The translations under genes and the position numbers were made by a program. From an uncultured Actinomycetes bacterium (GTDB lineage Bacteria > Actinomycetota > Thermoleophilia > Gaiellales > JAICJC01): a DNA stretch of 64,000 nt. Positions 1-64,000 of this stretch are shown one piece after another. The stretch lies in the NCBI GenBank assembly GCA_963727235.1, contig CAVSFZ010000017.1, forward strand, positions 9,407 through 73,406, read 5' to 3'. Below the pieces are notes generated by a model that was not told where the DNA came from, ran no database searches, and saw only the letters and a list, made by a program, of their open reading frames with translations. Within the stretch, counting starts at the first letter, position 1. Each line of letters begins with the position of its first letter.

Positions 1-293
1 AGATAGGCAAGGTCGCCGAGCGCGGCCGTCACCTCGGCGGTGGTGCCCGGCCCGGGGATGACCGCGGGGATGGCGCTGGCCGCACCCGAGCCGGCCAGGT
101 GGATCGCCTTTCGGCCCATCGCCACCCGCGCGAGCTTTGACCGCCCCAGGTGCGGGTGTTTGCGGCGAAGCTTCTCGGCCGACCGCTCGATGGCGGGGCC
201 GCGGCGGTTGATCACCGTGCGCAGAGCCGTCTCGGTGGCGCGTGACAGTGACGCCGCCAGCCGATCGACCACCACATCCAGAGAGCGGCGCAT
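1..293 (-). CDS. hypothetical protein, N-terminal part only (gene runs off the left edge)
   Basis: Minus-strand ATG at 293-291 is followed by an uninterrupted GC3-rich frame to position 1 (MRRSLDVVVDRLAASLSRATETALRTVINRRGPAIERSAEKLRRKHP...GSGAASAIPAVIPGPGTT). It is not in the ORF track because no stop lies in the window. It is divergent from the aminotransferase gene. Confidence 0.35.
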   Translation of the reverse strand, partial: MRRSLDVVVDRLAASLSRATETALRTVINRRGPAIERSAEKLRRKHPHLGRSKLARVAMGRKAIHLAGSGAASAIPAVIPGPGTTAEVTAALGDLAY

Positions 294-326
294 CCCCGGA
301 ACAGTACTGACTACTGTCTGGCGGCC

Positions 327-1538
327 ATGCAGATCGTGCAATCACGCAAGCTCTCGAACGTCGCCTACGACGTGCGCGGCCCGGTGCTGGAGGAGGCGCT
401 GCGGCTGGAGGCCGCCGGGCATCGGATCCTGAAGCTGAACATCGGGAACCCGGCGCCGTTCGGTTTCGAAGGGCCGAGCGACCTGCTGCAAGGCGTGGTC
501 GAGAACCTGCCCTCCGCGGTCGGCTACGGCGATTCGCGGGGCCTCGTGTCGGCCCGCGAGGCGATCGTGACCGACTACCGCAGCCGCGGAGTCGAGGACA
601 TCGATGTGGCCGACGTCTACATCGGAAACGGCGTGTCGGAGCTGATCCAGATGTCACTGCAGGCGCTGCTGGACGACGGCGACGAGGTGCTGGTCCCCGC
701 GCCCGACTATCCGCTCTGGACGGCGGTCACCTCGCTGTGCGGCGGGCGCCCGGTCTACTACCGCTGCGACGAGCAGGCCGGCTGGATCCCCGATCTGGCC
801 GATATCGAGGCCAAGATCACGCCCCGCACCCGGGCGGTGGTGGTGATCAACCCCAACAACCCGACCGGGGCCGTCTACCCTGCCGCGGTGCTCTCGGGGA
901 TCGCCGCGATCGCCGAGCGCCACGGCCTGGTGCTGTTTTCCGACGAGATCTATGACCGGATCCTGTACGACGACGCCGAGCACGTGGTGACCGCGGCGAT
1001 CGCGCCCGAAGTGCTGTGCGTGACCATGAGCGGGCTTTCCAAGTCGAGCCGGGTGGCCGGATTTCGCTGTGGCTGGGCGGTGGTGTCGGGACCGCGGGAG
1101 CAGGCTCGGAGCTATCTGGAAGGGCTGACGGTGCTGGCCAACATGCGGCTGTGTCCCAACGTCCCCGCCCAGTATGCGATCACCGCGGCCCTGCAGAGCC
1201 CCGAGGCGATCGCCCAGCTGGTGCTGCCCGGTGGGCGGCTGGGGGAGCAGCGAGACCGCGCCTGGGAGCTTCTGACCGCGATCCCGGGGGTGTCGTGCGC
1301 CAAGCCGATGGGCGCGCTCTACGCCTTCCCCCGGATCGACCCGGCGGTGGTGCCGATCGCAAACGACGAGCGGATGGCGCTCGATCTGCTGCGCACCGAG
1401 AAGATCCTGATCGCCCACGGCTCGGCCTTCAACATCTCCACCACCGATCACTTCCGGCTGGTGACGCTGCCCAACGTGGACGACCTCGAGGACGCGATCA
1501 CCCGCATCGGCCGCTTTCTCGGCAGCTACTCGCAGTAG
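327..1538 (+). CDS. PLP-dependent class I/II aminotransferase (alanine/aspartate aminotransferase-like)
   Basis: 403-aa ORF. N-terminus is MQIVQSRKLSNVAYDVRGPV...LKLNIGNPAPFGF. It has NPNNPTGAVY and a SGLSKSSRVAGFRCGW lysine motif typical of fold-type I aminotransferases. Confidence 0.85.
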   Translation: MQIVQSRKLSNVAYDVRGPVLEEALRLEAAGHRILKLNIGNPAPFGFEGPSDLLQGVVENLPSAVGYGDSRGLVSAREAIVTDYRSRGVEDIDVADVYIGNGVSELIQMSLQALLDDGDEVLVPAPDYPLWTAVTSLCGGRPVYYRCDEQAGWIPDLADIEAKITPRTRAVVVINPNNPTGAVYPAAVLSGIAAIAERHGLVLFSDEIYDRILYDDAEHVVTAAIAPEVLCVTMSGLSKSSRVAGFRCGWAVVSGPREQARSYLEGLTVLANMRLCPNVPAQYAITAALQSPEAIAQLVLPGGRLGEQRDRAWELLTAIPGVSCAKPMGALYAFPRIDPAVVPIANDERMALDLLRTEKILIAHGSAFNISTTDHFRLVTLPNVDDLEDAITRIGRFLGSYSQ

Positions 1539-1541
1539 CGG

Positions 1542-2279
1542 TCAGTCGGTGCGGCGACGAAGTGTCACTGCCCCCAGCGCCAGCGACGCCAGCATGAACA
1601 CGATCACCGCCGCGACGTCCCAGGCAAATCGCGAGCCCAGAGACGCCGGGCTGGTGGTGCGGGCGAGCGCGTCGTAGGCGTAAGTCAACGGCAGCGCGAA
1701 CGACACCCAGTACAGAAGCGAGGCCATCTCGTCGCGGGCGATGAAGAGCCCGCACAGCAGCAGCTGGGGGAAGATGAACGCCGGCATGAACTGCACCGCC
1801 TGAAACTCGGTGCGGGCAAACGCGCTCACAAACAGCCCCAGCGCCATTCCCAGAAGCGCGTTTGCGATCGCCAGCAGGCCGACCAGCCACGCTCCGTGGG
1901 CGGCATTGAGTCCCAGCACCAGGAACCCGACCAGGCACACCACGATCGCCTGGATCGCCGCCAGCACGCCGAACGCGAGGCCATAGCCTGCCAGCAGGTC
2001 GAGCTTTCCCATCGGTAGTGTCATCAGCCGCTCGAGCGTGCCGGTGGTGCGCTCCCGCAGCATCGCGATCGACGTCAGCAGAAACATGATGATGAACGGG
2101 AAGAGCCCGCACATGGGCGCGCCGATGGCCTGGAACGTGCTCGGCTGTCCGTCGAACACGAACTTGAGCAGCGTCAGCAGCACCACCGGCACCACCAGCA
2201 GCATCGCGATCGTGCGGGGATCGCGGCGGATCTGCCACAGCACGCGCCGGGCGATCGCGAACGTGATGTTTGCGGTCAT
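1542..2279 (-). CDS. ABC-2 type exporter permease
   Basis: Start is trimmed to the ATG at 2279 (MTANITFAIARRVLWQIRRDPRTIAMLLV). It has multiple hydrophobic helices and a 4-nt ATGA overlap with the upstream ATPase gene. Confidence 0.8.
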   Translation of the reverse strand: MTANITFAIARRVLWQIRRDPRTIAMLLVVPVVLLTLLKFVFDGQPSTFQAIGAPMCGLFPFIIMFLLTSIAMLRERTTGTLERLMTLPMGKLDLLAGYGLAFGVLAAIQAIVVCLVGFLVLGLNAAHGAWLVGLLAIANALLGMALGLFVSAFARTEFQAVQFMPAFIFPQLLLCGLFIARDEMASLLYWVSFALPLTYAYDALARTTSPASLGSRFAWDVAAVIVFMLASLALGAVTLRRRTD

Positions 2280-2986
2280 GCCGACGCCTGCTCGATCACC
2301 TTCAGAAACGCCCGCCCCATGTCGGCCTCGCCGGTTTCGGCCCGGAGCGCGTCCGGGGTGGTCTGGCGCAGCAGCGCGCCGTCTCGCATCAAGAGCAGGA
2401 TGTGACACTCGGAGGCCTCGTCCATCACGTGGCTCGAGATCAGAAGGGTCGTGCCCTCGGCCGCGAGCTCGTGAAACGTCTGCCACAACTCGGCACGCAG
2501 CACCGGATCAAGCCCGACGGTGGGCTCGTCCAGCACCAGCACCTCGGGTCGGCCCAGCAGCGCGGTTGCAAGCGACACACGCGAGAGCTGTCCGCCCGAG
2601 AGCGCTCCGGCCACGTGCCCCTCGAAGCCGCCCAGCCCGACCGTCTCGATCACCTCGGAGATACGCGCCCGATCAGCACCGACGACGGCCGCGAAGAAGC
2701 GGAGGTTTTCCTCCACGCTGAGGTCCCCGTATACCGACGGGGCCTGGGTGACGTACCCGATCTGCCGGCGAAGGGCGGGAGATCCGGCAGGCTGACCCAG
2801 GACAGTGACCGTGCCGGACGCAACGATCTGGACTCCGACGATCGAGCGCATCAGCGTCGACTTGCCACAGCCGCTGGGGCCCAACAAGCCGGTGACCGAC
2901 CCGACGCCGACCTCGAGCGTCAACCCGCTCAGCACCGGCCGCCCGCCGCGCTCGACATGCAGATCGCTGATGGCAATCGCCGTCAC
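2276..2986 (-). CDS. ABC transporter ATP-binding protein (DrrA/ABC-2 exporter type)
   Basis: Walker A GPSGCGKST, signature LSGGQLSRV, Walker B LVLDEPT. GTG start at 2986. Confidence 0.9.
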   Translation of the reverse strand: MTAIAISDLHVERGGRPVLSGLTLEVGVGSVTGLLGPSGCGKSTLMRSIVGVQIVASGTVTVLGQPAGSPALRRQIGYVTQAPSVYGDLSVEENLRFFAAVVGADRARISEVIETVGLGGFEGHVAGALSGGQLSRVSLATALLGRPEVLVLDEPTVGLDPVLRAELWQTFHELAAEGTTLLISSHVMDEASECHILLLMRDGALLRQTTPDALRAETGEADMGRAFLKVIEQASA

Positions 2987-3011
2987 CGCAACATCCTACG
3001 CACACGCAGCG

Positions 3012-3040
3012 TGGATACCGGTGCCTGGCACCGGTATTCA
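3012..3040. repeat. palindromic repeat, copy a (most divergent): TGGATACCGGTGCC-T-GGCACCGGTATTCA
   Basis: Read directly from the sequence. It is a 14+14 nt inverted repeat with one mismatch. It shares the GGTGCCTGGCACC core and TATTCA arm with the six other copies. Confidence 0.85.
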
Positions 3041-3065
3041 CACGCCATCCACTACCTTCCCAAGC

Positions 3066-3695
3066 GTGATCCTGAGCCTCCTCTCCCTCACCAACGCCTT
3101 CGATTCGCTCGCAAACCTCGTCTCCGACTCTCCCTGGACGTACGCGCTGGTGCTCGGCCTGGCGGCGCTCGACGTGCTGTTTCCGGTGGTGCCGAGCGAG
3201 ACCGCGGTGATCCTTGCGGGAGTGCTGGCCGGCACAGGACATCTCAGCATTGAGCTTGTTCTGATCTCAGCAGCGGTGGGCGCCTTCATCGGCGACAACT
3301 CGGGCTACTGGGTGGGACGCACCGCCGGTAACAGCCGCGTGGCCCAGCGCCTGCTCACCGGCGATCGCAGGAAACAGGTGGACAAGGCGCAGGCGCAGAT
3401 CGAGACGCGCGGCGGGTACTTCATCATCATCGGCCGGTTCGTCCCTGGTGGCCGCACCGTGGTGGTGCTCGCCTGCGGCCTGCTCAAGATGCCGTGGGCG
3501 CGATTCATGGCATTCGACGCGGTTGCCGCCGTGATCTGGGCGCTCCAGGCAGGCCTCGCGGGATACTTCGGCGGCCGCGCCTTCGAGGACAACCCGTGGC
3601 TGGGGCTGCTGGTCGGAGTTGCCATCGCGACGGTGCTGATCGGCTCGGCGGAGGGCTGGCGGCGAGTGCGGGCGTGGAGGGCGAGGCGAAGCTAG
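3066..3695 (+). CDS. DedA family inner-membrane protein
   Basis: The in-frame GTG at 3066 gives 209 aa (VILSLLSLTNAFDSLANLVSDSPWTYALVLGLAALDVLFPVVPSETAVILAG...GRFVPGGRT), the DedA/SNARE-associated pattern. The longer ORF-track start would overlap the divergent ABC gene. Confidence 0.75.
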   Translation: MILSLLSLTNAFDSLANLVSDSPWTYALVLGLAALDVLFPVVPSETAVILAGVLAGTGHLSIELVLISAAVGAFIGDNSGYWVGRTAGNSRVAQRLLTGDRRKQVDKAQAQIETRGGYFIIIGRFVPGGRTVVVLACGLLKMPWARFMAFDAVAAVIWALQAGLAGYFGGRAFEDNPWLGLLVGVAIATVLIGSAEGWRRVRAWRARRS

Positions 3696-3711
3696 CCGCC
3701 CGGCGGCAGCC

Positions 3712-4350
3712 TCAGTGCGAGTGCGCGGGCTCGGCCCGGTGGATCGCTTCGATCAGCTCTTCGCGATCCATCACGATCAGATCCTTCATCGGGACGCCGA
3801 GCTCCTTGGCCTTGTCGAAGAGCGCCTGGCGAGGGAGGTCAGCCAGCGGATCGGGACCCTCGGGCGACGGCCGATCCGCCGCTTCGGCCTCGTGCGTCTC
3901 GGCGACCATCTCGAACTCCTGCGTCTCGGCCACCGCCTCTTCCTGAGATCTCACAGCCTCGACTCTGACCAGCTCGCGGGGCGGCTCCGGGCTGGTGGTC
4001 GGCTGAGGCTCGGAGGCGATATCGATCTCCTCCACATCGAAGGCACCCTGGCCGCTGAACACGCGGTATGCGAGCTCACCTTCCCATTCGGCTTCGGCGT
4101 TCCACTCGTCGTCGTCCTCGACGAGGTCCTCCGGCTCGTCGGCGGGCACTTCGACTTCGTCGACTTCCTCGACGACCTCGGTGCGCTCCTCAGCCTCCAA
4201 CACGGGCTCGGTGATCTCGGTCGCCTCAACGTCCTCGCCCAGGACGACCGCGGGCGCCGCGCTCTCGAGCCACCGCGCAGCAAAAATGCCTGCAAACACG
4301 GCTGCAAGAAGGACGAGCAAAAATGGCGGTTGGCTACGTGGCTTCATCAC
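3712..4350 (-). CDS. membrane-anchored, highly acidic protein with C-terminal Rho_N/SAP-like helix-hairpin
   Basis: N-terminal TM helix (PPFLLVLLAAVFAGIFAARWL), a long Glu/Asp/Val-rich low-complexity middle, and a C-terminus LFDKAKELGVPMKDLIVMDREELIEAI resembling the Rho N-terminal domain. Confidence 0.6.
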   Translation of the reverse strand: MMKPRSQPPFLLVLLAAVFAGIFAARWLESAAPAVVLGEDVEATEITEPVLEAEERTEVVEEVDEVEVPADEPEDLVEDDDEWNAEAEWEGELAYRVFSGQGAFDVEEIDIASEPQPTTSPEPPRELVRVEAVRSQEEAVAETQEFEMVAETHEAEAADRPSPEGPDPLADLPRQALFDKAKELGVPMKDLIVMDREELIEAIHRAEPAHSH

Positions 4351-4463
4351 TGTCGCGACCCCGGACCCTGCGCGCCGAGTTTAGCGCACAGACGGAGTCT
4401 CGCGGGGGCTGCGGTACGACACTCTCCGCCGTGACCACAGTCCCCGCGCTCCTCACCTCTCCA

Positions 4464-4537
4464 TCGGGGCGCCGAGATTTGAACTCGGGACCTCACCGAC
4501 CCGAACGGTGCGCGCTACCAGGCTGCGCCACGCCCCG
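4464..4537 (-). tRNA. tRNA-Pro (anticodon CGG)
   Basis: Hand-folded cloverleaf: acceptor CGGGGCG/CGCCCCG, D stem GCGC/GCGC, anticodon stem CACCG/CGGTG with loop TTCGGGT, T arm CCGAG-TTCAAAT-CTCGG, discriminator A. 74 nt, no encoded CCA. Confidence 0.9.
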
Positions 4538-4548
4538 GAGATCGCGGA

Positions 4549-4854
4549 TTATCGCACAGGAGGTTCGCCGGACCCGCCATCGGCGGCGGCGCGGCGGGCG
4601 TCCCGGTCACGGCGTGCGCAGAACGCGTCGAACGCCATCATCCGGCGAAGCCAGTCGTTCTGGGCTTCGACCTCGATGTCGTACAGCAGCCGGTCGAGTT
4701 CGAACCGGGCCACCGCCGCATCGAGCATCGCTTCGATCCGGGGACGCAGGCCGCGCATGTGCACGTGATCGAACGACGAGCGATCGATGCGCTCATCGTC
4801 GAGCGGTACCTCGTAGCCAGCAAGACGCTGGCCGAGCGAGCGCGCGGCCTTCAT
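4549..4854 (-). CDS. hypothetical protein
   Basis: 101-aa ORF with high GC3. I recognise no family. It is divergent from the Nif3 gene. Confidence 0.4.
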   Translation of the reverse strand: MKAARSLGQRLAGYEVPLDDERIDRSSFDHVHMRGLRPRIEAMLDAAVARFELDRLLYDIEVEAQNDWLRRMMAFDAFCARRDRDARRAAADGGSGEPPVR

Positions 4855-4931
4855 GGCGCGACTATGACCCCTTCGGCGATCGGCGTCTAGGGGTGGCAGT
4901 CAGGTCCACCCGTTCGGGTAGGGTGGGCGGG

Positions 4932-5690
4932 ATGGCCGACCGCGACGCGATTGTCGCCTTTTTGGACTCCCACCTCGATGTCCACGCCTACCCGGACCAC
5001 CTGCCGGTGGGCCTGCAGGTGCCCGGTGCGATCGAGGTCACCCGGGTCGCCACCGGCGTCTCATCCTCGCTCGAGCTGTTTCGCCGGGCAGGGAAGGCCG
5101 GTGCCCAGATGCTGATCGTCCACCACGGCCTCTTCTGGGACCGCGACCCACGTCGGATCGGGCCGCGCCAGAAGGAACGGCTGCAGAGCCTGTTTGAGAG
5201 CAACCTGTCGCTGGTCGCCTACCACCTCGCGCTCGACGCCCACCCCGAGGTGGGAAACAACGCGCTCATCTGCGACGCCCTCGAGCTCGGTGATCTGAAC
5301 GGCTTCGGCGGAGGCGGCGAGCGCACCATCGGCTTCATCGGCACCGCCAAACCGTCGATCTCACCCGAGCGCCTGATCTCGCGCGTGCGCGCCAAGATCA
5401 ACCCCGATCCGATCGCCTTCCTGCACGGCCCCGAGCGGATCCGCCGGGTCGCGGTCGTCTCCGGCGGGGCCGCCGACCTGCTCGACCAGGCCGCCGATGC
5501 CGGCGCCGACGCGTTCATCACCGGTGAGCCGAACGAGCCCGCCATGGCCCGCGCGCAAGAGGCCGGGATCCACTTCGTGGCCGCCGGCCACTACGCCACC
5601 GAGGTGTTCGGGGTGCAGGCTCTGGGAGAGTTGGTGTCACGCCAATTTGGGGTCGAGCACCGCTTCATCGACCTCCCCAACCGGGTGTAG
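4932..5690 (+). CDS. Nif3-like dinuclear metal centre protein (GTP cyclohydrolase 1 type 2 homologue)
   Basis: Start is trimmed to the ATG at 4932 (MADRDAIVAFLDSHLDVHAYPD). It has HHGLFW, AYHLALDAHPEVGNN and GHYATE motifs. Confidence 0.85.
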   Translation: MADRDAIVAFLDSHLDVHAYPDHLPVGLQVPGAIEVTRVATGVSSSLELFRRAGKAGAQMLIVHHGLFWDRDPRRIGPRQKERLQSLFESNLSLVAYHLALDAHPEVGNNALICDALELGDLNGFGGGGERTIGFIGTAKPSISPERLISRVRAKINPDPIAFLHGPERIRRVAVVSGGAADLLDQAADAGADAFITGEPNEPAMARAQEAGIHFVAAGHYATEVFGVQALGELVSRQFGVEHRFIDLPNRV

Positions 5691-5696
5691 CCAATG

Positions 5697-5725
5697 TTGA
5701 CGACGTCCGCCCAAGTGGGTAGTCT
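5697..5725 (+). promoter_or_regulatory. sigma-A type promoter TTGACG-17-TAGTCT
   Basis: -35 TTGACG at 5697-5702, a 17-nt spacer, and -10 TAGTCT (TANNNT) at 5720-5725. An ATG begins 7 nt after the -10 hexamer. Confidence 0.45.
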
Positions 5726-5731
5726 GTGAGC

Positions 5732-5828
5732 ATGATTACTGAAGCGGAGACGGCCTGACATTGGACGATCTCCGCTCACTGATGTCGGGAAGCTGAAGCC
5801 CACTGAGCAAGCGCTCGGTGGGTTTTTT
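5732..5828 (+). ncRNA. unclassified structured leader / small RNA ending in an intrinsic terminator
   Basis: The predicted transcript starts about 5732. Hairpin P1 pairs 5740-5750 (TGAAGCGGAGA) with 5769-5778 (TCTCCGCTCA). A terminator hairpin plus T6 lies at 5799-5828. It sits 24 nt upstream of a small HTH gene. Confidence 0.4.
5799..5828 (+). terminator. Rho-independent terminator
   Basis: 10-bp stem CCCACTGAGC / GCTCGGTGGG (one G-U pair), loop AAGC, followed by TTTTTT at 5823-5828. Confidence 0.6.
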
Positions 5829-5852
5829 CGTTCTCACACAGAAGGGAGAAGC

Positions 5853-6014
5853 ATGGCAAACCACCTGACGCCCGAAGAACTGTCCAAGGAGATGGGAATC
5901 AAGCGCGACGAGGTCATCCGGCTTTGTCACGAGCAGGCCGTCCCCATCTACCACGGCAAGATCGACAAGTTCCTGTTCTCCACCGTAGTCCAGGAGACGA
6001 CCGTCTCGGGCTAG
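5853..6014 (+). CDS. small (53 aa) helix-turn-helix protein, excisionase/BldC-like pattern
   Basis: It is not in the ORF track because it is under 60 aa. SD AAGGGAG lies 6 nt upstream. Sequence is MANHLTPEELSKEMGIKRDEVIRLCHEQAVPIYHGKIDKFLFSTVVQETTVSG. The LTxxEL..GI.R..V.RL pattern resembles HTH_17/MerR-type small DNA binders. Confidence 0.5.
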   Translation: MANHLTPEELSKEMGIKRDEVIRLCHEQAVPIYHGKIDKFLFSTVVQETTVSG

Positions 6015-6074
6015 GCAGGGCCCAGCCGACGGTTCTCCCTCGCGACGACCGCACCGTCGCGTAATCTGGAAAGT

Positions 6075-10015
<3,941 letters not shown>

Positions 10016-10077
10016 CACCGAGAATGCTAGTTGAGTGGGTCGAAATCCAATGCGGGGGTATCGCCGTATCTCCCAGC

Positions 10078-10566
10078 ATGAAAACCCCAAGTTTCATCAG
10101 CCGCTCGCTCACCCTCGCTGTCGCAGTCGGCGCATTGGCGCTGATGCTTGCAGCCTGCGGTTCGAGCTCGAGCTCCGACACCACAACCTCAGCCGCTCCC
10201 GCCGGCTCGACCACCGCCGGCGGCGGCACCACCGTGCCGGTCACGCTGAAAGACTTCTCGATCACGATGCCGAAGATGGCCCTGGCACCGGGCACCTACA
10301 CGTTCGACGTCACCAACAACGGGCCGTCGTCGCACAACCTCACCATCAACGGGCCCGGAGTCTCAGACCAGGCCACATCGACGTTCGCCTCGGGCACCCA
10401 GACCCTGACCGTGACGCTGAAAGACGGCACCTATGACTTCTTCTGCTCCGTGCCCGGCCACCAGGCCGCCGGCATGGACGTCAAGGTGACGGTCGGATCC
10501 GGCGGCGGTGCAGCTGCGACCACCACCGACGGCGGCTCCAGCTCGAGCGGCGGCGGCTGGTCATAG
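10078..10566 (+). CDS. cupredoxin (plastocyanin/azurin-like) copper-binding lipoprotein
   Basis: Start is trimmed to the ATG at 10078. Lipobox LMLAAC. Type-1 copper ligand spacing is seen in CSVPGHQAAGM. Confidence 0.75.
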   Translation: MKTPSFISRSLTLAVAVGALALMLAACGSSSSSDTTTSAAPAGSTTAGGGTTVPVTLKDFSITMPKMALAPGTYTFDVTNNGPSSHNLTINGPGVSDQATSTFASGTQTLTVTLKDGTYDFFCSVPGHQAAGMDVKVTVGSGGGAAATTTDGGSSSSGGGWS

Positions 10567-10658
10567 GCACAGGGGTCTCGCGCCCCGTCTACCTCGGGTT
10601 TGCCCTCGCCTCCATCGGAGGGCCGCTCGCGCTGATCGCGCTGCTCGTACCCGACGCG

Positions 10659-11729
10659 GTGGGCGACGATGCGATCGCCTCCACCGGGCTGGTGGTGGCC
10701 GCCGGGTCGCTGCTGTTCGTGCCCGCGCTCTTGGTCTGGTACCGCTACTCGGAGCGGATCGCAAGCGACGGCGGCCTGTATGAGTTCGTGCACCAGGCCG
10801 CGGGGCCCCGGTGGGCGACGATCCAGGCCTGCTTTTGGATCGTCAGCTACTTCCTGTACCTGCCCTCGACGATCACCCAGGTGGTGTACGACATCGTGCC
10901 GGTGGCGTTCCCCGGGATGGAGCCCTACCGGGCGTGGCTCCAGATCCTGCTGCCGGTGGTGATCATCCTGGGGCTGGTGTTAGCCGAGCGCTGGGTGCTG
11001 GTGACCCTGGGGCTGGTGGCGGTCGTGCAGATCCTGGTCGTGATCGTGCTCGGGTTTGCGATCCTGAGCCACGCCGGGTCGGTCAGCTCCTCGCTGGGGA
11101 CGCACAGCTCCGGACTGCAGCTGCCGCGCGGCGCCGCCAACGTGGCGCTGCTGTTCACCTGCGCCAGCCTGCCGCTGTTCCTCGGCGGCGAGGTCGAAGG
11201 CGGGTCGCGCACCATCCGCCGCACGTTGGTGATCTCGGTGGCCGCGGTGGCGGGGATCCTGCTGTTCGCCGCAATCGGCCTGAACCAGTTCGCCCAGTCC
11301 CAGATCGCCCTGCTGGAAACGCCCGGCTACACCGTGGCCGAGATCGTCTCCGGACACCGCTTGGCGGTGACCGTGATCGCGGTGGCCGCGGCCAGCGTGG
11401 TGAGCGTGATCGTGGCCGAGTACGTCGCCCTCACCCGGGTCGTGCGAGCCGTCACCGGCATCGATCTGCGCCGCGGCGCGCTTGCGATCGGCGGGCTCTT
11501 CCTGCTCGGCGCCGCTCTGGCGCTGATCGACCCCGCCAAGGTCTACGAGCACGCCCTCACCGGCTCGCTGGTGGCGCTCTACATCTCCCAGGCGATGGTG
11601 TTTGCGGTGTACCCGATGTATGCCCGCAAGCAGGGCCGGCGCTCGCCCACCGACATCGGCATCGCCGCGGTCGCCACCGCGCTGATGGTGTTCGGGCTGT
11701 ACGTGGCCGTCACCCAGGCGGGATCGTAG
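10659..11729 (+). CDS. APC-superfamily permease (start codon unresolved)
   Basis: It has more than 10 hydrophobic segments. The frame is open from 10437, and the upstream in-frame codons encode a TM1-like VYLGFALASIGGPLALIALL, but there is no ATG or GTG before 10659. Confidence 0.6.
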   Translation: MGDDAIASTGLVVAAGSLLFVPALLVWYRYSERIASDGGLYEFVHQAAGPRWATIQACFWIVSYFLYLPSTITQVVYDIVPVAFPGMEPYRAWLQILLPVVIILGLVLAERWVLVTLGLVAVVQILVVIVLGFAILSHAGSVSSSLGTHSSGLQLPRGAANVALLFTCASLPLFLGGEVEGGSRTIRRTLVISVAAVAGILLFAAIGLNQFAQSQIALLETPGYTVAEIVSGHRLAVTVIAVAAASVVSVIVAEYVALTRVVRAVTGIDLRRGALAIGGLFLLGAALALIDPAKVYEHALTGSLVALYISQAMVFAVYPMYARKQGRRSPTDIGIAAVATALMVFGLYVAVTQAGS

Positions 11730-11751
11730 GAGCCAAGCTAGGCTTCCGGCG

Positions 11752-12255
11752 ATGGCAGCACTCGACGACGGATACGTGATCCCCGCGGGGGCCAAGATCG
11801 GCCACGTCCACCTGAAGGTGGCCGACATCGACCGCTCGCTCGACTTCTACTGCGGCATCCTCGGATTCGAGCTGCAGGCCCGGATGGGGCCGGCCGCCGC
11901 GTTCATCAGCGCCGGCGGCTATCACCACCACATCGGCCTGAACACCTGGGAGTCGCGCGGCGGCCCACCGCCCCCGCGGGGCACCACCGGGCTCTTCCAC
12001 ACCGCTGTGCTCTACCCCACCCGGCGCGAGCTGGCGGTGGCGCTCACGCGTCTGCGGGATGCCAACTGGCCGCTGACCGGCGCCAGCGACCACGGCGTCA
12101 GCGAAGCGCTCTACCTGAACGACCCCGATCAGAACGGCGTCGAGCTCTACTGGGACCGGCCGCGCGACCAGTGGCCCAAGGCCGACGAGGACAACCAGAT
12201 CCCGATGTTCACGGCGCCGCTCGACCTGGCCGACCTCCTGCGCGAAGCCGAGTAG
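11752..12255 (+). CDS. VOC (glyoxalase/bleomycin-resistance/dioxygenase) family protein
   Basis: IGHVHLKVADIDRSLDFYCGILGFEL...GGYHHHIGLNTW...SEALYLNDPDQNGVELY. Confidence 0.8.
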   Translation: MAALDDGYVIPAGAKIGHVHLKVADIDRSLDFYCGILGFELQARMGPAAAFISAGGYHHHIGLNTWESRGGPPPPRGTTGLFHTAVLYPTRRELAVALTRLRDANWPLTGASDHGVSEALYLNDPDQNGVELYWDRPRDQWPKADEDNQIPMFTAPLDLADLLREAE

Positions 12256-12284
12256 CTCCGGATCCCGGCGGTGTTCGTGCTCGC

Positions 12285-12335
12285 TTGACCGACTGTATTC
12301 AACCTGATAGTTTAGAACTCTACGGTTGAATACAG
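12285..12335 (+). promoter_or_regulatory. promoter TTGACC-17-TAGTTT overlapped by a 12-19-12 inverted repeat (probable ArsR-family operator)
   Basis: -35 at 12285-12290 and -10 at 12308-12313. CTGTATTCAACC (12293-12304) is the perfect inverted repeat of GGTTGAATACAG (12324-12335). SD AGGAG and the arsR-like ATG at 12343 follow. Confidence 0.55.
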
Positions 12336-12342
12336 GAGCTCG

Positions 12343-12696
12343 ATGCCCACCGATCAACTCAGCAGAACGTTCGCGGCCCTCGCCGACCCGACCAGGCGGG
12401 CGATGCTCACCCGCCTCTCCCAGGGCGAGGCCACCGTCGGTCAGCTGGCCGCCCCCTTCGACATGAGCTTTGCGGCGGTGTCCAAGCACCTGCGGGTGCT
12501 CGAGCACGCCGGCCTGGTCAGCCGGGGCCGCGACGCCCAGTACCGGCCGGCCCACCTCGAGGCGCGGCCGCTGGCCGCGGCATCCGAGTGGATCGGCGAC
12601 TACGCCCGCTTCTGGGGGGGCAACGTGGACGCGCTCGGCAGCTACCTGGAAACGCTTCAGCAACCACCCACACGCAAGGAGAACACCGATGACTGA
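12343..12696 (+). CDS. ArsR/SmtB family transcriptional regulator
   Basis: FAALADPTRRAMLTRLSQGEATVGQLAAPFDMSFAAVSKHLRVLEHAGLV, a winged HTH of the ArsR family. Confidence 0.9.
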   Translation: MPTDQLSRTFAALADPTRRAMLTRLSQGEATVGQLAAPFDMSFAAVSKHLRVLEHAGLVSRGRDAQYRPAHLEARPLAAASEWIGDYARFWGGNVDALGSYLETLQQPPTRKENTDD

Positions 12697-13141
12697 GGGA
12701 CTGACCATCACCCGCACCTTCGCGGCCCCACGCGAGCTCGTGTGGGAGGCCTGGACGCGGCCCGAGCACTTCTCCCGGTGGTTCGGCACCGAGGCCCTGG
12801 CCGTGCCGCTGGAGACGCTCTCGATGGACGTGCGCGTCGGCGGGGCATGGCACGCGATCATGCACCTCCCCGACGGCGGCGCGATCGACTGGCACGGCCA
12901 GTACACCGAGGTCGACCCGCCCGCGCGGCTGGCCCTGACCATGAGCGACGTCGCCGCAAGCGACGCCTACGAGCCCGTCACCGTGGACCTGGTGGAGGTC
13001 GACGGCGGCACCGAGATGACGCTCACCCAGACCGGTGGCCACCTGACCGAGGAGCAGTACGCACAGACGGTGATCGGCTACAACGGCTTCTTCGACGACA
13101 TGGAGAAGCTGCTCGCCGCCGAGATCGAACTGTCTCGCTAG
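12689..13141 (+). CDS. SRPBCC/AHSA1 (activator of Hsp90 ATPase-like) domain protein
   Basis: Start is trimmed to the ATG at 12689, overlapping the arsR stop by 8 nt. Sequence begins MTEGLTITRTFAAPRELVWEAWTRPEHFSRWFG. Confidence 0.85.
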   Translation: MTEGLTITRTFAAPRELVWEAWTRPEHFSRWFGTEALAVPLETLSMDVRVGGAWHAIMHLPDGGAIDWHGQYTEVDPPARLALTMSDVAASDAYEPVTVDLVEVDGGTEMTLTQTGGHLTEEQYAQTVIGYNGFFDDMEKLLAAEIELSR

Positions 13142-13921
13142 CTATTCGGTCTGGAGCGACCAGGCCTCGATCTCTGCGATCGCCGACTGGCTGGTGAGGT
13201 CGAGGTGCACCGGCGTGACCGAGATCAGACCGCGCGCAATCGCCTCGAAGTCGGTGCCCTCCTCGTCGTGATACGAAGGGTCGTCGCCGTAGATGCTGTA
13301 ACGGCGGCGGCCCTCGGAGTCTGACTCGAGCTCCAGCCGGTCGCGGTAGATGCGCCGGCCCAGCCGTCCCACGGCGACGCCCTTGAGCGGCGGCGGGGGG
13401 ACGTTCACGTTGAGGATCGTGCGCGGCGGCAGACCGCGGCTTGCGACCTGCTCCACCAGGCTTCGCAGAAACCTCGCCCCCGGTGCAAAGTCGTACAGCT
13501 CGCGGCGCTTGAAGTCGACCTTCTGATCGACGCTCTGCTGCGAGATGGCGATCCCCGGGATGCCGAGCACGATGCCCTCGAAGGCGGCGGCGACGGTGCC
13601 CGAGTAGGTGACGTCGTCGCCCAGGTTGACGCCGTAGTTGATGCCCGAGACGATTAGATCGGGCCGCTCACCAACCAGGCCCAGGTCGGCGAACCGGACG
13701 CAGTCGACCGGCGTGCCGTCGGTGGCATAGCCGATGCTGCCGTCGCGCAACTCGACCTCGGTGATCGTCAGCGAGCGGGTGATCGTGATCGCCCGGCCGA
13801 TGGCGCTGCGGTTGGAATCCGGCGCGATCACCGCCACCTCGGCGATCTCGTCCAGCGCCAGCTTGGCCTCGAAGAGGCCCCGCGACGTGATCCCGTCGTC
13901 GTTGGTGAGAAGAATCTTCAT
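13142..13921 (-). CDS. surE: 5'/3'-nucleotidase SurE
   Basis: MKILLTNDDGITSRGL...GINYGVNLGDDVTYSGTVAAA. Confidence 0.9.
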   Translation of the reverse strand: MKILLTNDDGITSRGLFEAKLALDEIAEVAVIAPDSNRSAIGRAITITRSLTITEVELRDGSIGYATDGTPVDCVRFADLGLVGERPDLIVSGINYGVNLGDDVTYSGTVAAAFEGIVLGIPGIAISQQSVDQKVDFKRRELYDFAPGARFLRSLVEQVASRGLPPRTILNVNVPPPPLKGVAVGRLGRRIYRDRLELESDSEGRRRYSIYGDDPSYHDEEGTDFEAIARGLISVTPVHLDLTSQSAIAEIEAWSLQTE

Positions 13922-13929
13922 GCGTATCG

Positions 13930-13960
13930 TGAATAAAAGGTGCCTGGCACCTTTTATTCA
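13930..13960. repeat. palindromic repeat, copy b: TGAATAAAAGGTGCC-T-GGCACCTTTTATTCA
   Basis: Perfect 15+15 nt palindrome, identical to copy f. It contains the truA stop codon (13954-13956) and lies 9 nt upstream of the surE start. Confidence 0.9.
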
Positions 13961-14712
13961 TACCCCACGCTGAGGAGGGTGAGGCCGTGGGGAGGGGCGG
14001 TGCGGCCGGCGGCGGAGCGGGGCGCGCCGGCGGCCAGGCGCAGGAACAGCTCGGGGTCGGGGCGCTCCAGCATCGTGCCCATCACCACCCGCACCATGTG
14101 GCGCAGAAACGAGTCGGCGGTGATGTGGAACTCCAGCCGGTCACCCACCCTGCGCCACTCCGCCTCGTACACGGTGCGCTCGAAGTAGGTGTGCTTGGTC
14201 TCGCTGGGCGTGAACGCGCTGAAGTCGTGCTTTCCCAGAAGCGCCGCCGCGCACGCCGACAGCACGTCCAGGTCGATCCGGTGGGGATGGTGAAGCTCGA
14301 ACCGGCGGCGCAGCGGGTCGGCCACCCGGCCCGGGTTGATGCGATACACGTAGCTGCGTGAGCGGGCCTGGGCGCGGGCGTCGAAGCCGGGCGCCTCGGC
14401 CACCGCCGTCACCGCCACGTCGGGCGGCAGCCGCGAGCTGATCGCCTGGGCCGGCAAGAGCCGCGGCAACGCCACCGAGACGACGTTTGCGGCAGCGTGC
14501 ACACCTTTGTCGGTACGCCCCGCCACCGAAAGCGCCGCCGGCTCGACGCCCACCGCCTCGGCCAGCACGCCGCACACAGTCCGCAGCCCCGGCTGCACCG
14601 CCCACCCGGAGAACTCGGTGCCGTCGTAGGCGACGGTCAGCCGCAGATCAAGGCTGGTGGTCGACGAACTCCAAGTACACCATCGGGGCGGCGTCGCCCT
14701 GACGGGGGCCAA
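13954..14712 (-). CDS. truA: tRNA pseudouridine(38-40) synthase TruA
   Basis: [20 protein letters not shown] and the GRTDKGVHA catalytic motif. The ATG at 14712 overlaps rplQ by 65 nt, so the true start may be internal or non-canonical. Confidence 0.85.
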
Positions 14713-15016
14713 GCTTGACGATGCGGGTGTAGCCGCCGGGCCGCTCGGTGAACCGGGGAGCGACCTGGTGGAACAGGTTGTGAACCGCGTCCTTGGAACG
14801 TAGGAAGGCGACCGCCTGGCGCTGCGCCTGGACGTCGGTTGCGTCCTTGCGCGCGAGCGTGATCAGCTTCTCGGCGATCGGCCGCAGCTCCTTGGCCTTG
14901 GCCTCGGTCGTGCGGATCCGGCCGTGCTCGAACAGGGCGCCCGCCATGTTCGAGTAGAGCGCCTTACGGTGCGAGGCGTCGCGGCCCAGCTTCCGTCCTT
15001 TGCGCTGATGCCTCAC
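14648..15016 (-). CDS. rplQ: 50S ribosomal protein L17
   Basis: [25 protein letters not shown]; it follows rpoA. Confidence 0.95.
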
Positions 15017-15960
15017 TCAGACCCCTTCAGGTTGAGCCCGTGAGTGGCCAGCGTCTCCTTCACCTCTTCGATCGACTTCTTGCCGAAGTTCGGGATCGCC
15101 GCCAGCTCGGCCTCGCTCTTGGCGAGCAGGTCGCCGATCGTCTCGATGCCGACGCGCTTGAGGCAGTTGTAGCTGCGCACACCCAGCTCGAGCTCCTCGA
15201 TCAGGATGTTCTCCATCCCGTGCGCGCTGGGAACCGCCGCCTCCGCGCCGGTCGTCTCCGGCCGCAGGGCCAGATCAGCCGCGTCGATGTCGGTGAAGAT
15301 CGACAGGTACTTGATCAGCAGCTCGGCCGCGTCCTTGACCGCGTCCTTGGGCGTCATCGAGCCGTCGGTGGTGATCTCCAGCTTGAGCTTGTCGAAGTCG
15401 GTGCGCTGACCGACGCGCGCCGGATCAACGTCGTACTGGACACGCCGAACGGGCGAGAAGATCGAGTCGACCGGGATCACACCGATGGTGGTCTCCGGGC
15501 CCTTGTTGCCCTCGGCCGGCACGTAGCCGCGGCCGCGGGCGATGGTCAGCGTCATCTCGAACCGGGCACCCTCGGCGAGATGGCAGATGACCAGGTCGGG
15601 ATTGAGGATCTCGAGATCGGCCGGGGCCTCGATGTCAGAGGCCTTGACCGTGCCGGGACCGTCCTTCTGCACCTGCACCTCGACCTCGCCCGACTCGCCG
15701 TGCAGGCGGCAGATGAGGCCCTTGAGGTTGAGGATGACATCGATCACGTCCTCGCGCACGCCGGGCACCGACGTGAACTCGTGGGCGACGCCTTCGATCT
15801 TGACCGACGTGACGGCGGCCCCCTCGAGCGACGACAGGAGCACCCGCCTCAGGCTGTTGCCGAAGGTGTAGCCGAAGCCGCGATCGAGCGGCTCGACGAC
15901 GAAGGTACCGATCGTCTGATCGGCATCCTCGGAGGTGATCTTGGGAATGAAATCAAGCAT
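15013..15960 (-). CDS. rpoA: DNA-directed RNA polymerase subunit alpha
   Basis: 315 aa. [17 protein letters not shown] and a C-terminal domain [22 protein letters not shown]. Confidence 0.95.
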
Positions 15961-16026
15961 GTGTGCGGACTCGCTTCTGTCGGAACACGCGCCCCCGGGC
16001 CGATCCCGGGCGGCGTGGATGTCGGA

Positions 16027-16647
16027 TCACTTGCTGTAGTACTCGACGATCAGCTGCTCCTGCACCGGAGTGTCGATGTCGACCCGGTCAGGCAGTCGCA
16101 GCACCTTGCCGGTGAGATTGTCGTGGTCGGCCTGAAGCCACGGCGCGACGGAGGCCGTCAGGTCGGTGGCGTCGGTCACGACGCTCTTGGCGGGCGACCC
16201 CGACCGCAGACTTACCACGTCGTCTGGCGCCACCTGGTAGGAGGGGATATTGACCTTCTTGCCGTTGACCACAAAGTGGTTGTGCCGCACCAGCTGGCGG
16301 GCCTGGGTGCGGGACGCCGCAAAGCCCAGCCGGTAGACGACGTTATCGAGGCGCATCTCGAGCATCCGCAGGAAGTTCTCGCCGGTGATCCCGCTGCGCT
16401 TGGAAGACTTCTCGTAGTAGGTGCGAAACTGGCTCTCGAGCACGCCGTAGTAGCGGCGCATCTTCTGCTTCTCGCGCAGCTGCAGCAGATACTCGGACTG
16501 CTTGATGCGGCCGCGGCCGTGCTCTCCGGGCGGATAGGCCCGGCGCTCGATGGCGCACTTCTCGGTGAGGCAGCGCTCGCCCTTCAAGAACAGCTTCATG
16601 TTCTCTCGGCGGCACTGCTTGCACTTGGGGGCGATCATCCGAGCCAT
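16027..16647 (-). CDS. rpsD: 30S ribosomal protein S4
   Basis: Start is trimmed to the ATG at 16647 ([26 protein letters not shown]). It has a TAATG overlap with the rpsK stop. Confidence 0.9.
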
Positions 16648-17054
16648 TAGACGCGCCGCCGCTTTCGCTGTCGCACGCCGTTGTGGGCCTGCGGGGTGAC
16701 GTCCTTGACGCCCAGAATCTCCAGCCCCGCCGCCTGCAGCGAGCGGATCGCCGTCTCTCGCCCCGAGCCGGGCCCCTTGACGAACACCTCGACCTTCTGC
16801 AGGCCGTGCTCCATGCCCTCGCGCGCAGCTGCGTCGGCGGTCACCTGAGCGGCGAACGGCGTCGACTTGCGCGACCCCTTGAAGCCCACCGCGCCGGCGC
16901 TCTTCCACACGATCACTCCGCCGTCCTTATCGGTCAGCGCGACAAGGGTGTTGTTGAACGACGTCTTGATGTGCGCCTGGCCGATGGCGATGTTCTTGCG
17001 GGCCTTGCGGCGTACCCGTCCTCGGGTGCCGCCTCTGCGTGGTGCTGGAGGCAT
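16647..17054 (-). CDS. rpsK: 30S ribosomal protein S11
   Basis: [18 protein letters not shown]...[14 protein letters not shown]. Confidence 0.95.
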
Positions 17055-17069
17055 TCAGTCCTTTCCTGA

Positions 17070-17444
17070 CTACTTCTTGCTGCGCTGCTTACCGACGGTC
17101 TTCTTGGGCCCCTTGCGGGTTCGCGCGTTGGTCTTCGTGCGCTGTCCGTGCACGGGCAGACCACGGCGATGCCTGAGACCGCGGTAACAACCGATTTCCA
17201 TAAGTCGCTTGATGTTCTGGGAGCGTTCCCGGCGCAGGTCACCTTCGACCATCAGCTCGGAGTCGATGTGATTGCGCAGGCGGGCGACCTCTTCTTCGGT
17301 CAGGTCGCGCACCTTGGTGTCGGGGTTGAGGTCGAGCTCCTTCAAGACTTTGTTCGAGGTCGAACGGCCGATCCCGAAGATGTACGTGAGACCGATCTCC
17401 ACCCGCTTCTCGCGGGGAATGTTGACGCCGGCGATGCGCGCCAT
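17070..17444 (-). CDS. rpsM: 30S ribosomal protein S13
   Basis: [26 protein letters not shown]. Confidence 0.95.
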
Positions 17445-17557
17445 CAGCCCTGCCTCTGCTTATGCCGAGGGTTGGTGCAGATGACCAGCACGTTGCCGTG
17501 GCGGCGGATGATGCGGCACTTTTCACACATGCGACGTACGCTCGGTCGAACCTTCAA
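17444..17557 (-). CDS. rpmJ: 50S ribosomal protein L36
   Basis: It is not in the ORF track. Hand-translated as (TTG)[44 protein letters not shown] lies upstream, and the stop shares one base with the rpsM ATG. Confidence 0.85.
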
Positions 17558-17633
17558 CGAGGGGCCTCCGATTGAAAGGATGATCGCCCACGGGGCACGC
17601 CGAAGCAGCCCGCGCGAGCAGCGAAGAACTCTA

Positions 17634-18407
17634 TCATTGACCGCTCGTTTCCTGCACCGGTACCCGTCGAGTGAGCACCCGGGGACCGTTCTTGGTGATG
17701 GCCACGGTGTGCTCGCAGTGAGCCGCCAGGCTGCCGTCTCTGGTGTAGATCGCCCAGCCGTCGTCGCCGCCCTCGACGTCGTAGTCCCCCACCGTGATCA
17801 TCGGCTCGATCGCAAAGACCATGCCCTCGGCCAATTTGGGGCCTCGGCCGGGAGGTCCGTAGTTGGGGATCTGCGGCTCCTCGTGCATGGTGCGACCGAC
17901 CCCGTGGCCGACCAGCGTGCGCACCACACCGAACCCGCGCTCCTCCACCACCGACTGCACCGCGTGGGAAATATCGCCCAGACGGTTCCCGGCGCGGCAC
18001 TGCTCGATGGCCGCCTCCAGCCCCGCGTAGCAGGCGTCGATCAGATCGTTGGCCTCAGGCGTGCCCTCGCCGATGGTGATGGTGATGGCCGAGTCGGCCA
18101 CGAAGCCGTCCAGCGTCACCCCCACGTCAAGCGAGAGCAGATCGCCGGGCTCGAGCGCGTAGGGGCCGGGGATGCCGTGCACGACCATGGCGTTGGGCGA
18201 CGCGCAGATCGACCCGGGGAAGCCCCGGAAGCCCTTGAACGACGGCACGCCGCCGCGGCTGCGGATGTGCGCCTCGGCCAGCTCGTCGAGCTCGAGCAGC
18301 GTCACGCCCGGCTGGGCTTCGCGCTCCAGCAGGGTGAGCGTCTCGGCCACCACCTCACCGGCCCGGGCCATCGTCTCGACCTCGCGGTCTGACTTGCGAA
18401 TGATCAT
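17634..18407 (-). CDS. map: type I methionine aminopeptidase
   Basis: Start is trimmed to the ATG at 18407 ([17 protein letters not shown]). It has an ATGA overlap with adk and metal-ligand blocks [17 protein letters not shown] and EPM. Confidence 0.9.
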
Positions 18408-19069
18408 CCGTGCCTCAGCTTCAACACGATCGCGTCGACCTCCGCGGCCACCTGATCGGCCGGCTTGCCGGCATCGACGTCCGTAACCAGGCCGCGTTCG
18501 CGGTAGTAGCTCAGCACCGGAGCGGCCGCCTCGACCCACTGCTTCTGATAGCGCGACCGGATCACCTCGGGCTTGTCGTCCTCGCGCTGGTACAGCTCGG
18601 ACCCGTCGAGGTCACACACGCCGGGCGTGGCCGGCGGCTTGGACTCGAGGTGGTACACATGCTCGGCCTCCCGGCAGACGGCGCGACCGGACAGCCGCGA
18701 GACCAGCTGCTCCAGCTCGACGTCGAACGCGAGCACCTGGGATATGCCGCGGTGGAGGCCTTTGAGCATCTCGTCCAGCGACGCGGCCTGGGCCTCGGTG
18801 CGGGGAAAGCCGTCCAGCAGAAACCCGTGTGAGGTGTCGTCGTGCTCCAGGCGGTCGCGGATCAGGCCGATCATGACGTCGTCGGGCACAAGGTCGCCGC
18901 GAGCCATGATCTCCTTGGCCTGGAGACCGAGCGGCGTGCCCGCCCGCACCGCCGAGCGCAGGATGTCACCGGTGGCGATGTGATCCATCTCGAACTGGTC
19001 CACCAGCCGCTGTGCCTGAGTGCCCTTGCCCGCTCCCGGCGGTCCCATGAGAATCAAGTCGAGCGGCAT
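18404..19069 (-). CDS. adk: adenylate kinase
   Basis: GPPGAGKGTQA P-loop and GFLLDGFPRT. Confidence 0.95.
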   Translation of the reverse strand: MPLDLILMGPPGAGKGTQAQRLVDQFEMDHIATGDILRSAVRAGTPLGLQAKEIMARGDLVPDDVMIGLIRDRLEHDDTSHGFLLDGFPRTEAQAASLDEMLKGLHRGISQVLAFDVELEQLVSRLSGRAVCREAEHVYHLESKPPATPGVCDLDGSELYQREDDKPEVIRSRYQKQWVEAAAPVLSYYRERGLVTDVDAGKPADQVAAEVDAIVLKLRHG

Positions 19070-19073
19070 GTGA

Positions 19074-20354
19074 CTACTTCAAGAAGCCCTGGTAGGAACG
19101 CTGGGCCAGCTGCGCCTCGATCTGGCGCATGGTGTCGATGGCAACGCCCACGACGATCAGCACCGTGGTGCCGCCCAGCGCTCGCGAGGTCGCCTGTGAG
19201 AACCCGCCGTAGCGGATGAAGAGGGACGGCAGCACCGCCACCGCGGCCAGGAACGCACCGCCGGCCACCGTCAGCCGCACCAGCACCGACTCCAGGTACT
19301 GGGCCGTCGGTCTGCCCGGACGGATGCCGGGAATGAAACCTCCGGCCTTCTTCAGGTTGTCGGCCTGCTCGATCGAGTTGAACACGACCGCCACGTAGAA
19401 GAACGTGAAGGCAAAGATCAGGAACGCCTCTCCCAGCAGGAACGGCCAGCCGCCGGGCGAGAAGAACGCCGCCATGTCGTGGGCCACGTTGAACGGCATC
19501 AGCTGGGCGATGGTGGCCGGGAAGGCCATGATCGCGGCGGCAAAGATCACCGGGATCACGCCGGCCATGTTGATCCGCAGCGGCAGGTAGGTCGACCCGC
19601 CGGAGGTCATCCGGCGGCCCACCATGCGCTTGGCGTACTGGATCGGGATCTTGCGGATGCCCTCCTGCACGTACACCACCGCCAGCACGATCAGGAAGAT
19701 CACCACAGGCAGCGACAGCTTCTCGAAGCTCGAGCCGTTCCACCACGCATTTATGGCCGCCGGTGCGCTGGTCAGGATCGAGGCAAAGATCAGCAGCGAC
19801 ATGCCGTTGCCGATGCCGCGCTGGGTGACCAGCTCGCCCATCCACATCAGCATGGTCGCGCCCACCGTGAGCGTCATGGTCACCAGGATCACGTTGCCGG
19901 TGTTGAAGGTCACCAGGCTGCCGGTGGTGCCGGACGTGCCCAGCGCGCCCGAGTGGAACGCGTAGGTGTAGCCAAGGCCCTGCAGCGCCGCCAGGGCGAC
20001 GGTCAGATACCGGGTGTACTGCGTGATCCGCCGCTGGCCCAGCTCGCCTTCCTTCTGCAGCGCCTGGAGATTGGCCGACACCGGTGTCAGCACCTGCAGG
20101 ATGATCGACGCGGTGATGTAGGGCATGATCCCCAGCGCGAACAGGCTCAGCCGCGACAACCCGCCGCCGGAGAACACCGACAGCAGGCTGTAGATCCCGC
20201 CCTGGTTTGCCAGCGAACTGGCCAGCGCCGACGAGTCGACGCCCGGAGAGGGGATGAAGCTGCCGAACCGGTAGACAGCCAAGATGAACGCCGTGAACAG
20301 CAGCTTCGTGCGAAGCTCTGGCGTTCTCCATGCATTGACGAGTGTTGCCAGCAT
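19074..20354 (-). CDS. secY: preprotein translocase subunit SecY
   Basis: 426 aa, 10 TM pattern, LFALGIMPYITASII. Confidence 0.95.
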   Translation of the reverse strand: MLATLVNAWRTPELRTKLLFTAFILAVYRFGSFIPSPGVDSSALASSLANQGGIYSLLSVFSGGGLSRLSLFALGIMPYITASIILQVLTPVSANLQALQKEGELGQRRITQYTRYLTVALAALQGLGYTYAFHSGALGTSGTTGSLVTFNTGNVILVTMTLTVGATMLMWMGELVTQRGIGNGMSLLIFASILTSAPAAINAWWNGSSFEKLSLPVVIFLIVLAVVYVQEGIRKIPIQYAKRMVGRRMTSGGSTYLPLRINMAGVIPVIFAAAIMAFPATIAQLMPFNVAHDMAAFFSPGGWPFLLGEAFLIFAFTFFYVAVVFNSIEQADNLKKAGGFIPGIRPGRPTAQYLESVLVRLTVAGGAFLAAVAVLPSLFIRYGGFSQATSRALGGTTVLIVVGVAIDTMRQIEAQLAQRSYQGFLK

Positions 20355-20363
20355 CAGGCCTGC

Positions 20364-21044
20364 CTAGGAAGCGTCGGGGTCAGTCTCAGCCTCGGGTTCG
20401 GATTCGTCCGCCTCGGATACGGGCGGCGCCTCAACTTCGGTTTCGGTTTCGGAGTCGGGCTCGGGTGCGGTCTTGGACTTTGGCTTGGGCTTGGGCTTTG
20501 CGGCGGAGGCGGCCGGCTGCTCGTCGGCAGCGGTCACGGATCCGCCGAACGGGATCACCGTGGCGGTGCCGCCGGCACCCTCGATCAGCTCAATCGCGTG
20601 CTTGGAGAACTTGTGGGCGCGCACCGTCAGCTTCTTGTCCAGCTCACCCGAGCCGAGGATCTTGATCGGATGGCGGAGGTGCTTGATCACGCCGGCGGCC
20701 TTGAGCAGCTCGGGGGTGACTTCGACGCCCGCGTCAAACCGCTCCAGGTCGCGCACGTTCACAGGGATCGTGTGGGTGCGAAACGGCCCCATCGGCATCG
20801 ACTTCTTGTGGTTGGGCCCGCGGAGCTTGCCCAGCCGCATGTACAGCGGCATCTGGCCGCCCTCGAAGCCGGGGCGCATGTTGTGGCTGCCCGAGCGGGA
20901 CTTCTGTCCCTTCTGGCCGCGGCCGGCGGTCTTGCCAGAGCCGGAGCCCGCGCCGCGTCCGATCCGCTTGCGGGCGCGATGGCTGCCCTCGGCCGGCTTC
21001 AGCTCGTGCAGGGTCAGTCCAGGTGTGGTGTCTTCGGGGCTCAC
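20364..21044 (-). CDS. rplO: 50S ribosomal protein L15 with ~75-aa acidic Ala/Pro/Glu C-terminal extension
   Basis: Core is RIGRGAGSGSGKTAGRGQKGQKSRSG. Tail is ...AADEQPAASAAKPKPKPKSKTAPEPDSETETEVEAPPVSEADESEPEAETDPDAS. Confidence 0.9.
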   Translation of the reverse strand: MSPEDTTPGLTLHELKPAEGSHRARKRIGRGAGSGSGKTAGRGQKGQKSRSGSHNMRPGFEGGQMPLYMRLGKLRGPNHKKSMPMGPFRTHTIPVNVRDLERFDAGVEVTPELLKAAGVIKHLRHPIKILGSGELDKKLTVRAHKFSKHAIELIEGAGGTATVIPFGGSVTAADEQPAASAAKPKPKPKSKTAPEPDSETETEVEAPPVSEADESEPEAETDPDAS

Positions 21045-21226
21045 TCAGCCACTTCCTCAATCGTGATCAGGTGGTTGACCTTGCGCAGCATCCCCTGCAG
21101 CGCGGGCGAGTCCTCATGGGTGACGCTGGCCGAGATCCGGCGCAGGCCGAGGGCGCGCATCGTGCCGCGATGCTCGGGTTTGGTGCGGATGGTTCCGCGT
21201 ACCTGGGTGATCTTCAGCTTCGCCAT
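21041..21226 (-). CDS. rpmD: 50S ribosomal protein L30
   Basis: MAKLKITQVRGTIRTKPEHRGTMRALGLRRI. Confidence 0.95.
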   Translation of the reverse strand: MAKLKITQVRGTIRTKPEHRGTMRALGLRRISASVTHEDSPALQGMLRKVNHLITIEEVAE

Positions 21227-21310
21227 CAGGCTTCCTCTGCCTCCGCGGGAGCGTCTTCAGCGGGAGCTTCTTCAGCGGGAGCTCTTCAGCGGGAGCCTCT
21301 TCGCGCGGGC
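21227..21310 (-). repeat. degenerate 15-nt tandem repeat (GAAGARGCTCCCGCT, pentapeptide EEAPA) with 13- and 14-nt units
   Basis: Minus strand reads gaagagcccgcgc | gaagaggctcccgct | gaagagctcccgct | gaagaagctcccgct | gaagacgctcccgcg. It spans the annotated rpsE stop (21286-21288) and the rpsE-rpmD gap. Confidence 0.8.
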
Positions 21311-22137
21311 TCTTCCGCAGCGGGGGCCTCCTCGGCAGCGGCCTCCTCGGCGGGGGCCTCTTCGGCGGCGGGCTCCTCGGCGACCGCAGCCGGCTCTTCG
21401 ACCGCCTCCGGCTCGGGAGCCGCAGCGGCCTCCTCCTCGACCGCCTCGGGCGGAGCCGACGCCGCAGCGGCGGCCTTCGCGCGGGCCTTCTTGGACGGCT
21501 TCTTGACCGACGGCGGGGCGGGCTTCACCTCGGAGCGCACAGGGGCTTCGGCGACCACCGCCGCCTCCGCGGCAGCCTCGGCCTGGCCGCGCTCGGCGAC
21601 CACCTCGGAGTGAGGCTTGATCACCTCGCGCACTTCCTTGCCGCGCAGCTTGGCGAGATCCTCCGGCCGCTTGAGGCCCTGGAGACCCTCGACCGTGGCC
21701 ATCAACAGGTTGATTGGGTTGGCCGTCCCCAGAGACTTGGCCAGGATGTCGCGAACTCCACCGAGCTCGAGCACCGCACGCACGCCGGCGCCGGCGATCA
21801 CGCCGGTGCCCTCGGACGCGGGCTTGAGCAGCACCTGACCGGCGCCGTAGCGCCCCACGATCTGGTGCGTGATGGTGTTCTTGTATTTGGGGATCTGGAA
21901 CATGTTCTTCTTCGCGTCCTCGACGGCCTTGGAGATTGCCGAGGGCACCTCGTTGGCCTTGCCGTAGCCGACGCCGACATGGTCGACCTCGTCGCCCACG
22001 ACCACCAGCGCGGTGAACGAGAACCGCCGGCCGCCTTTGACCACCTTGGCGACGCGGTTGATCTTGACCACGCGCTCCTGCAACTCGCGCCCACCCTCGG
22101 GCTGCGGGCCTCGTGCTGTTTGAGAGGTTCGGGCCAA
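21286..22137 (-). CDS. rpsE: 30S ribosomal protein S5 with ~110-aa Ala/Glu/Pro C-terminal extension
   Basis: Core is [28 protein letters not shown]...; the tail is [14 protein letters not shown]...[25 protein letters not shown]. Confidence 0.9.
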
Positions 22138-22140
22138 GGT

Positions 22141-22494
22141 TTAGAACTCCAATCCGGATTCGCGGGCGGCGTCTGCAAGCGCCTTGACACGGCCGTGATA
22201 CAGGTACCCGCCGCGGTCGAACACACATGTCTTGACGCCGGCCGACTGGGCGCGCTCACCCAGCAGCTTGCCGACGGCAGCGGGGGCATCCCCGCGCTTC
22301 ACCTTGGCCAGATCCTTCTCCTGGCTGGAGGCCGCGGCGAGCGTGTGACCGGCGGTGTCGTCGATCATCTGGGCAGCGATCCCGCGGTTGGAGCGATACA
22401 CGGCCAGCCGGGGACGATCGGCGGTGCCGGTGATCTTCTTCCGTACCCGCTGATGCCGGCGTTTGCGTGCCTCTGCTTTTGTCCTGACCGCCAC
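22141..22494 (-). CDS. rplR: 50S ribosomal protein L18
   Basis: [31 protein letters not shown]. Confidence 0.95.
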
Positions 22495-23027
22495 TATGCC
22501 CTCTTTCCGACCTTCAACTGAACGCGCTCGCCCTCATACCGGATGCCCTTGCCCTTGTACGGCTCGGGTGGGCGCCACTTCCGGATCTGGGCCGCGATCT
22601 CGCCGACCTGCTGCTTGGAGATGCCGCGCACGATCACCTGGGTGGGAGCGGGCACATCGAACGTGATCCCTTCCGGGGCCGAAACCTTGACCGGATGGCT
22701 GAAACCCAGCTGCATCTCCAGGTCAGAGCCGCGCAGTGCCGCGCGGTAGCCGACGCCCTGGATCTCGAGCCGGCGCTCGTACCCATCGGTGACGCCGATC
22801 ACCATGTTGGCGACCAGCGACCGGGTGAGCCCGTGCAGCGCGCGATGATCGCTGCGATCGCTGGGCCGTGAGATGCGCAGCACACCGTCCTCGGCGACCA
22901 CCGTGATGTCGGGCGAGATGCGCTCCTCGAGGGCGCCCTTGGGGCCCTTGACCGAGACCGTGCCGGGCCGGATGTCGACCTCGACGCCGGCTGGCACTGG
23001 GATGGGTTTTCTACCGATACGACTCAT
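22494..23027 (-). CDS. rplF: 50S ribosomal protein L6
   Basis: [19 protein letters not shown]...GVGYRA. Confidence 0.95.
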
Positions 23028-23030
23028 GAT

Positions 23031-23426
23031 TCACCACACGTAGCACAGCACTTCGCCACCGACGCCCAGCTCCTGGGCGGTACGGCCGGTGACAACGCCG
23101 TTTGAGGTCGAGAGAATTGCAACGCCCATGCCGCCCAGCACGCGGTGGGGCCGATCCTTGCGGGCATACACGCGCCGGCCGGGCTTGGAGATCCGCTTCA
23201 GCCCCGAGATCACGCGCTCACGGCTGGAGCCGTATCGCAGCGTCACCACCAGAGTGTCGTGCACCTCGCCCTTGGACACGTTGTAGCCGTCGATATAGCC
23301 CTCCTCCTGGAGGATCCGGGCGATTTCCTTCTTCATCCCGGACGCGGGCATCTCGACACGCTCATGCAGCGCCTGGTTGGCGTTGCGAATCCGCGTCAGC
23401 ATGTCCCCAATCGGGTCAGTAACCAT
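23031..23426 (-). CDS. rpsH: 30S ribosomal protein S8
   Basis: [19 protein letters not shown]. Confidence 0.95.
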
Positions 23427-23435
23427 GACCGCTCC

Positions 23436-23621
23436 TCACCAGCTGCTCTTCGTCATGCCAGGAATTACCCCCTGGTGTGCAAGCTCGCGCAGACAGATGC
23501 GACACACGCCGAACTTCCGGTAATAGGCACGCGAACGACCGCACCGGCCGCAGCGGTGATACGCCCGCGTCTTGTACTTCGCCGGCCTCGCCTGCTTGAC
23601 TCTGAGTGCTTCCTTTGCCAT
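23436..23621 (-). CDS. rpsN: 30S ribosomal protein S14, type Z (zinc-binding, 61 aa)
   Basis: [38 protein letters not shown]. Confidence 0.95.
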
Positions 23622-23640
23622 CCGTTCCCGTTCCTCTTTC

Positions 23641-24201
23641 TTAGCCTGAGAAAGGCATTCCCAGCGCGCGCAGGAGCTCGCGTGCCTGCTCGTCGTCTGG
23701 AGCCGTGGTCGTAATCACGATATTGAGTCCCCGCACGTCGGTGACATCGTCGTAGTTGATCTCGGGGAAGATCACCTGCTCGCGCACACCCATGGCGAAG
23801 TTGCCACGACCGTCGAACGAGCCGGGATTGATCCCCCGGAAGTCGCGGATCCGGGGCAGTGCGATCGTCATCAGCCGATCCAAGAACTCATACATGCGGT
23901 CGCCCCGCAGCGTCACCTTGCAGCCGATGGGCATGCCCTCGCGCAGCTTGAAGCCTGCGATCGACTTGGTCGCGCGGGTAATCACCGGACGCTGCCCGCT
24001 GATGATGGCCAGCTCCTCCTGGGCGCCGTCGAGCGCCTTGGAGTTCTCCTTGGCCTCGCCCACACCCATGTTCAGGGTGACCTTGGTCACGCGCGGCACC
24101 GCCATCACCGACTTCAGCCCGAACCGCTCCATCAGCTGGTCGCGAACCTCGTCTTCATACCGGTTCTTGAGCCGGGGCGTGGGGACTTCGACTGTGCTCA
24201 T
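23641..24201 (-). CDS. rplE: 50S ribosomal protein L5
   Basis: [38 protein letters not shown]. Confidence 0.95.
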
Positions 24202-24554
24202 TTATCGATGTCCTGCTTGCATTTGCGACAGACACGCACCTTGTTTCCGTCCTTCTCGTTGATCCGATAGCCGACCCGGGTGGGCTGGCCGCAGGCCGGG
24301 CAGACGAGTGCCACGTTGGCGACGTACAGCGGCGCCTCGCGCTCGATCACGCCGCCGGGAATGACCCCCTGGGTACCGCTGCTGCGCGGTGCCGGCCGCG
24401 GCTTGGTGTGCCGCTTGATCATGTTGACCTTCTCGACCACCAGACGGCGCTTCTCGGGGATCACGCTCTGGACCGTGCCGCGCTTGCCGGCATCCTTGCC
24501 GGTCAGCACCTGGACGGAATCGCCAGTTCGGATCTTGATCTTTACCTTGGCCAC
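24198..24554 (-). CDS. rplX: 50S ribosomal protein L24 (with CxxC...CxxC ribbon)
   Basis: [24 protein letters not shown]; CPACG...CRKC. Confidence 0.95.
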
Positions 24555-24555
24555 T

Positions 24556-24924
24556 TCAAAGCACCTCGGGAGCGAGTGAAACGATCTTCATGAAGTTGCG
24601 TTCCCGCAACTCGCGCGCGACCGGCCCGAAGATGCGGGTGCCGCGAGGGTTGCGCTGAGCATCGATGATCACCGCCGCGTTCTCGTCAAAGGCGATGTAG
24701 GTGCCGTCGTCGCGATGGTGTTGCTTGGTCGTACGCACCACCACCGCCGTGACCACCTCACCCTTCTTGACGGTGCCGTTGGGGGTGGCCTGCTTGACGG
24801 TGCCCACAATGATATCTCCGACGCCCGCATACCGGCGCCGACTCCCCCCCTTGATGCGGATGCAAAGGAGCACGCGGGCGCCGGTGTTGTCGGCAACTCG
24901 CAGGCGGCTTTCCACCTGAATCAC
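24556..24924 (-). CDS. rplN: 50S ribosomal protein L14
   Basis: [27 protein letters not shown]. Confidence 0.95.
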
Positions 24925-25211
24925 TTCGCCACCTCGACGATCTCGGCCATCCGCCAGCGCTTGGTCTTGCTGAGCGGTCGCGTCTCCACCAGTCGCACCA
25001 CATCACCGGCCTTGGCAGCGCCCTCCTCGTCATGGGCGTGCAGCCGGATCGATCGGCGCATGGTCTTCTTGTACTTGGGATGGGACTTGACCACGTCCAC
25101 GCGCACGACGATCGTCTTGTCCATCGCTGCGGACACGACCACGCCCCGGCGTTCCTTGCGCCGGCCGCGCTCTGCCTGCTCTGGGGCTTGGGTGTCTGGG
25201 TCGGTGCTCAT
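24921..25211 (-). CDS. rpsQ: 30S ribosomal protein S17
   Basis: [32 protein letters not shown]. Confidence 0.95.
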
Positions 25212-25420
25212 ACGTCCTTCACGGTTCGATTGCGCTCGCCGCCGAGTGTCAGGAGGCGAGCAATGTCGCGCTTCACACGGGCGAGCGCGGCGGTGTTGTC
25301 AAGCGCGCCGGTGGCGTGCTGGAATCGCAGGTTGAACAGCTCTTGGCGGGTCTCGGCCAGCTTGCGGCCGAGCTCGTCTTCGGTCAGCTCACGGATTTCA
25401 CTGGCCCTCAAAGAGATCAC
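25208..25420 (-). CDS. rpmC: 50S ribosomal protein L29
   Basis: [30 protein letters not shown]. An alternative TTG start at 25411 would shorten the overlap with rplP. Confidence 0.9.
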
Positions 25421-25825
25421 CTTCTCGAGAGACGAACTTGGTCTTGATGGGAAGCTTCATCGCCGCCAGCCGGATGGCGTCGCGGGCGAGCGGCTCGGGC
25501 ACACCGGCCAGCTCGAACATGACCCGCCCGGGCTTGACCACGGCCACCCAGCCCTCGGGTGAGCCCTTGCCGGAACCCATGCGTGTCTCGGCCGGCTTCT
25601 TGGTCACCGACTTGTCCGGGAACACGGTGATCCACACCTTGCCACCGCGCTTGATCTTGCGGGTCATCGCGATACGGGCAGCCTCGATCTGGCGGTTGGT
25701 GACCCAACCGGTCTCGAGCGCCTTGAGCCCGTACTCGCCGAACTGCACGCGGGTGTGGCCCTTGGCCATCCCGCGCCGCCGGCCGCGATGCACCTTGCGG
25801 AACTTGGTTCGCTTGGGCAGAAGCA

Positions 25826-25826
<1 letters not shown>
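25398..25826 (-). CDS. rplP: 50S ribosomal protein L16
   Basis: [23 protein letters not shown]. Confidence 0.95.
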
Positions 25827-26838
<1,012 letters not shown>

Positions 26839-26839
<1 letters not shown>

Positions 26840-27513
26840 TAGCTGGAGGCCTCCTGATCGTCTTTGGTGTCGCTCGGCTGATCCTCGGCCTCGGCCTCGG
26901 GAGTCGGCTCAGTCTCTGGTTCGGGCTCGGCAGCCGGCTCGGCCTCGGTGGCCGCCTCGGCCTCGGGCTCGGCCTTGGGCTTCTTGGCCCGGGGCTTTCG
27001 CTTGGGCTTTGGCTTGGGGGCCTCCTCGACCACCGCCGTCTCCTCGGCAACGGCCTCGTCGGCCGCTTCGACCTCGGGCTCGGGCTCGGGTGCAGGCGGC
27101 GGAGGTGCAGCAGGCGCAGCCGCCGGGCGGGGCGCACGGCGCTTGATCTCGCCGGGCTCGGCCACGGCCAGGGTGATGGTGATGTGACAGGTGCGCTTCT
27201 CGATGCGGTTGACGCGGCCGCGGGCGCGGGGCCGCCAGCGCTTCAGCGTCGGCCCCTCATCGGCATAGGCCGCGGCGACCACCAGATCCTCCACGTCGTG
27301 ACCGTTGTTGTTCTCGGCGTTGGCGATCGCCGACGCCAGCACCTTGCCGGCATCGCGAGCGGCAGCGCGCGTATGAAAACCGAGGATGTCGCGAGCTTCC
27401 ACGGCCGACTTGCCGCGGATGTGCTCGAGCACCAGCCGCGCCTTGCGCGCAGAAGTGCGCACGTAGCGGGCCTGTGCCTTGACGGTCTCGCGTTCGGGTG
27501 AAACTGTTGCCAT
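26839..27513 (-). CDS. rplV: 50S ribosomal protein L22 with ~105-aa Ala/Pro/Glu/Lys C-terminal extension
   Basis: Core is [24 protein letters not shown]...; the tail is [24 protein letters not shown]...[58 protein letters not shown]. Confidence 0.9.
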
Positions 27514-27516
27514 CGG

Positions 27517-27801
27517 TTAGCGGCCCTTCAGCCTGGAGGTGCGGTCATTGCCGTGTCCACGGTAGGTGCGAGTGGGCGCGAACTCGCCCAGCTTGTGACC
27601 GACCATCGACTCCGACACGAACACCGGCACGTGCTTGCGGCCGTCGTGGACGGCGATCGTGTGCCCCACGAACTCCGGGAAGATGGTGGACGCGCGCGAC
27701 CAGGTCTTGAGCATGCGCTTCTGCTGGGTCTGGTTCATTTCCTCGACCCGCTTCATCAGTTTGGGGTCGACGAAAGGCCCCTTCTTGCTCGATCGGCTCA
27801 T
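27517..27801 (-). CDS. rpsS: 30S ribosomal protein S19
   Basis: [19 protein letters not shown]...[15 protein letters not shown]. Confidence 0.95.
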
Positions 27802-28640
27802 CGCTTCTTCCCCTTGCCTCGGCGCCGCGGCCTAACGATGTCCTGCGTCGAGGCCTTCTTCTTGTTCCGCGTGCGGAAGCCGAGTGTCGGCTTGCCCCAG
27901 GGCGTCACCGGATGGCTGCCCTTGTTCTTGCCTTCGCCGCCGCCGTGCGGATGATCGACGGGGTTCATCACAGTTCCGCGCACCGTCGGGCGCTTGCCCT
28001 TCCAGCGCGAACGCCCAGCCTTGCCGCCGGACTCGATCTCGTGCGTGACGTTTCCGAGCTGGCCGACGGTCGCGCGGCAGTTCTCGTCGACGCGACGCAT
28101 CTCCCCCGACGGCAGTCGCAGCAGCGCCTTCCCGCCCTCGCGGGCGACCAGCTGGGCCGAGCCGCCGGCAGAGCGCACCATCTTGCCGCCCTGGCCGGGC
28201 CGCAGCTCGACGTTGTGGACGGTGGTGCCGGTGGGCATGCTGGAAAGCGGCAGCGCGTTTCCAGGGCGGATGTCGACGTTCGGGCCGGACTCGACCTTGG
28301 CGCCCACCCGCAGCCTCAGCGGCGCCAGGATGTAGCGCTTCTCACCGTCGGCGTAATGCAGAAGCGCGATCCGCGACGACCTGTTGGGGTCGTACTCGAT
28401 CGAGTGCACCTTGGCGGGAATCCCGTCCTTGGTGCGCTTGAAATCGATCAGGCGATACCGGCGCTTGTGGCCGCCGCCGCGATGGCGCGTGGTGATGCGG
28501 CCGTTGACGTTCCGACCACCGTGCTTGTGCAGCGGCGCGAGCAGCGTCTTCTCGGGCTCGGACTTGGTGATCTCTGAGAAGTCCGAGACCGTCATGAACC
28601 GACGCCCCGGCGATGTTGGTTTGAACTTTCTGACTGCCAT
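27798..28640 (-). CDS. rplB: 50S ribosomal protein L2
   Basis: [21 protein letters not shown]...[13 protein letters not shown]. Confidence 0.95.
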
Positions 28641-28645
28641 CGCTC

Positions 28646-28942
28646 CTAGACCCCCGGTCCGAACGCTTCGATGGTCTGGCCCTCGGCGATCGTGACGACC
28701 GCCTTCTTCCAGCCCGGACGCGTGCCCACGCTCATGCCGCGGCGCTTGGGCTTTGCTTGAACCTTGATGATGTTGACCGCGATCACGTCGACGCCGAAGA
28801 CCTCTTCGACGGCCTGCCGCACCTGGGTCTTGTGCGCCGTTGCGAGCACCTTGAAGGTGTATTTGCGGCGCTCGGCGATGAGCCCGTAGCTCTTCTCCGA
28901 GACGACCGGCGCGACCAACACACTGCGAGCCTCACCGTTCAC
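28646..28942 (-). CDS. rplW: 50S ribosomal protein L23
   Basis: Start is trimmed to the GTG at 28942, a GTGA overlap with the rplD stop. Sequence: [28 protein letters not shown]. Confidence 0.9.
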
Positions 28943-29556
28943 GTCGCGCTCCCTTCCAGCGCCTTCAGCGCGGACTTGGTGATGGCCAGCCGGCGCGCCC
29001 ACACGACGTCTGCGACCTCGAGGCCGTTGACCTCGATCACGTGGGTTCGGTCGAGGTTGCGGAACGAGCGCGCGGCAGCGTCCTCCTCGGAGGTGACCAC
29101 GACCACCAGCGGGCCGCGATCGTGCCAGTCGGCCACCAGCTCGGCTGCCTGCTTGGTCTTGGGCGCCTTGAAGGCAGCGCCGTCGAGAGCCGCCAAGGTG
29201 CCTCCGGCAGCGTGTGCCGAGAGGGCGATTTGCAGGGCTTTCTGATGCGCCTTGCGATTGACCTTGCCGGTGTAGTTGCGCGGGCTGGGGCCGAACACCA
29301 CGCCACCGCCGGTCCATTGCGGCGCGCGCGTGGTACCGGCGCGCGCTCGGCCGGTGCCCTTCTGGCGCCACGGCTTGGAACGACCGCCGGCAACCATGCC
29401 GCGGGTCTTGGTCGCGTGCGTGCCCTGGCGGCGGGCGGCCAGCTCGGCGCGCACGACCTCGTGCACCAGACTGTCGTTGCGCTCGGCTCCGAATGTCCCC
29501 GGATCGAGCTTGGCCTTGGTGGTGGCGCCCAGCACGGGCGCGTTCAGCGCGGCCAT
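28939..29556 (-). CDS. rplD: 50S ribosomal protein L4
   Basis: GRSKPWRQKGTGRARAGTTRAPQWTGGGVVFGP. Confidence 0.95.
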   Translation of the reverse strand: MAALNAPVLGATTKAKLDPGTFGAERNDSLVHEVVRAELAARRQGTHATKTRGMVAGGRSKPWRQKGTGRARAGTTRAPQWTGGGVVFGPSPRNYTGKVNRKAHQKALQIALSAHAAGGTLAALDGAAFKAPKTKQAAELVADWHDRGPLVVVVTSEEDAAARSFRNLDRTHVIEVNGLEVADVVWARRLAITKSALKALEGSAT

Positions 29557-30188
29557 CAGGAATCGCTCCTGATCTCGACCACGCCGCCGACCGCGCCGGG
29601 AACGGCGCCCTTGATCAGCAGCAGATTCTTCTCGGCGTCGACCTCAACCACCGACAGGCCGCGCTGGGTAACGCGCTCGTGGCCCATGTGGCCCGCCATC
29701 TTCATGCCCTTGAACACCCGCGCGGGATAGGCGGCAGCGCCGATCGATCCGGGAGCGCGCACGTTGTGCGAACCGTGGGACACGGGGCCGCGATGGAAGC
29801 GGTGGCGCTTGATGGTGCCGGCGAAGCCCTTACCCTTGGACGTCCCCGAGACCTTGACCTTGTCGCCGACCTCGAACGCTTCCACCGTCACGCTCTCACC
29901 GACGGCGAATCCCTCCACTCCGCGCAGCTCGACCAGATGCTTGTGCGGGCCGACGCCGGCGGTCGCCAAGTGGCCGGTCTCGGGCTTGCTGAGCTTGCGC
30001 GGCTTGACCTCGCCGTAGGCGATCTGGACGGCCGTATAGCCGTCGACGTCCTGGGTGCGCACGGCCGCGACCGGGCACGGCCCCGCCTCGATCACCGTGA
30101 CAGGAGTCACCCGCCCGGATTCCTCGTCGAACAGCTGGGTCATCCCGAGCTTGGTACCGATGATGCCTTTTGAAGCAAACTGGGCCAT
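29556..30188 (-). CDS. rplC: 50S ribosomal protein L3
   Basis: Start is trimmed to the ATG at 30188 ([21 protein letters not shown]). Confidence 0.9.
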
Positions 30189-30192
30189 CGCG

Positions 30193-30501
30193 CTACAGCT
30201 TGATCTCGATGTCGACACCGGCCGGCAGATCGAGCCGCATCAGCGAATCGACCGTCTTGGGTGTCGGTTGATGGATGTCGATCAACCGCTTGTGCGTGCG
30301 GATCTCGAAGTGCTCACGTGAATCCTTGTCCTTGAAGGGACCGCGGATCACGCAGTACACGTTCTTTTCGGTTGGGAGGGGCACAGGGCCCGACACCGAA
30401 GCGCCGGACCGCTGGGCCGTCTCCACGATCGAGCGAGCCGACAGGTCGACCTGAGTATGGTCGTAGCCTTTCAGGCGTATGCGGATCTTTTGAGCTGCCA
30501 C
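30193..30501 (-). CDS. rpsJ: 30S ribosomal protein S10
   Basis: (GTG)[19 protein letters not shown]. It begins only 34 nt downstream of the tuf stop. Confidence 0.95.
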
Positions 30502-30535
30502 AGTTTCAGTCGTTCCCGTCGATCGTTTACGAGGT

Positions 30536-31726
<1,191 letters not shown>

Positions 31727-31737
31727 TCGGGTCTCCT

Positions 31738-33846
<2,109 letters not shown>

Positions 33847-33859
33847 GATTCCTCTACTC

Positions 33860-34330
33860 CTACCAGCGATAGTGCGCAAAGGCCTTGTTGGCCTGCGCCA
33901 TCCGGTACATGTCGTCCTTTTTCTTGAACGCGCCGCCCTGCTGGTTGGTGGCATCGAGAATCTCACCTGCGAGCTTCTCGTAAGACTCCTTCTCGCGGCG
34001 CTGCCGTGCGAACTGGATCAACCAGCGCACTGCCAGCGTCCGGGCGCGGCGCTGCGGCACCTCGATCGGCACCTGGTAGTTGGCACCGCCAACCCTGCGT
34101 GACCGAACCTCGAGCACCGGGGTAACCGACTTGACCGCGCGCTCGAGCACCTCGACGGGGCTCTGGCCGGTCTTCTCGCCGACCGACTCCAATGCGCGGT
34201 AGACGATCTGCTCGGCGGTCGACTTCTTGCCGTCCAGCATCACACGGTTGATCACCTGTGTGACCAGCGTTGAGTCGTACACCGGGTCGCGCAACAGGGA
34301 GCGCGGGGTGATTTCTGCTCGTCGAGGCAT
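33860..34330 (-). CDS. rpsG: 30S ribosomal protein S7
   Basis: [37 protein letters not shown]. Confidence 0.95.
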
Positions 34331-34337
34331 GCTGCGA

Positions 34338-34712
34338 TCAGCCTCCGGCCTTCTTGGCGCCGTACTTGGAGCGCGCCTGGCGACGATCGCCGACGCCGGA
34401 GGTATCCAGCGCCGCGCGAATCACCTTGTACCGCACACCGGGCAGGTCCTTGACGCGGCCGCCACGGATCAGCACCACCGAGTGCTCCTGCAGGTTGTGG
34501 CCGATGCCGGGGATGTACGCCGTCACTTCCATGTTGTTGGTGAGGCGGACGCGGCAGACCTTGCGCAGGGCGGAGTTCGGCTTCTTGGGCGTGATCGTGT
34601 AGACACGCGTGCACACACCCCGCTTTTGGGGTGCACCGCGCAGGGCGGGCGTCTTGGTCTTCGTGGACGCCTTGACCCGGGGCTTGCGGACGAGCTGATT
34701 AATCGTGGGCAT
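34338..34712 (-). CDS. rpsL: 30S ribosomal protein S12
   Basis: [39 protein letters not shown]. Confidence 0.97.
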
Positions 34713-34778
34713 GCGGTTTGCGAGAACTCTCTGTTAGGACGCAGAAAGACACGGGCCGGGTTCCGGCCGCGACGGGGA

Positions 34779-34806
34779 ACTCTATCACGGGAGAAGGGCC
34801 GTGCAA
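34779..34806 (-). promoter_or_regulatory. candidate rpsL-operon promoter TTGCAC-16-(TG)ATAGAGT
   Basis: Minus strand reads ggcTTGCACggcccttctcccgTGaTAGAGTtcc. The -10 lies about 67 nt upstream of the rpsL ATG. Confidence 0.45.
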
Positions 34807-34838
34807 GCCACATCGGAAAGGCTCTAGGCTGCGGCAGG

Positions 34839-36755
34839 ATGAGGCTCGCGCTCGTGTCGACAACTGCCCTGCTAACGGCCGTATTCGTGGTCGGTGGCCC
34901 GGCCCTCGCTGTTGCTTCGGGCCCGCGCGCGGTGGTCCGGGTGAATCAGGTCGGATACCGCCCCGGAGACGCCAAACGGGCGGTGCTGCTGTCCACCGTC
35001 TCTGAGGCCGGAGCCCGGTTTGCGGTCGTGAACGCGGCCGGAACAACGATCCTGCGGGGTCAGGCCGGCCGCGCGCTGCCGGCCTGGAGTGGCCGGTACC
35101 GGTTCGCGCGGGTGATCGACTTCAGCGCCGCGCGCGCTCCAGGTGGCGCCCATATCGCGGTCACCGGCCCCGCCCGGGCCTCCTCACCGCGGTTTCGGAT
35201 CGAGACCAACGCCGCCCTGTACGCACCGCTGGTGCGAAACGCGGTGCGGTTCTACCAGTCCCAGCGGGACGGGCCGAACGTGATCGGAAGCGTGCTCGAC
35301 CGGCAGCCGTCCCACGCCAACGACGCGCACGCGGCGGTCACCGGCGCGCCGGTGTACCGGTACGACTCGCTCACGGGCGATCCGCCGCTCCTGGGCGGAA
35401 CGCACGACGTCTCCGGCGGGTGGTTCGACGCGGGTGACTACATCAAGCTGGTGCACACCACCAGCTACACCGAGGCGGTGCTCCTGACCGCCGTTCGGGA
35501 ACATCCCCAGAAGCTCTCGCAGCCGAATCGGAACCTGCGAGCCGAGGCCCGCTTCGGGCTGGACTGGCTCAACAAGATGTGGGACGACGCCGGCGGCACG
35601 CTCTACTACCAGGTGGGGATCGGCGACGGAAACGGGTGCGGCTCGATCTGCGGCGACCACGACATCTGGCGGCTGCCCCAGGTGGACGACACCTACGCCG
35701 GCAGCGATCCGCGGTTCAAGTACATCCGCAACCGCCCGGCGTTTCGGGCAGGTGCCGCCGGGCAGCTCGTCAGCCCCAACCTGGCGGGACGGCTGGCCGC
35801 CGACTTCGCGCTCTGTTATCAGGTGTACCGGGGCAGCAACCCCACCTTCGCCGCCGATTGCCTGCGCTCGGCCGAGCACGTGTTCGGGCTGGCGCGCACG
35901 TCGGGGATCCATCGGCTGCGCACCGCCTCGCCGTATGACTATTACCCGGAGACGCAGTGGCGCGACGACCTCGAGTACGGGGCGGCGGAGTTGACCCTCG
36001 CGCTGCAGGCCGGCAATCTCCCGAGCGGCTTGGCCCATACCGACCCGCTGTACTACCTGCGGCGGGCAAGCCACTGGGCCGGGAAGTACATGGCATCCTC
36101 CGACCAGGACTCACTGAACCTGTACGACGTGTCGGGGATCGCGCACGGCGAGCTGGCCGATGCGATCGTCGCCGCCGGGCATCCCGCCGGGCTGGAGACG
36201 ACGCGGGCAGCGCTGATCCGCAACCTGCGATCCAAGCTGGCTGCGGGCGTGTCCGAGTCTGCGTCCGACCCGTTCGGCTTCGGCGTCCAGTACGGGACGT
36301 GGGACGAGACGCCGCACGCGCTGGGGTACGCGTACGAGGCCGGCGAGTACGACCGGCTCACGCACACCAACACGTACGAGGCGTTTGGCCGCCGCCAGGT
36401 GGATTGGGTGCTTGGGCGGAACGCGTGGGGGTCATCGTTCGTGGTGGGCGCCGGGCGGGTGTTCCCCAAGTGCATGCAGAGCCAGATCGCCAACCTGTCC
36501 GGCTCGCTCAACGGGCGGCCGCCGCTGCAGCTGGGAGCGACCGTCGACGGCCCCAACCCCGCCGACGTCTTCACCGACCTGGGGCTACCGGGCGGAGCGC
36601 ACAGTTGCCCGGCAGGAGGCACAAACCGCTTCCGGCCCTTCGACGCCCGCGGCGCCCGCTACATGGACGACGCGCGGGCCTGGCCGAGCGTCGAGCCGAC
36701 GCTCGACTACACCGCGCTTGGCGTGCTGCTCTTCGCGAACCGCGCGCTTGGGTGA
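34839..36755 (+). CDS. secreted glycoside hydrolase family 9 (endoglucanase-like) with N-terminal Ig-like domain
   Basis: Start is trimmed to the ATG at 34839 (signal peptide MRLALVSTTALLTAVFVVGGPALAVASG). GH9 signature HDVSGGWFDAGDYIKL. It is the only plus-strand gene between 13.1 and 58.7 kb. Confidence 0.8.
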   Translation: MRLALVSTTALLTAVFVVGGPALAVASGPRAVVRVNQVGYRPGDAKRAVLLSTVSEAGARFAVVNAAGTTILRGQAGRALPAWSGRYRFARVIDFSAARAPGGAHIAVTGPARASSPRFRIETNAALYAPLVRNAVRFYQSQRDGPNVIGSVLDRQPSHANDAHAAVTGAPVYRYDSLTGDPPLLGGTHDVSGGWFDAGDYIKLVHTTSYTEAVLLTAVREHPQKLSQPNRNLRAEARFGLDWLNKMWDDAGGTLYYQVGIGDGNGCGSICGDHDIWRLPQVDDTYAGSDPRFKYIRNRPAFRAGAAGQLVSPNLAGRLAADFALCYQVYRGSNPTFAADCLRSAEHVFGLARTSGIHRLRTASPYDYYPETQWRDDLEYGAAELTLALQAGNLPSGLAHTDPLYYLRRASHWAGKYMASSDQDSLNLYDVSGIAHGELADAIVAAGHPAGLETTRAALIRNLRSKLAAGVSESASDPFGFGVQYGTWDETPHALGYAYEAGEYDRLTHTNTYEAFGRRQVDWVLGRNAWGSSFVVGAGRVFPKCMQSQIANLSGSLNGRPPLQLGATVDGPNPADVFTDLGLPGGAHSCPAGGTNRFRPFDARGARYMDDARAWPSVEPTLDYTALGVLLFANRALG

Positions 36756-36783
36756 ATAATGGTGCCTGGCACCAATTATTCAC
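36752..36783. repeat. palindromic repeat, copy c: GTGAATAAT-GGTGCC-T-GGCACCAATTATTCAC
   Basis: Read directly from the sequence. There is a one-base bulge in the left arm. The TGA of the left arm (36753-36755) is the GH9 stop codon. Confidence 0.9.
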
Positions 36784-36894
36784 CGCTTACGCCCAGTGGT
36801 GGTCACATTGCGGAAGGCGTGCCGGATGGACATGCCGGCGCACGTCCGATTTCGATCGTAGAGTCTCACAGCGGGCTGCGACAGCTCGCGACGG

Positions 36895-37080
36895 CTAGGA
36901 GCAACGACTGGACCGCCGCTTCAACTCCACCGTAGCGACGACCAGGAGGCCGCTAACGAGACCGAACGCAGCATCTCCATAGTCAGTCGTTCCAAACCAC
37001 AGCCAGTTGATCGAGGTTGAGATCGCCACCCCACCCAGGGGGGCCACAACCCAACGCCACTTCGAGTCAAAGACATTCAT
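36895..37080 (-). CDS. small (61 aa) two-TM membrane protein, hypothetical
   Basis: Start is trimmed to the ATG at 37080, with GAGG 6 nt upstream. Sequence is MNVFDSKWRWVVAPLGGVAISTSINWLWFGTTDYGDAAFGLVSGLLVVATVELKRRSSRCS. It lies 28 nt downstream of the secreted-protein gene. Confidence 0.5.
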   Translation of the reverse strand: MNVFDSKWRWVVAPLGGVAISTSINWLWFGTTDYGDAAFGLVSGLLVVATVELKRRSSRCS

Positions 37081-37108
37081 GACGACCTCGGAACCCCCGG
37101 TGTTGGGG

Positions 37109-38050
37109 CTAGGCGCAATGGCTCGTCCAAGCTCGATCGAACTTGCCCCCGTAGTAGAAACTGAGATTAAGGCGACAGTGTGGGTGGAAGTAGTGATCGA
37201 CATACGTGCGAAGAAGTGCAACGACGCCCGCCGCCCCCGCCCCGCAGAGCACAGCGCCGGGGCCGAGTTCCATGCAGACAGCGGTTCCGACAACCACCGC
37301 AAGGGCGTACGATCCGTTCTTGAGAGCGACTTGGTCGAGTGGGGAGAGTTCCACAGTGAACGTCGTCCAGTGGAGGTGCACCGACGGGTCAGCTTTCACG
37401 GGGAACGCTGTCTGCGATGTGAAGTCAACCACCTGCACCACGGTGGTTCCGTTAACTTCGAAATGGGTCGGCACAGAGTTCCCATTTGCGTCCGTCGCCC
37501 ACGGGGCGTCGATCTTCCCAAGTTCGTTCCCAGTCGGGTCGAAGAGGACAAGGCTTCCGTCCGCCTGTTGATCGATCCGAGCGACATCGCCCGAGATCGG
37601 GAACGCATACCGCCGAGGTGCCGAGGCATCGTTGATGGACACGAGCGCACGCACTCCATCGGGGATCGCCTGAACGGCGAAGTCACTCGCGTCTGTCTGC
37701 CCGTCGTAAACGACCGTGCCTCCGACTTTGGTGGCAGATGCGTCGTCGGTGGGGAGTGAGAGGGACACCGATGTCCCGTCCCCGGATGCGGTCACCGCGT
37801 CGTCAGAATCCCGGGGAATCTCCAATGTCCCGCCGCCGACCGCAGCCGTGAAATCATCGGGCGTCGCCGAAACCGGGGCAGCCGCAACCCCACCCTGGTC
37901 AGCAACCGCGGCCGCAGTGTTCTCCTGGATCTCACGTGGACTGAGACCGGAAGTCTCCGCCACGGCTGAGCCGGGAACCAACGCAACCAGCCCGACTCCA
38001 AGAAGAATCGGTAGTACGAGGAGCCGTGGGGACGAGCATTTGATAGGCAT
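37109..38050 (-). CDS. secreted hypothetical protein (313 aa), Cys-containing C-terminal region
   Basis: Signal peptide MPIKCSSPRLLVLPILLGVGLVALVPGSAVA. A conserved-looking IDAPWATDANGNSVPTHFEV block. Four Cys in the last 60 aa. Local GC is visibly lower than the flanks. Confidence 0.6.
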   Translation of the reverse strand: MPIKCSSPRLLVLPILLGVGLVALVPGSAVAETSGLSPREIQENTAAAVADQGGVAAAPVSATPDDFTAAVGGGTLEIPRDSDDAVTASGDGTSVSLSLPTDDASATKVGGTVVYDGQTDASDFAVQAIPDGVRALVSINDASAPRRYAFPISGDVARIDQQADGSLVLFDPTGNELGKIDAPWATDANGNSVPTHFEVNGTTVVQVVDFTSQTAFPVKADPSVHLHWTTFTVELSPLDQVALKNGSYALAVVVGTAVCMELGPGAVLCGAGAAGVVALLRTYVDHYFHPHCRLNLSFYYGGKFDRAWTSHCA

Positions 38051-38057
38051 ACCCGTG

Positions 38058-38086
38058 ACACTATCTTCAGACTCAAATCACAGCAA
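38058..38086 (-). promoter_or_regulatory. candidate promoter TTGCTG-17-TAGTGT placed for a leaderless transcript of the secreted-protein gene
   Basis: Minus strand reads cTTGCTGtgatttgagtctgaagaTAGTGTcacgggtATG, with 7 nt between the -10 hexamer and the ATG at 38050. Confidence 0.35.
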
Positions 38087-38160
38087 GATCCTAGTGTAAC
38101 AGTAGTGTGACAACACCTGTCAGGGTCCGTATGGCTCGCAAACGGCAGCCTTCTGCAACG

Positions 38161-38189
38161 TGAATAACGGTGCCTGGCACCGTTATTCA
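38161..38189. repeat. palindromic repeat, copy d: TGAATAACGGTGCC-T-GGCACCGTTATTCA
   Basis: Perfect 14+14 nt palindrome. Confidence 0.9.
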
Positions 38190-38250
38190 GGTCGAGCGGT
38201 CGTGGCCATGGCAGGCGGTGGGGAGCGCTGCCCGGCGCCAGGGTGGAGCC

Positions 38251-38282
38251 TGAAGTAATTGGTGCCTGGCACCAATTATTCA
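38251..38282. repeat. palindromic repeat, copy e1: TGAAGTAATTGGTGCC-T-GGCACCAATTATTCA
   Basis: It has one extra G in the left arm and abuts copy e2. Confidence 0.9.
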
Positions 38283-38319
38283 GGGGTGAATAACGGTGCC
38301 TGGCACCGTTATTCACCCC
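38283..38319. repeat. palindromic repeat, copy e2 with GGGG/CCCC clamp: GGGGTGAATAACGGTGCC-T-GGCACCGTTATTCACCCC
   Basis: Perfect 18+18 nt palindrome ending 7 nt before the rpoC stop codon (38327-38329). Confidence 0.9.
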
Positions 38320-38326
38320 TTGCGTT

Positions 38327-42835
<4,509 letters not shown>

Positions 42836-42908
42836 CGGGGGACTCTCACTTTCCCTGGAATTGTGGTATCAGCAGTAGAGCTTCGAGATGTCGAGCGGAG
42901 GATCGGGG

Positions 42909-46526
<3,618 letters not shown>

Positions 46527-46689
46527 GGCGACGCCTCCCGCGGGGCATAAGTGGGTTAAAAAGGAACGATCCGGACCAACGGCGCAACCACAAACCCTAT
46601 CAGGGAGGGTCGATCCTCGCAAATGCGCACGGCTAAATCGGCCGCTTGCGGGAATTTTTGTGGTCTTCCGCAGCGACGTGCCTTGGCCC

Positions 46690-46717
46690 ACTATACCCAG
46701 GATGTCGCCCAGGTCAA
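46690..46717 (-). promoter_or_regulatory. candidate rpoBC promoter TTGACC-16-TATAGT
   Basis: Minus strand reads gcgcgcTTGACCtgggcgacatcctgggTATAGTggg. The -35 overlaps the stop codon of the upstream MFS gene. It implies a 5' UTR of about 155 nt. Confidence 0.5.
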
Positions 46718-47889
46718 GCGCGCGGACGAGTGAGCAGCGCCGCGGGCATCACCACGAAAACGCCGAACAGGCCCGCCATCGCGATCACCACACGGGGCGA
46801 CCACTGCTCCGCCAGCGCGCCCCCGCCGATCGCCCCGAGGGTCGTGGCCACCGCACCCAGAGACATCAAAAGCGCGATCGTACCGGCCCGTTCCGCGGGG
46901 GGCGTCTCACGCTGCAGCACCGAGCGGTTGTGCACCAGCACGATCCCGTTGGCGATGCCGAAGGCAAAGAAGCTCGCGATGGCCACACCCAGGTGGCCCG
47001 CCAGCCCGGCCACGATCGTGCAGATCCCTCCGATGCCGATGATGGCGGGATAGCGCCGGCCCAGCGTCTTACCCCGCTTCCCGGCCAAGAGGCTGCCGCC
47101 CAGGATGCCCACCTGCATGACCGCCACCGCGATCCCGACCACCGCGGCCGACGCTCCCAGCGAGCCCAGGAACAGCGGCACCTCGAGGGCGTTGATCACA
47201 CCGCCCATGACCAGCATCAGCGGCGCCGCGACCGCCACCTGCAGCAGCGCCGGCGCCCGCACCACCGTGCGGAAGCTGCGCCGGATGTGCGTGAGCACGC
47301 TGGCGACCGGACCGGTGGCGGCCGCCACGATCAGCGATCGGCAGCCCCACAGCAGCAGCGCCGAGAACAGGAACGTGACGGCGTTTCCCACCAGCACCGC
47401 GCCCGCGCCCACCAGCGTCAAGGCGATGCCGCTGATCGCCTGGCCCAAGGTGGTCATGAAAGTGTCGGCCGCCGTCAGCGCGCCGTTGGCGGCATCCAGC
47501 TCCCGCTCTTCCACCAGCACCGGCACGGACGCCAGAGCCACCGGCCGAAACACGCCCGCGGCCGCTCCGGCGACGGTCGCCAGCGCGATCACCGCGGCCG
47601 GCTGGTGCACCGCCGCCAGTGCCACGAAACACGCGGCACACACCAGGTCGGAGATCACCAGCGCCCGGCGGGGAGGAAGCCGGTCGAGCCGGCCGGCGAA
47701 CAGCACGCCGATCACAACCGCCGGCGCGAACTCGGCCACGAACAGCGCCGACACCCACTCCGGCGAGCCGGTATCGCGGAACATCCGAACCGACAGGGTG
47801 ATGGCCGCCGCCCACGTGCCGAAGACGCTGATGGCGGTCGCCAGCCACAGCCGGCGGAAGTCCGCCCCGGGAGGGAGCAGGGAGCTCAT
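46714..47889 (-). CDS. MFS transporter
   Basis: 391 aa with about 12 hydrophobic segments, and a typical MFS loop ([13 protein letters not shown]). Confidence 0.8.
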
Positions 47890-47946
47890 GGTCTGGCGTG
47901 TATATCCGCGCGGACAGCGCCGGTCAACACCGCGGCGCCCGCAGCG

Positions 47947-49011
47947 CTACGCGGCGGGGGCTCCCGCGCCGGTCATCGCGGGCGTGTGTTGGAGGGGGTG
48001 GTGACAGGCCGCGAAGTGTCCGCCCCCGTGGTGCTTGAGCTCGGGCTCGTCGGTGGTGCAGACCTCGGTGGCGTAGCGGCAGCGAGGGTGGAAGCGGCAA
48101 CCCGAGGGTGGGTTGATGGGGCTGGGTACATCTCCGGTGAGCACGATCCGCTCGCGTTTGGCGGCGATCGCCAGGTCGGGGATCGGCACGGCCGAGAGCA
48201 GCGCCTCGGTGTAGGGGTGGATGGGGCGCTGGTAGAGCTCCTCGGCCGGCGAGATCTCGGCGATCTTGCCGAGGTACATGACCACGATGCGGTCGGAGAC
48301 ATGGCGCACGACCGACAGGTCGTGGGCAATGAACAGATAGGTCAGCCCCAGGTTGTCCTGGAGGTCGTCGAGCAGGTTCACGACCTGGGCCTGGATCGAC
48401 ACGTCGAGGGCCGAGACCGGCTCGTCGGCGACGATCATCTTGGGGTTGAGCGCGAGCGCGCGGGCGACGCCGATGCGCTGGCGCTGGCCGCCGGAGAACT
48501 CGTGGGGGTAGCGGTTGTAGTGCTCGGGGTTGAGTCCCACCAGGCCCAGCAGCTCCTGCACTTTGGTCTTGATCGCCTTGCGGTCGCCCTGGTTATGGAT
48601 CTTCAGCGGATCGGCGATGATCGTGCCGACGCGCTTGCGCGGGTTCAGCGAGGCGTAGGGATCCTGGAAGATCATCTGCATCTCGCGTCGCAGCGGCCGC
48701 ATATCGCGGCGCGACAGGTTGGAGATGTCCTTGCCGTCGAAGATCACGCTGCCCGCGGTCAGGTCGTGCAGCCGGATCGCGCATCGCCCCAGCGTGGACT
48801 TGCCACAGCCCGACTCGCCCACCAGCCCGACCGTCTCTCCCGGAAAGACGTCGAAGCTGACGTCATCGACAGCGTGCACCCGCGCCACCTCATGCTGGAA
48901 CACGACCCCCTGCTTGATCGGGAAGTACTTCTTGAGGTGTTCGATGCGAAGCAGCGGATCGCCTGTGGGCGCGGCCTCGGGCTGGGGCGCAGGTGCCTCG
49001 GTAGCGCTCAT
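47947..49011 (-). CDS. oligopeptide/dipeptide ABC transporter ATP-binding protein (OppF/DppF type)
   Basis: [35 protein letters not shown], and a C-terminal Cys cluster [15 protein letters not shown]. Confidence 0.9.
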
Positions 49012-50039
49012 GCGGCCCCCTCGGCCAACGCCGGATTGATGTCGGCGGTGCGAAGCTCTCGCTTCTGCTCGACCGTCAGGTGGCAGGCGTCCAGGTGACC
49101 GCCGGCGACCTTGTCGGTGAGGTTGGGGTCATCGGTCAGGCAGCGATCGAACTTGTGCCGGCAGCGGGGCGCGAAATGGCACCCGTCCGGCAGGTTCACA
49201 AGCGACGGCGGGTTGCCCGGAATCGCGGTCAACCGCTTCGGCCGAGGCCGATCCAGCCGCGGAATCGACCCCAGAAGCCCCCACGTGTAGGGATGCTGGG
49301 GATCGTCGAACACCTCCTGCTTGGTGCCGTGCTCCACCACCCGACCTGCATACATCACGATCACGCGATCGGCCACCTCGGCCACCACCCCCATGTCATG
49401 GGTGATCAACACCACCGCAGAGTTGAACTCCGACTTCAGCCGCGCGATCACTTCCAGAATCTGCGCCTGGATGGTCACGTCCAAGGCCGTGGTGGGCTCG
49501 TCGGCAATCAGCAGGTCGGGGTTACACGAAAGCGCCATCGCGATCATCACCCGCTGGCGCATACCCCCCGAGAACTGATGCGGATACTCATCCACCCGCA
49601 CCTCCGGATTGGGAATCCCCACCGCCCGCAACAGCTCGACCGTGCGACCCCGGGCCTGCTTGTCGGAAAGCGACTCGTGCGCCTGCAGCTGCTCCGAGAT
49701 CTGCCAACCCACCTTGTACACCGGGTTCAGCGACGTCATCGGGTCCTGAAAGATCATCGCCATCTCCGCCCCGCGGATGTCCTGCATGCGCGACTCGGTG
49801 GCAGTCATCAGATCGGCGCCCTTGTACAACACCTCACCCTCGAACACGGCATTGGGGTCGTTGATCAGCCGCATCACCGACATCATCGTCACGCTCTTAC
49901 CCGACCCCGACTCACCCACGATCCCCAACACCTCACCCGGATCCACCGAAAACGACAAGCCGTCCACCGCCCGCACCAACCCATCCTCCGTGCGAAAGGT
50001 GACCTTCAGATCTCTGACATCCAACAGGGGCTCAGCCAT
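49008..50039 (-). CDS. oligopeptide/dipeptide ABC transporter ATP-binding protein (OppD/DppD type)
   Basis: Start is trimmed to the ATG at 50039 ([15 protein letters not shown]). [23 protein letters not shown], and [15 protein letters not shown]. Confidence 0.9.
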
Positions 50040-50046
50040 GGGGTTC

Positions 50047-51015
50047 CTAGTGCGGTCGCAACCGCGGATCGAGGTATACGTACCCGACATCGACGATCGC
50101 ATTTGCGAGCACGATGAAGAAGGCACCGTAGATCACCGTGCCCATGATCACAGGAAGATCGAGTCCGATCAACGCGTTATACGTGAGCCGCCCGACGCCG
50201 GGCAGCCCGAACACGACCTCGGTGAGCAGCGCCGCCCCGCCGACCAGTGCGCCGAAATCGAGCCCGAACAGGCTGATGAAGACGACCATCGAGTTGCGCA
50301 GCTGGTGGCGGGTCATGACCCGCTTGCCGTCGAGCCCCTTGGCCCGAGCGGTGCGCACGAAATCGTTGTTCTCGCTCTCAACCAGGTCGGAGCGAAGCAC
50401 GCGCCCGTAGAAGCCGATGTAGAGCACCGCCAGCACGATCCACGGAATAACCAGGTGCTTGAACCACAGGAACGGGTCTTGGGTGAGCGGCGTGTAGCCC
50501 AGCGGCGGCACCCAGCTGAACAGGAAGGTGTCGTGGTACCGGCTCTGGGTGATCAGGTTGGCGACCTCGCCCAGCCAGAAGACCGGCATCGAGATCCCGA
50601 TCAGGGCGATGATCATGAGTAACGGGTCCCAGAAGGTGCCGCGTTTGACCGCCGCGACCACCCCCACCAGGATTGCCATCGTCACCCACAGGAAGGCGGC
50701 TCCGAACACCAGCGAGAGCGTCACCGGAGTGGCCGCCCAGATCGCGGGGACGACCTCGGTGCGCGTGCTGTACGAGATCAGATCGCGCTTGACGAACAGG
50801 TGGTTCATCATCAGCACGTACTGCACCGGCAGCGGGCGATCGAGACCGAACTCCTTGCGGATCGACCTGATCGTCTGAGGGCTGGGATTCTTGCCGGCCA
50901 TCTGGCGGGCCGGATCGACTCCCGGGATGTGGAAGAAGATCAAGAACACCAGCACCGAGATCACGAACATCACCAGGAACATCCAGAGGGTGCGGCGGAT
51001 GATGAACGTGCCCAC
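50047..51015 (-). CDS. peptide ABC transporter permease (OppB/DppB type)
   Basis: MGTFIIRRTLWMFLVMFVISVLVFLIF and an EAA-like loop DFVRTARAKGL. Confidence 0.9.
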   Translation of the reverse strand: MGTFIIRRTLWMFLVMFVISVLVFLIFFHIPGVDPARQMAGKNPSPQTIRSIRKEFGLDRPLPVQYVLMMNHLFVKRDLISYSTRTEVVPAIWAATPVTLSLVFGAAFLWVTMAILVGVVAAVKRGTFWDPLLMIIALIGISMPVFWLGEVANLITQSRYHDTFLFSWVPPLGYTPLTQDPFLWFKHLVIPWIVLAVLYIGFYGRVLRSDLVESENNDFVRTARAKGLDGKRVMTRHQLRNSMVVFISLFGLDFGALVGGAALLTEVVFGLPGVGRLTYNALIGLDLPVIMGTVIYGAFFIVLANAIVDVGYVYLDPRLRPH

Positions 51016-51018
51016 CGG

Positions 51019-52053
51019 CTACCCCTCCGACCGCAGCTTGGCCCGCGGATCCAGCGCGTCGCGCACGCCGTCTCCGACCACGTTCAGCGTTAGCACCGTG
51101 AACAGGATCATCAGACCGGGGGCGATCGAGACCAGCGGCCGGGTGTAGAGCAGCCCCTGGCCGTCGTCGATCAGGGTGCCCCAGCTGGCATTGGGGGCCT
51201 GCACGCCGATCCCCAGGAACGACAGCGCCGACTCGGTGAGCACATTGGTGGCCACGATCAGCGGCAGGAACACGATCACGATCGTGATCACGTTGGGCAG
51301 GATCTCCGCCAGCATCAGCCGCCAGGTGGAGGCGCCCTGGGCGACCGCCGCCTCCACGAACTCCTGCTCACACACCGACAGCACCTCGCCGCGCACCGGT
51401 CTGGCCACGTACGGGATGTACACGACCCCGATGATCAGGATCGGTATCCAAAGACTTGCGGGATCGATCGCCACCGGCCCCAGCGAGATCCCCTGCACCA
51501 GCAATGCGGTCGACAGCGCGATCGCCAGCAGATACACCGGAAACGCCCAGATCACGTCCAGCGAGCGCGAGATCAGCGAGTCGGTCAACCCTCCGAAGAA
51601 CCCTGCCAGGACACCCAGGATGATCGCCGCGGTGCAAGTCAGCACGGCGGATGCGATGCCGATGATCAGCGACGCCCGGCCACCGTAGAGAACGCGGGCC
51701 GCGACATCTCTGCCCTGCGCGTCAGCGCCGAGGAAGTAGTGACGCGTCCAGGTCGGCTTCAGCGGTGAGGTGCCGAAACCCGAGGGGTTTGTGGCCAGCA
51801 CCGCCGTCTTCTTGCCGTTCACGGTGGTGTAGCCGTTGATGTTCGACGAGAACGGGTCGGTGTCGGCGATGTGGTTGGCATACAACGGCGCCGCGAAGCA
51901 CGACACCACGATCACCACGAACAACCCCAGGCTGACCATGGCGATGCGGTTGCGGCGAAAACGCTTCCACGCCAGCGCCCACGGTCCTTTGCCCGACTCG
52001 GCGGTGGTATCAACCCGCGCCTCTTCGGGGAGCTCTAGTGCTTGCTCGACCAT
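51019..52053 (-). CDS. peptide ABC transporter permease (OppC/DppC type)
   Basis: WALAWKRFRRNRIAMVSLGLFVVIVV and FVEAAVAQGAS. Confidence 0.9.
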   Translation of the reverse strand: MVEQALELPEEARVDTTAESGKGPWALAWKRFRRNRIAMVSLGLFVVIVVSCFAAPLYANHIADTDPFSSNINGYTTVNGKKTAVLATNPSGFGTSPLKPTWTRHYFLGADAQGRDVAARVLYGGRASLIIGIASAVLTCTAAIILGVLAGFFGGLTDSLISRSLDVIWAFPVYLLAIALSTALLVQGISLGPVAIDPASLWIPILIIGVVYIPYVARPVRGEVLSVCEQEFVEAAVAQGASTWRLMLAEILPNVITIVIVFLPLIVATNVLTESALSFLGIGVQAPNASWGTLIDDGQGLLYTRPLVSIAPGLMILFTVLTLNVVGDGVRDALDPRAKLRSEG

Positions 52054-52075
52054 GACACTGTCATATCAGATACCC

Positions 52076-52105
52076 AGAGGGCCGGGGGATCAACCCCGGC
52101 CCTCT
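52076..52105 (-). terminator. 12-bp GC-rich hairpin between the binding-protein and permease genes (partial terminator/processing-protection stem)
   Basis: AGAGGGCCGGGG (52076-52087) pairs with CCCCGGCCCTCT (52094-52105) around a 6-nt loop. No clear U-tract. Confidence 0.4.
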
Positions 52106-52135
52106 TCGGGCTACTCGCCGCGAGGGCGAATACGG

Positions 52136-53851
52136 TCATTGCACCTGCAACTGGTCAAGCAGGATGAACCACTGAGTGCTGTACTTGTAGTTCTGTACCC
52201 GCTTGGACAGGAAGTCGACCCACGAGGCGTTGAACATCGAAGCCCAAGGCGCATCGTCGGTGATCATCCGGTCGGCCTCCGCCCACGTCTTGTTGGCGGC
52301 GGTGGTGTCGGTGAGCTGCTGAGTCAACGCTGTTGAGATCAGCTTGTCTACGTCCTTGTTGCAGTACTCCGCATCGTTGGAGTTGGACGTGCTCTTCGGA
52401 ATGAACGAATCGCACGACAGCAACTGGTTGATGAAGTTGGACGCGCTGGGATAGTCGGGATACCAGTCGTCCCACATGATCTGGGTCTTGTTCTTCGAGT
52501 CCTCGATCGTGTCGAAGTACACACTCCGGTCGAGTGACTTGATGCTCGTGTCGTACCCAAGCTGCTTGAGCAGCGACACGAAGTAGAGGCCCACGGCCTT
52601 GGACTGATCAGACGTGTTCGTCCACACGGTCACCTTCATGCCCTTGGTGCCCGAGGAGTCGATCAGCTGCTGTGCCTTGGCCATGTCGGGGCCGGTCCAC
52701 GGGCCCTTGCCGTCAGCCGCCGGATTGGCGGTATACGGGCAGTACTGCTCGTATCCGTTGAATCCCGGCGGTACCACCTGACAGGTGGTGGCAGCGAGCT
52801 TGGGACCGCCGTAGGCCTTCACGATCGCGTTTCGATCCATCGCGAAGTTGACGGCCTTGCGCACGTCCGGATTGTCGAACGGCGCGACCCGCGTGTTGAG
52901 GTCCATCCAGTACGTGGACGGGCCGGCATGCACGTGGAACTGGTCGGCATACTGCGTGGCGACCTGGTTGAGACGGTCAGCAGGCGGTACCTCGTACATC
53001 CAGTCGGCGGTGCCGTTCTCGATGTTGGTGGTCATGGCCTCGCCGCCCAGCCCGAGCTGCCAGCTGATGGTGTCGGGGTAGCCCTGCGGCTGTGCCTCGG
53101 GTGCCCACACCTTGAAGTTCGGGTTGCGCTCGAGCGTCAAGGAGTTCTCGGCCTTGTACGAGGTGATCATGTACGGGCCGGTGCCGGGCAGGCTCTGGGT
53201 GGTAGCCGGCTTGATCGGCGTGTTCGGCGGCAATGCATATGCAAACGGCATGGCCAGCTTGAACAGGAAGTCGCCGTCGGGCTTGGTCAGGTGGAACGTG
53301 ACCGTGCCGGCCGAGTCGTCGGCCTCGATGCCCTTGGACAGATCACAGGTCTTGGGGGTGTTGATGCAGGCGTCGTAGCCTTCCAGGTTCGTCCAGTAGA
53401 ACGTGCCCGCGCCGTTGACCTTGAAGCTGCGCTCGAAGGCGAACGTGAAGTCACTCGGCTTCACGGTGGCGCCGTTGGAATACTTGATTCCGGGGCGCAC
53501 ATGGAAGACGTACTTGAGCCCACCGTCCTCCGGCTTGGCGATCGCCGTTGCCAGGTCGGGAACGAGCTGAGTTGATTCAGGCCCCTCGGTGATGTGGAAC
53601 GCCACAAGCCCGTCGTCAGTCGTGATCAGGCTCTGCCACGCCTCAACGGTGTAGGCGAGAGCGGGATCGATGTAGTCCGGGCTACCGGTTGCCTGCAGCT
53701 TCAGGGTGCCGCCCATGTGCGACGCACCTGTGCCTGAGGTTGCAGGTGCGCTGGAACTGCTCGAACTCGAGCTTCCGCCGCAGCCCACAGCTGCAACGGT
53801 GGCTGCGAGAACCGCCAGCGTCAAGCCGGCACGTCTCAAAAACCTCTCCAT
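52136..53851 (-). CDS. ABC transporter substrate-binding lipoprotein, family 5 (peptide/nickel type)
   Basis: Start is trimmed to the ATG at 53851, with GGAGG 4 nt upstream. Lipobox [20 protein letters not shown]. Length and composition are typical of Opp/Dpp/MppA-like binding proteins. Confidence 0.85.
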   Translation of the reverse strand: MERFLRRAGLTLAVLAATVAAVGCGGSSSSSSSSAPATSGTGASHMGGTLKLQATGSPDYIDPALAYTVEAWQSLITTDDGLVAFHITEGPESTQLVPDLATAIAKPEDGGLKYVFHVRPGIKYSNGATVKPSDFTFAFERSFKVNGAGTFYWTNLEGYDACINTPKTCDLSKGIEADDSAGTVTFHLTKPDGDFLFKLAMPFAYALPPNTPIKPATTQSLPGTGPYMITSYKAENSLTLERNPNFKVWAPEAQPQGYPDTISWQLGLGGEAMTTNIENGTADWMYEVPPADRLNQVATQYADQFHVHAGPSTYWMDLNTRVAPFDNPDVRKAVNFAMDRNAIVKAYGGPKLAATTCQVVPPGFNGYEQYCPYTANPAADGKGPWTGPDMAKAQQLIDSSGTKGMKVTVWTNTSDQSKAVGLYFVSLLKQLGYDTSIKSLDRSVYFDTIEDSKNKTQIMWDDWYPDYPSASNFINQLLSCDSFIPKSTSNSNDAEYCNKDVDKLISTALTQQLTDTTAANKTWAEADRMITDDAPWASMFNASWVDFLSKRVQNYKYSTQWFILLDQLQVQ

Positions 53852-53927
53852 GTGACCTCCACTAGGTGTACAACGAAATCTCCGGAGAGATACGACGTTG
53901 CAGTCGGTGAATAGTTGGTGAACGATT

Positions 53928-54584
53928 TCAAACGGTGGAGCAATCTTCAAGTGCGGCGGCCGCCACCCGGGCCAGGCCGTCGGGCGCCGCGGCCGGGCTG
54001 CTCATGACCGCAAGCGCCGTCACCCGATCGCCCTGTCGCACCAGCGCGGCGTCGTGACGCACCTCCGCCAGGTCGCCCTGCTTGCACGCGACCGCGGTCG
54101 CCCCCGGAGGCAGATAGCGGGGGATGATGTCGCGATGCTGGCTGCGACCGAGACCGCCCAGCACGCGCTCGCAGACACGCTGATCGAGCTTAGCTGCGCC
54201 GTCGAGCGCCGCCATCAGACGCGCCAGGTCTTCGGCGCAGGTGGTGTTGTCGCTGCCCGAAGCGGCCGCCTCGAAGTCGAGCATGCGGCGGCGAACGACG
54301 GTGTGGCGCAGGCCGAGCCGATCTGAGACCGCGTTCACGGCTGCCATCCCGAGGCGATCGATGATCGCATTGGTGGCGGTGTTGTCCGAGACGCTCAGCA
54401 TCAGCAGATCGAGATCGCCCAGGGTGAGTTCGGTTTCGGGGTCGAACCCCGGCACCAGCGCCTCGGGATCTGCCGTGGTCATCTCGGCCACCGGCACGCG
54501 TGCCGTCGACTCCAACCGACCGGCAACCACCGCCTCCCACAACGCGACCGAGATCAGCACCTTGACGGTGCTCGCGGCCGGCAT
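53928..54584 (-). CDS. class A beta-lactamase-related serine hydrolase (N-terminus unresolved, no signal peptide)
   Basis: The SxxK active-site motif ASTVK is only 5 residues after the first ATG. SDN loop LSVSDNTATN. A KQG variant replaces KTG. The in-frame upstream codons (LIAWCAIDVRSGRTIGRNHTQT) look like genuine N-terminal sequence but lack an ATG or GTG. Confidence 0.6.
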   Translation of the reverse strand: MPAASTVKVLISVALWEAVVAGRLESTARVPVAEMTTADPEALVPGFDPETELTLGDLDLLMLSVSDNTATNAIIDRLGMAAVNAVSDRLGLRHTVVRRRMLDFEAAASGSDNTTCAEDLARLMAALDGAAKLDQRVCERVLGGLGRSQHRDIIPRYLPPGATAVACKQGDLAEVRHDAALVRQGDRVTALAVMSSPAAAPDGLARVAAAALEDCSTV

Positions 54585-54646
54585 CGTCTGCGTGTGGTTG
54601 CGTCCGATCGTTCGCCCGGAGCGAACGTCGATCGCACACCACGCGA

Positions 54647-55312
54647 TCAGTCTTCGGCCTCGTACACCCGGCGTACCGTGCGCAGGCGGGCCTTCAACTC
54701 GGCCGGATGCTTCTCCCGCACCACCTTGCCGGCTTCTTCGGTCGCGTGCACGACCTCGCCGCCGCCAAGGTAGATGGCCACGTGATCGCCGTAGCAGAGC
54801 AGGTCGCCCGGCTGGGCGGAGCGCAGCGACACCTCACGCCCGGCGGTCTCCTGCTGATCGGAGTTGCGCGGCAGCAGCAGGCCAAACCGACGGTGCACGG
54901 TCTGCACCAGCCCCGAGCAGTCAAGTCCCACGACCGTGACCCCACCCCACTGATAGGGCGCATCCAGGAACATCAGCGCGGTCTCGGCGATGGCCTCGCC
55001 CGAGGCCTTGCGACGGGCTGCCGCCAGTGGCTCGGTGCGCAGTCCCGGCGCGGTCAGCCACGTACCGAGATAGCGGTCGGCGGCCTGCGGAACCACCACA
55101 ACGTGGGCGCGATCCTTGGGCAACGGCTCGCCCACCGAGTCGGCAGTGACGAAGCCCAGATATCCGTCGGCCAGCGTGACCGCGGCCCAGCCGTTGTTTC
55201 GCTCGGACACGTCCAGCGGATCGGCGAAAAGCGCCTGCGTCACCTGCTCGGAATCTTCATCAGCCGCCGCTCTCACGGGAACGAAAGGCAACACGCATGA
55301 GGCTTTCTCCAT
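54647..55312 (-). CDS. NlpC/P60 (C40) peptidase with N-terminal SH3b-like domain, no signal peptide
   Basis: YQWGGVTVVGLDCSGLVQTVHRRFGLLLPRNSDQQ...GDLLCYGDHVAIYLGGGEVVHA. The N-terminal VRAAADEDSEQVTQALFADPLDVSERNNGWAAVTLADGYLGFV resembles SH3_3. Confidence 0.8.
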   Translation of the reverse strand: MEKASCVLPFVPVRAAADEDSEQVTQALFADPLDVSERNNGWAAVTLADGYLGFVTADSVGEPLPKDRAHVVVVPQAADRYLGTWLTAPGLRTEPLAAARRKASGEAIAETALMFLDAPYQWGGVTVVGLDCSGLVQTVHRRFGLLLPRNSDQQETAGREVSLRSAQPGDLLCYGDHVAIYLGGGEVVHATEEAGKVVREKHPAELKARLRTVRRVYEAED

Positions 55313-55356
55313 CCCTACATTCTATCTGGGAGAGGCACCTCCGTGACGGGGTAACC

Positions 55357-55390
55357 GTGCTGGGAGGAGCAACTTCGCTCCTCCCAGCAC
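55357..55390 (-). terminator. 14-bp perfect hairpin 17 nt downstream of rplL (operon-end terminator candidate)
   Basis: GTGCTGGGAGGAGC (55357-55370), loop AACTTC, GCTCCTCCCAGCAC (55377-55390). There is no U-tract on the rplL strand. Confidence 0.5.
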
Positions 55391-55407
55391 CAATCAAGCG
55401 GCAAACG

Positions 55408-55782
55408 CTACTTGACCTCGACGGTTGCCCCGGCCTCCTCGAGCTTGGCCTTGATCTGGTCGGCCTCTTCCTTGGCGACGCCCTCCTTGACGGGCTTGGG
55501 AGCCTCGTCGGCGACCGCCTTGGCCTCCTTCAGGCCGAGCCCCGTGATCTCGCGGATGACCTTGATCACCGGGATCTTGTTGGGACCGGTCTCGGCCAGT
55601 ATCACGTCAAACGCCGTCTGCTCCTCGGCGGCCTCAGCAGCACCACCGCCGCCACCGCCGCCGGCAACCGCCACCGGAGCAGCCGCAGCAGCGCTCACGC
55701 CCCAGCGCTCTTCCAGTTCCTTCTTCAGATTGACGAGCTCGAGAACGGTCATCTCCTCGAGCTGCTCAGCTGTAACAGCCAT
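55408..55782 (-). CDS. rplL: 50S ribosomal protein L7/L12
   Basis: [29 protein letters not shown]...[16 protein letters not shown]. Confidence 0.97.
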
Positions 55783-55794
55783 GATCTCTCCTGT

Positions 55795-56325
55795 CTAGGC
55801 GGCCTCGGCCGCCTGTCGCTTTTCGATGTACTGATCGAGCACCACCAGGAACTCCCTGAGCGGTGCTGCGAGGGTGTTGTACGAGCCCTGCAGCGGCGAG
55901 GCCAAAGCCCCCACCACCTGCGCCTGGAGCACGTCGCGGGGCGGCAGATCACCGAGCTGTCGCACCTCGTCGGCCGTCAGCGTCTCGCCTTCGATGATCG
56001 CTCCGCGCACCTCCAAGATGCGCGTCTGGCGGGCGATCTCGCTGAGCTTCTTGGCAGCCCCAGCGGGGTCGTCGGTGACAAACGCGATCGCCGTCGGGCC
56101 CTGGAGCAAGGCCACCAGATCAGGCTTTTCCGCCTGGCCGGCGGCGATCCGGGCCAACGTGTTCTTGGCCACGGTCAGGCTTGCACCCGCCTCCCGCAAC
56201 TGATTTCGCACGTCGGCCAGCTGACCCACGCTGAGCCCGCGGTAGTCGGTCACGATCATCGAGTCCGCCCCGCGGATCATCTCGGTCAGCTTCTCGACCG
56301 CCGCGCGCTTCTCAGTCACATTCAT
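55795..56325 (-). CDS. rplJ: 50S ribosomal protein L10
   Basis: I chose the ATG at 56325, which lies 8 nt after AAGGAGG. The GTG at 56334 overlaps the SD. Sequence: MNVTEKRAAVEKLTEMIRGADSMIVTDYRGLSVGQL. Confidence 0.92.
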   Translation of the reverse strand: MNVTEKRAAVEKLTEMIRGADSMIVTDYRGLSVGQLADVRNQLREAGASLTVAKNTLARIAAGQAEKPDLVALLQGPTAIAFVTDDPAGAAKKLSEIARQTRILEVRGAIIEGETLTADEVRQLGDLPPRDVLQAQVVGALASPLQGSYNTLAAPLREFLVVLDQYIEKRQAAEAA

Positions 56326-56482
56326 GCACTTCACCTCCTTCGGTTCGTCGGGCGTCCACCTGGTGGTGGACGCGCACGAACCGAGAAGGTCGTACGAGGC
56401 CCCACCTGCGTCGGGTGTTTCGGTTTGAGCCCTGAGGCCCCGACGGTCTTCGGCGCGGACGCGATGTGAACAAGTCGTTGGT
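56326..56482 (-). promoter_or_regulatory. structured 5' leader of rplJ-rplL (candidate L10 autoregulatory leader)
   Basis: Nested hairpin directly abutting the SD: CGGTTCG(56341-47)/CGAACCG(56377-83) enclosing GCGTCCACC(56352-60)/GGTGGACGC(56365-73). A second 7-bp stem CGTCGGG/CCCGACG lies further upstream. Confidence 0.35.
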
Positions 56483-57193
56483 CTAGCTGGGAGTCTCCTC
56501 GAGCAGATCTCGAGTGCGGGTGGTGTCGAGGTGGATCCCCGGCCCCATCGTCGACGCCATCGTCACCGACTTCAGGTACCGGCCCTTGGCGGCGGCGGGC
56601 TTGACCCGCAGGATCTCCTCCAGCACCGCACCGTAGTTCTCGACCAGCGCCCGCTCATCGAACGACTTTTTGCCGATCGCGGTGTGCACGATCGCGGTGC
56701 GATCGGTGCGGTACTCGATCTTGCCGGACTTGATGTCCGAAACCGCCTTGCTGACATCGAAGGTGATGGTGCCGGCCTTGGGGCTCGGCATCTTGCCCTG
56801 CGGCCCGAGTACGCGGCCGAGCTTCCCGACGGTGCCCATCATGTCGGGCGTGGCGATCGCCACGTCGAAGTCCGAGAAGCCCTCCAGCACCTTGGCGGCG
56901 AGGTCCTCACCGCCGACATGATCGGCGCCGGCCTCCTCGGCCTCCTTGGCCTTCTCGCCCTGGGCGAACACGGCCACGGTCACCGAGGTGCCCGTGCCGT
57001 GCGGGAGGAACAGGGTGCCGCGAAGCTGCTGCTCGGCGTGACGGACGTTCAGGCCCAGCCGCATGTGCACCTCGACGGTCTCGTCGAACTTGGCCGTCTG
57101 CAGCGTCTTGAGCACCCGCACTGCATCCAGCGGCGCGTACAGCTTCTCGCGGTCGACCGCCTCGCGGGCAGCCTTGTATGCCTTGCCCGCCAT
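56483..57193 (-). CDS. rplA: 50S ribosomal protein L1
   Basis: [29 protein letters not shown]... Confidence 0.95.
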
Positions 57194-57621
57194 CAGCCCA
57201 CCACCTCCACACCCATCGAACGGGCGGTGCCGGCGATGATGTTGACCGCCGCATCCACGTCGTTGGCATTCAGGTCCGGCATCTTGGTCTCGGCGATCGA
57301 GCGCAGCTGGGCCTTGGTGATCCTGCCGACGGTCTCGCGGTTGGGCTCGCCAGAGCCCGCGGTGATGTTGAGCGCCTCCTTGATCAGCACCGCGGCCGGG
57401 GGCGTCTTGGTAATGAACGAGAACGACCGGTCCTCGAACACGCTGATCTCGACCGGGGTGACCCGGCCGTTGTTGGGGCCCTGCGTCTGGGCGTTGAACG
57501 CCTTGCAGAACTCCATGATGTTGACGCCGTGCTGACCCAGCGCGGGGCCCACCGGCGGGGCGGGGTTCGCCTGCCCTGCGGGGATCTGAAGCTTGATCAC
57601 CTTGATGATCTTCTTTGCCAT
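57193..57621 (-). CDS. rplK: 50S ribosomal protein L11
   Basis: [43 protein letters not shown]. Confidence 0.97.
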
Positions 57622-57682
57622 TCCGTCTCCTTAGTGGTGCATGCGCGCCTCGAACGAGACGCTCCCACGATCGTGAGTGAAG

Positions 57683-58213
57683 CTAGATCTTCTTGACTTT
57701 GTCGAACTCCAGCTCGACCGGCACCTGACGCTCGAAGATCGAGACCAGCACCTTGAGCTTGCCCTGATCCTCGTTGATCTCGGCGATCTCGCCGTCGAAG
57801 TCTGCCAGCGGGCCGGAGGTGACCTTGACGCTCTCGCCCAGCTCGAACTCGGCCCGGCTCTTCTGAGGCGCCTGGGCGACGGCCTGGGCGACGTGCAGCA
57901 TACGGTCGACCTCGGGTTGGCTGAGCGGCACCGGCTTGTTCTGGGAGCCGACGAAGCCGGTCACGCCGGGAGTGTTCTTGACCAACACCCAGGCGTCATC
58001 GGTGAGATCCATGTTGACCAGCACGTATCCGGGCCACAGCCGGCGCTCGGTCTGCACCTTCTGGCCGTCCTTGGTCTCGACCACCGACTCGGTGGGGACG
58101 ACAATCCGGCGCACGACATTCTCTTGGCTCATCGATTTGACGCGGTGCTCGAGATTGGCCTTGACCTTGTTCTCGTGCCCCGAGTAGGTGTTGATCACGT
58201 ACCAGCGAAACAT
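57683..58213 (-). CDS. nusG: transcription termination/antitermination factor NusG
   Basis: MFRWYVINTYSGHENKVKANLEHRV and a C-terminal KOW GESVKVTSGPLADFDGEIAEIN. Confidence 0.95.
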   Translation of the reverse strand: MFRWYVINTYSGHENKVKANLEHRVKSMSQENVVRRIVVPTESVVETKDGQKVQTERRLWPGYVLVNMDLTDDAWVLVKNTPGVTGFVGSQNKPVPLSQPEVDRMLHVAQAVAQAPQKSRAEFELGESVKVTSGPLADFDGEIAEINEDQGKLKVLVSIFERQVPVELEFDKVKKI

Positions 58214-58232
58214 GTCCGTCCTTCGGCGCGGG

Positions 58233-58532
58233 TCAGTTTTGGAAATCGATCAGTCGCGTGGCGAGCCGCGCGAACAGCTGATCGAGACCGTACAGGTAGA
58301 GGCCGACCAGGAAGCAGGCGCCCAGCACGACCAAGGTCGCCTGGATCGTCTGCTGCCGGTTGAGGTAGTCGACTTTTGCGAGCTCGGCACGGACCTCACC
58401 GCTGAAGGCAAGGGTGCGCCGGTAGAGGCTCTTTTTTGCAACCGGCGCCCCGCCGGACTGGCTCTTCGCCCTCCCGGTTGTGGGAGCGGCCAAGCTGGTG
58501 CGAGACGACTGTCGATTCTTGTTTCGAGCCAT
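58233..58532 (-). CDS. secE: preprotein translocase subunit SecE
   Basis: Basic N-terminus, then GEVRAELAKVDYLNRQQTIQATLVVLGACFLVGLYLYGLD. It sits immediately upstream of nusG. Confidence 0.85.
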   Translation of the reverse strand: MARNKNRQSSRTSLAAPTTGRAKSQSGGAPVAKKSLYRRTLAFSGEVRAELAKVDYLNRQQTIQATLVVLGACFLVGLYLYGLDQLFARLATRLIDFQN

Positions 58533-58544
58533 GGGCGATCGCGG

Positions 58545-58709
58545 TTAGCGAGTCTCTCGGTGCGGAGTGTGCTTTCCGCACCACCGGCAGTACTTCGAGA
58601 ACTCGATCCTGTCAGGCGAGTTTCGCTTCGATTTGTTGGTTTGGTAGTTGCGCCGCTTGCATTCCGTGCAGGCAAGCGTCACATCCACTCGAACACCGGT
58701 CTTGGCCAC
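58545..58709 (-). CDS. rpmG: 50S ribosomal protein L33
   Basis: Start is trimmed to the GTG at 58709, with GAAGGAG upstream. Sequence is [53 protein letters not shown]. Confidence 0.9.
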
Positions 58710-58801
58710 CGCGGAGGCACTCCTTCTTCGACAGGGAAGTACGGGCGCGACGTACGCGCCGATCAGGCAGGATACACGCGTTGACCAGACCTGAGCCCCC
58801 A

Positions 58802-59602
58802 ATGCGCGCGATCGAACTCGATCAGGTGTCGTACTGGCGGTTCAACCGGCGCACGGGCAGTCGCGACCAGATCTTGCGTGAGATCGACTGGCAAGTGGCC
58901 GCCGGGCAGCGCTGGACGGTGCTCGGCCCAAACGGCGCCGGCAAGAGCACGCTGTCGACGATCGCCGCCGCGCTCGGCCACCCCAGCTCGGGCACCGCCA
59001 CCATCCTGGGCGGGCGGCTGGGGGCGATCGACATGCGCGCCCTGCGCGAGCGGATCGGGTTCCTGGAGCCGAAAGCTGCCCGCCGCTTCTCCTCCATCCT
59101 GAGCTCTGCAGACGTCGTCCTGACCGGCGTCACCGCAACCTTCGTGGTGCGTCCCGACCGGCTCGGTAAGGCCGATCGCGAACGCGCCCAGCACCTGCTC
59201 GAGCGCTTCGGTATCGGTGAGCTGGCCACCCGTGCGCTGGGCACCCTGTCCCAGGGCGAGCGTCAGCGGGTGCTGCTGGCGCGGGCGCTGGTGGGCGACC
59301 CCGAGCTGCTGGTGCTGGACGAGCCGGCGGCCGCACTCGACCTCCCCGGCCGCGAGAGCGTGGTGGCTGCGCTGGAGGCCATCGCGGCCGATCACCCCGA
59401 TCGCACCACCGTCACTGTCACCCATCACGTCGAGGAGATTCCGCCCTCCACCACCCACGGGCTGCTGCTGCGCGACGGCGCCGTGACCGCCGCCGGGGCG
59501 ATCGCCCCGGTGCTGGCCGACGAGCCGATGAGCGCGTGCTTCGGGGCACCCGTGCGGATGCGGCGTGACGACGACGGTCGCTGGCTGGCGCGGGTTAGCT
59601 AG
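58802..59602 (+). CDS. ABC-type ATPase without adjacent permease (ModF/YlmA-like)
   Basis: Start is trimmed to the ATG at 58802. [36 protein letters not shown]. Confidence 0.8.
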
Positions 59603-59784
59603 TCGACACGAGTCGCGTACACCCACAGGATCACGCCGACCGTCATGAAGGCCGCCCCCGCGGTGATCAGCACGTGGCTGATCGTGACCGACGACGCGAC
59701 GAATCCAACTGCCGTCATCGCCACCCCGATCGCGAACACGACCTCGGTACGCACCCGCCGCCGATTCCCACGCGTCTGCACCAC
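59599..59784 (-). CDS. small (61 aa) two-TM membrane protein, hypothetical
   Basis: [61 protein letters not shown]. It lies 13 nt downstream of the AAA+ ATPase gene and shares a CTAG stop overlap with the convergent ABC ATPase gene. Confidence 0.5.
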   Translation of the reverse strand: MVQTRGNRRRVRTEVVFAIGVAMTAVGFVASSVTISHVLITAGAAFMTVGVILWVYATRVD

Positions 59785-59797
59785 CCAAGGGTATCGC

Positions 59798-60973
59798 TCA
59801 GGCGTAGGTGCGGCGCATGTACCGGTGAAACTGCGGAACCGTGAACGCGGTCAGGCCGTGGCCCGGGGTGTACAGCAGGCCCTTGTCGATCAGCCGTGCG
59901 CGGGTCGGGCCCAGCTGCTCGGAGCGGCGGTGCATGGCCTCGGCCACATCGCCCGTTCGATGAGGCCCGTGTCCCAGCTCGGCCATCACCCGCAGGTACT
60001 GGAGCTCCAGCTCGGTGGTGCGCTGCGTCCGCACCCGAAAGAAGCTCTCGTCCAGCGTGGCCTCGACCAGCGGGCGGGCGGCCTCGGCCGAGGCCAGCGT
60101 GATCTCGGTGTCGGCGGGCGCCAGATTCCAGACGATCTTGCCGTACTCCTGCAGGAAGTACGGGTAGCCCTCGGTGTATCTCACGATCAGGTCGACGGCG
60201 TCGGGGCTGAACGCCACGTCCAGCTCGGCCGCGGGCCGGGTGAGCGCCTCGCGGGCCTCGCGCTCGAGTCCCAGCCGGCCGATGTGGGGAAACCGGAACA
60301 GCCGCTCGGCGTAGGACTTGGCATCCCCCGCGAGCCGCGGGATCTGGGGCAGTCCGGCGCCGACCAGGGTCACCGGCAGGCTTCGCTGGACGGTCTTGTG
60401 CAGCGCCATGATCAGCCCCTCCAGCTCGGCCGGACGCAGGAACTGCACCTCGTCGATCAGAAACGCGACCCCGGTGCGGTGCTCGCGGGCGGCCTCTCCC
60501 AGAGCGATGAAGAGGTCGGTGAGGTCGTCACTGAGGTGGCCGCTGTCGGCGATTCCCGGGAGTGCCTCGACATCCAGCCCGGCCGTCAGCGTGCCTTCGC
60601 TCGAGACCGTCACCTGAAACGACTTGAGGATGCTCGCGGCCCGGCTCATGCGCTCACCCCAGCCCGCCCTGGGAGCGATCTGCAGCAGTGCCCGCCGCGA
60701 AAGCATCGCCATCCGCCGGCCGAACTCCTCGTTCTTGGTGATCTCGGCCTCGACGCTGACCCAGCCGCCCGAACGGGCGCGAGCTTCGAACTCGTTCAGC
60801 AGCACCGTCTTTCCGACGCCCCGCAGCCCGGTGATCAGCATCGATTGCTCGGTGTAGCCACGGGTCAGACGGGCCAGCAGGACATCGAACGCCTCCAGCT
60901 CGGCATCCCGGCCCACCAGCGCCGCCGGCCGAGCGCCGGCATTGGGTGTGTACGGGTTGAGACGGGGATCCAC
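59798..60973 (-). CDS. orphan AAA+/STAND-like ATPase with C-terminal winged-helix-like region (ORC/Cdc6- or Arch_ATPase-like)
   Basis: GTG start at 60973. LVGRDAELEAFDVLLARL, then Walker A GLRGVGKT, Walker B VAFLIDEVQ, and a C-terminal ELELQYLRVMAELG...TRARLIDKGLLY. Confidence 0.7.
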   Translation of the reverse strand: MDPRLNPYTPNAGARPAALVGRDAELEAFDVLLARLTRGYTEQSMLITGLRGVGKTVLLNEFEARARSGGWVSVEAEITKNEEFGRRMAMLSRRALLQIAPRAGWGERMSRAASILKSFQVTVSSEGTLTAGLDVEALPGIADSGHLSDDLTDLFIALGEAAREHRTGVAFLIDEVQFLRPAELEGLIMALHKTVQRSLPVTLVGAGLPQIPRLAGDAKSYAERLFRFPHIGRLGLEREAREALTRPAAELDVAFSPDAVDLIVRYTEGYPYFLQEYGKIVWNLAPADTEITLASAEAARPLVEATLDESFFRVRTQRTTELELQYLRVMAELGHGPHRTGDVAEAMHRRSEQLGPTRARLIDKGLLYTPGHGLTAFTVPQFHRYMRRTYA

Positions 60974-60982
60974 GATCGCATC

Positions 60983-61028
60983 TTATCGTGCTTATCACTA
61001 TTTATCGAACGTTGATAAAGTCGGATAA
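60983..61028. promoter_or_regulatory. phased array of five TTATC/GATAA boxes (three direct, two inverted) in an AT-rich upstream region
   Basis: TTATC at 60983, 60992 and 61002. GATAA at 61014 and 61024. Spacing is 9-12 bp. TTTATC-N7-GATAAA inverted repeat at 61001-61019. Confidence 0.45.
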
Positions 61029-61043
61029 ATCTGAAAAGACCGG

Positions 61044-61682
61044 TCACGCCGCCGACGGGTGGATCAGCGGCACCACCGGATCCCACCCCGCCCGCAGGAC
61101 GTCCACCAGCGAGCGCGGCGTCAACACGGTGGCATCGCCCGACCGCGCGCGCGTCCGGCGCTCGGTGTACCCCGCAGGCGTCCACGCCATCAACTGATCG
61201 CCCCACACCAGGTGCGGCTGCCACTGGCACAGCACGAACGCCCCGTCAGGCAGCCGATCCCACAGGTCGGTGTGACGACGCTGAGACTGGGTGACCGGCT
61301 CGATTCGCTCGAACTGCAACTGGGCATCGATGGCATCGGCGCCGATCTGGCCGGGATGGATCTCCCGCCAGATCTCACCGAAGCGGTTGTAGTCCTCCCG
61401 CCGGCACAACGCGCACGGCCGGTGGCCCGCCGCAAAGGCGGTGGCCTCGTCCAGGAAGAACAGCTCGGTGAAGCGACCCGGCTGCATCATCGGCCCGCGC
61501 TGCCACCCCCGGAACTCGAGCCTGCAGGCGATCCATCGGCGGCCGTTGTAGCGCCGCCGGATCCGCTGCTGGGAATCGTGCAGGCACCCGCGGTTCCCGT
61601 ACACCAACCCCCGGCCCGGATCCGCCACCAACTCACTCAGCGGCGTCACCCGGTTCTGTAACAACCTGTCACAACTCCGCAC
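61044..61682 (-). CDS. conserved-looking hypothetical protein with Cys/His cluster
   Basis: 212 aa. GNRGCLHD...RWIACRLEF...FTELFFLDEATAFAAGHRPCALCRREDY. I can name no family. Confidence 0.55.
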   Translation of the reverse strand: MRSCDRLLQNRVTPLSELVADPGRGLVYGNRGCLHDSQQRIRRRYNGRRWIACRLEFRGWQRGPMMQPGRFTELFFLDEATAFAAGHRPCALCRREDYNRFGEIWREIHPGQIGADAIDAQLQFERIEPVTQSQRRHTDLWDRLPDGAFVLCQWQPHLVWGDQLMAWTPAGYTERRTRARSGDATVLTPRSLVDVLRAGWDPVVPLIHPSAA

Positions 61683-61695
61683 CGATCAATGCCTG

Positions 61696-61726
61696 TGAAT
61701 AAAAGGTGCCTGGCACCTTTTATTCA
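61696..61726. repeat. palindromic repeat, copy f: TGAATAAAAGGTGCC-T-GGCACCTTTTATTCA
   Basis: 31/31 identical to copy b. It lies between the DUF1697 gene stop (61738) and the start of the 61044-61682 gene. Confidence 0.9.
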
Positions 61727-61737
61727 TGCGGGAGAGC

Positions 61738-62274
61738 TTAGCCGTTTGCAAGCTGGTGAATTTTCGTGATGGTGTTCCAGTTGCGATTGGTGGCCGCGGT
61801 GCCCAGCCGCTTATCGGTCAAGAGCTTGACCAAGCGGCTGTCGATCTGGCCCGGAGGACGCCACATGTAGAGCTCACGGCCGTGCAGCTGGAACCGCTCC
61901 GGCGCGTACTCGGCCGGGTCGATCTCCGCGAGCGCGTCCGGCGCCGGCTCGGACGCCAGGAAGCTGACGCTGTAGTACTTGAGCGGGTCGGCGATGCTGC
62001 TGTACGGATCGTGCTGGACGACCGCTCCCAGCTGCGCCGCGGTACGCACCACCACGCGCACCTCCATTCCGAGCTGCTGCTCAATCGCCCCGGACAGCCG
62101 TGACTCGACGGTGGACGCCGACACGCTCGCGTCCAGCACCACGTTCCCGCTCTGCAGCAGCGTGCGGACACCCTCAAACCCGAGGCCGTCGCAGAGCGCC
62201 CGCAGGTCGGCCATCGCGATCCGCTTGTTTCCGCCGACGTTGATCCCGCGCAACAGCGCCACGTAGCGGGTCAT
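61738..62274 (-). CDS. DUF1697 family protein
   Basis: MTRYVALLRGINVGGNKRIAMADLRALCDGLGFEGVRTLLQSGNVV, the characteristic DUF1697 N-terminus. Confidence 0.8.
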   Translation of the reverse strand: MTRYVALLRGINVGGNKRIAMADLRALCDGLGFEGVRTLLQSGNVVLDASVSASTVESRLSGAIEQQLGMEVRVVVRTAAQLGAVVQHDPYSSIADPLKYYSVSFLASEPAPDALAEIDPAEYAPERFQLHGRELYMWRPPGQIDSRLVKLLTDKRLGTAATNRNWNTITKIHQLANG

Positions 62275-63077
62275 GCGTCAGCCTCGCGCCGGCGCCACAC
62301 GCGGCCGATGCGAGGGCCGCCGACCACCGACGCAGGCAGCCGGCCGAACGCCACCATGTCGCCCAAGGCACGCTCGACCTCGTCCGCGGAGGCGATACCC
62401 TCGGCAATCACAGCCTCGGCCGACGCCGCCAGCGTCAGGTGGGGCAGCTCCACGATCTCGCCCGAGGCGGCCACTCCCTGCACGATCTCAAACCCGGGAT
62501 CGGGGATCCCCGCCTCCAGACACAGCCGGTGAAGCTTTCGCCCGATGGCGGCGTCCCCGCCCCGGCGCCGCAGCGCCTCGCTGTACACCCGCTGGTAGAA
62601 GTCGTGCCCAGCATTGGGCGGGTCGGTGAAGCAGCCGTCGAAATCGGCGTCCTCGACGACAATCGCACCTCCCGGCCGGACCGCCGCCCACATCTGCCTG
62701 AGCAGCTCGACCGGCCGGCGCACGTGCTCCAGGAGGAACCGGCTGTACACCAGGTCATATGCCCCCGGTTCGCTCCAGCCGGTAACGTCGGCCGCCTGGA
62801 ACCTCACGTTCTCGAGCCCCAACTCGACGGCCTGCTGACCCGCCAGATCGAGCTTGACCTGGTCCATGTCGATGCCGGTGACGCGGCCGTATGGGCCGAC
62901 CATGCGCGCCAGCAGGAATGTGACATCACCGCCACCACAGCCCACGTCCAGGCAGTGCATCCCGAGCGTCACGCCGACCCGATCAAGCAGCGCAGAGGTG
63001 TTGGCATCGTGCACTCGCGCGAGCACGCGCAGCCGGTCGTATCCCTCGCGACCGCCTCGGATCACGTAGTCACTCAC
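62271..63077 (-). CDS. class I SAM-dependent methyltransferase
   Basis: Motif I CLDVGCGGGDVT, with the acidic motif II GIDMD downstream. There is a 4-nt overlap with the DUF1697 gene. Confidence 0.85.
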   Translation of the reverse strand: MSDYVIRGGREGYDRLRVLARVHDANTSALLDRVGVTLGMHCLDVGCGGGDVTFLLARMVGPYGRVTGIDMDQVKLDLAGQQAVELGLENVRFQAADVTGWSEPGAYDLVYSRFLLEHVRRPVELLRQMWAAVRPGGAIVVEDADFDGCFTDPPNAGHDFYQRVYSEALRRRGGDAAIGRKLHRLCLEAGIPDPGFEIVQGVAASGEIVELPHLTLAASAEAVIAEGIASADEVERALGDMVAFGRLPASVVGGPRIGRVWRRREADA

Positions 63078-63111
63078 GGCTCAATCGTACCCACAGGCGG
63101 ACAACCGAGAA

Positions 63112-64000
63112 CTAGCGAGCACAGAACCGGTCGGTTGCGCGCACGAGCTCGGTGGTGATGCCCTCGGCGTCGGCGGCGTGACCGGCGTCCTCGACCACGA
63201 CCAGCTCTGAGCCGGGCCACAGGCGGGCAAGCTCCCAGGCTGTCCCCAGCGGCGCCTGCAGGTCGAAGCGGCCGTTGATCATGATCCCGGGGATGCCGTC
63301 GAGGGCGGCGATGTTGCGCAGCAGGATTCCGTCCTCGAGGAACACGCCGTGGTCGACGTAGTGGGTCACCAGCCGTGCGAACGCCAGGGCGAACGCGGGG
63401 TCCTTGTACCGGCTGGCAAGCCCGGGCTTGGGCGGCCAGTCGGGGGTCGCCGATTCCCAGGTGCACCACTCCAAAGCGGCATGTGCACGCACCGCCGGAT
63501 CGGGATCGTGCAACAGCCGGCGGTAGGCCGAAACCACGTCGCCGTTGCGAAGTGCCGCCGGCAGGGCGGCGCGGCGGCGCTCCCACTGCTCGGGGAAGAG
63601 CGGCTGCAGCCCTTCGCGGAAGAGCCAGTCATCCTCCTTGCGACGCCCCGCGGTGACGCCGAAGAGGATCAGCTCCGCGACGCGGTGGGGGTGCTGCTCG
63701 GCATAGGCGAGCGCCAGGGTGCTGCCCCACGATCCGCCCAACACCAACCATCTCTCGATCTCCAGGGTCTCGCGCAGCAGCTCGATGTCGGCAATCAGGT
63801 TGGACGTGGTGTTGGCGCTCAAGTCGATCTCCGGCACGCTCGCGTGGGGAGTGCTGCGACCGCAGTTGCGCTGATCCATCAACACCACCCGGTAGGCGGC
63901 CGGGTCGAATAGCCGCCGATGCCACGGCGTGCAGCCTGAGCCGGGGCCGCCGTGGAGCACCAGCGCAGGCTTCCCCAGTGGGTTCCCACAGGTCTCCCAG
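63112..64000 (-). CDS. pip: prolyl aminopeptidase (proline iminopeptidase, alpha/beta hydrolase), N-terminus beyond the window
   Basis: HGGPGSG oxyanion motif and GGSWGSTLALAYA nucleophile elbow. The frame stays open upstream of the ORF-track ATG (..GKPALVLHGGPGSG) to the window edge. Confidence 0.85.
   Translation of the reverse strand, partial: WETCGNPLGKPALVLHGGPGSGCTPWHRRLFDPAAYRVVLMDQRNCGRSTPHASVPEIDLSANTTSNLIADIELLRETLEIERWLVLGGSWGSTLALAYAEQHPHRVAELILFGVTAGRRKEDDWLFREGLQPLFPEQWERRRAALPAALRNGDVVSAYRRLLHDPDPAVRAHAALEWCTWESATPDWPPKPGLASRYKDPAFALAFARLVTHYVDHGVFLEDGILLRNIAALDGIPGIMINGRFDLQAPLGTAWELARLWPGSELVVVEDAGHAADAEGITTELVRATDRFCAR

Follow-up and report, generated by a model that had tools for sequence, protein, structure and literature searches.

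What is a short palindrome that recurs seven times in 64,000 nucleotides of DNA from an uncultured member of the Gaiellales (the whole stretch analysed, hereafter the window)? All seven copies named in an initial annotation are present where it placed them, and they take the form (G)TGAATA-linker-GGTGCC-T-GGCACC-linker'-TATTCA(C), with the exact 13-nt core GGTGCCTGGCACC in 7/7 (starts at 3020, 13939, 36761, 38169, 38261, 38295 and 61705) and the central T on the + strand in every one. Dinucleotide-preserving shuffles give a chance expectation of 0.27 matches to the core at one mismatch or fewer, and the observed number was reached in 0/100 shuffles. The arm hexamers are almost exclusive to the repeat within the window, with 5/7 occurrences of TGAATA and 7/9 of TATTCA in the 64 kb searched falling inside copies, and a search of the window by arms only returned no copy with a different core. 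The arms had been described as common to all copies, which is not the case: copy a has TGGATA, forming a G.T pair with its partner arm, and the left arm of copy e1 carries a 1-nt insertion.

The copies, all given on the + strand, differ in their surroundings. Copy a (3012..3040; TGGATACC-GGTGCCTGGCACC-GGTATTCA) is degenerate. An ABC ATPase gene (start 2986, - strand) and a DedA/VTT gene (start GTG 3066) diverge from the 79-bp promoter region that has this copy at its midpoint. Copy b (13930..13960; TGAATAAAA-core-TTTTATTCA) separates two - strand genes, truA and surE; the truA stop (13954-13956, - strand) is the TGA of its arm, and the surE ATG (13921) follows 8 nt past it. Copy c (36752..36783; (G)TGAATAAT-core-AATTATTCA(C)) sits at the 3' end of a GH9 endoglucanase gene on the + strand, which takes its stop TGA (36753-36755) from the first triplet of the arm. 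With the truA and GH9 stop codons supplied by these arms, copies b and c each share 3 nt with coding sequence. Three further copies stack behind rpoC: copy e2 (38283..38319; GGGGTGAATAAC-core-GTTATTCACCCC), with an 18-bp stem, starts 7 nt past the rpoC stop codon (38327-38329, - strand) and is followed by copy e1 (38251..38282; TGAAGTAATT-core-AATTATTCA) and, as the third hairpin, copy d (38161..38189; TGAATAAC-core-GTTATTCA), which also precedes the promoter region of a gene for a secreted protein. Copy f (61696..61726) separates a DUF1697 gene from a 212-aa ORF of unknown function, the two being - strand genes; it follows the DUF1697 stop (61738) by 11 nt, and 13 nt separate it from the start of the next gene as given by the longest ORF (61682). 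It has the same sequence as copy b; the two were said to be identical over 31 nt, and the identity in fact extends to 33 nt, including one flanking base on each side.

The repeat belongs to a lineage-wide family. A scan of public genomes returned at least 95 stretches with the repeat, with about 17 Gaiellales/Thermoleophilia-type MAG species among the matches listed, and almost all of the listed stretches come from such MAGs. We counted 125 exact-core copies in 0.8 Mb; the unbiased density, from loci fetched by protein and not by repeat, is one copy per 11.9 kb, and the overall density is roughly one per 10-12 kb. In Gaiellales with SurE 66-77% identical, 0 copies occur in 62 kb, and the family is restricted to one subclade of uncultured soil Gaiellales (class Thermoleophilia, Actinomycetota). 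Rfam holds no match for the repeat, and the core sequence appears in no paper that we found. Its borders are sharp, pairing being at chance level 4-5 nt beyond TGAATA. Gene contexts across the family are 54 convergent, 39 tandem and 3 divergent, and the arm's own TGA or TAA is the stop codon at 52/99 adjacent gene ends. The initial view that copies are all intergenic and mostly just 3' of genes therefore holds for the 3'-end bias and fails for copy a, in its promoter region, and for copies b and c, with their 3-nt overlaps. Together with this bias and the composite doublets that exist in the family, the lineage-wide spread bears out the suggestion of a dispersed repeat of the REP/BIME kind.

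Is it the structure or the sequence that is conserved? The linker, 2-4 nt long and mirrored on both sides, shows CG, UA, AU and UG pairs in its columns; 91% of cells in the alignment are paired, and the observed covariation was reached in 0/500 shuffles. The rarer arm variants covary as well (TGCATA/TATGCA, TGACT/AGTCA). Compensatory linker changes are thus real, as had been proposed, and true of the family, although not of every copy: copy c has a 1-nt bulge because its left linker is AAT and its right linker AATT. Linker covariation suggests that the repeat folds into a hairpin as single-stranded nucleic acid, and predicted folding energies of copies range from -18 to -33 kcal/mol (copy a, -24.5 on the + strand and -22.9 on the - strand; copy e2, -32.6 on both). 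The compensation could nevertheless come from template switching in a quasi-palindrome and not from selection on structure. The statement that the palindrome and not the primary sequence is conserved is right for the 2-4 nt linker alone; both the 13-nt core and the TGAATA/TATTCA arms keep their sequence in about 17 species, suggesting either recognition that is sequence-specific or copying that is recent. Such conservation would also suit a double-stranded DNA site whose symmetry mirrors that of a bound protein dimer, for instance a nucleoid-associated protein, a factor acting as a roadblock or on topology, or a global regulator. REP/BIME elements bind gyrase and IHF, a precedent for this reading, and copy a lies between divergent promoters. 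We nonetheless regard a dimer site as improbable: non-consensus linker bases are mirrored on both sides, the 2-4 bp changes in total linker length would rotate the outer half-sites on the duplex, G.T exceeds A.C on one strand (UG 19 vs GU 1, and 28 vs 4 in another count), and divergent regions hold only 3 copies vs 93 in convergent or tandem ones.

Comparison of orthologous sites in close relatives, which the initial annotation had proposed as a check, found sites filled, empty or occupied by another linker type. Filled and empty sites differ by a clean 24-bp indel. One site is filled in L018, where the repeat's TGA and TCA occupy both original stop-codon positions, and empty in L094 and L055; another is filled in L074 and L043 and empty in L081. 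Sites b, c and d vary among genomes with 84-97% identical neighbouring proteins. At the copy b site, L178 has a copy of the AATT/AATT variant and L179-L182 have none. At the copy c site, L183 and L184 have an AAC/GTT copy with central A in the same place, and L185 and L186, without a copy, have TAA or TAG at the same codon. Of five syntenic genomes, only that of the window has copy d. Copy e1 is intact in L183, degenerate in L184 (core and right-arm mismatches) and replaced in L185 by an AAAT/ATTT copy of different spacing, and copy e2, including its GGGG/CCCC extension, is identical in all three.

Some copies also lie in frame within real genes. Three clear cases among the 125 copies encode EY(P/S)VPGT(G/K)YS (e.g., EYPVPGTGYS). 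Two fall in linkers between the domains of their proteins, an acyl-CoA carboxylase and a SpoU methylase, and the third is within a shikimate dehydrogenase; one SpoU methylase ortholog is without the copy-encoded segment. In adding a short peptide to conserved genes, these copies are like other repeats that enter ORFs in frame, among them Rickettsia palindromic elements, which are 100-150 bp long and mainly in genes, unlike the 31-35 bp unit described here with its few in-gene cases.

These observations bear on a reading of the copies as ordinary bidirectional intrinsic terminators that evolved in place, do not move and look alike by convergent selection. It fits the shape of the copies, either strand reading as A-rich arm, GC hairpin and U-rich arm, and also their positions after stop codons and the stack of three behind rpoC. 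Termination does not need an identical 13-nt core and arms in more than 100 copies from about 17 species, however, nor does this reading fit the three in-frame copies, the promoter-region copy or the clean indels, and a consensus terminator scan flagged no copy. We therefore consider it very improbable. The negative terminator scan also counts against a terminator function in the reading preferred below, as do copies b and f: the next start lies 8-13 nt from them, which leaves no room for a promoter, so both must be read through.

The E. coli RayT found no match by phmmer among 7,530 ORFs (about 0.8 Mb), no Y1_Tnp occurs in the Pfam lists of 12 protein-seeded loci, and no gene family is enriched next to copies. 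The RAYT/IS200-type gene envisaged earlier was thus not found, a weak negative given that the sequence covered totals only about 1.1 Mb, spread over many genomes. Target-site duplications were likewise not found, which argues against the ends of an insertion sequence or MITE, and between the arms there is only the 13-nt core. Uptake signals of the DUS/USS type in Neisseria and Pasteurellaceae, mostly single 10-12-mers whose inverted pairs act as terminators, show how a repeated sequence can yield palindromes downstream of genes, and the density of copies is high here. Half-sites of the Gaiellales repeat are essentially never alone, however (14 of about 120 appear solo, nearly all being slightly degenerate full copies), and 2.9 million viral contigs gave no match. 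An uptake signal or insertion-sequence end is accordingly an extremely improbable identity.

We consider it probable that the repeat is a REP/TRIT-like mobile or copy-converted palindrome that would act as a 3'-end hairpin, whether terminator, attenuator or mRNA stabiliser. A single strand of the 31-35 bp unit would fold with a GC-rich stem top (GGUGC/GCACC, 3-nt loop), a variable paired linker in the middle and an AU-rich base (UGAAUA/UAUUCA). Copies appear to be gained, lost and exchanged for other linker types over short evolutionary times without target-site duplication, perhaps by hairpin-dependent single-strand transposition of the IS200/RAYT type or by copy conversion or template switching between copies. 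Those that survive would do so where they are tolerated or useful, mostly at gene 3' ends with the arm's TGA or TAA often as stop codon, and in a few cases in frame in protein linkers. In transcripts, the hairpin would most likely behave like an E. coli REP, attenuating or terminating transcription in both directions and blocking 3'-to-5' exonucleases, and the rpoBC transcript would end with the e2-e1(-d) stack.

A purely selfish or neutral repeat without host function is a rather unlikely alternative. It would explain the 3'-end bias as the place where a 31-bp insert with stops in two of three frames is tolerated in a compact genome, and it fits the fast turnover at sites b, c and d, the copies within genes and in a divergent promoter region, the presence of a copy at only about one fifth of the window's convergent junctions, and the expansion in each genome of mostly its own linker type. 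It sits less well with an invariant core across genomes of 67-74% GC, with the nearly unchanged copies that L037, L048 and L061 retain at about 75% flank identity, or with the e2/e1 doublet after rpoC, which is kept in four genomes with GH9 84-95% identical to that of the window (a fifth has a single copy, and an unrelated GC hairpin occupies that position in a more distant relative). The retained doublet and copies suggest, from sequence comparison, retention for use.

The closest known systems support a mobile palindrome with a 3'-end role. REPs are 20-40 bp imperfect palindromes with hundreds of copies, mainly between convergent and unidirectional genes; their termini are often the flanking ORF's stop codon, some lie inside ORFs, their stems contain G.T pairs, and doublets occur (PMC3733652). 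In 3' UTRs they serve both as attenuators and as mRNA stabilisers (bioRxiv 10.64898/2026.03.23.713779). The Gaiellales repeat is like proteobacterial REP/BIME/REPIN elements in all of size, copy number, placement, stop-codon termini, ORF copies, G.T pairs and doublets. In contrast to both described REP superfamilies, it has no GTAG or CGTC end tag (PMC3733652); in place of GTAG at a single end it has near-symmetric GTGAATA/TATTCAC arms at both. Its stem has an AT-rich base against a genomic GC content of 67-74%, its palindrome is near-perfect with polarity mainly in the single central base, and the doublets are mostly head-to-tail as judged by that base. It also differs from RAYT-associated REPs in that no RAYT was found in the 0.8 Mb searched, and from REPs generally in its host, an uncultured actinobacterial order and not Proteobacteria. 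CGTC-tagged REPs, which occur mostly in Proteobacteria and Rickettsia, are likewise abundant palindromes for which no dedicated repeat-flanked transposase was found (PMC3733652), although end tag, sequence and hosts differ. The second relative is TRIT (Tuberculosis Rho-independent terminator) of Mycobacterium, a palindromic motif with strong sequence and structure conservation, confined to one lineage, with 147 mostly bidirectional copies in M. tuberculosis whose position is tight relative to the stop codon and overlaps the coding sequence end (about -8); recognition of the conserved stem by an unknown factor was proposed by its authors (PMC3152330). TRITs overlap little with Term-seq 3' ends (bioRxiv 10.1101/2022.06.01.494293), which by analogy counts against a terminator function of the Gaiellales repeat. 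By properties and not by sequence, the two share an actinobacterial host, conservation of sequence and structure, stop-codon overlap and lineage restriction, in different host lineages. The Gaiellales repeat is thus a new relative of REP elements and the mycobacterial TRIT motif.

Several lines of evidence indicate that the palindrome is a discrete, hairpin-forming, lineage-specific repeat. First, the window contains seven exact matches to the 13-mer GGTGCCTGGCACC (starts 3020, 13939, 36761, 38169, 38261, 38295, and 61705), far above the shuffle expectation: the chance level is 0.27 matches at ≤1 mismatch, and none of 100 dinucleotide-preserving shuffles equaled the observed number. Every one of these cores has (G)TGAATA to its left and TATTCA(C) to its right, each across a linker of 2–4 nt, which confirms the seven palindromes reported in the initial annotation. 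In this window of 67% GC the arm hexamers are hardly seen outside the element (5 of 7 TGAATA and 7 of 9 TATTCA occurrences lie inside copies), and a search of the window with the arms only found no additional copy with another core.

The most degenerate copy, a (3012–3040), has a TGGATA arm with a G·T pair and occupies the center of the 79 bp that separate two divergent genes, one for an ABC ATPase and one for a DedA/VTT protein. Copy b (13930–13960) separates truA from surE: truA ends on the TGA of the copy's arm, and the surE ATG follows 8 nt beyond the element. Copy c (36752–36783) has a 1-nt bulge (AAT versus AATT), and its first triplet terminates a GH9 endoglucanase gene. Three copies follow the rpoC stop codon in the order e2 (38283–38319, 7 nt past the stop), e1 (38251–38282, with a 1-nt insertion), and d (38161–38189), and copy f (61696–61726) is found 11 nt past a DUF1697 gene and 13 nt ahead of the next ORF. 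Copies b and f are intercistronic and leave no space for a promoter ahead of the next gene. Comparing the gene contexts of b to f with that of a, we place six of the seven copies at gene 3' ends. The earlier description of the copies as intergenic and mostly 3' of genes thus holds for these six, with the qualifications that copy a occupies a divergent region and that the arms of b and c hold stop codons. Among the genes of the window are rpoB, rpoC, the S10/spc/alpha ribosomal operons, EF-G, and EF-Tu, all on the − strand, and the central T of the core is on the + strand in all seven copies.

Second, the search proposed in the initial annotation returned further copies and a lineage-wide family. 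A scan of 185,579 species genomes with that annotation's own pattern, by which the core is fixed, matched at least 95 stretches, nearly all from uncultured Actinomycetes, Gaiellales, or Thermoleophilia MAGs; the matches listed represent about 17 species, together with three single matches in unrelated MAGs that are doubtful. Together with the window, these blocks of up to 8 kb hold 125 exact-core copies in 0.8 Mb. Density was estimated without bias from loci retrieved via homologues of window proteins such as SurE rather than via the element, a search for the exact SurE protein of the window having returned no record. It is one copy per 11.9 kb, which extrapolates to roughly 300 copies per 3.5–3.8 Mb genome. 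There are zero copies and zero TGAATA hexamers in 62 kb of Gaiellales whose SurE is 66–77% identical. The core was likewise found in none of 80 metagenomic rpoC loci identified via the rpoC C-terminus (≤76% identity), a scan that is uninformative on turnover because its best relative is only 76% identical and the core is in 0 of 80 loci. The element had no match in 2.9 million viral contigs, and Rfam searches of the whole window at the gathering threshold and of 36.7–38.4 kb at E ≤ 1 returned only a tRNA and chance miRNA matches. Full-text literature searches found only unrelated eukaryotic papers for the core sequence and nothing on a Gaiellales palindromic repeat.

Third, the element is conserved as a stem. 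Its consensus is (G)TGAATA + linker + GGTGCC-W-GGCACC + linker' + TATTCA(C), a unit of 31–35 bp in which the linker variants are mirrored: AAC/GTT, AAAA/TTTT, AAAT/ATTT, AATT/AATT, ACC/GGT, AACC/GGTT, and ATCC/GGAT. Copies were compared by fuzzy pattern search and gap-free alignment of copies of the same length, since variable linkers are otherwise out of register. Across 42 distinct equal-length copies 91% of cells pair, none of 500 shuffles matches the observed covariation, and the three linker pairs include CG, UA, AU, and UG types, which bears out the compensatory linker changes first noticed in the window. The accompanying claim that the palindrome rather than the primary sequence is conserved is correct for the linker and not for the core (fixed by the search pattern) and arms, which are conserved as sequence; rarer copies nevertheless covary within the arms (TGCATA/TATGCA and TGACT/AGTCA). 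The unit has sharp borders, because pairing falls to chance 4–5 nt beyond the arms, and predicted hairpin energies range from −18 to −33 kcal/mol. A duplex site for a dimeric protein would also be palindromic, but the mirrored changes in linker length and the mirrored non-consensus bases argue against such a site and for a stem formed by a single strand of nucleic acid. We counted 120 left and 118 right half-sites and 112 full copies fitting the strict pattern; nearly all of the 14 half-sites, left and right together, outside strict full copies come from degenerate full copies. We therefore reject DNA uptake sequences (DUS/USS), given that half-sites essentially never occur alone.

Two further features of the unit were observed. 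The central 5 nt are CCWGG in all copies, and GGTGCC and GGCACC fit GGYRCC; CCWGG is a Dcm/EcoRII-type site. In two element-bearing loci from the genome scan the 3' arm is tandemly duplicated (CGTTATTCAC twice in L068, 5905–5945, and CCATTTATTCA twice in L067, 1957–1990), which may have arisen by slippage at the hairpin or by template switching there.

The palindrome is also polar to some degree. In the 42-copy alignment, with the central T setting the orientation, wobble pairs are U(5')·G(3') in 19 cases versus 1 in reverse, and G·T exceeds A·C in the pairs adjoining the core by 28 to 4; U·G pairs are present and C·A pairs absent on the central-T strand. This bias derives mostly from one subfamily, TGAATATTT-core-GRNTATTCA, of genomes with 70–72% GC, and thus the wobble polarity may be inherited rather than selected. 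The central-T strand is antisense to the locally dominant gene strand in 55 copies versus 28 (Fisher p = 0.011, with copies at the same locus not independent), in 27 of 39 tandem contexts (p = 0.024), and in 7 of 7 window copies, and copy orientation showed no significant relation to GC skew (p = 0.08). The central base itself differs at one orthologous site, that of copy c, between the window (T) and a close relative (A in L183).

According to a crude codon-usage gene caller, 54 copies lie in convergent, 39 in tandem, and 3 in divergent contexts, an extragenic placement favoring convergent and tandem over divergent positions that is shared with REPs, the short palindromic repeats of Proteobacteria. 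Among 99 gene ends running into a copy from within 60 nt, the stop codon is the arm's TGA in 33 and the arm's TAA (GAA-TAA) in 19, abuts the element in 8, and lies 4–60 nt upstream in 39; the arm's own TGA or TAA is thus the stop codon in 52 of 99. TGAATAA closes two of three reading frames on either strand, and the third frame of the element translates as EY(P/S)VPGT(G/K)YS. Three copies lie in exactly this frame within real genes: one in an acyl-CoA carboxylase gene, in the segment linking the biotin carboxylase domain to the biotinyl domain; one in a SpoU methylase gene, between its two domains, where an ortholog has an unrelated and shorter linker; and one in a shikimate dehydrogenase gene. 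Gene ends tolerate the element, and so do proteins when it is read in one particular frame.

Comparison of orthologous regions, which the initial annotation had proposed, revealed presence, absence, and linker swaps among relatives, so that gain, loss, and replacement of copies are all seen. At one site L018 carries a copy (...GGG TGA ATAATT-core-GATTAT TCA GAC...) whose outer triplets occupy both stop-codon positions, and L094 and L055 are empty (...GGT TGA G CTA GAC...); L074 and L043 are filled at another site where L081 is empty. At site b the window has an AAAA/TTTT copy and L178 (SurE 97% identical) an AATT/AATT copy, and the site is empty in L179–L182 (87–89% identical), of which L182 has a copy instead at the 3' end of surE. 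Site c holds AAT/AATT with a central T in the window and AAC/GTT with a central A in L183 and L184 (GH9 95% identical); L185 and L186 lack a copy there and have TAA or TAG as the corresponding codon. Past rpoC, copy d is found in the window alone, copy e2 is identical in four genomes including its GGGG/CCCC extension, with the e2/e1 doublet kept in all four, L186 has one single copy, and a 76% relative has an unrelated GC hairpin at this position. One orthologous copy persists where the flanks are about 75% identical. Doublets that combine an AAC-type with an AATT-type unit recur at non-orthologous loci and thus resemble BIMEs, which are composites of REPs; their spacers are 0–17 nt, and their orientation, readable from the central base only, is mostly the same in both units. 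Each genome has its dominant linker type (AAC in 19 of 24 copies in one, AAAT in 12 of 18 in another), with ACC-like types dominant in higher-GC genomes. Since linker subtypes differ between genomes, the family may be of use in typing strains or marking lineages of Gaiellales. In L178–L186 and L189 (ENA ERZ250395xx contigs), many conserved genes (rpoB, rpoC, EF-Tu, and ribosomal protein genes) are split into several called ORFs; these look like long-read assembly frameshift errors, and single-base differences there, such as that of e1 in L184, need caution.

The element is gained and lost without target duplications: among 111 copies, identical direct flanks of 2 nt occur in 11, which we read as about chance, of 3 nt in 1, of 4 nt in 1, and of 5 nt in none. 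For this reason, and because only the 13-nt core lies between the arms, we reject MITEs and the terminal inverted repeats of an IS, a reading that the initial annotation had asked to be looked for. How the element spreads we infer. Single-strand HUH transposition, by a RAYT (the Y1 HUH transposase of REPs) or an IS200-type enzyme, would fit the lack of target duplications and the hairpin dependence. Searching with E. coli RayT by phmmer gave no hit at E ≤ 10 among 7,530 ORFs from the window and 95 loci (about 0.8 Mb, a small fraction of each genome), and the Pfam lists of the 12 protein-seeded loci L178–L189 contain no Y1_Tnp. Clustering of the genes beside copies found no enriched family, the only sizeable cluster being FAD oxidoreductase/GcvT paralogues, not a transposase. 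Alternatively, the element might spread by copy conversion or by template switching within quasi-palindromes, which would explain why linkers change in pairs and why types are exchanged at one site.

Several local structures were noted near copies. At window 1542–2986 an aminotransferase gene and the DedA gene are separated by two genes, for an ABC-2 permease and an ATPase; this pair is missing from syntenic L179, L180, and L182, where the aminotransferase adjoins DedA. Copy a is at the edge of this insertion, and L179 and L180 have a copy instead at the 3' end of DedA. Between copies c and d, the interval 36790–38160 has lower GC and a low coding score; it includes a secreted-looking 313-aa ORF (37109–38050, − strand) and a small membrane ORF of ~62 aa (about 36893–37081, − strand), neither with a Pfam hit. 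The corresponding GH9–rpoC gap is only 140 bp in L185 and in L183 and L184 holds other small membrane ORFs with a copy at each gene junction, and given these differing contents we regard it as a hot spot for small palindrome-bracketed cassettes. A similar bracketed cassette occurs in L069 (3896–4686), and 455 bp of it are missing from the 92% relative L023. Upstream of small secreted- or membrane-protein genes is a motif, TGTGACAACAC in the window (about 38095–38125) and L069 (4655–4672) and the inverted repeat TGTAACAACACTGTTACA in L183 (about 12655–12680), which looks like an operator or promoter element. The operator-like inverted repeat TGTATTCAAC-N21-GTTGAATACA at window 12296–12336, in a 214-bp intergenic gap, contains TATTCA and TGAATA yet is unrelated to the family. 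Local arrays of roughly 160–410-bp units, each closed by the palindrome, are present in L006 (4380–4800), L087 (4890–5200), and L088 (180–840), with ACGGCCTTTGGCC conserved ahead of the copy, TCCACCCTGGCGGTGGTG behind it, and a GGGGACA...TGTCCCC hairpin inside each unit; the L006 array also holds a copy with a different core, TGAATATGCAGTGCTTGCACGGCGTATTCA. No Rfam family matches these arrays, which might represent either a small-RNA gene in repeated copies or a composite element of larger size.

The element may function as a partial terminator and mRNA stabilizer. REPs in 3' UTRs have an attenuator/terminator and mRNA-stabilizing role (bioRxiv 10.64898/2026.03.23.713779), and by analogy the element may act likewise in 3' UTRs; the comparison with TRIT, a palindromic motif of Mycobacterium (PMC3152330), would allow such a role at gene termini, and the e2/e1/d stack past rpoC fits it. 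Folded by itself, the GC core hairpin reaches an MFE of −5.6 kcal/mol, and with the linker about −10, and the 8 nt after it contain 4–6 U depending on type, but these are paired with the A-rich arm. A consensus terminator scan flags none of the copies, canonical terminator-like sites in the window do not exceed the shuffle expectation, and copies b and f must be read through because the next gene has no promoter space. TRIT itself overlaps little with Term-seq 3' ends (bioRxiv 10.1101/2022.06.01.494293). We therefore treat the function as hypothetical. Just one site in the window, a 14-bp stem followed by TTTTTT at 5795–5826 (+), is a convincing canonical terminator, and a tRNA gene lies at 4464–4537 (− strand).

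Taken together, the initial annotation is partly supported: its observation is confirmed and the REP-like nature supported, with the terminator role and a RAYT unproven. REP-like families have been characterized mostly in Proteobacteria, and their main analogue in Actinomycetota is TRIT, the function of which is unsettled. Integron attC sites are bounded by RYYYAAC and GTTRRRY and form gene-cassette arrays beside intI. We reject them by inspection, as GTTATTC misfits GTTRRRY, GAATAAC misfits RYYYAAC, and the copies are scattered among housekeeping genes (rpoC, truA–surE), not in arrays. REPs are 20–40 bp palindromes between convergent or unidirectional ORFs, with a GTAG or CGTC end tag, and also have termini serving as stop codons, copies within ORFs, G·T stem pairs, and dimers (PMC3733652). 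The tag apart, the element agrees in every one of these general properties, its length falling within 20–40 bp and its copy number, by extrapolation, exceeding 100 per genome, but it differs in the end tag, since its (G)TGAATA and TATTCA(C) ends both belong to the stem. Of the earlier reading as a REP/BIME-type element or terminator, the dispersed REP-like palindrome stands; because the tag is absent and no RAYT was seen, we file the element as REP-like rather than as a member of a REP–RAYT system. We also considered a third kind of REP-like system, symmetric, AT-armed, and untagged, spread without a RAYT and co-opted as a two-way gene-end module, and we think it unlikely that all of these parts hold jointly. 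Such an element would be mobilized or homogenized by another hairpin-specific enzyme, or purely by template switching and copy conversion, and would be a portable module bringing its own TGA/TAA stops on both strands together with a terminator or stabilizer hairpin. Its invariant GGUGCC-W-GGCACC stem would be recognized by a factor specific to the lineage, and the strand polarity (U·G without C·A, central-T strand antisense to genes) would mark the active strand.

The closest functional analogue of the element is TRIT, compared here by its published description; the Rfam search of the window gave no match relevant to it. TRIT is palindromic, mostly bidirectional, lineage-restricted, and actinobacterial, it overlaps the stop codon, and its conserved stem has been proposed to be read by a factor (PMC3152330). 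The narrow stop-codon-overlapping position is shared, 52 of 99 gene ends having their stop in an arm of the element and 8 more abutting it. The family does not open a new category of biology and would not surprise a specialist. As a second, independent actinobacterial family overlapping stop codons, it suggests a general marking of gene ends in terminator-poor high-GC genomes. In soil MAGs the motif offers annotators an easy guide to where genes and operons end and where indels are recent. It is useful in annotating MAGs of Gaiellales and as the second example from Actinomycetota after TRIT.
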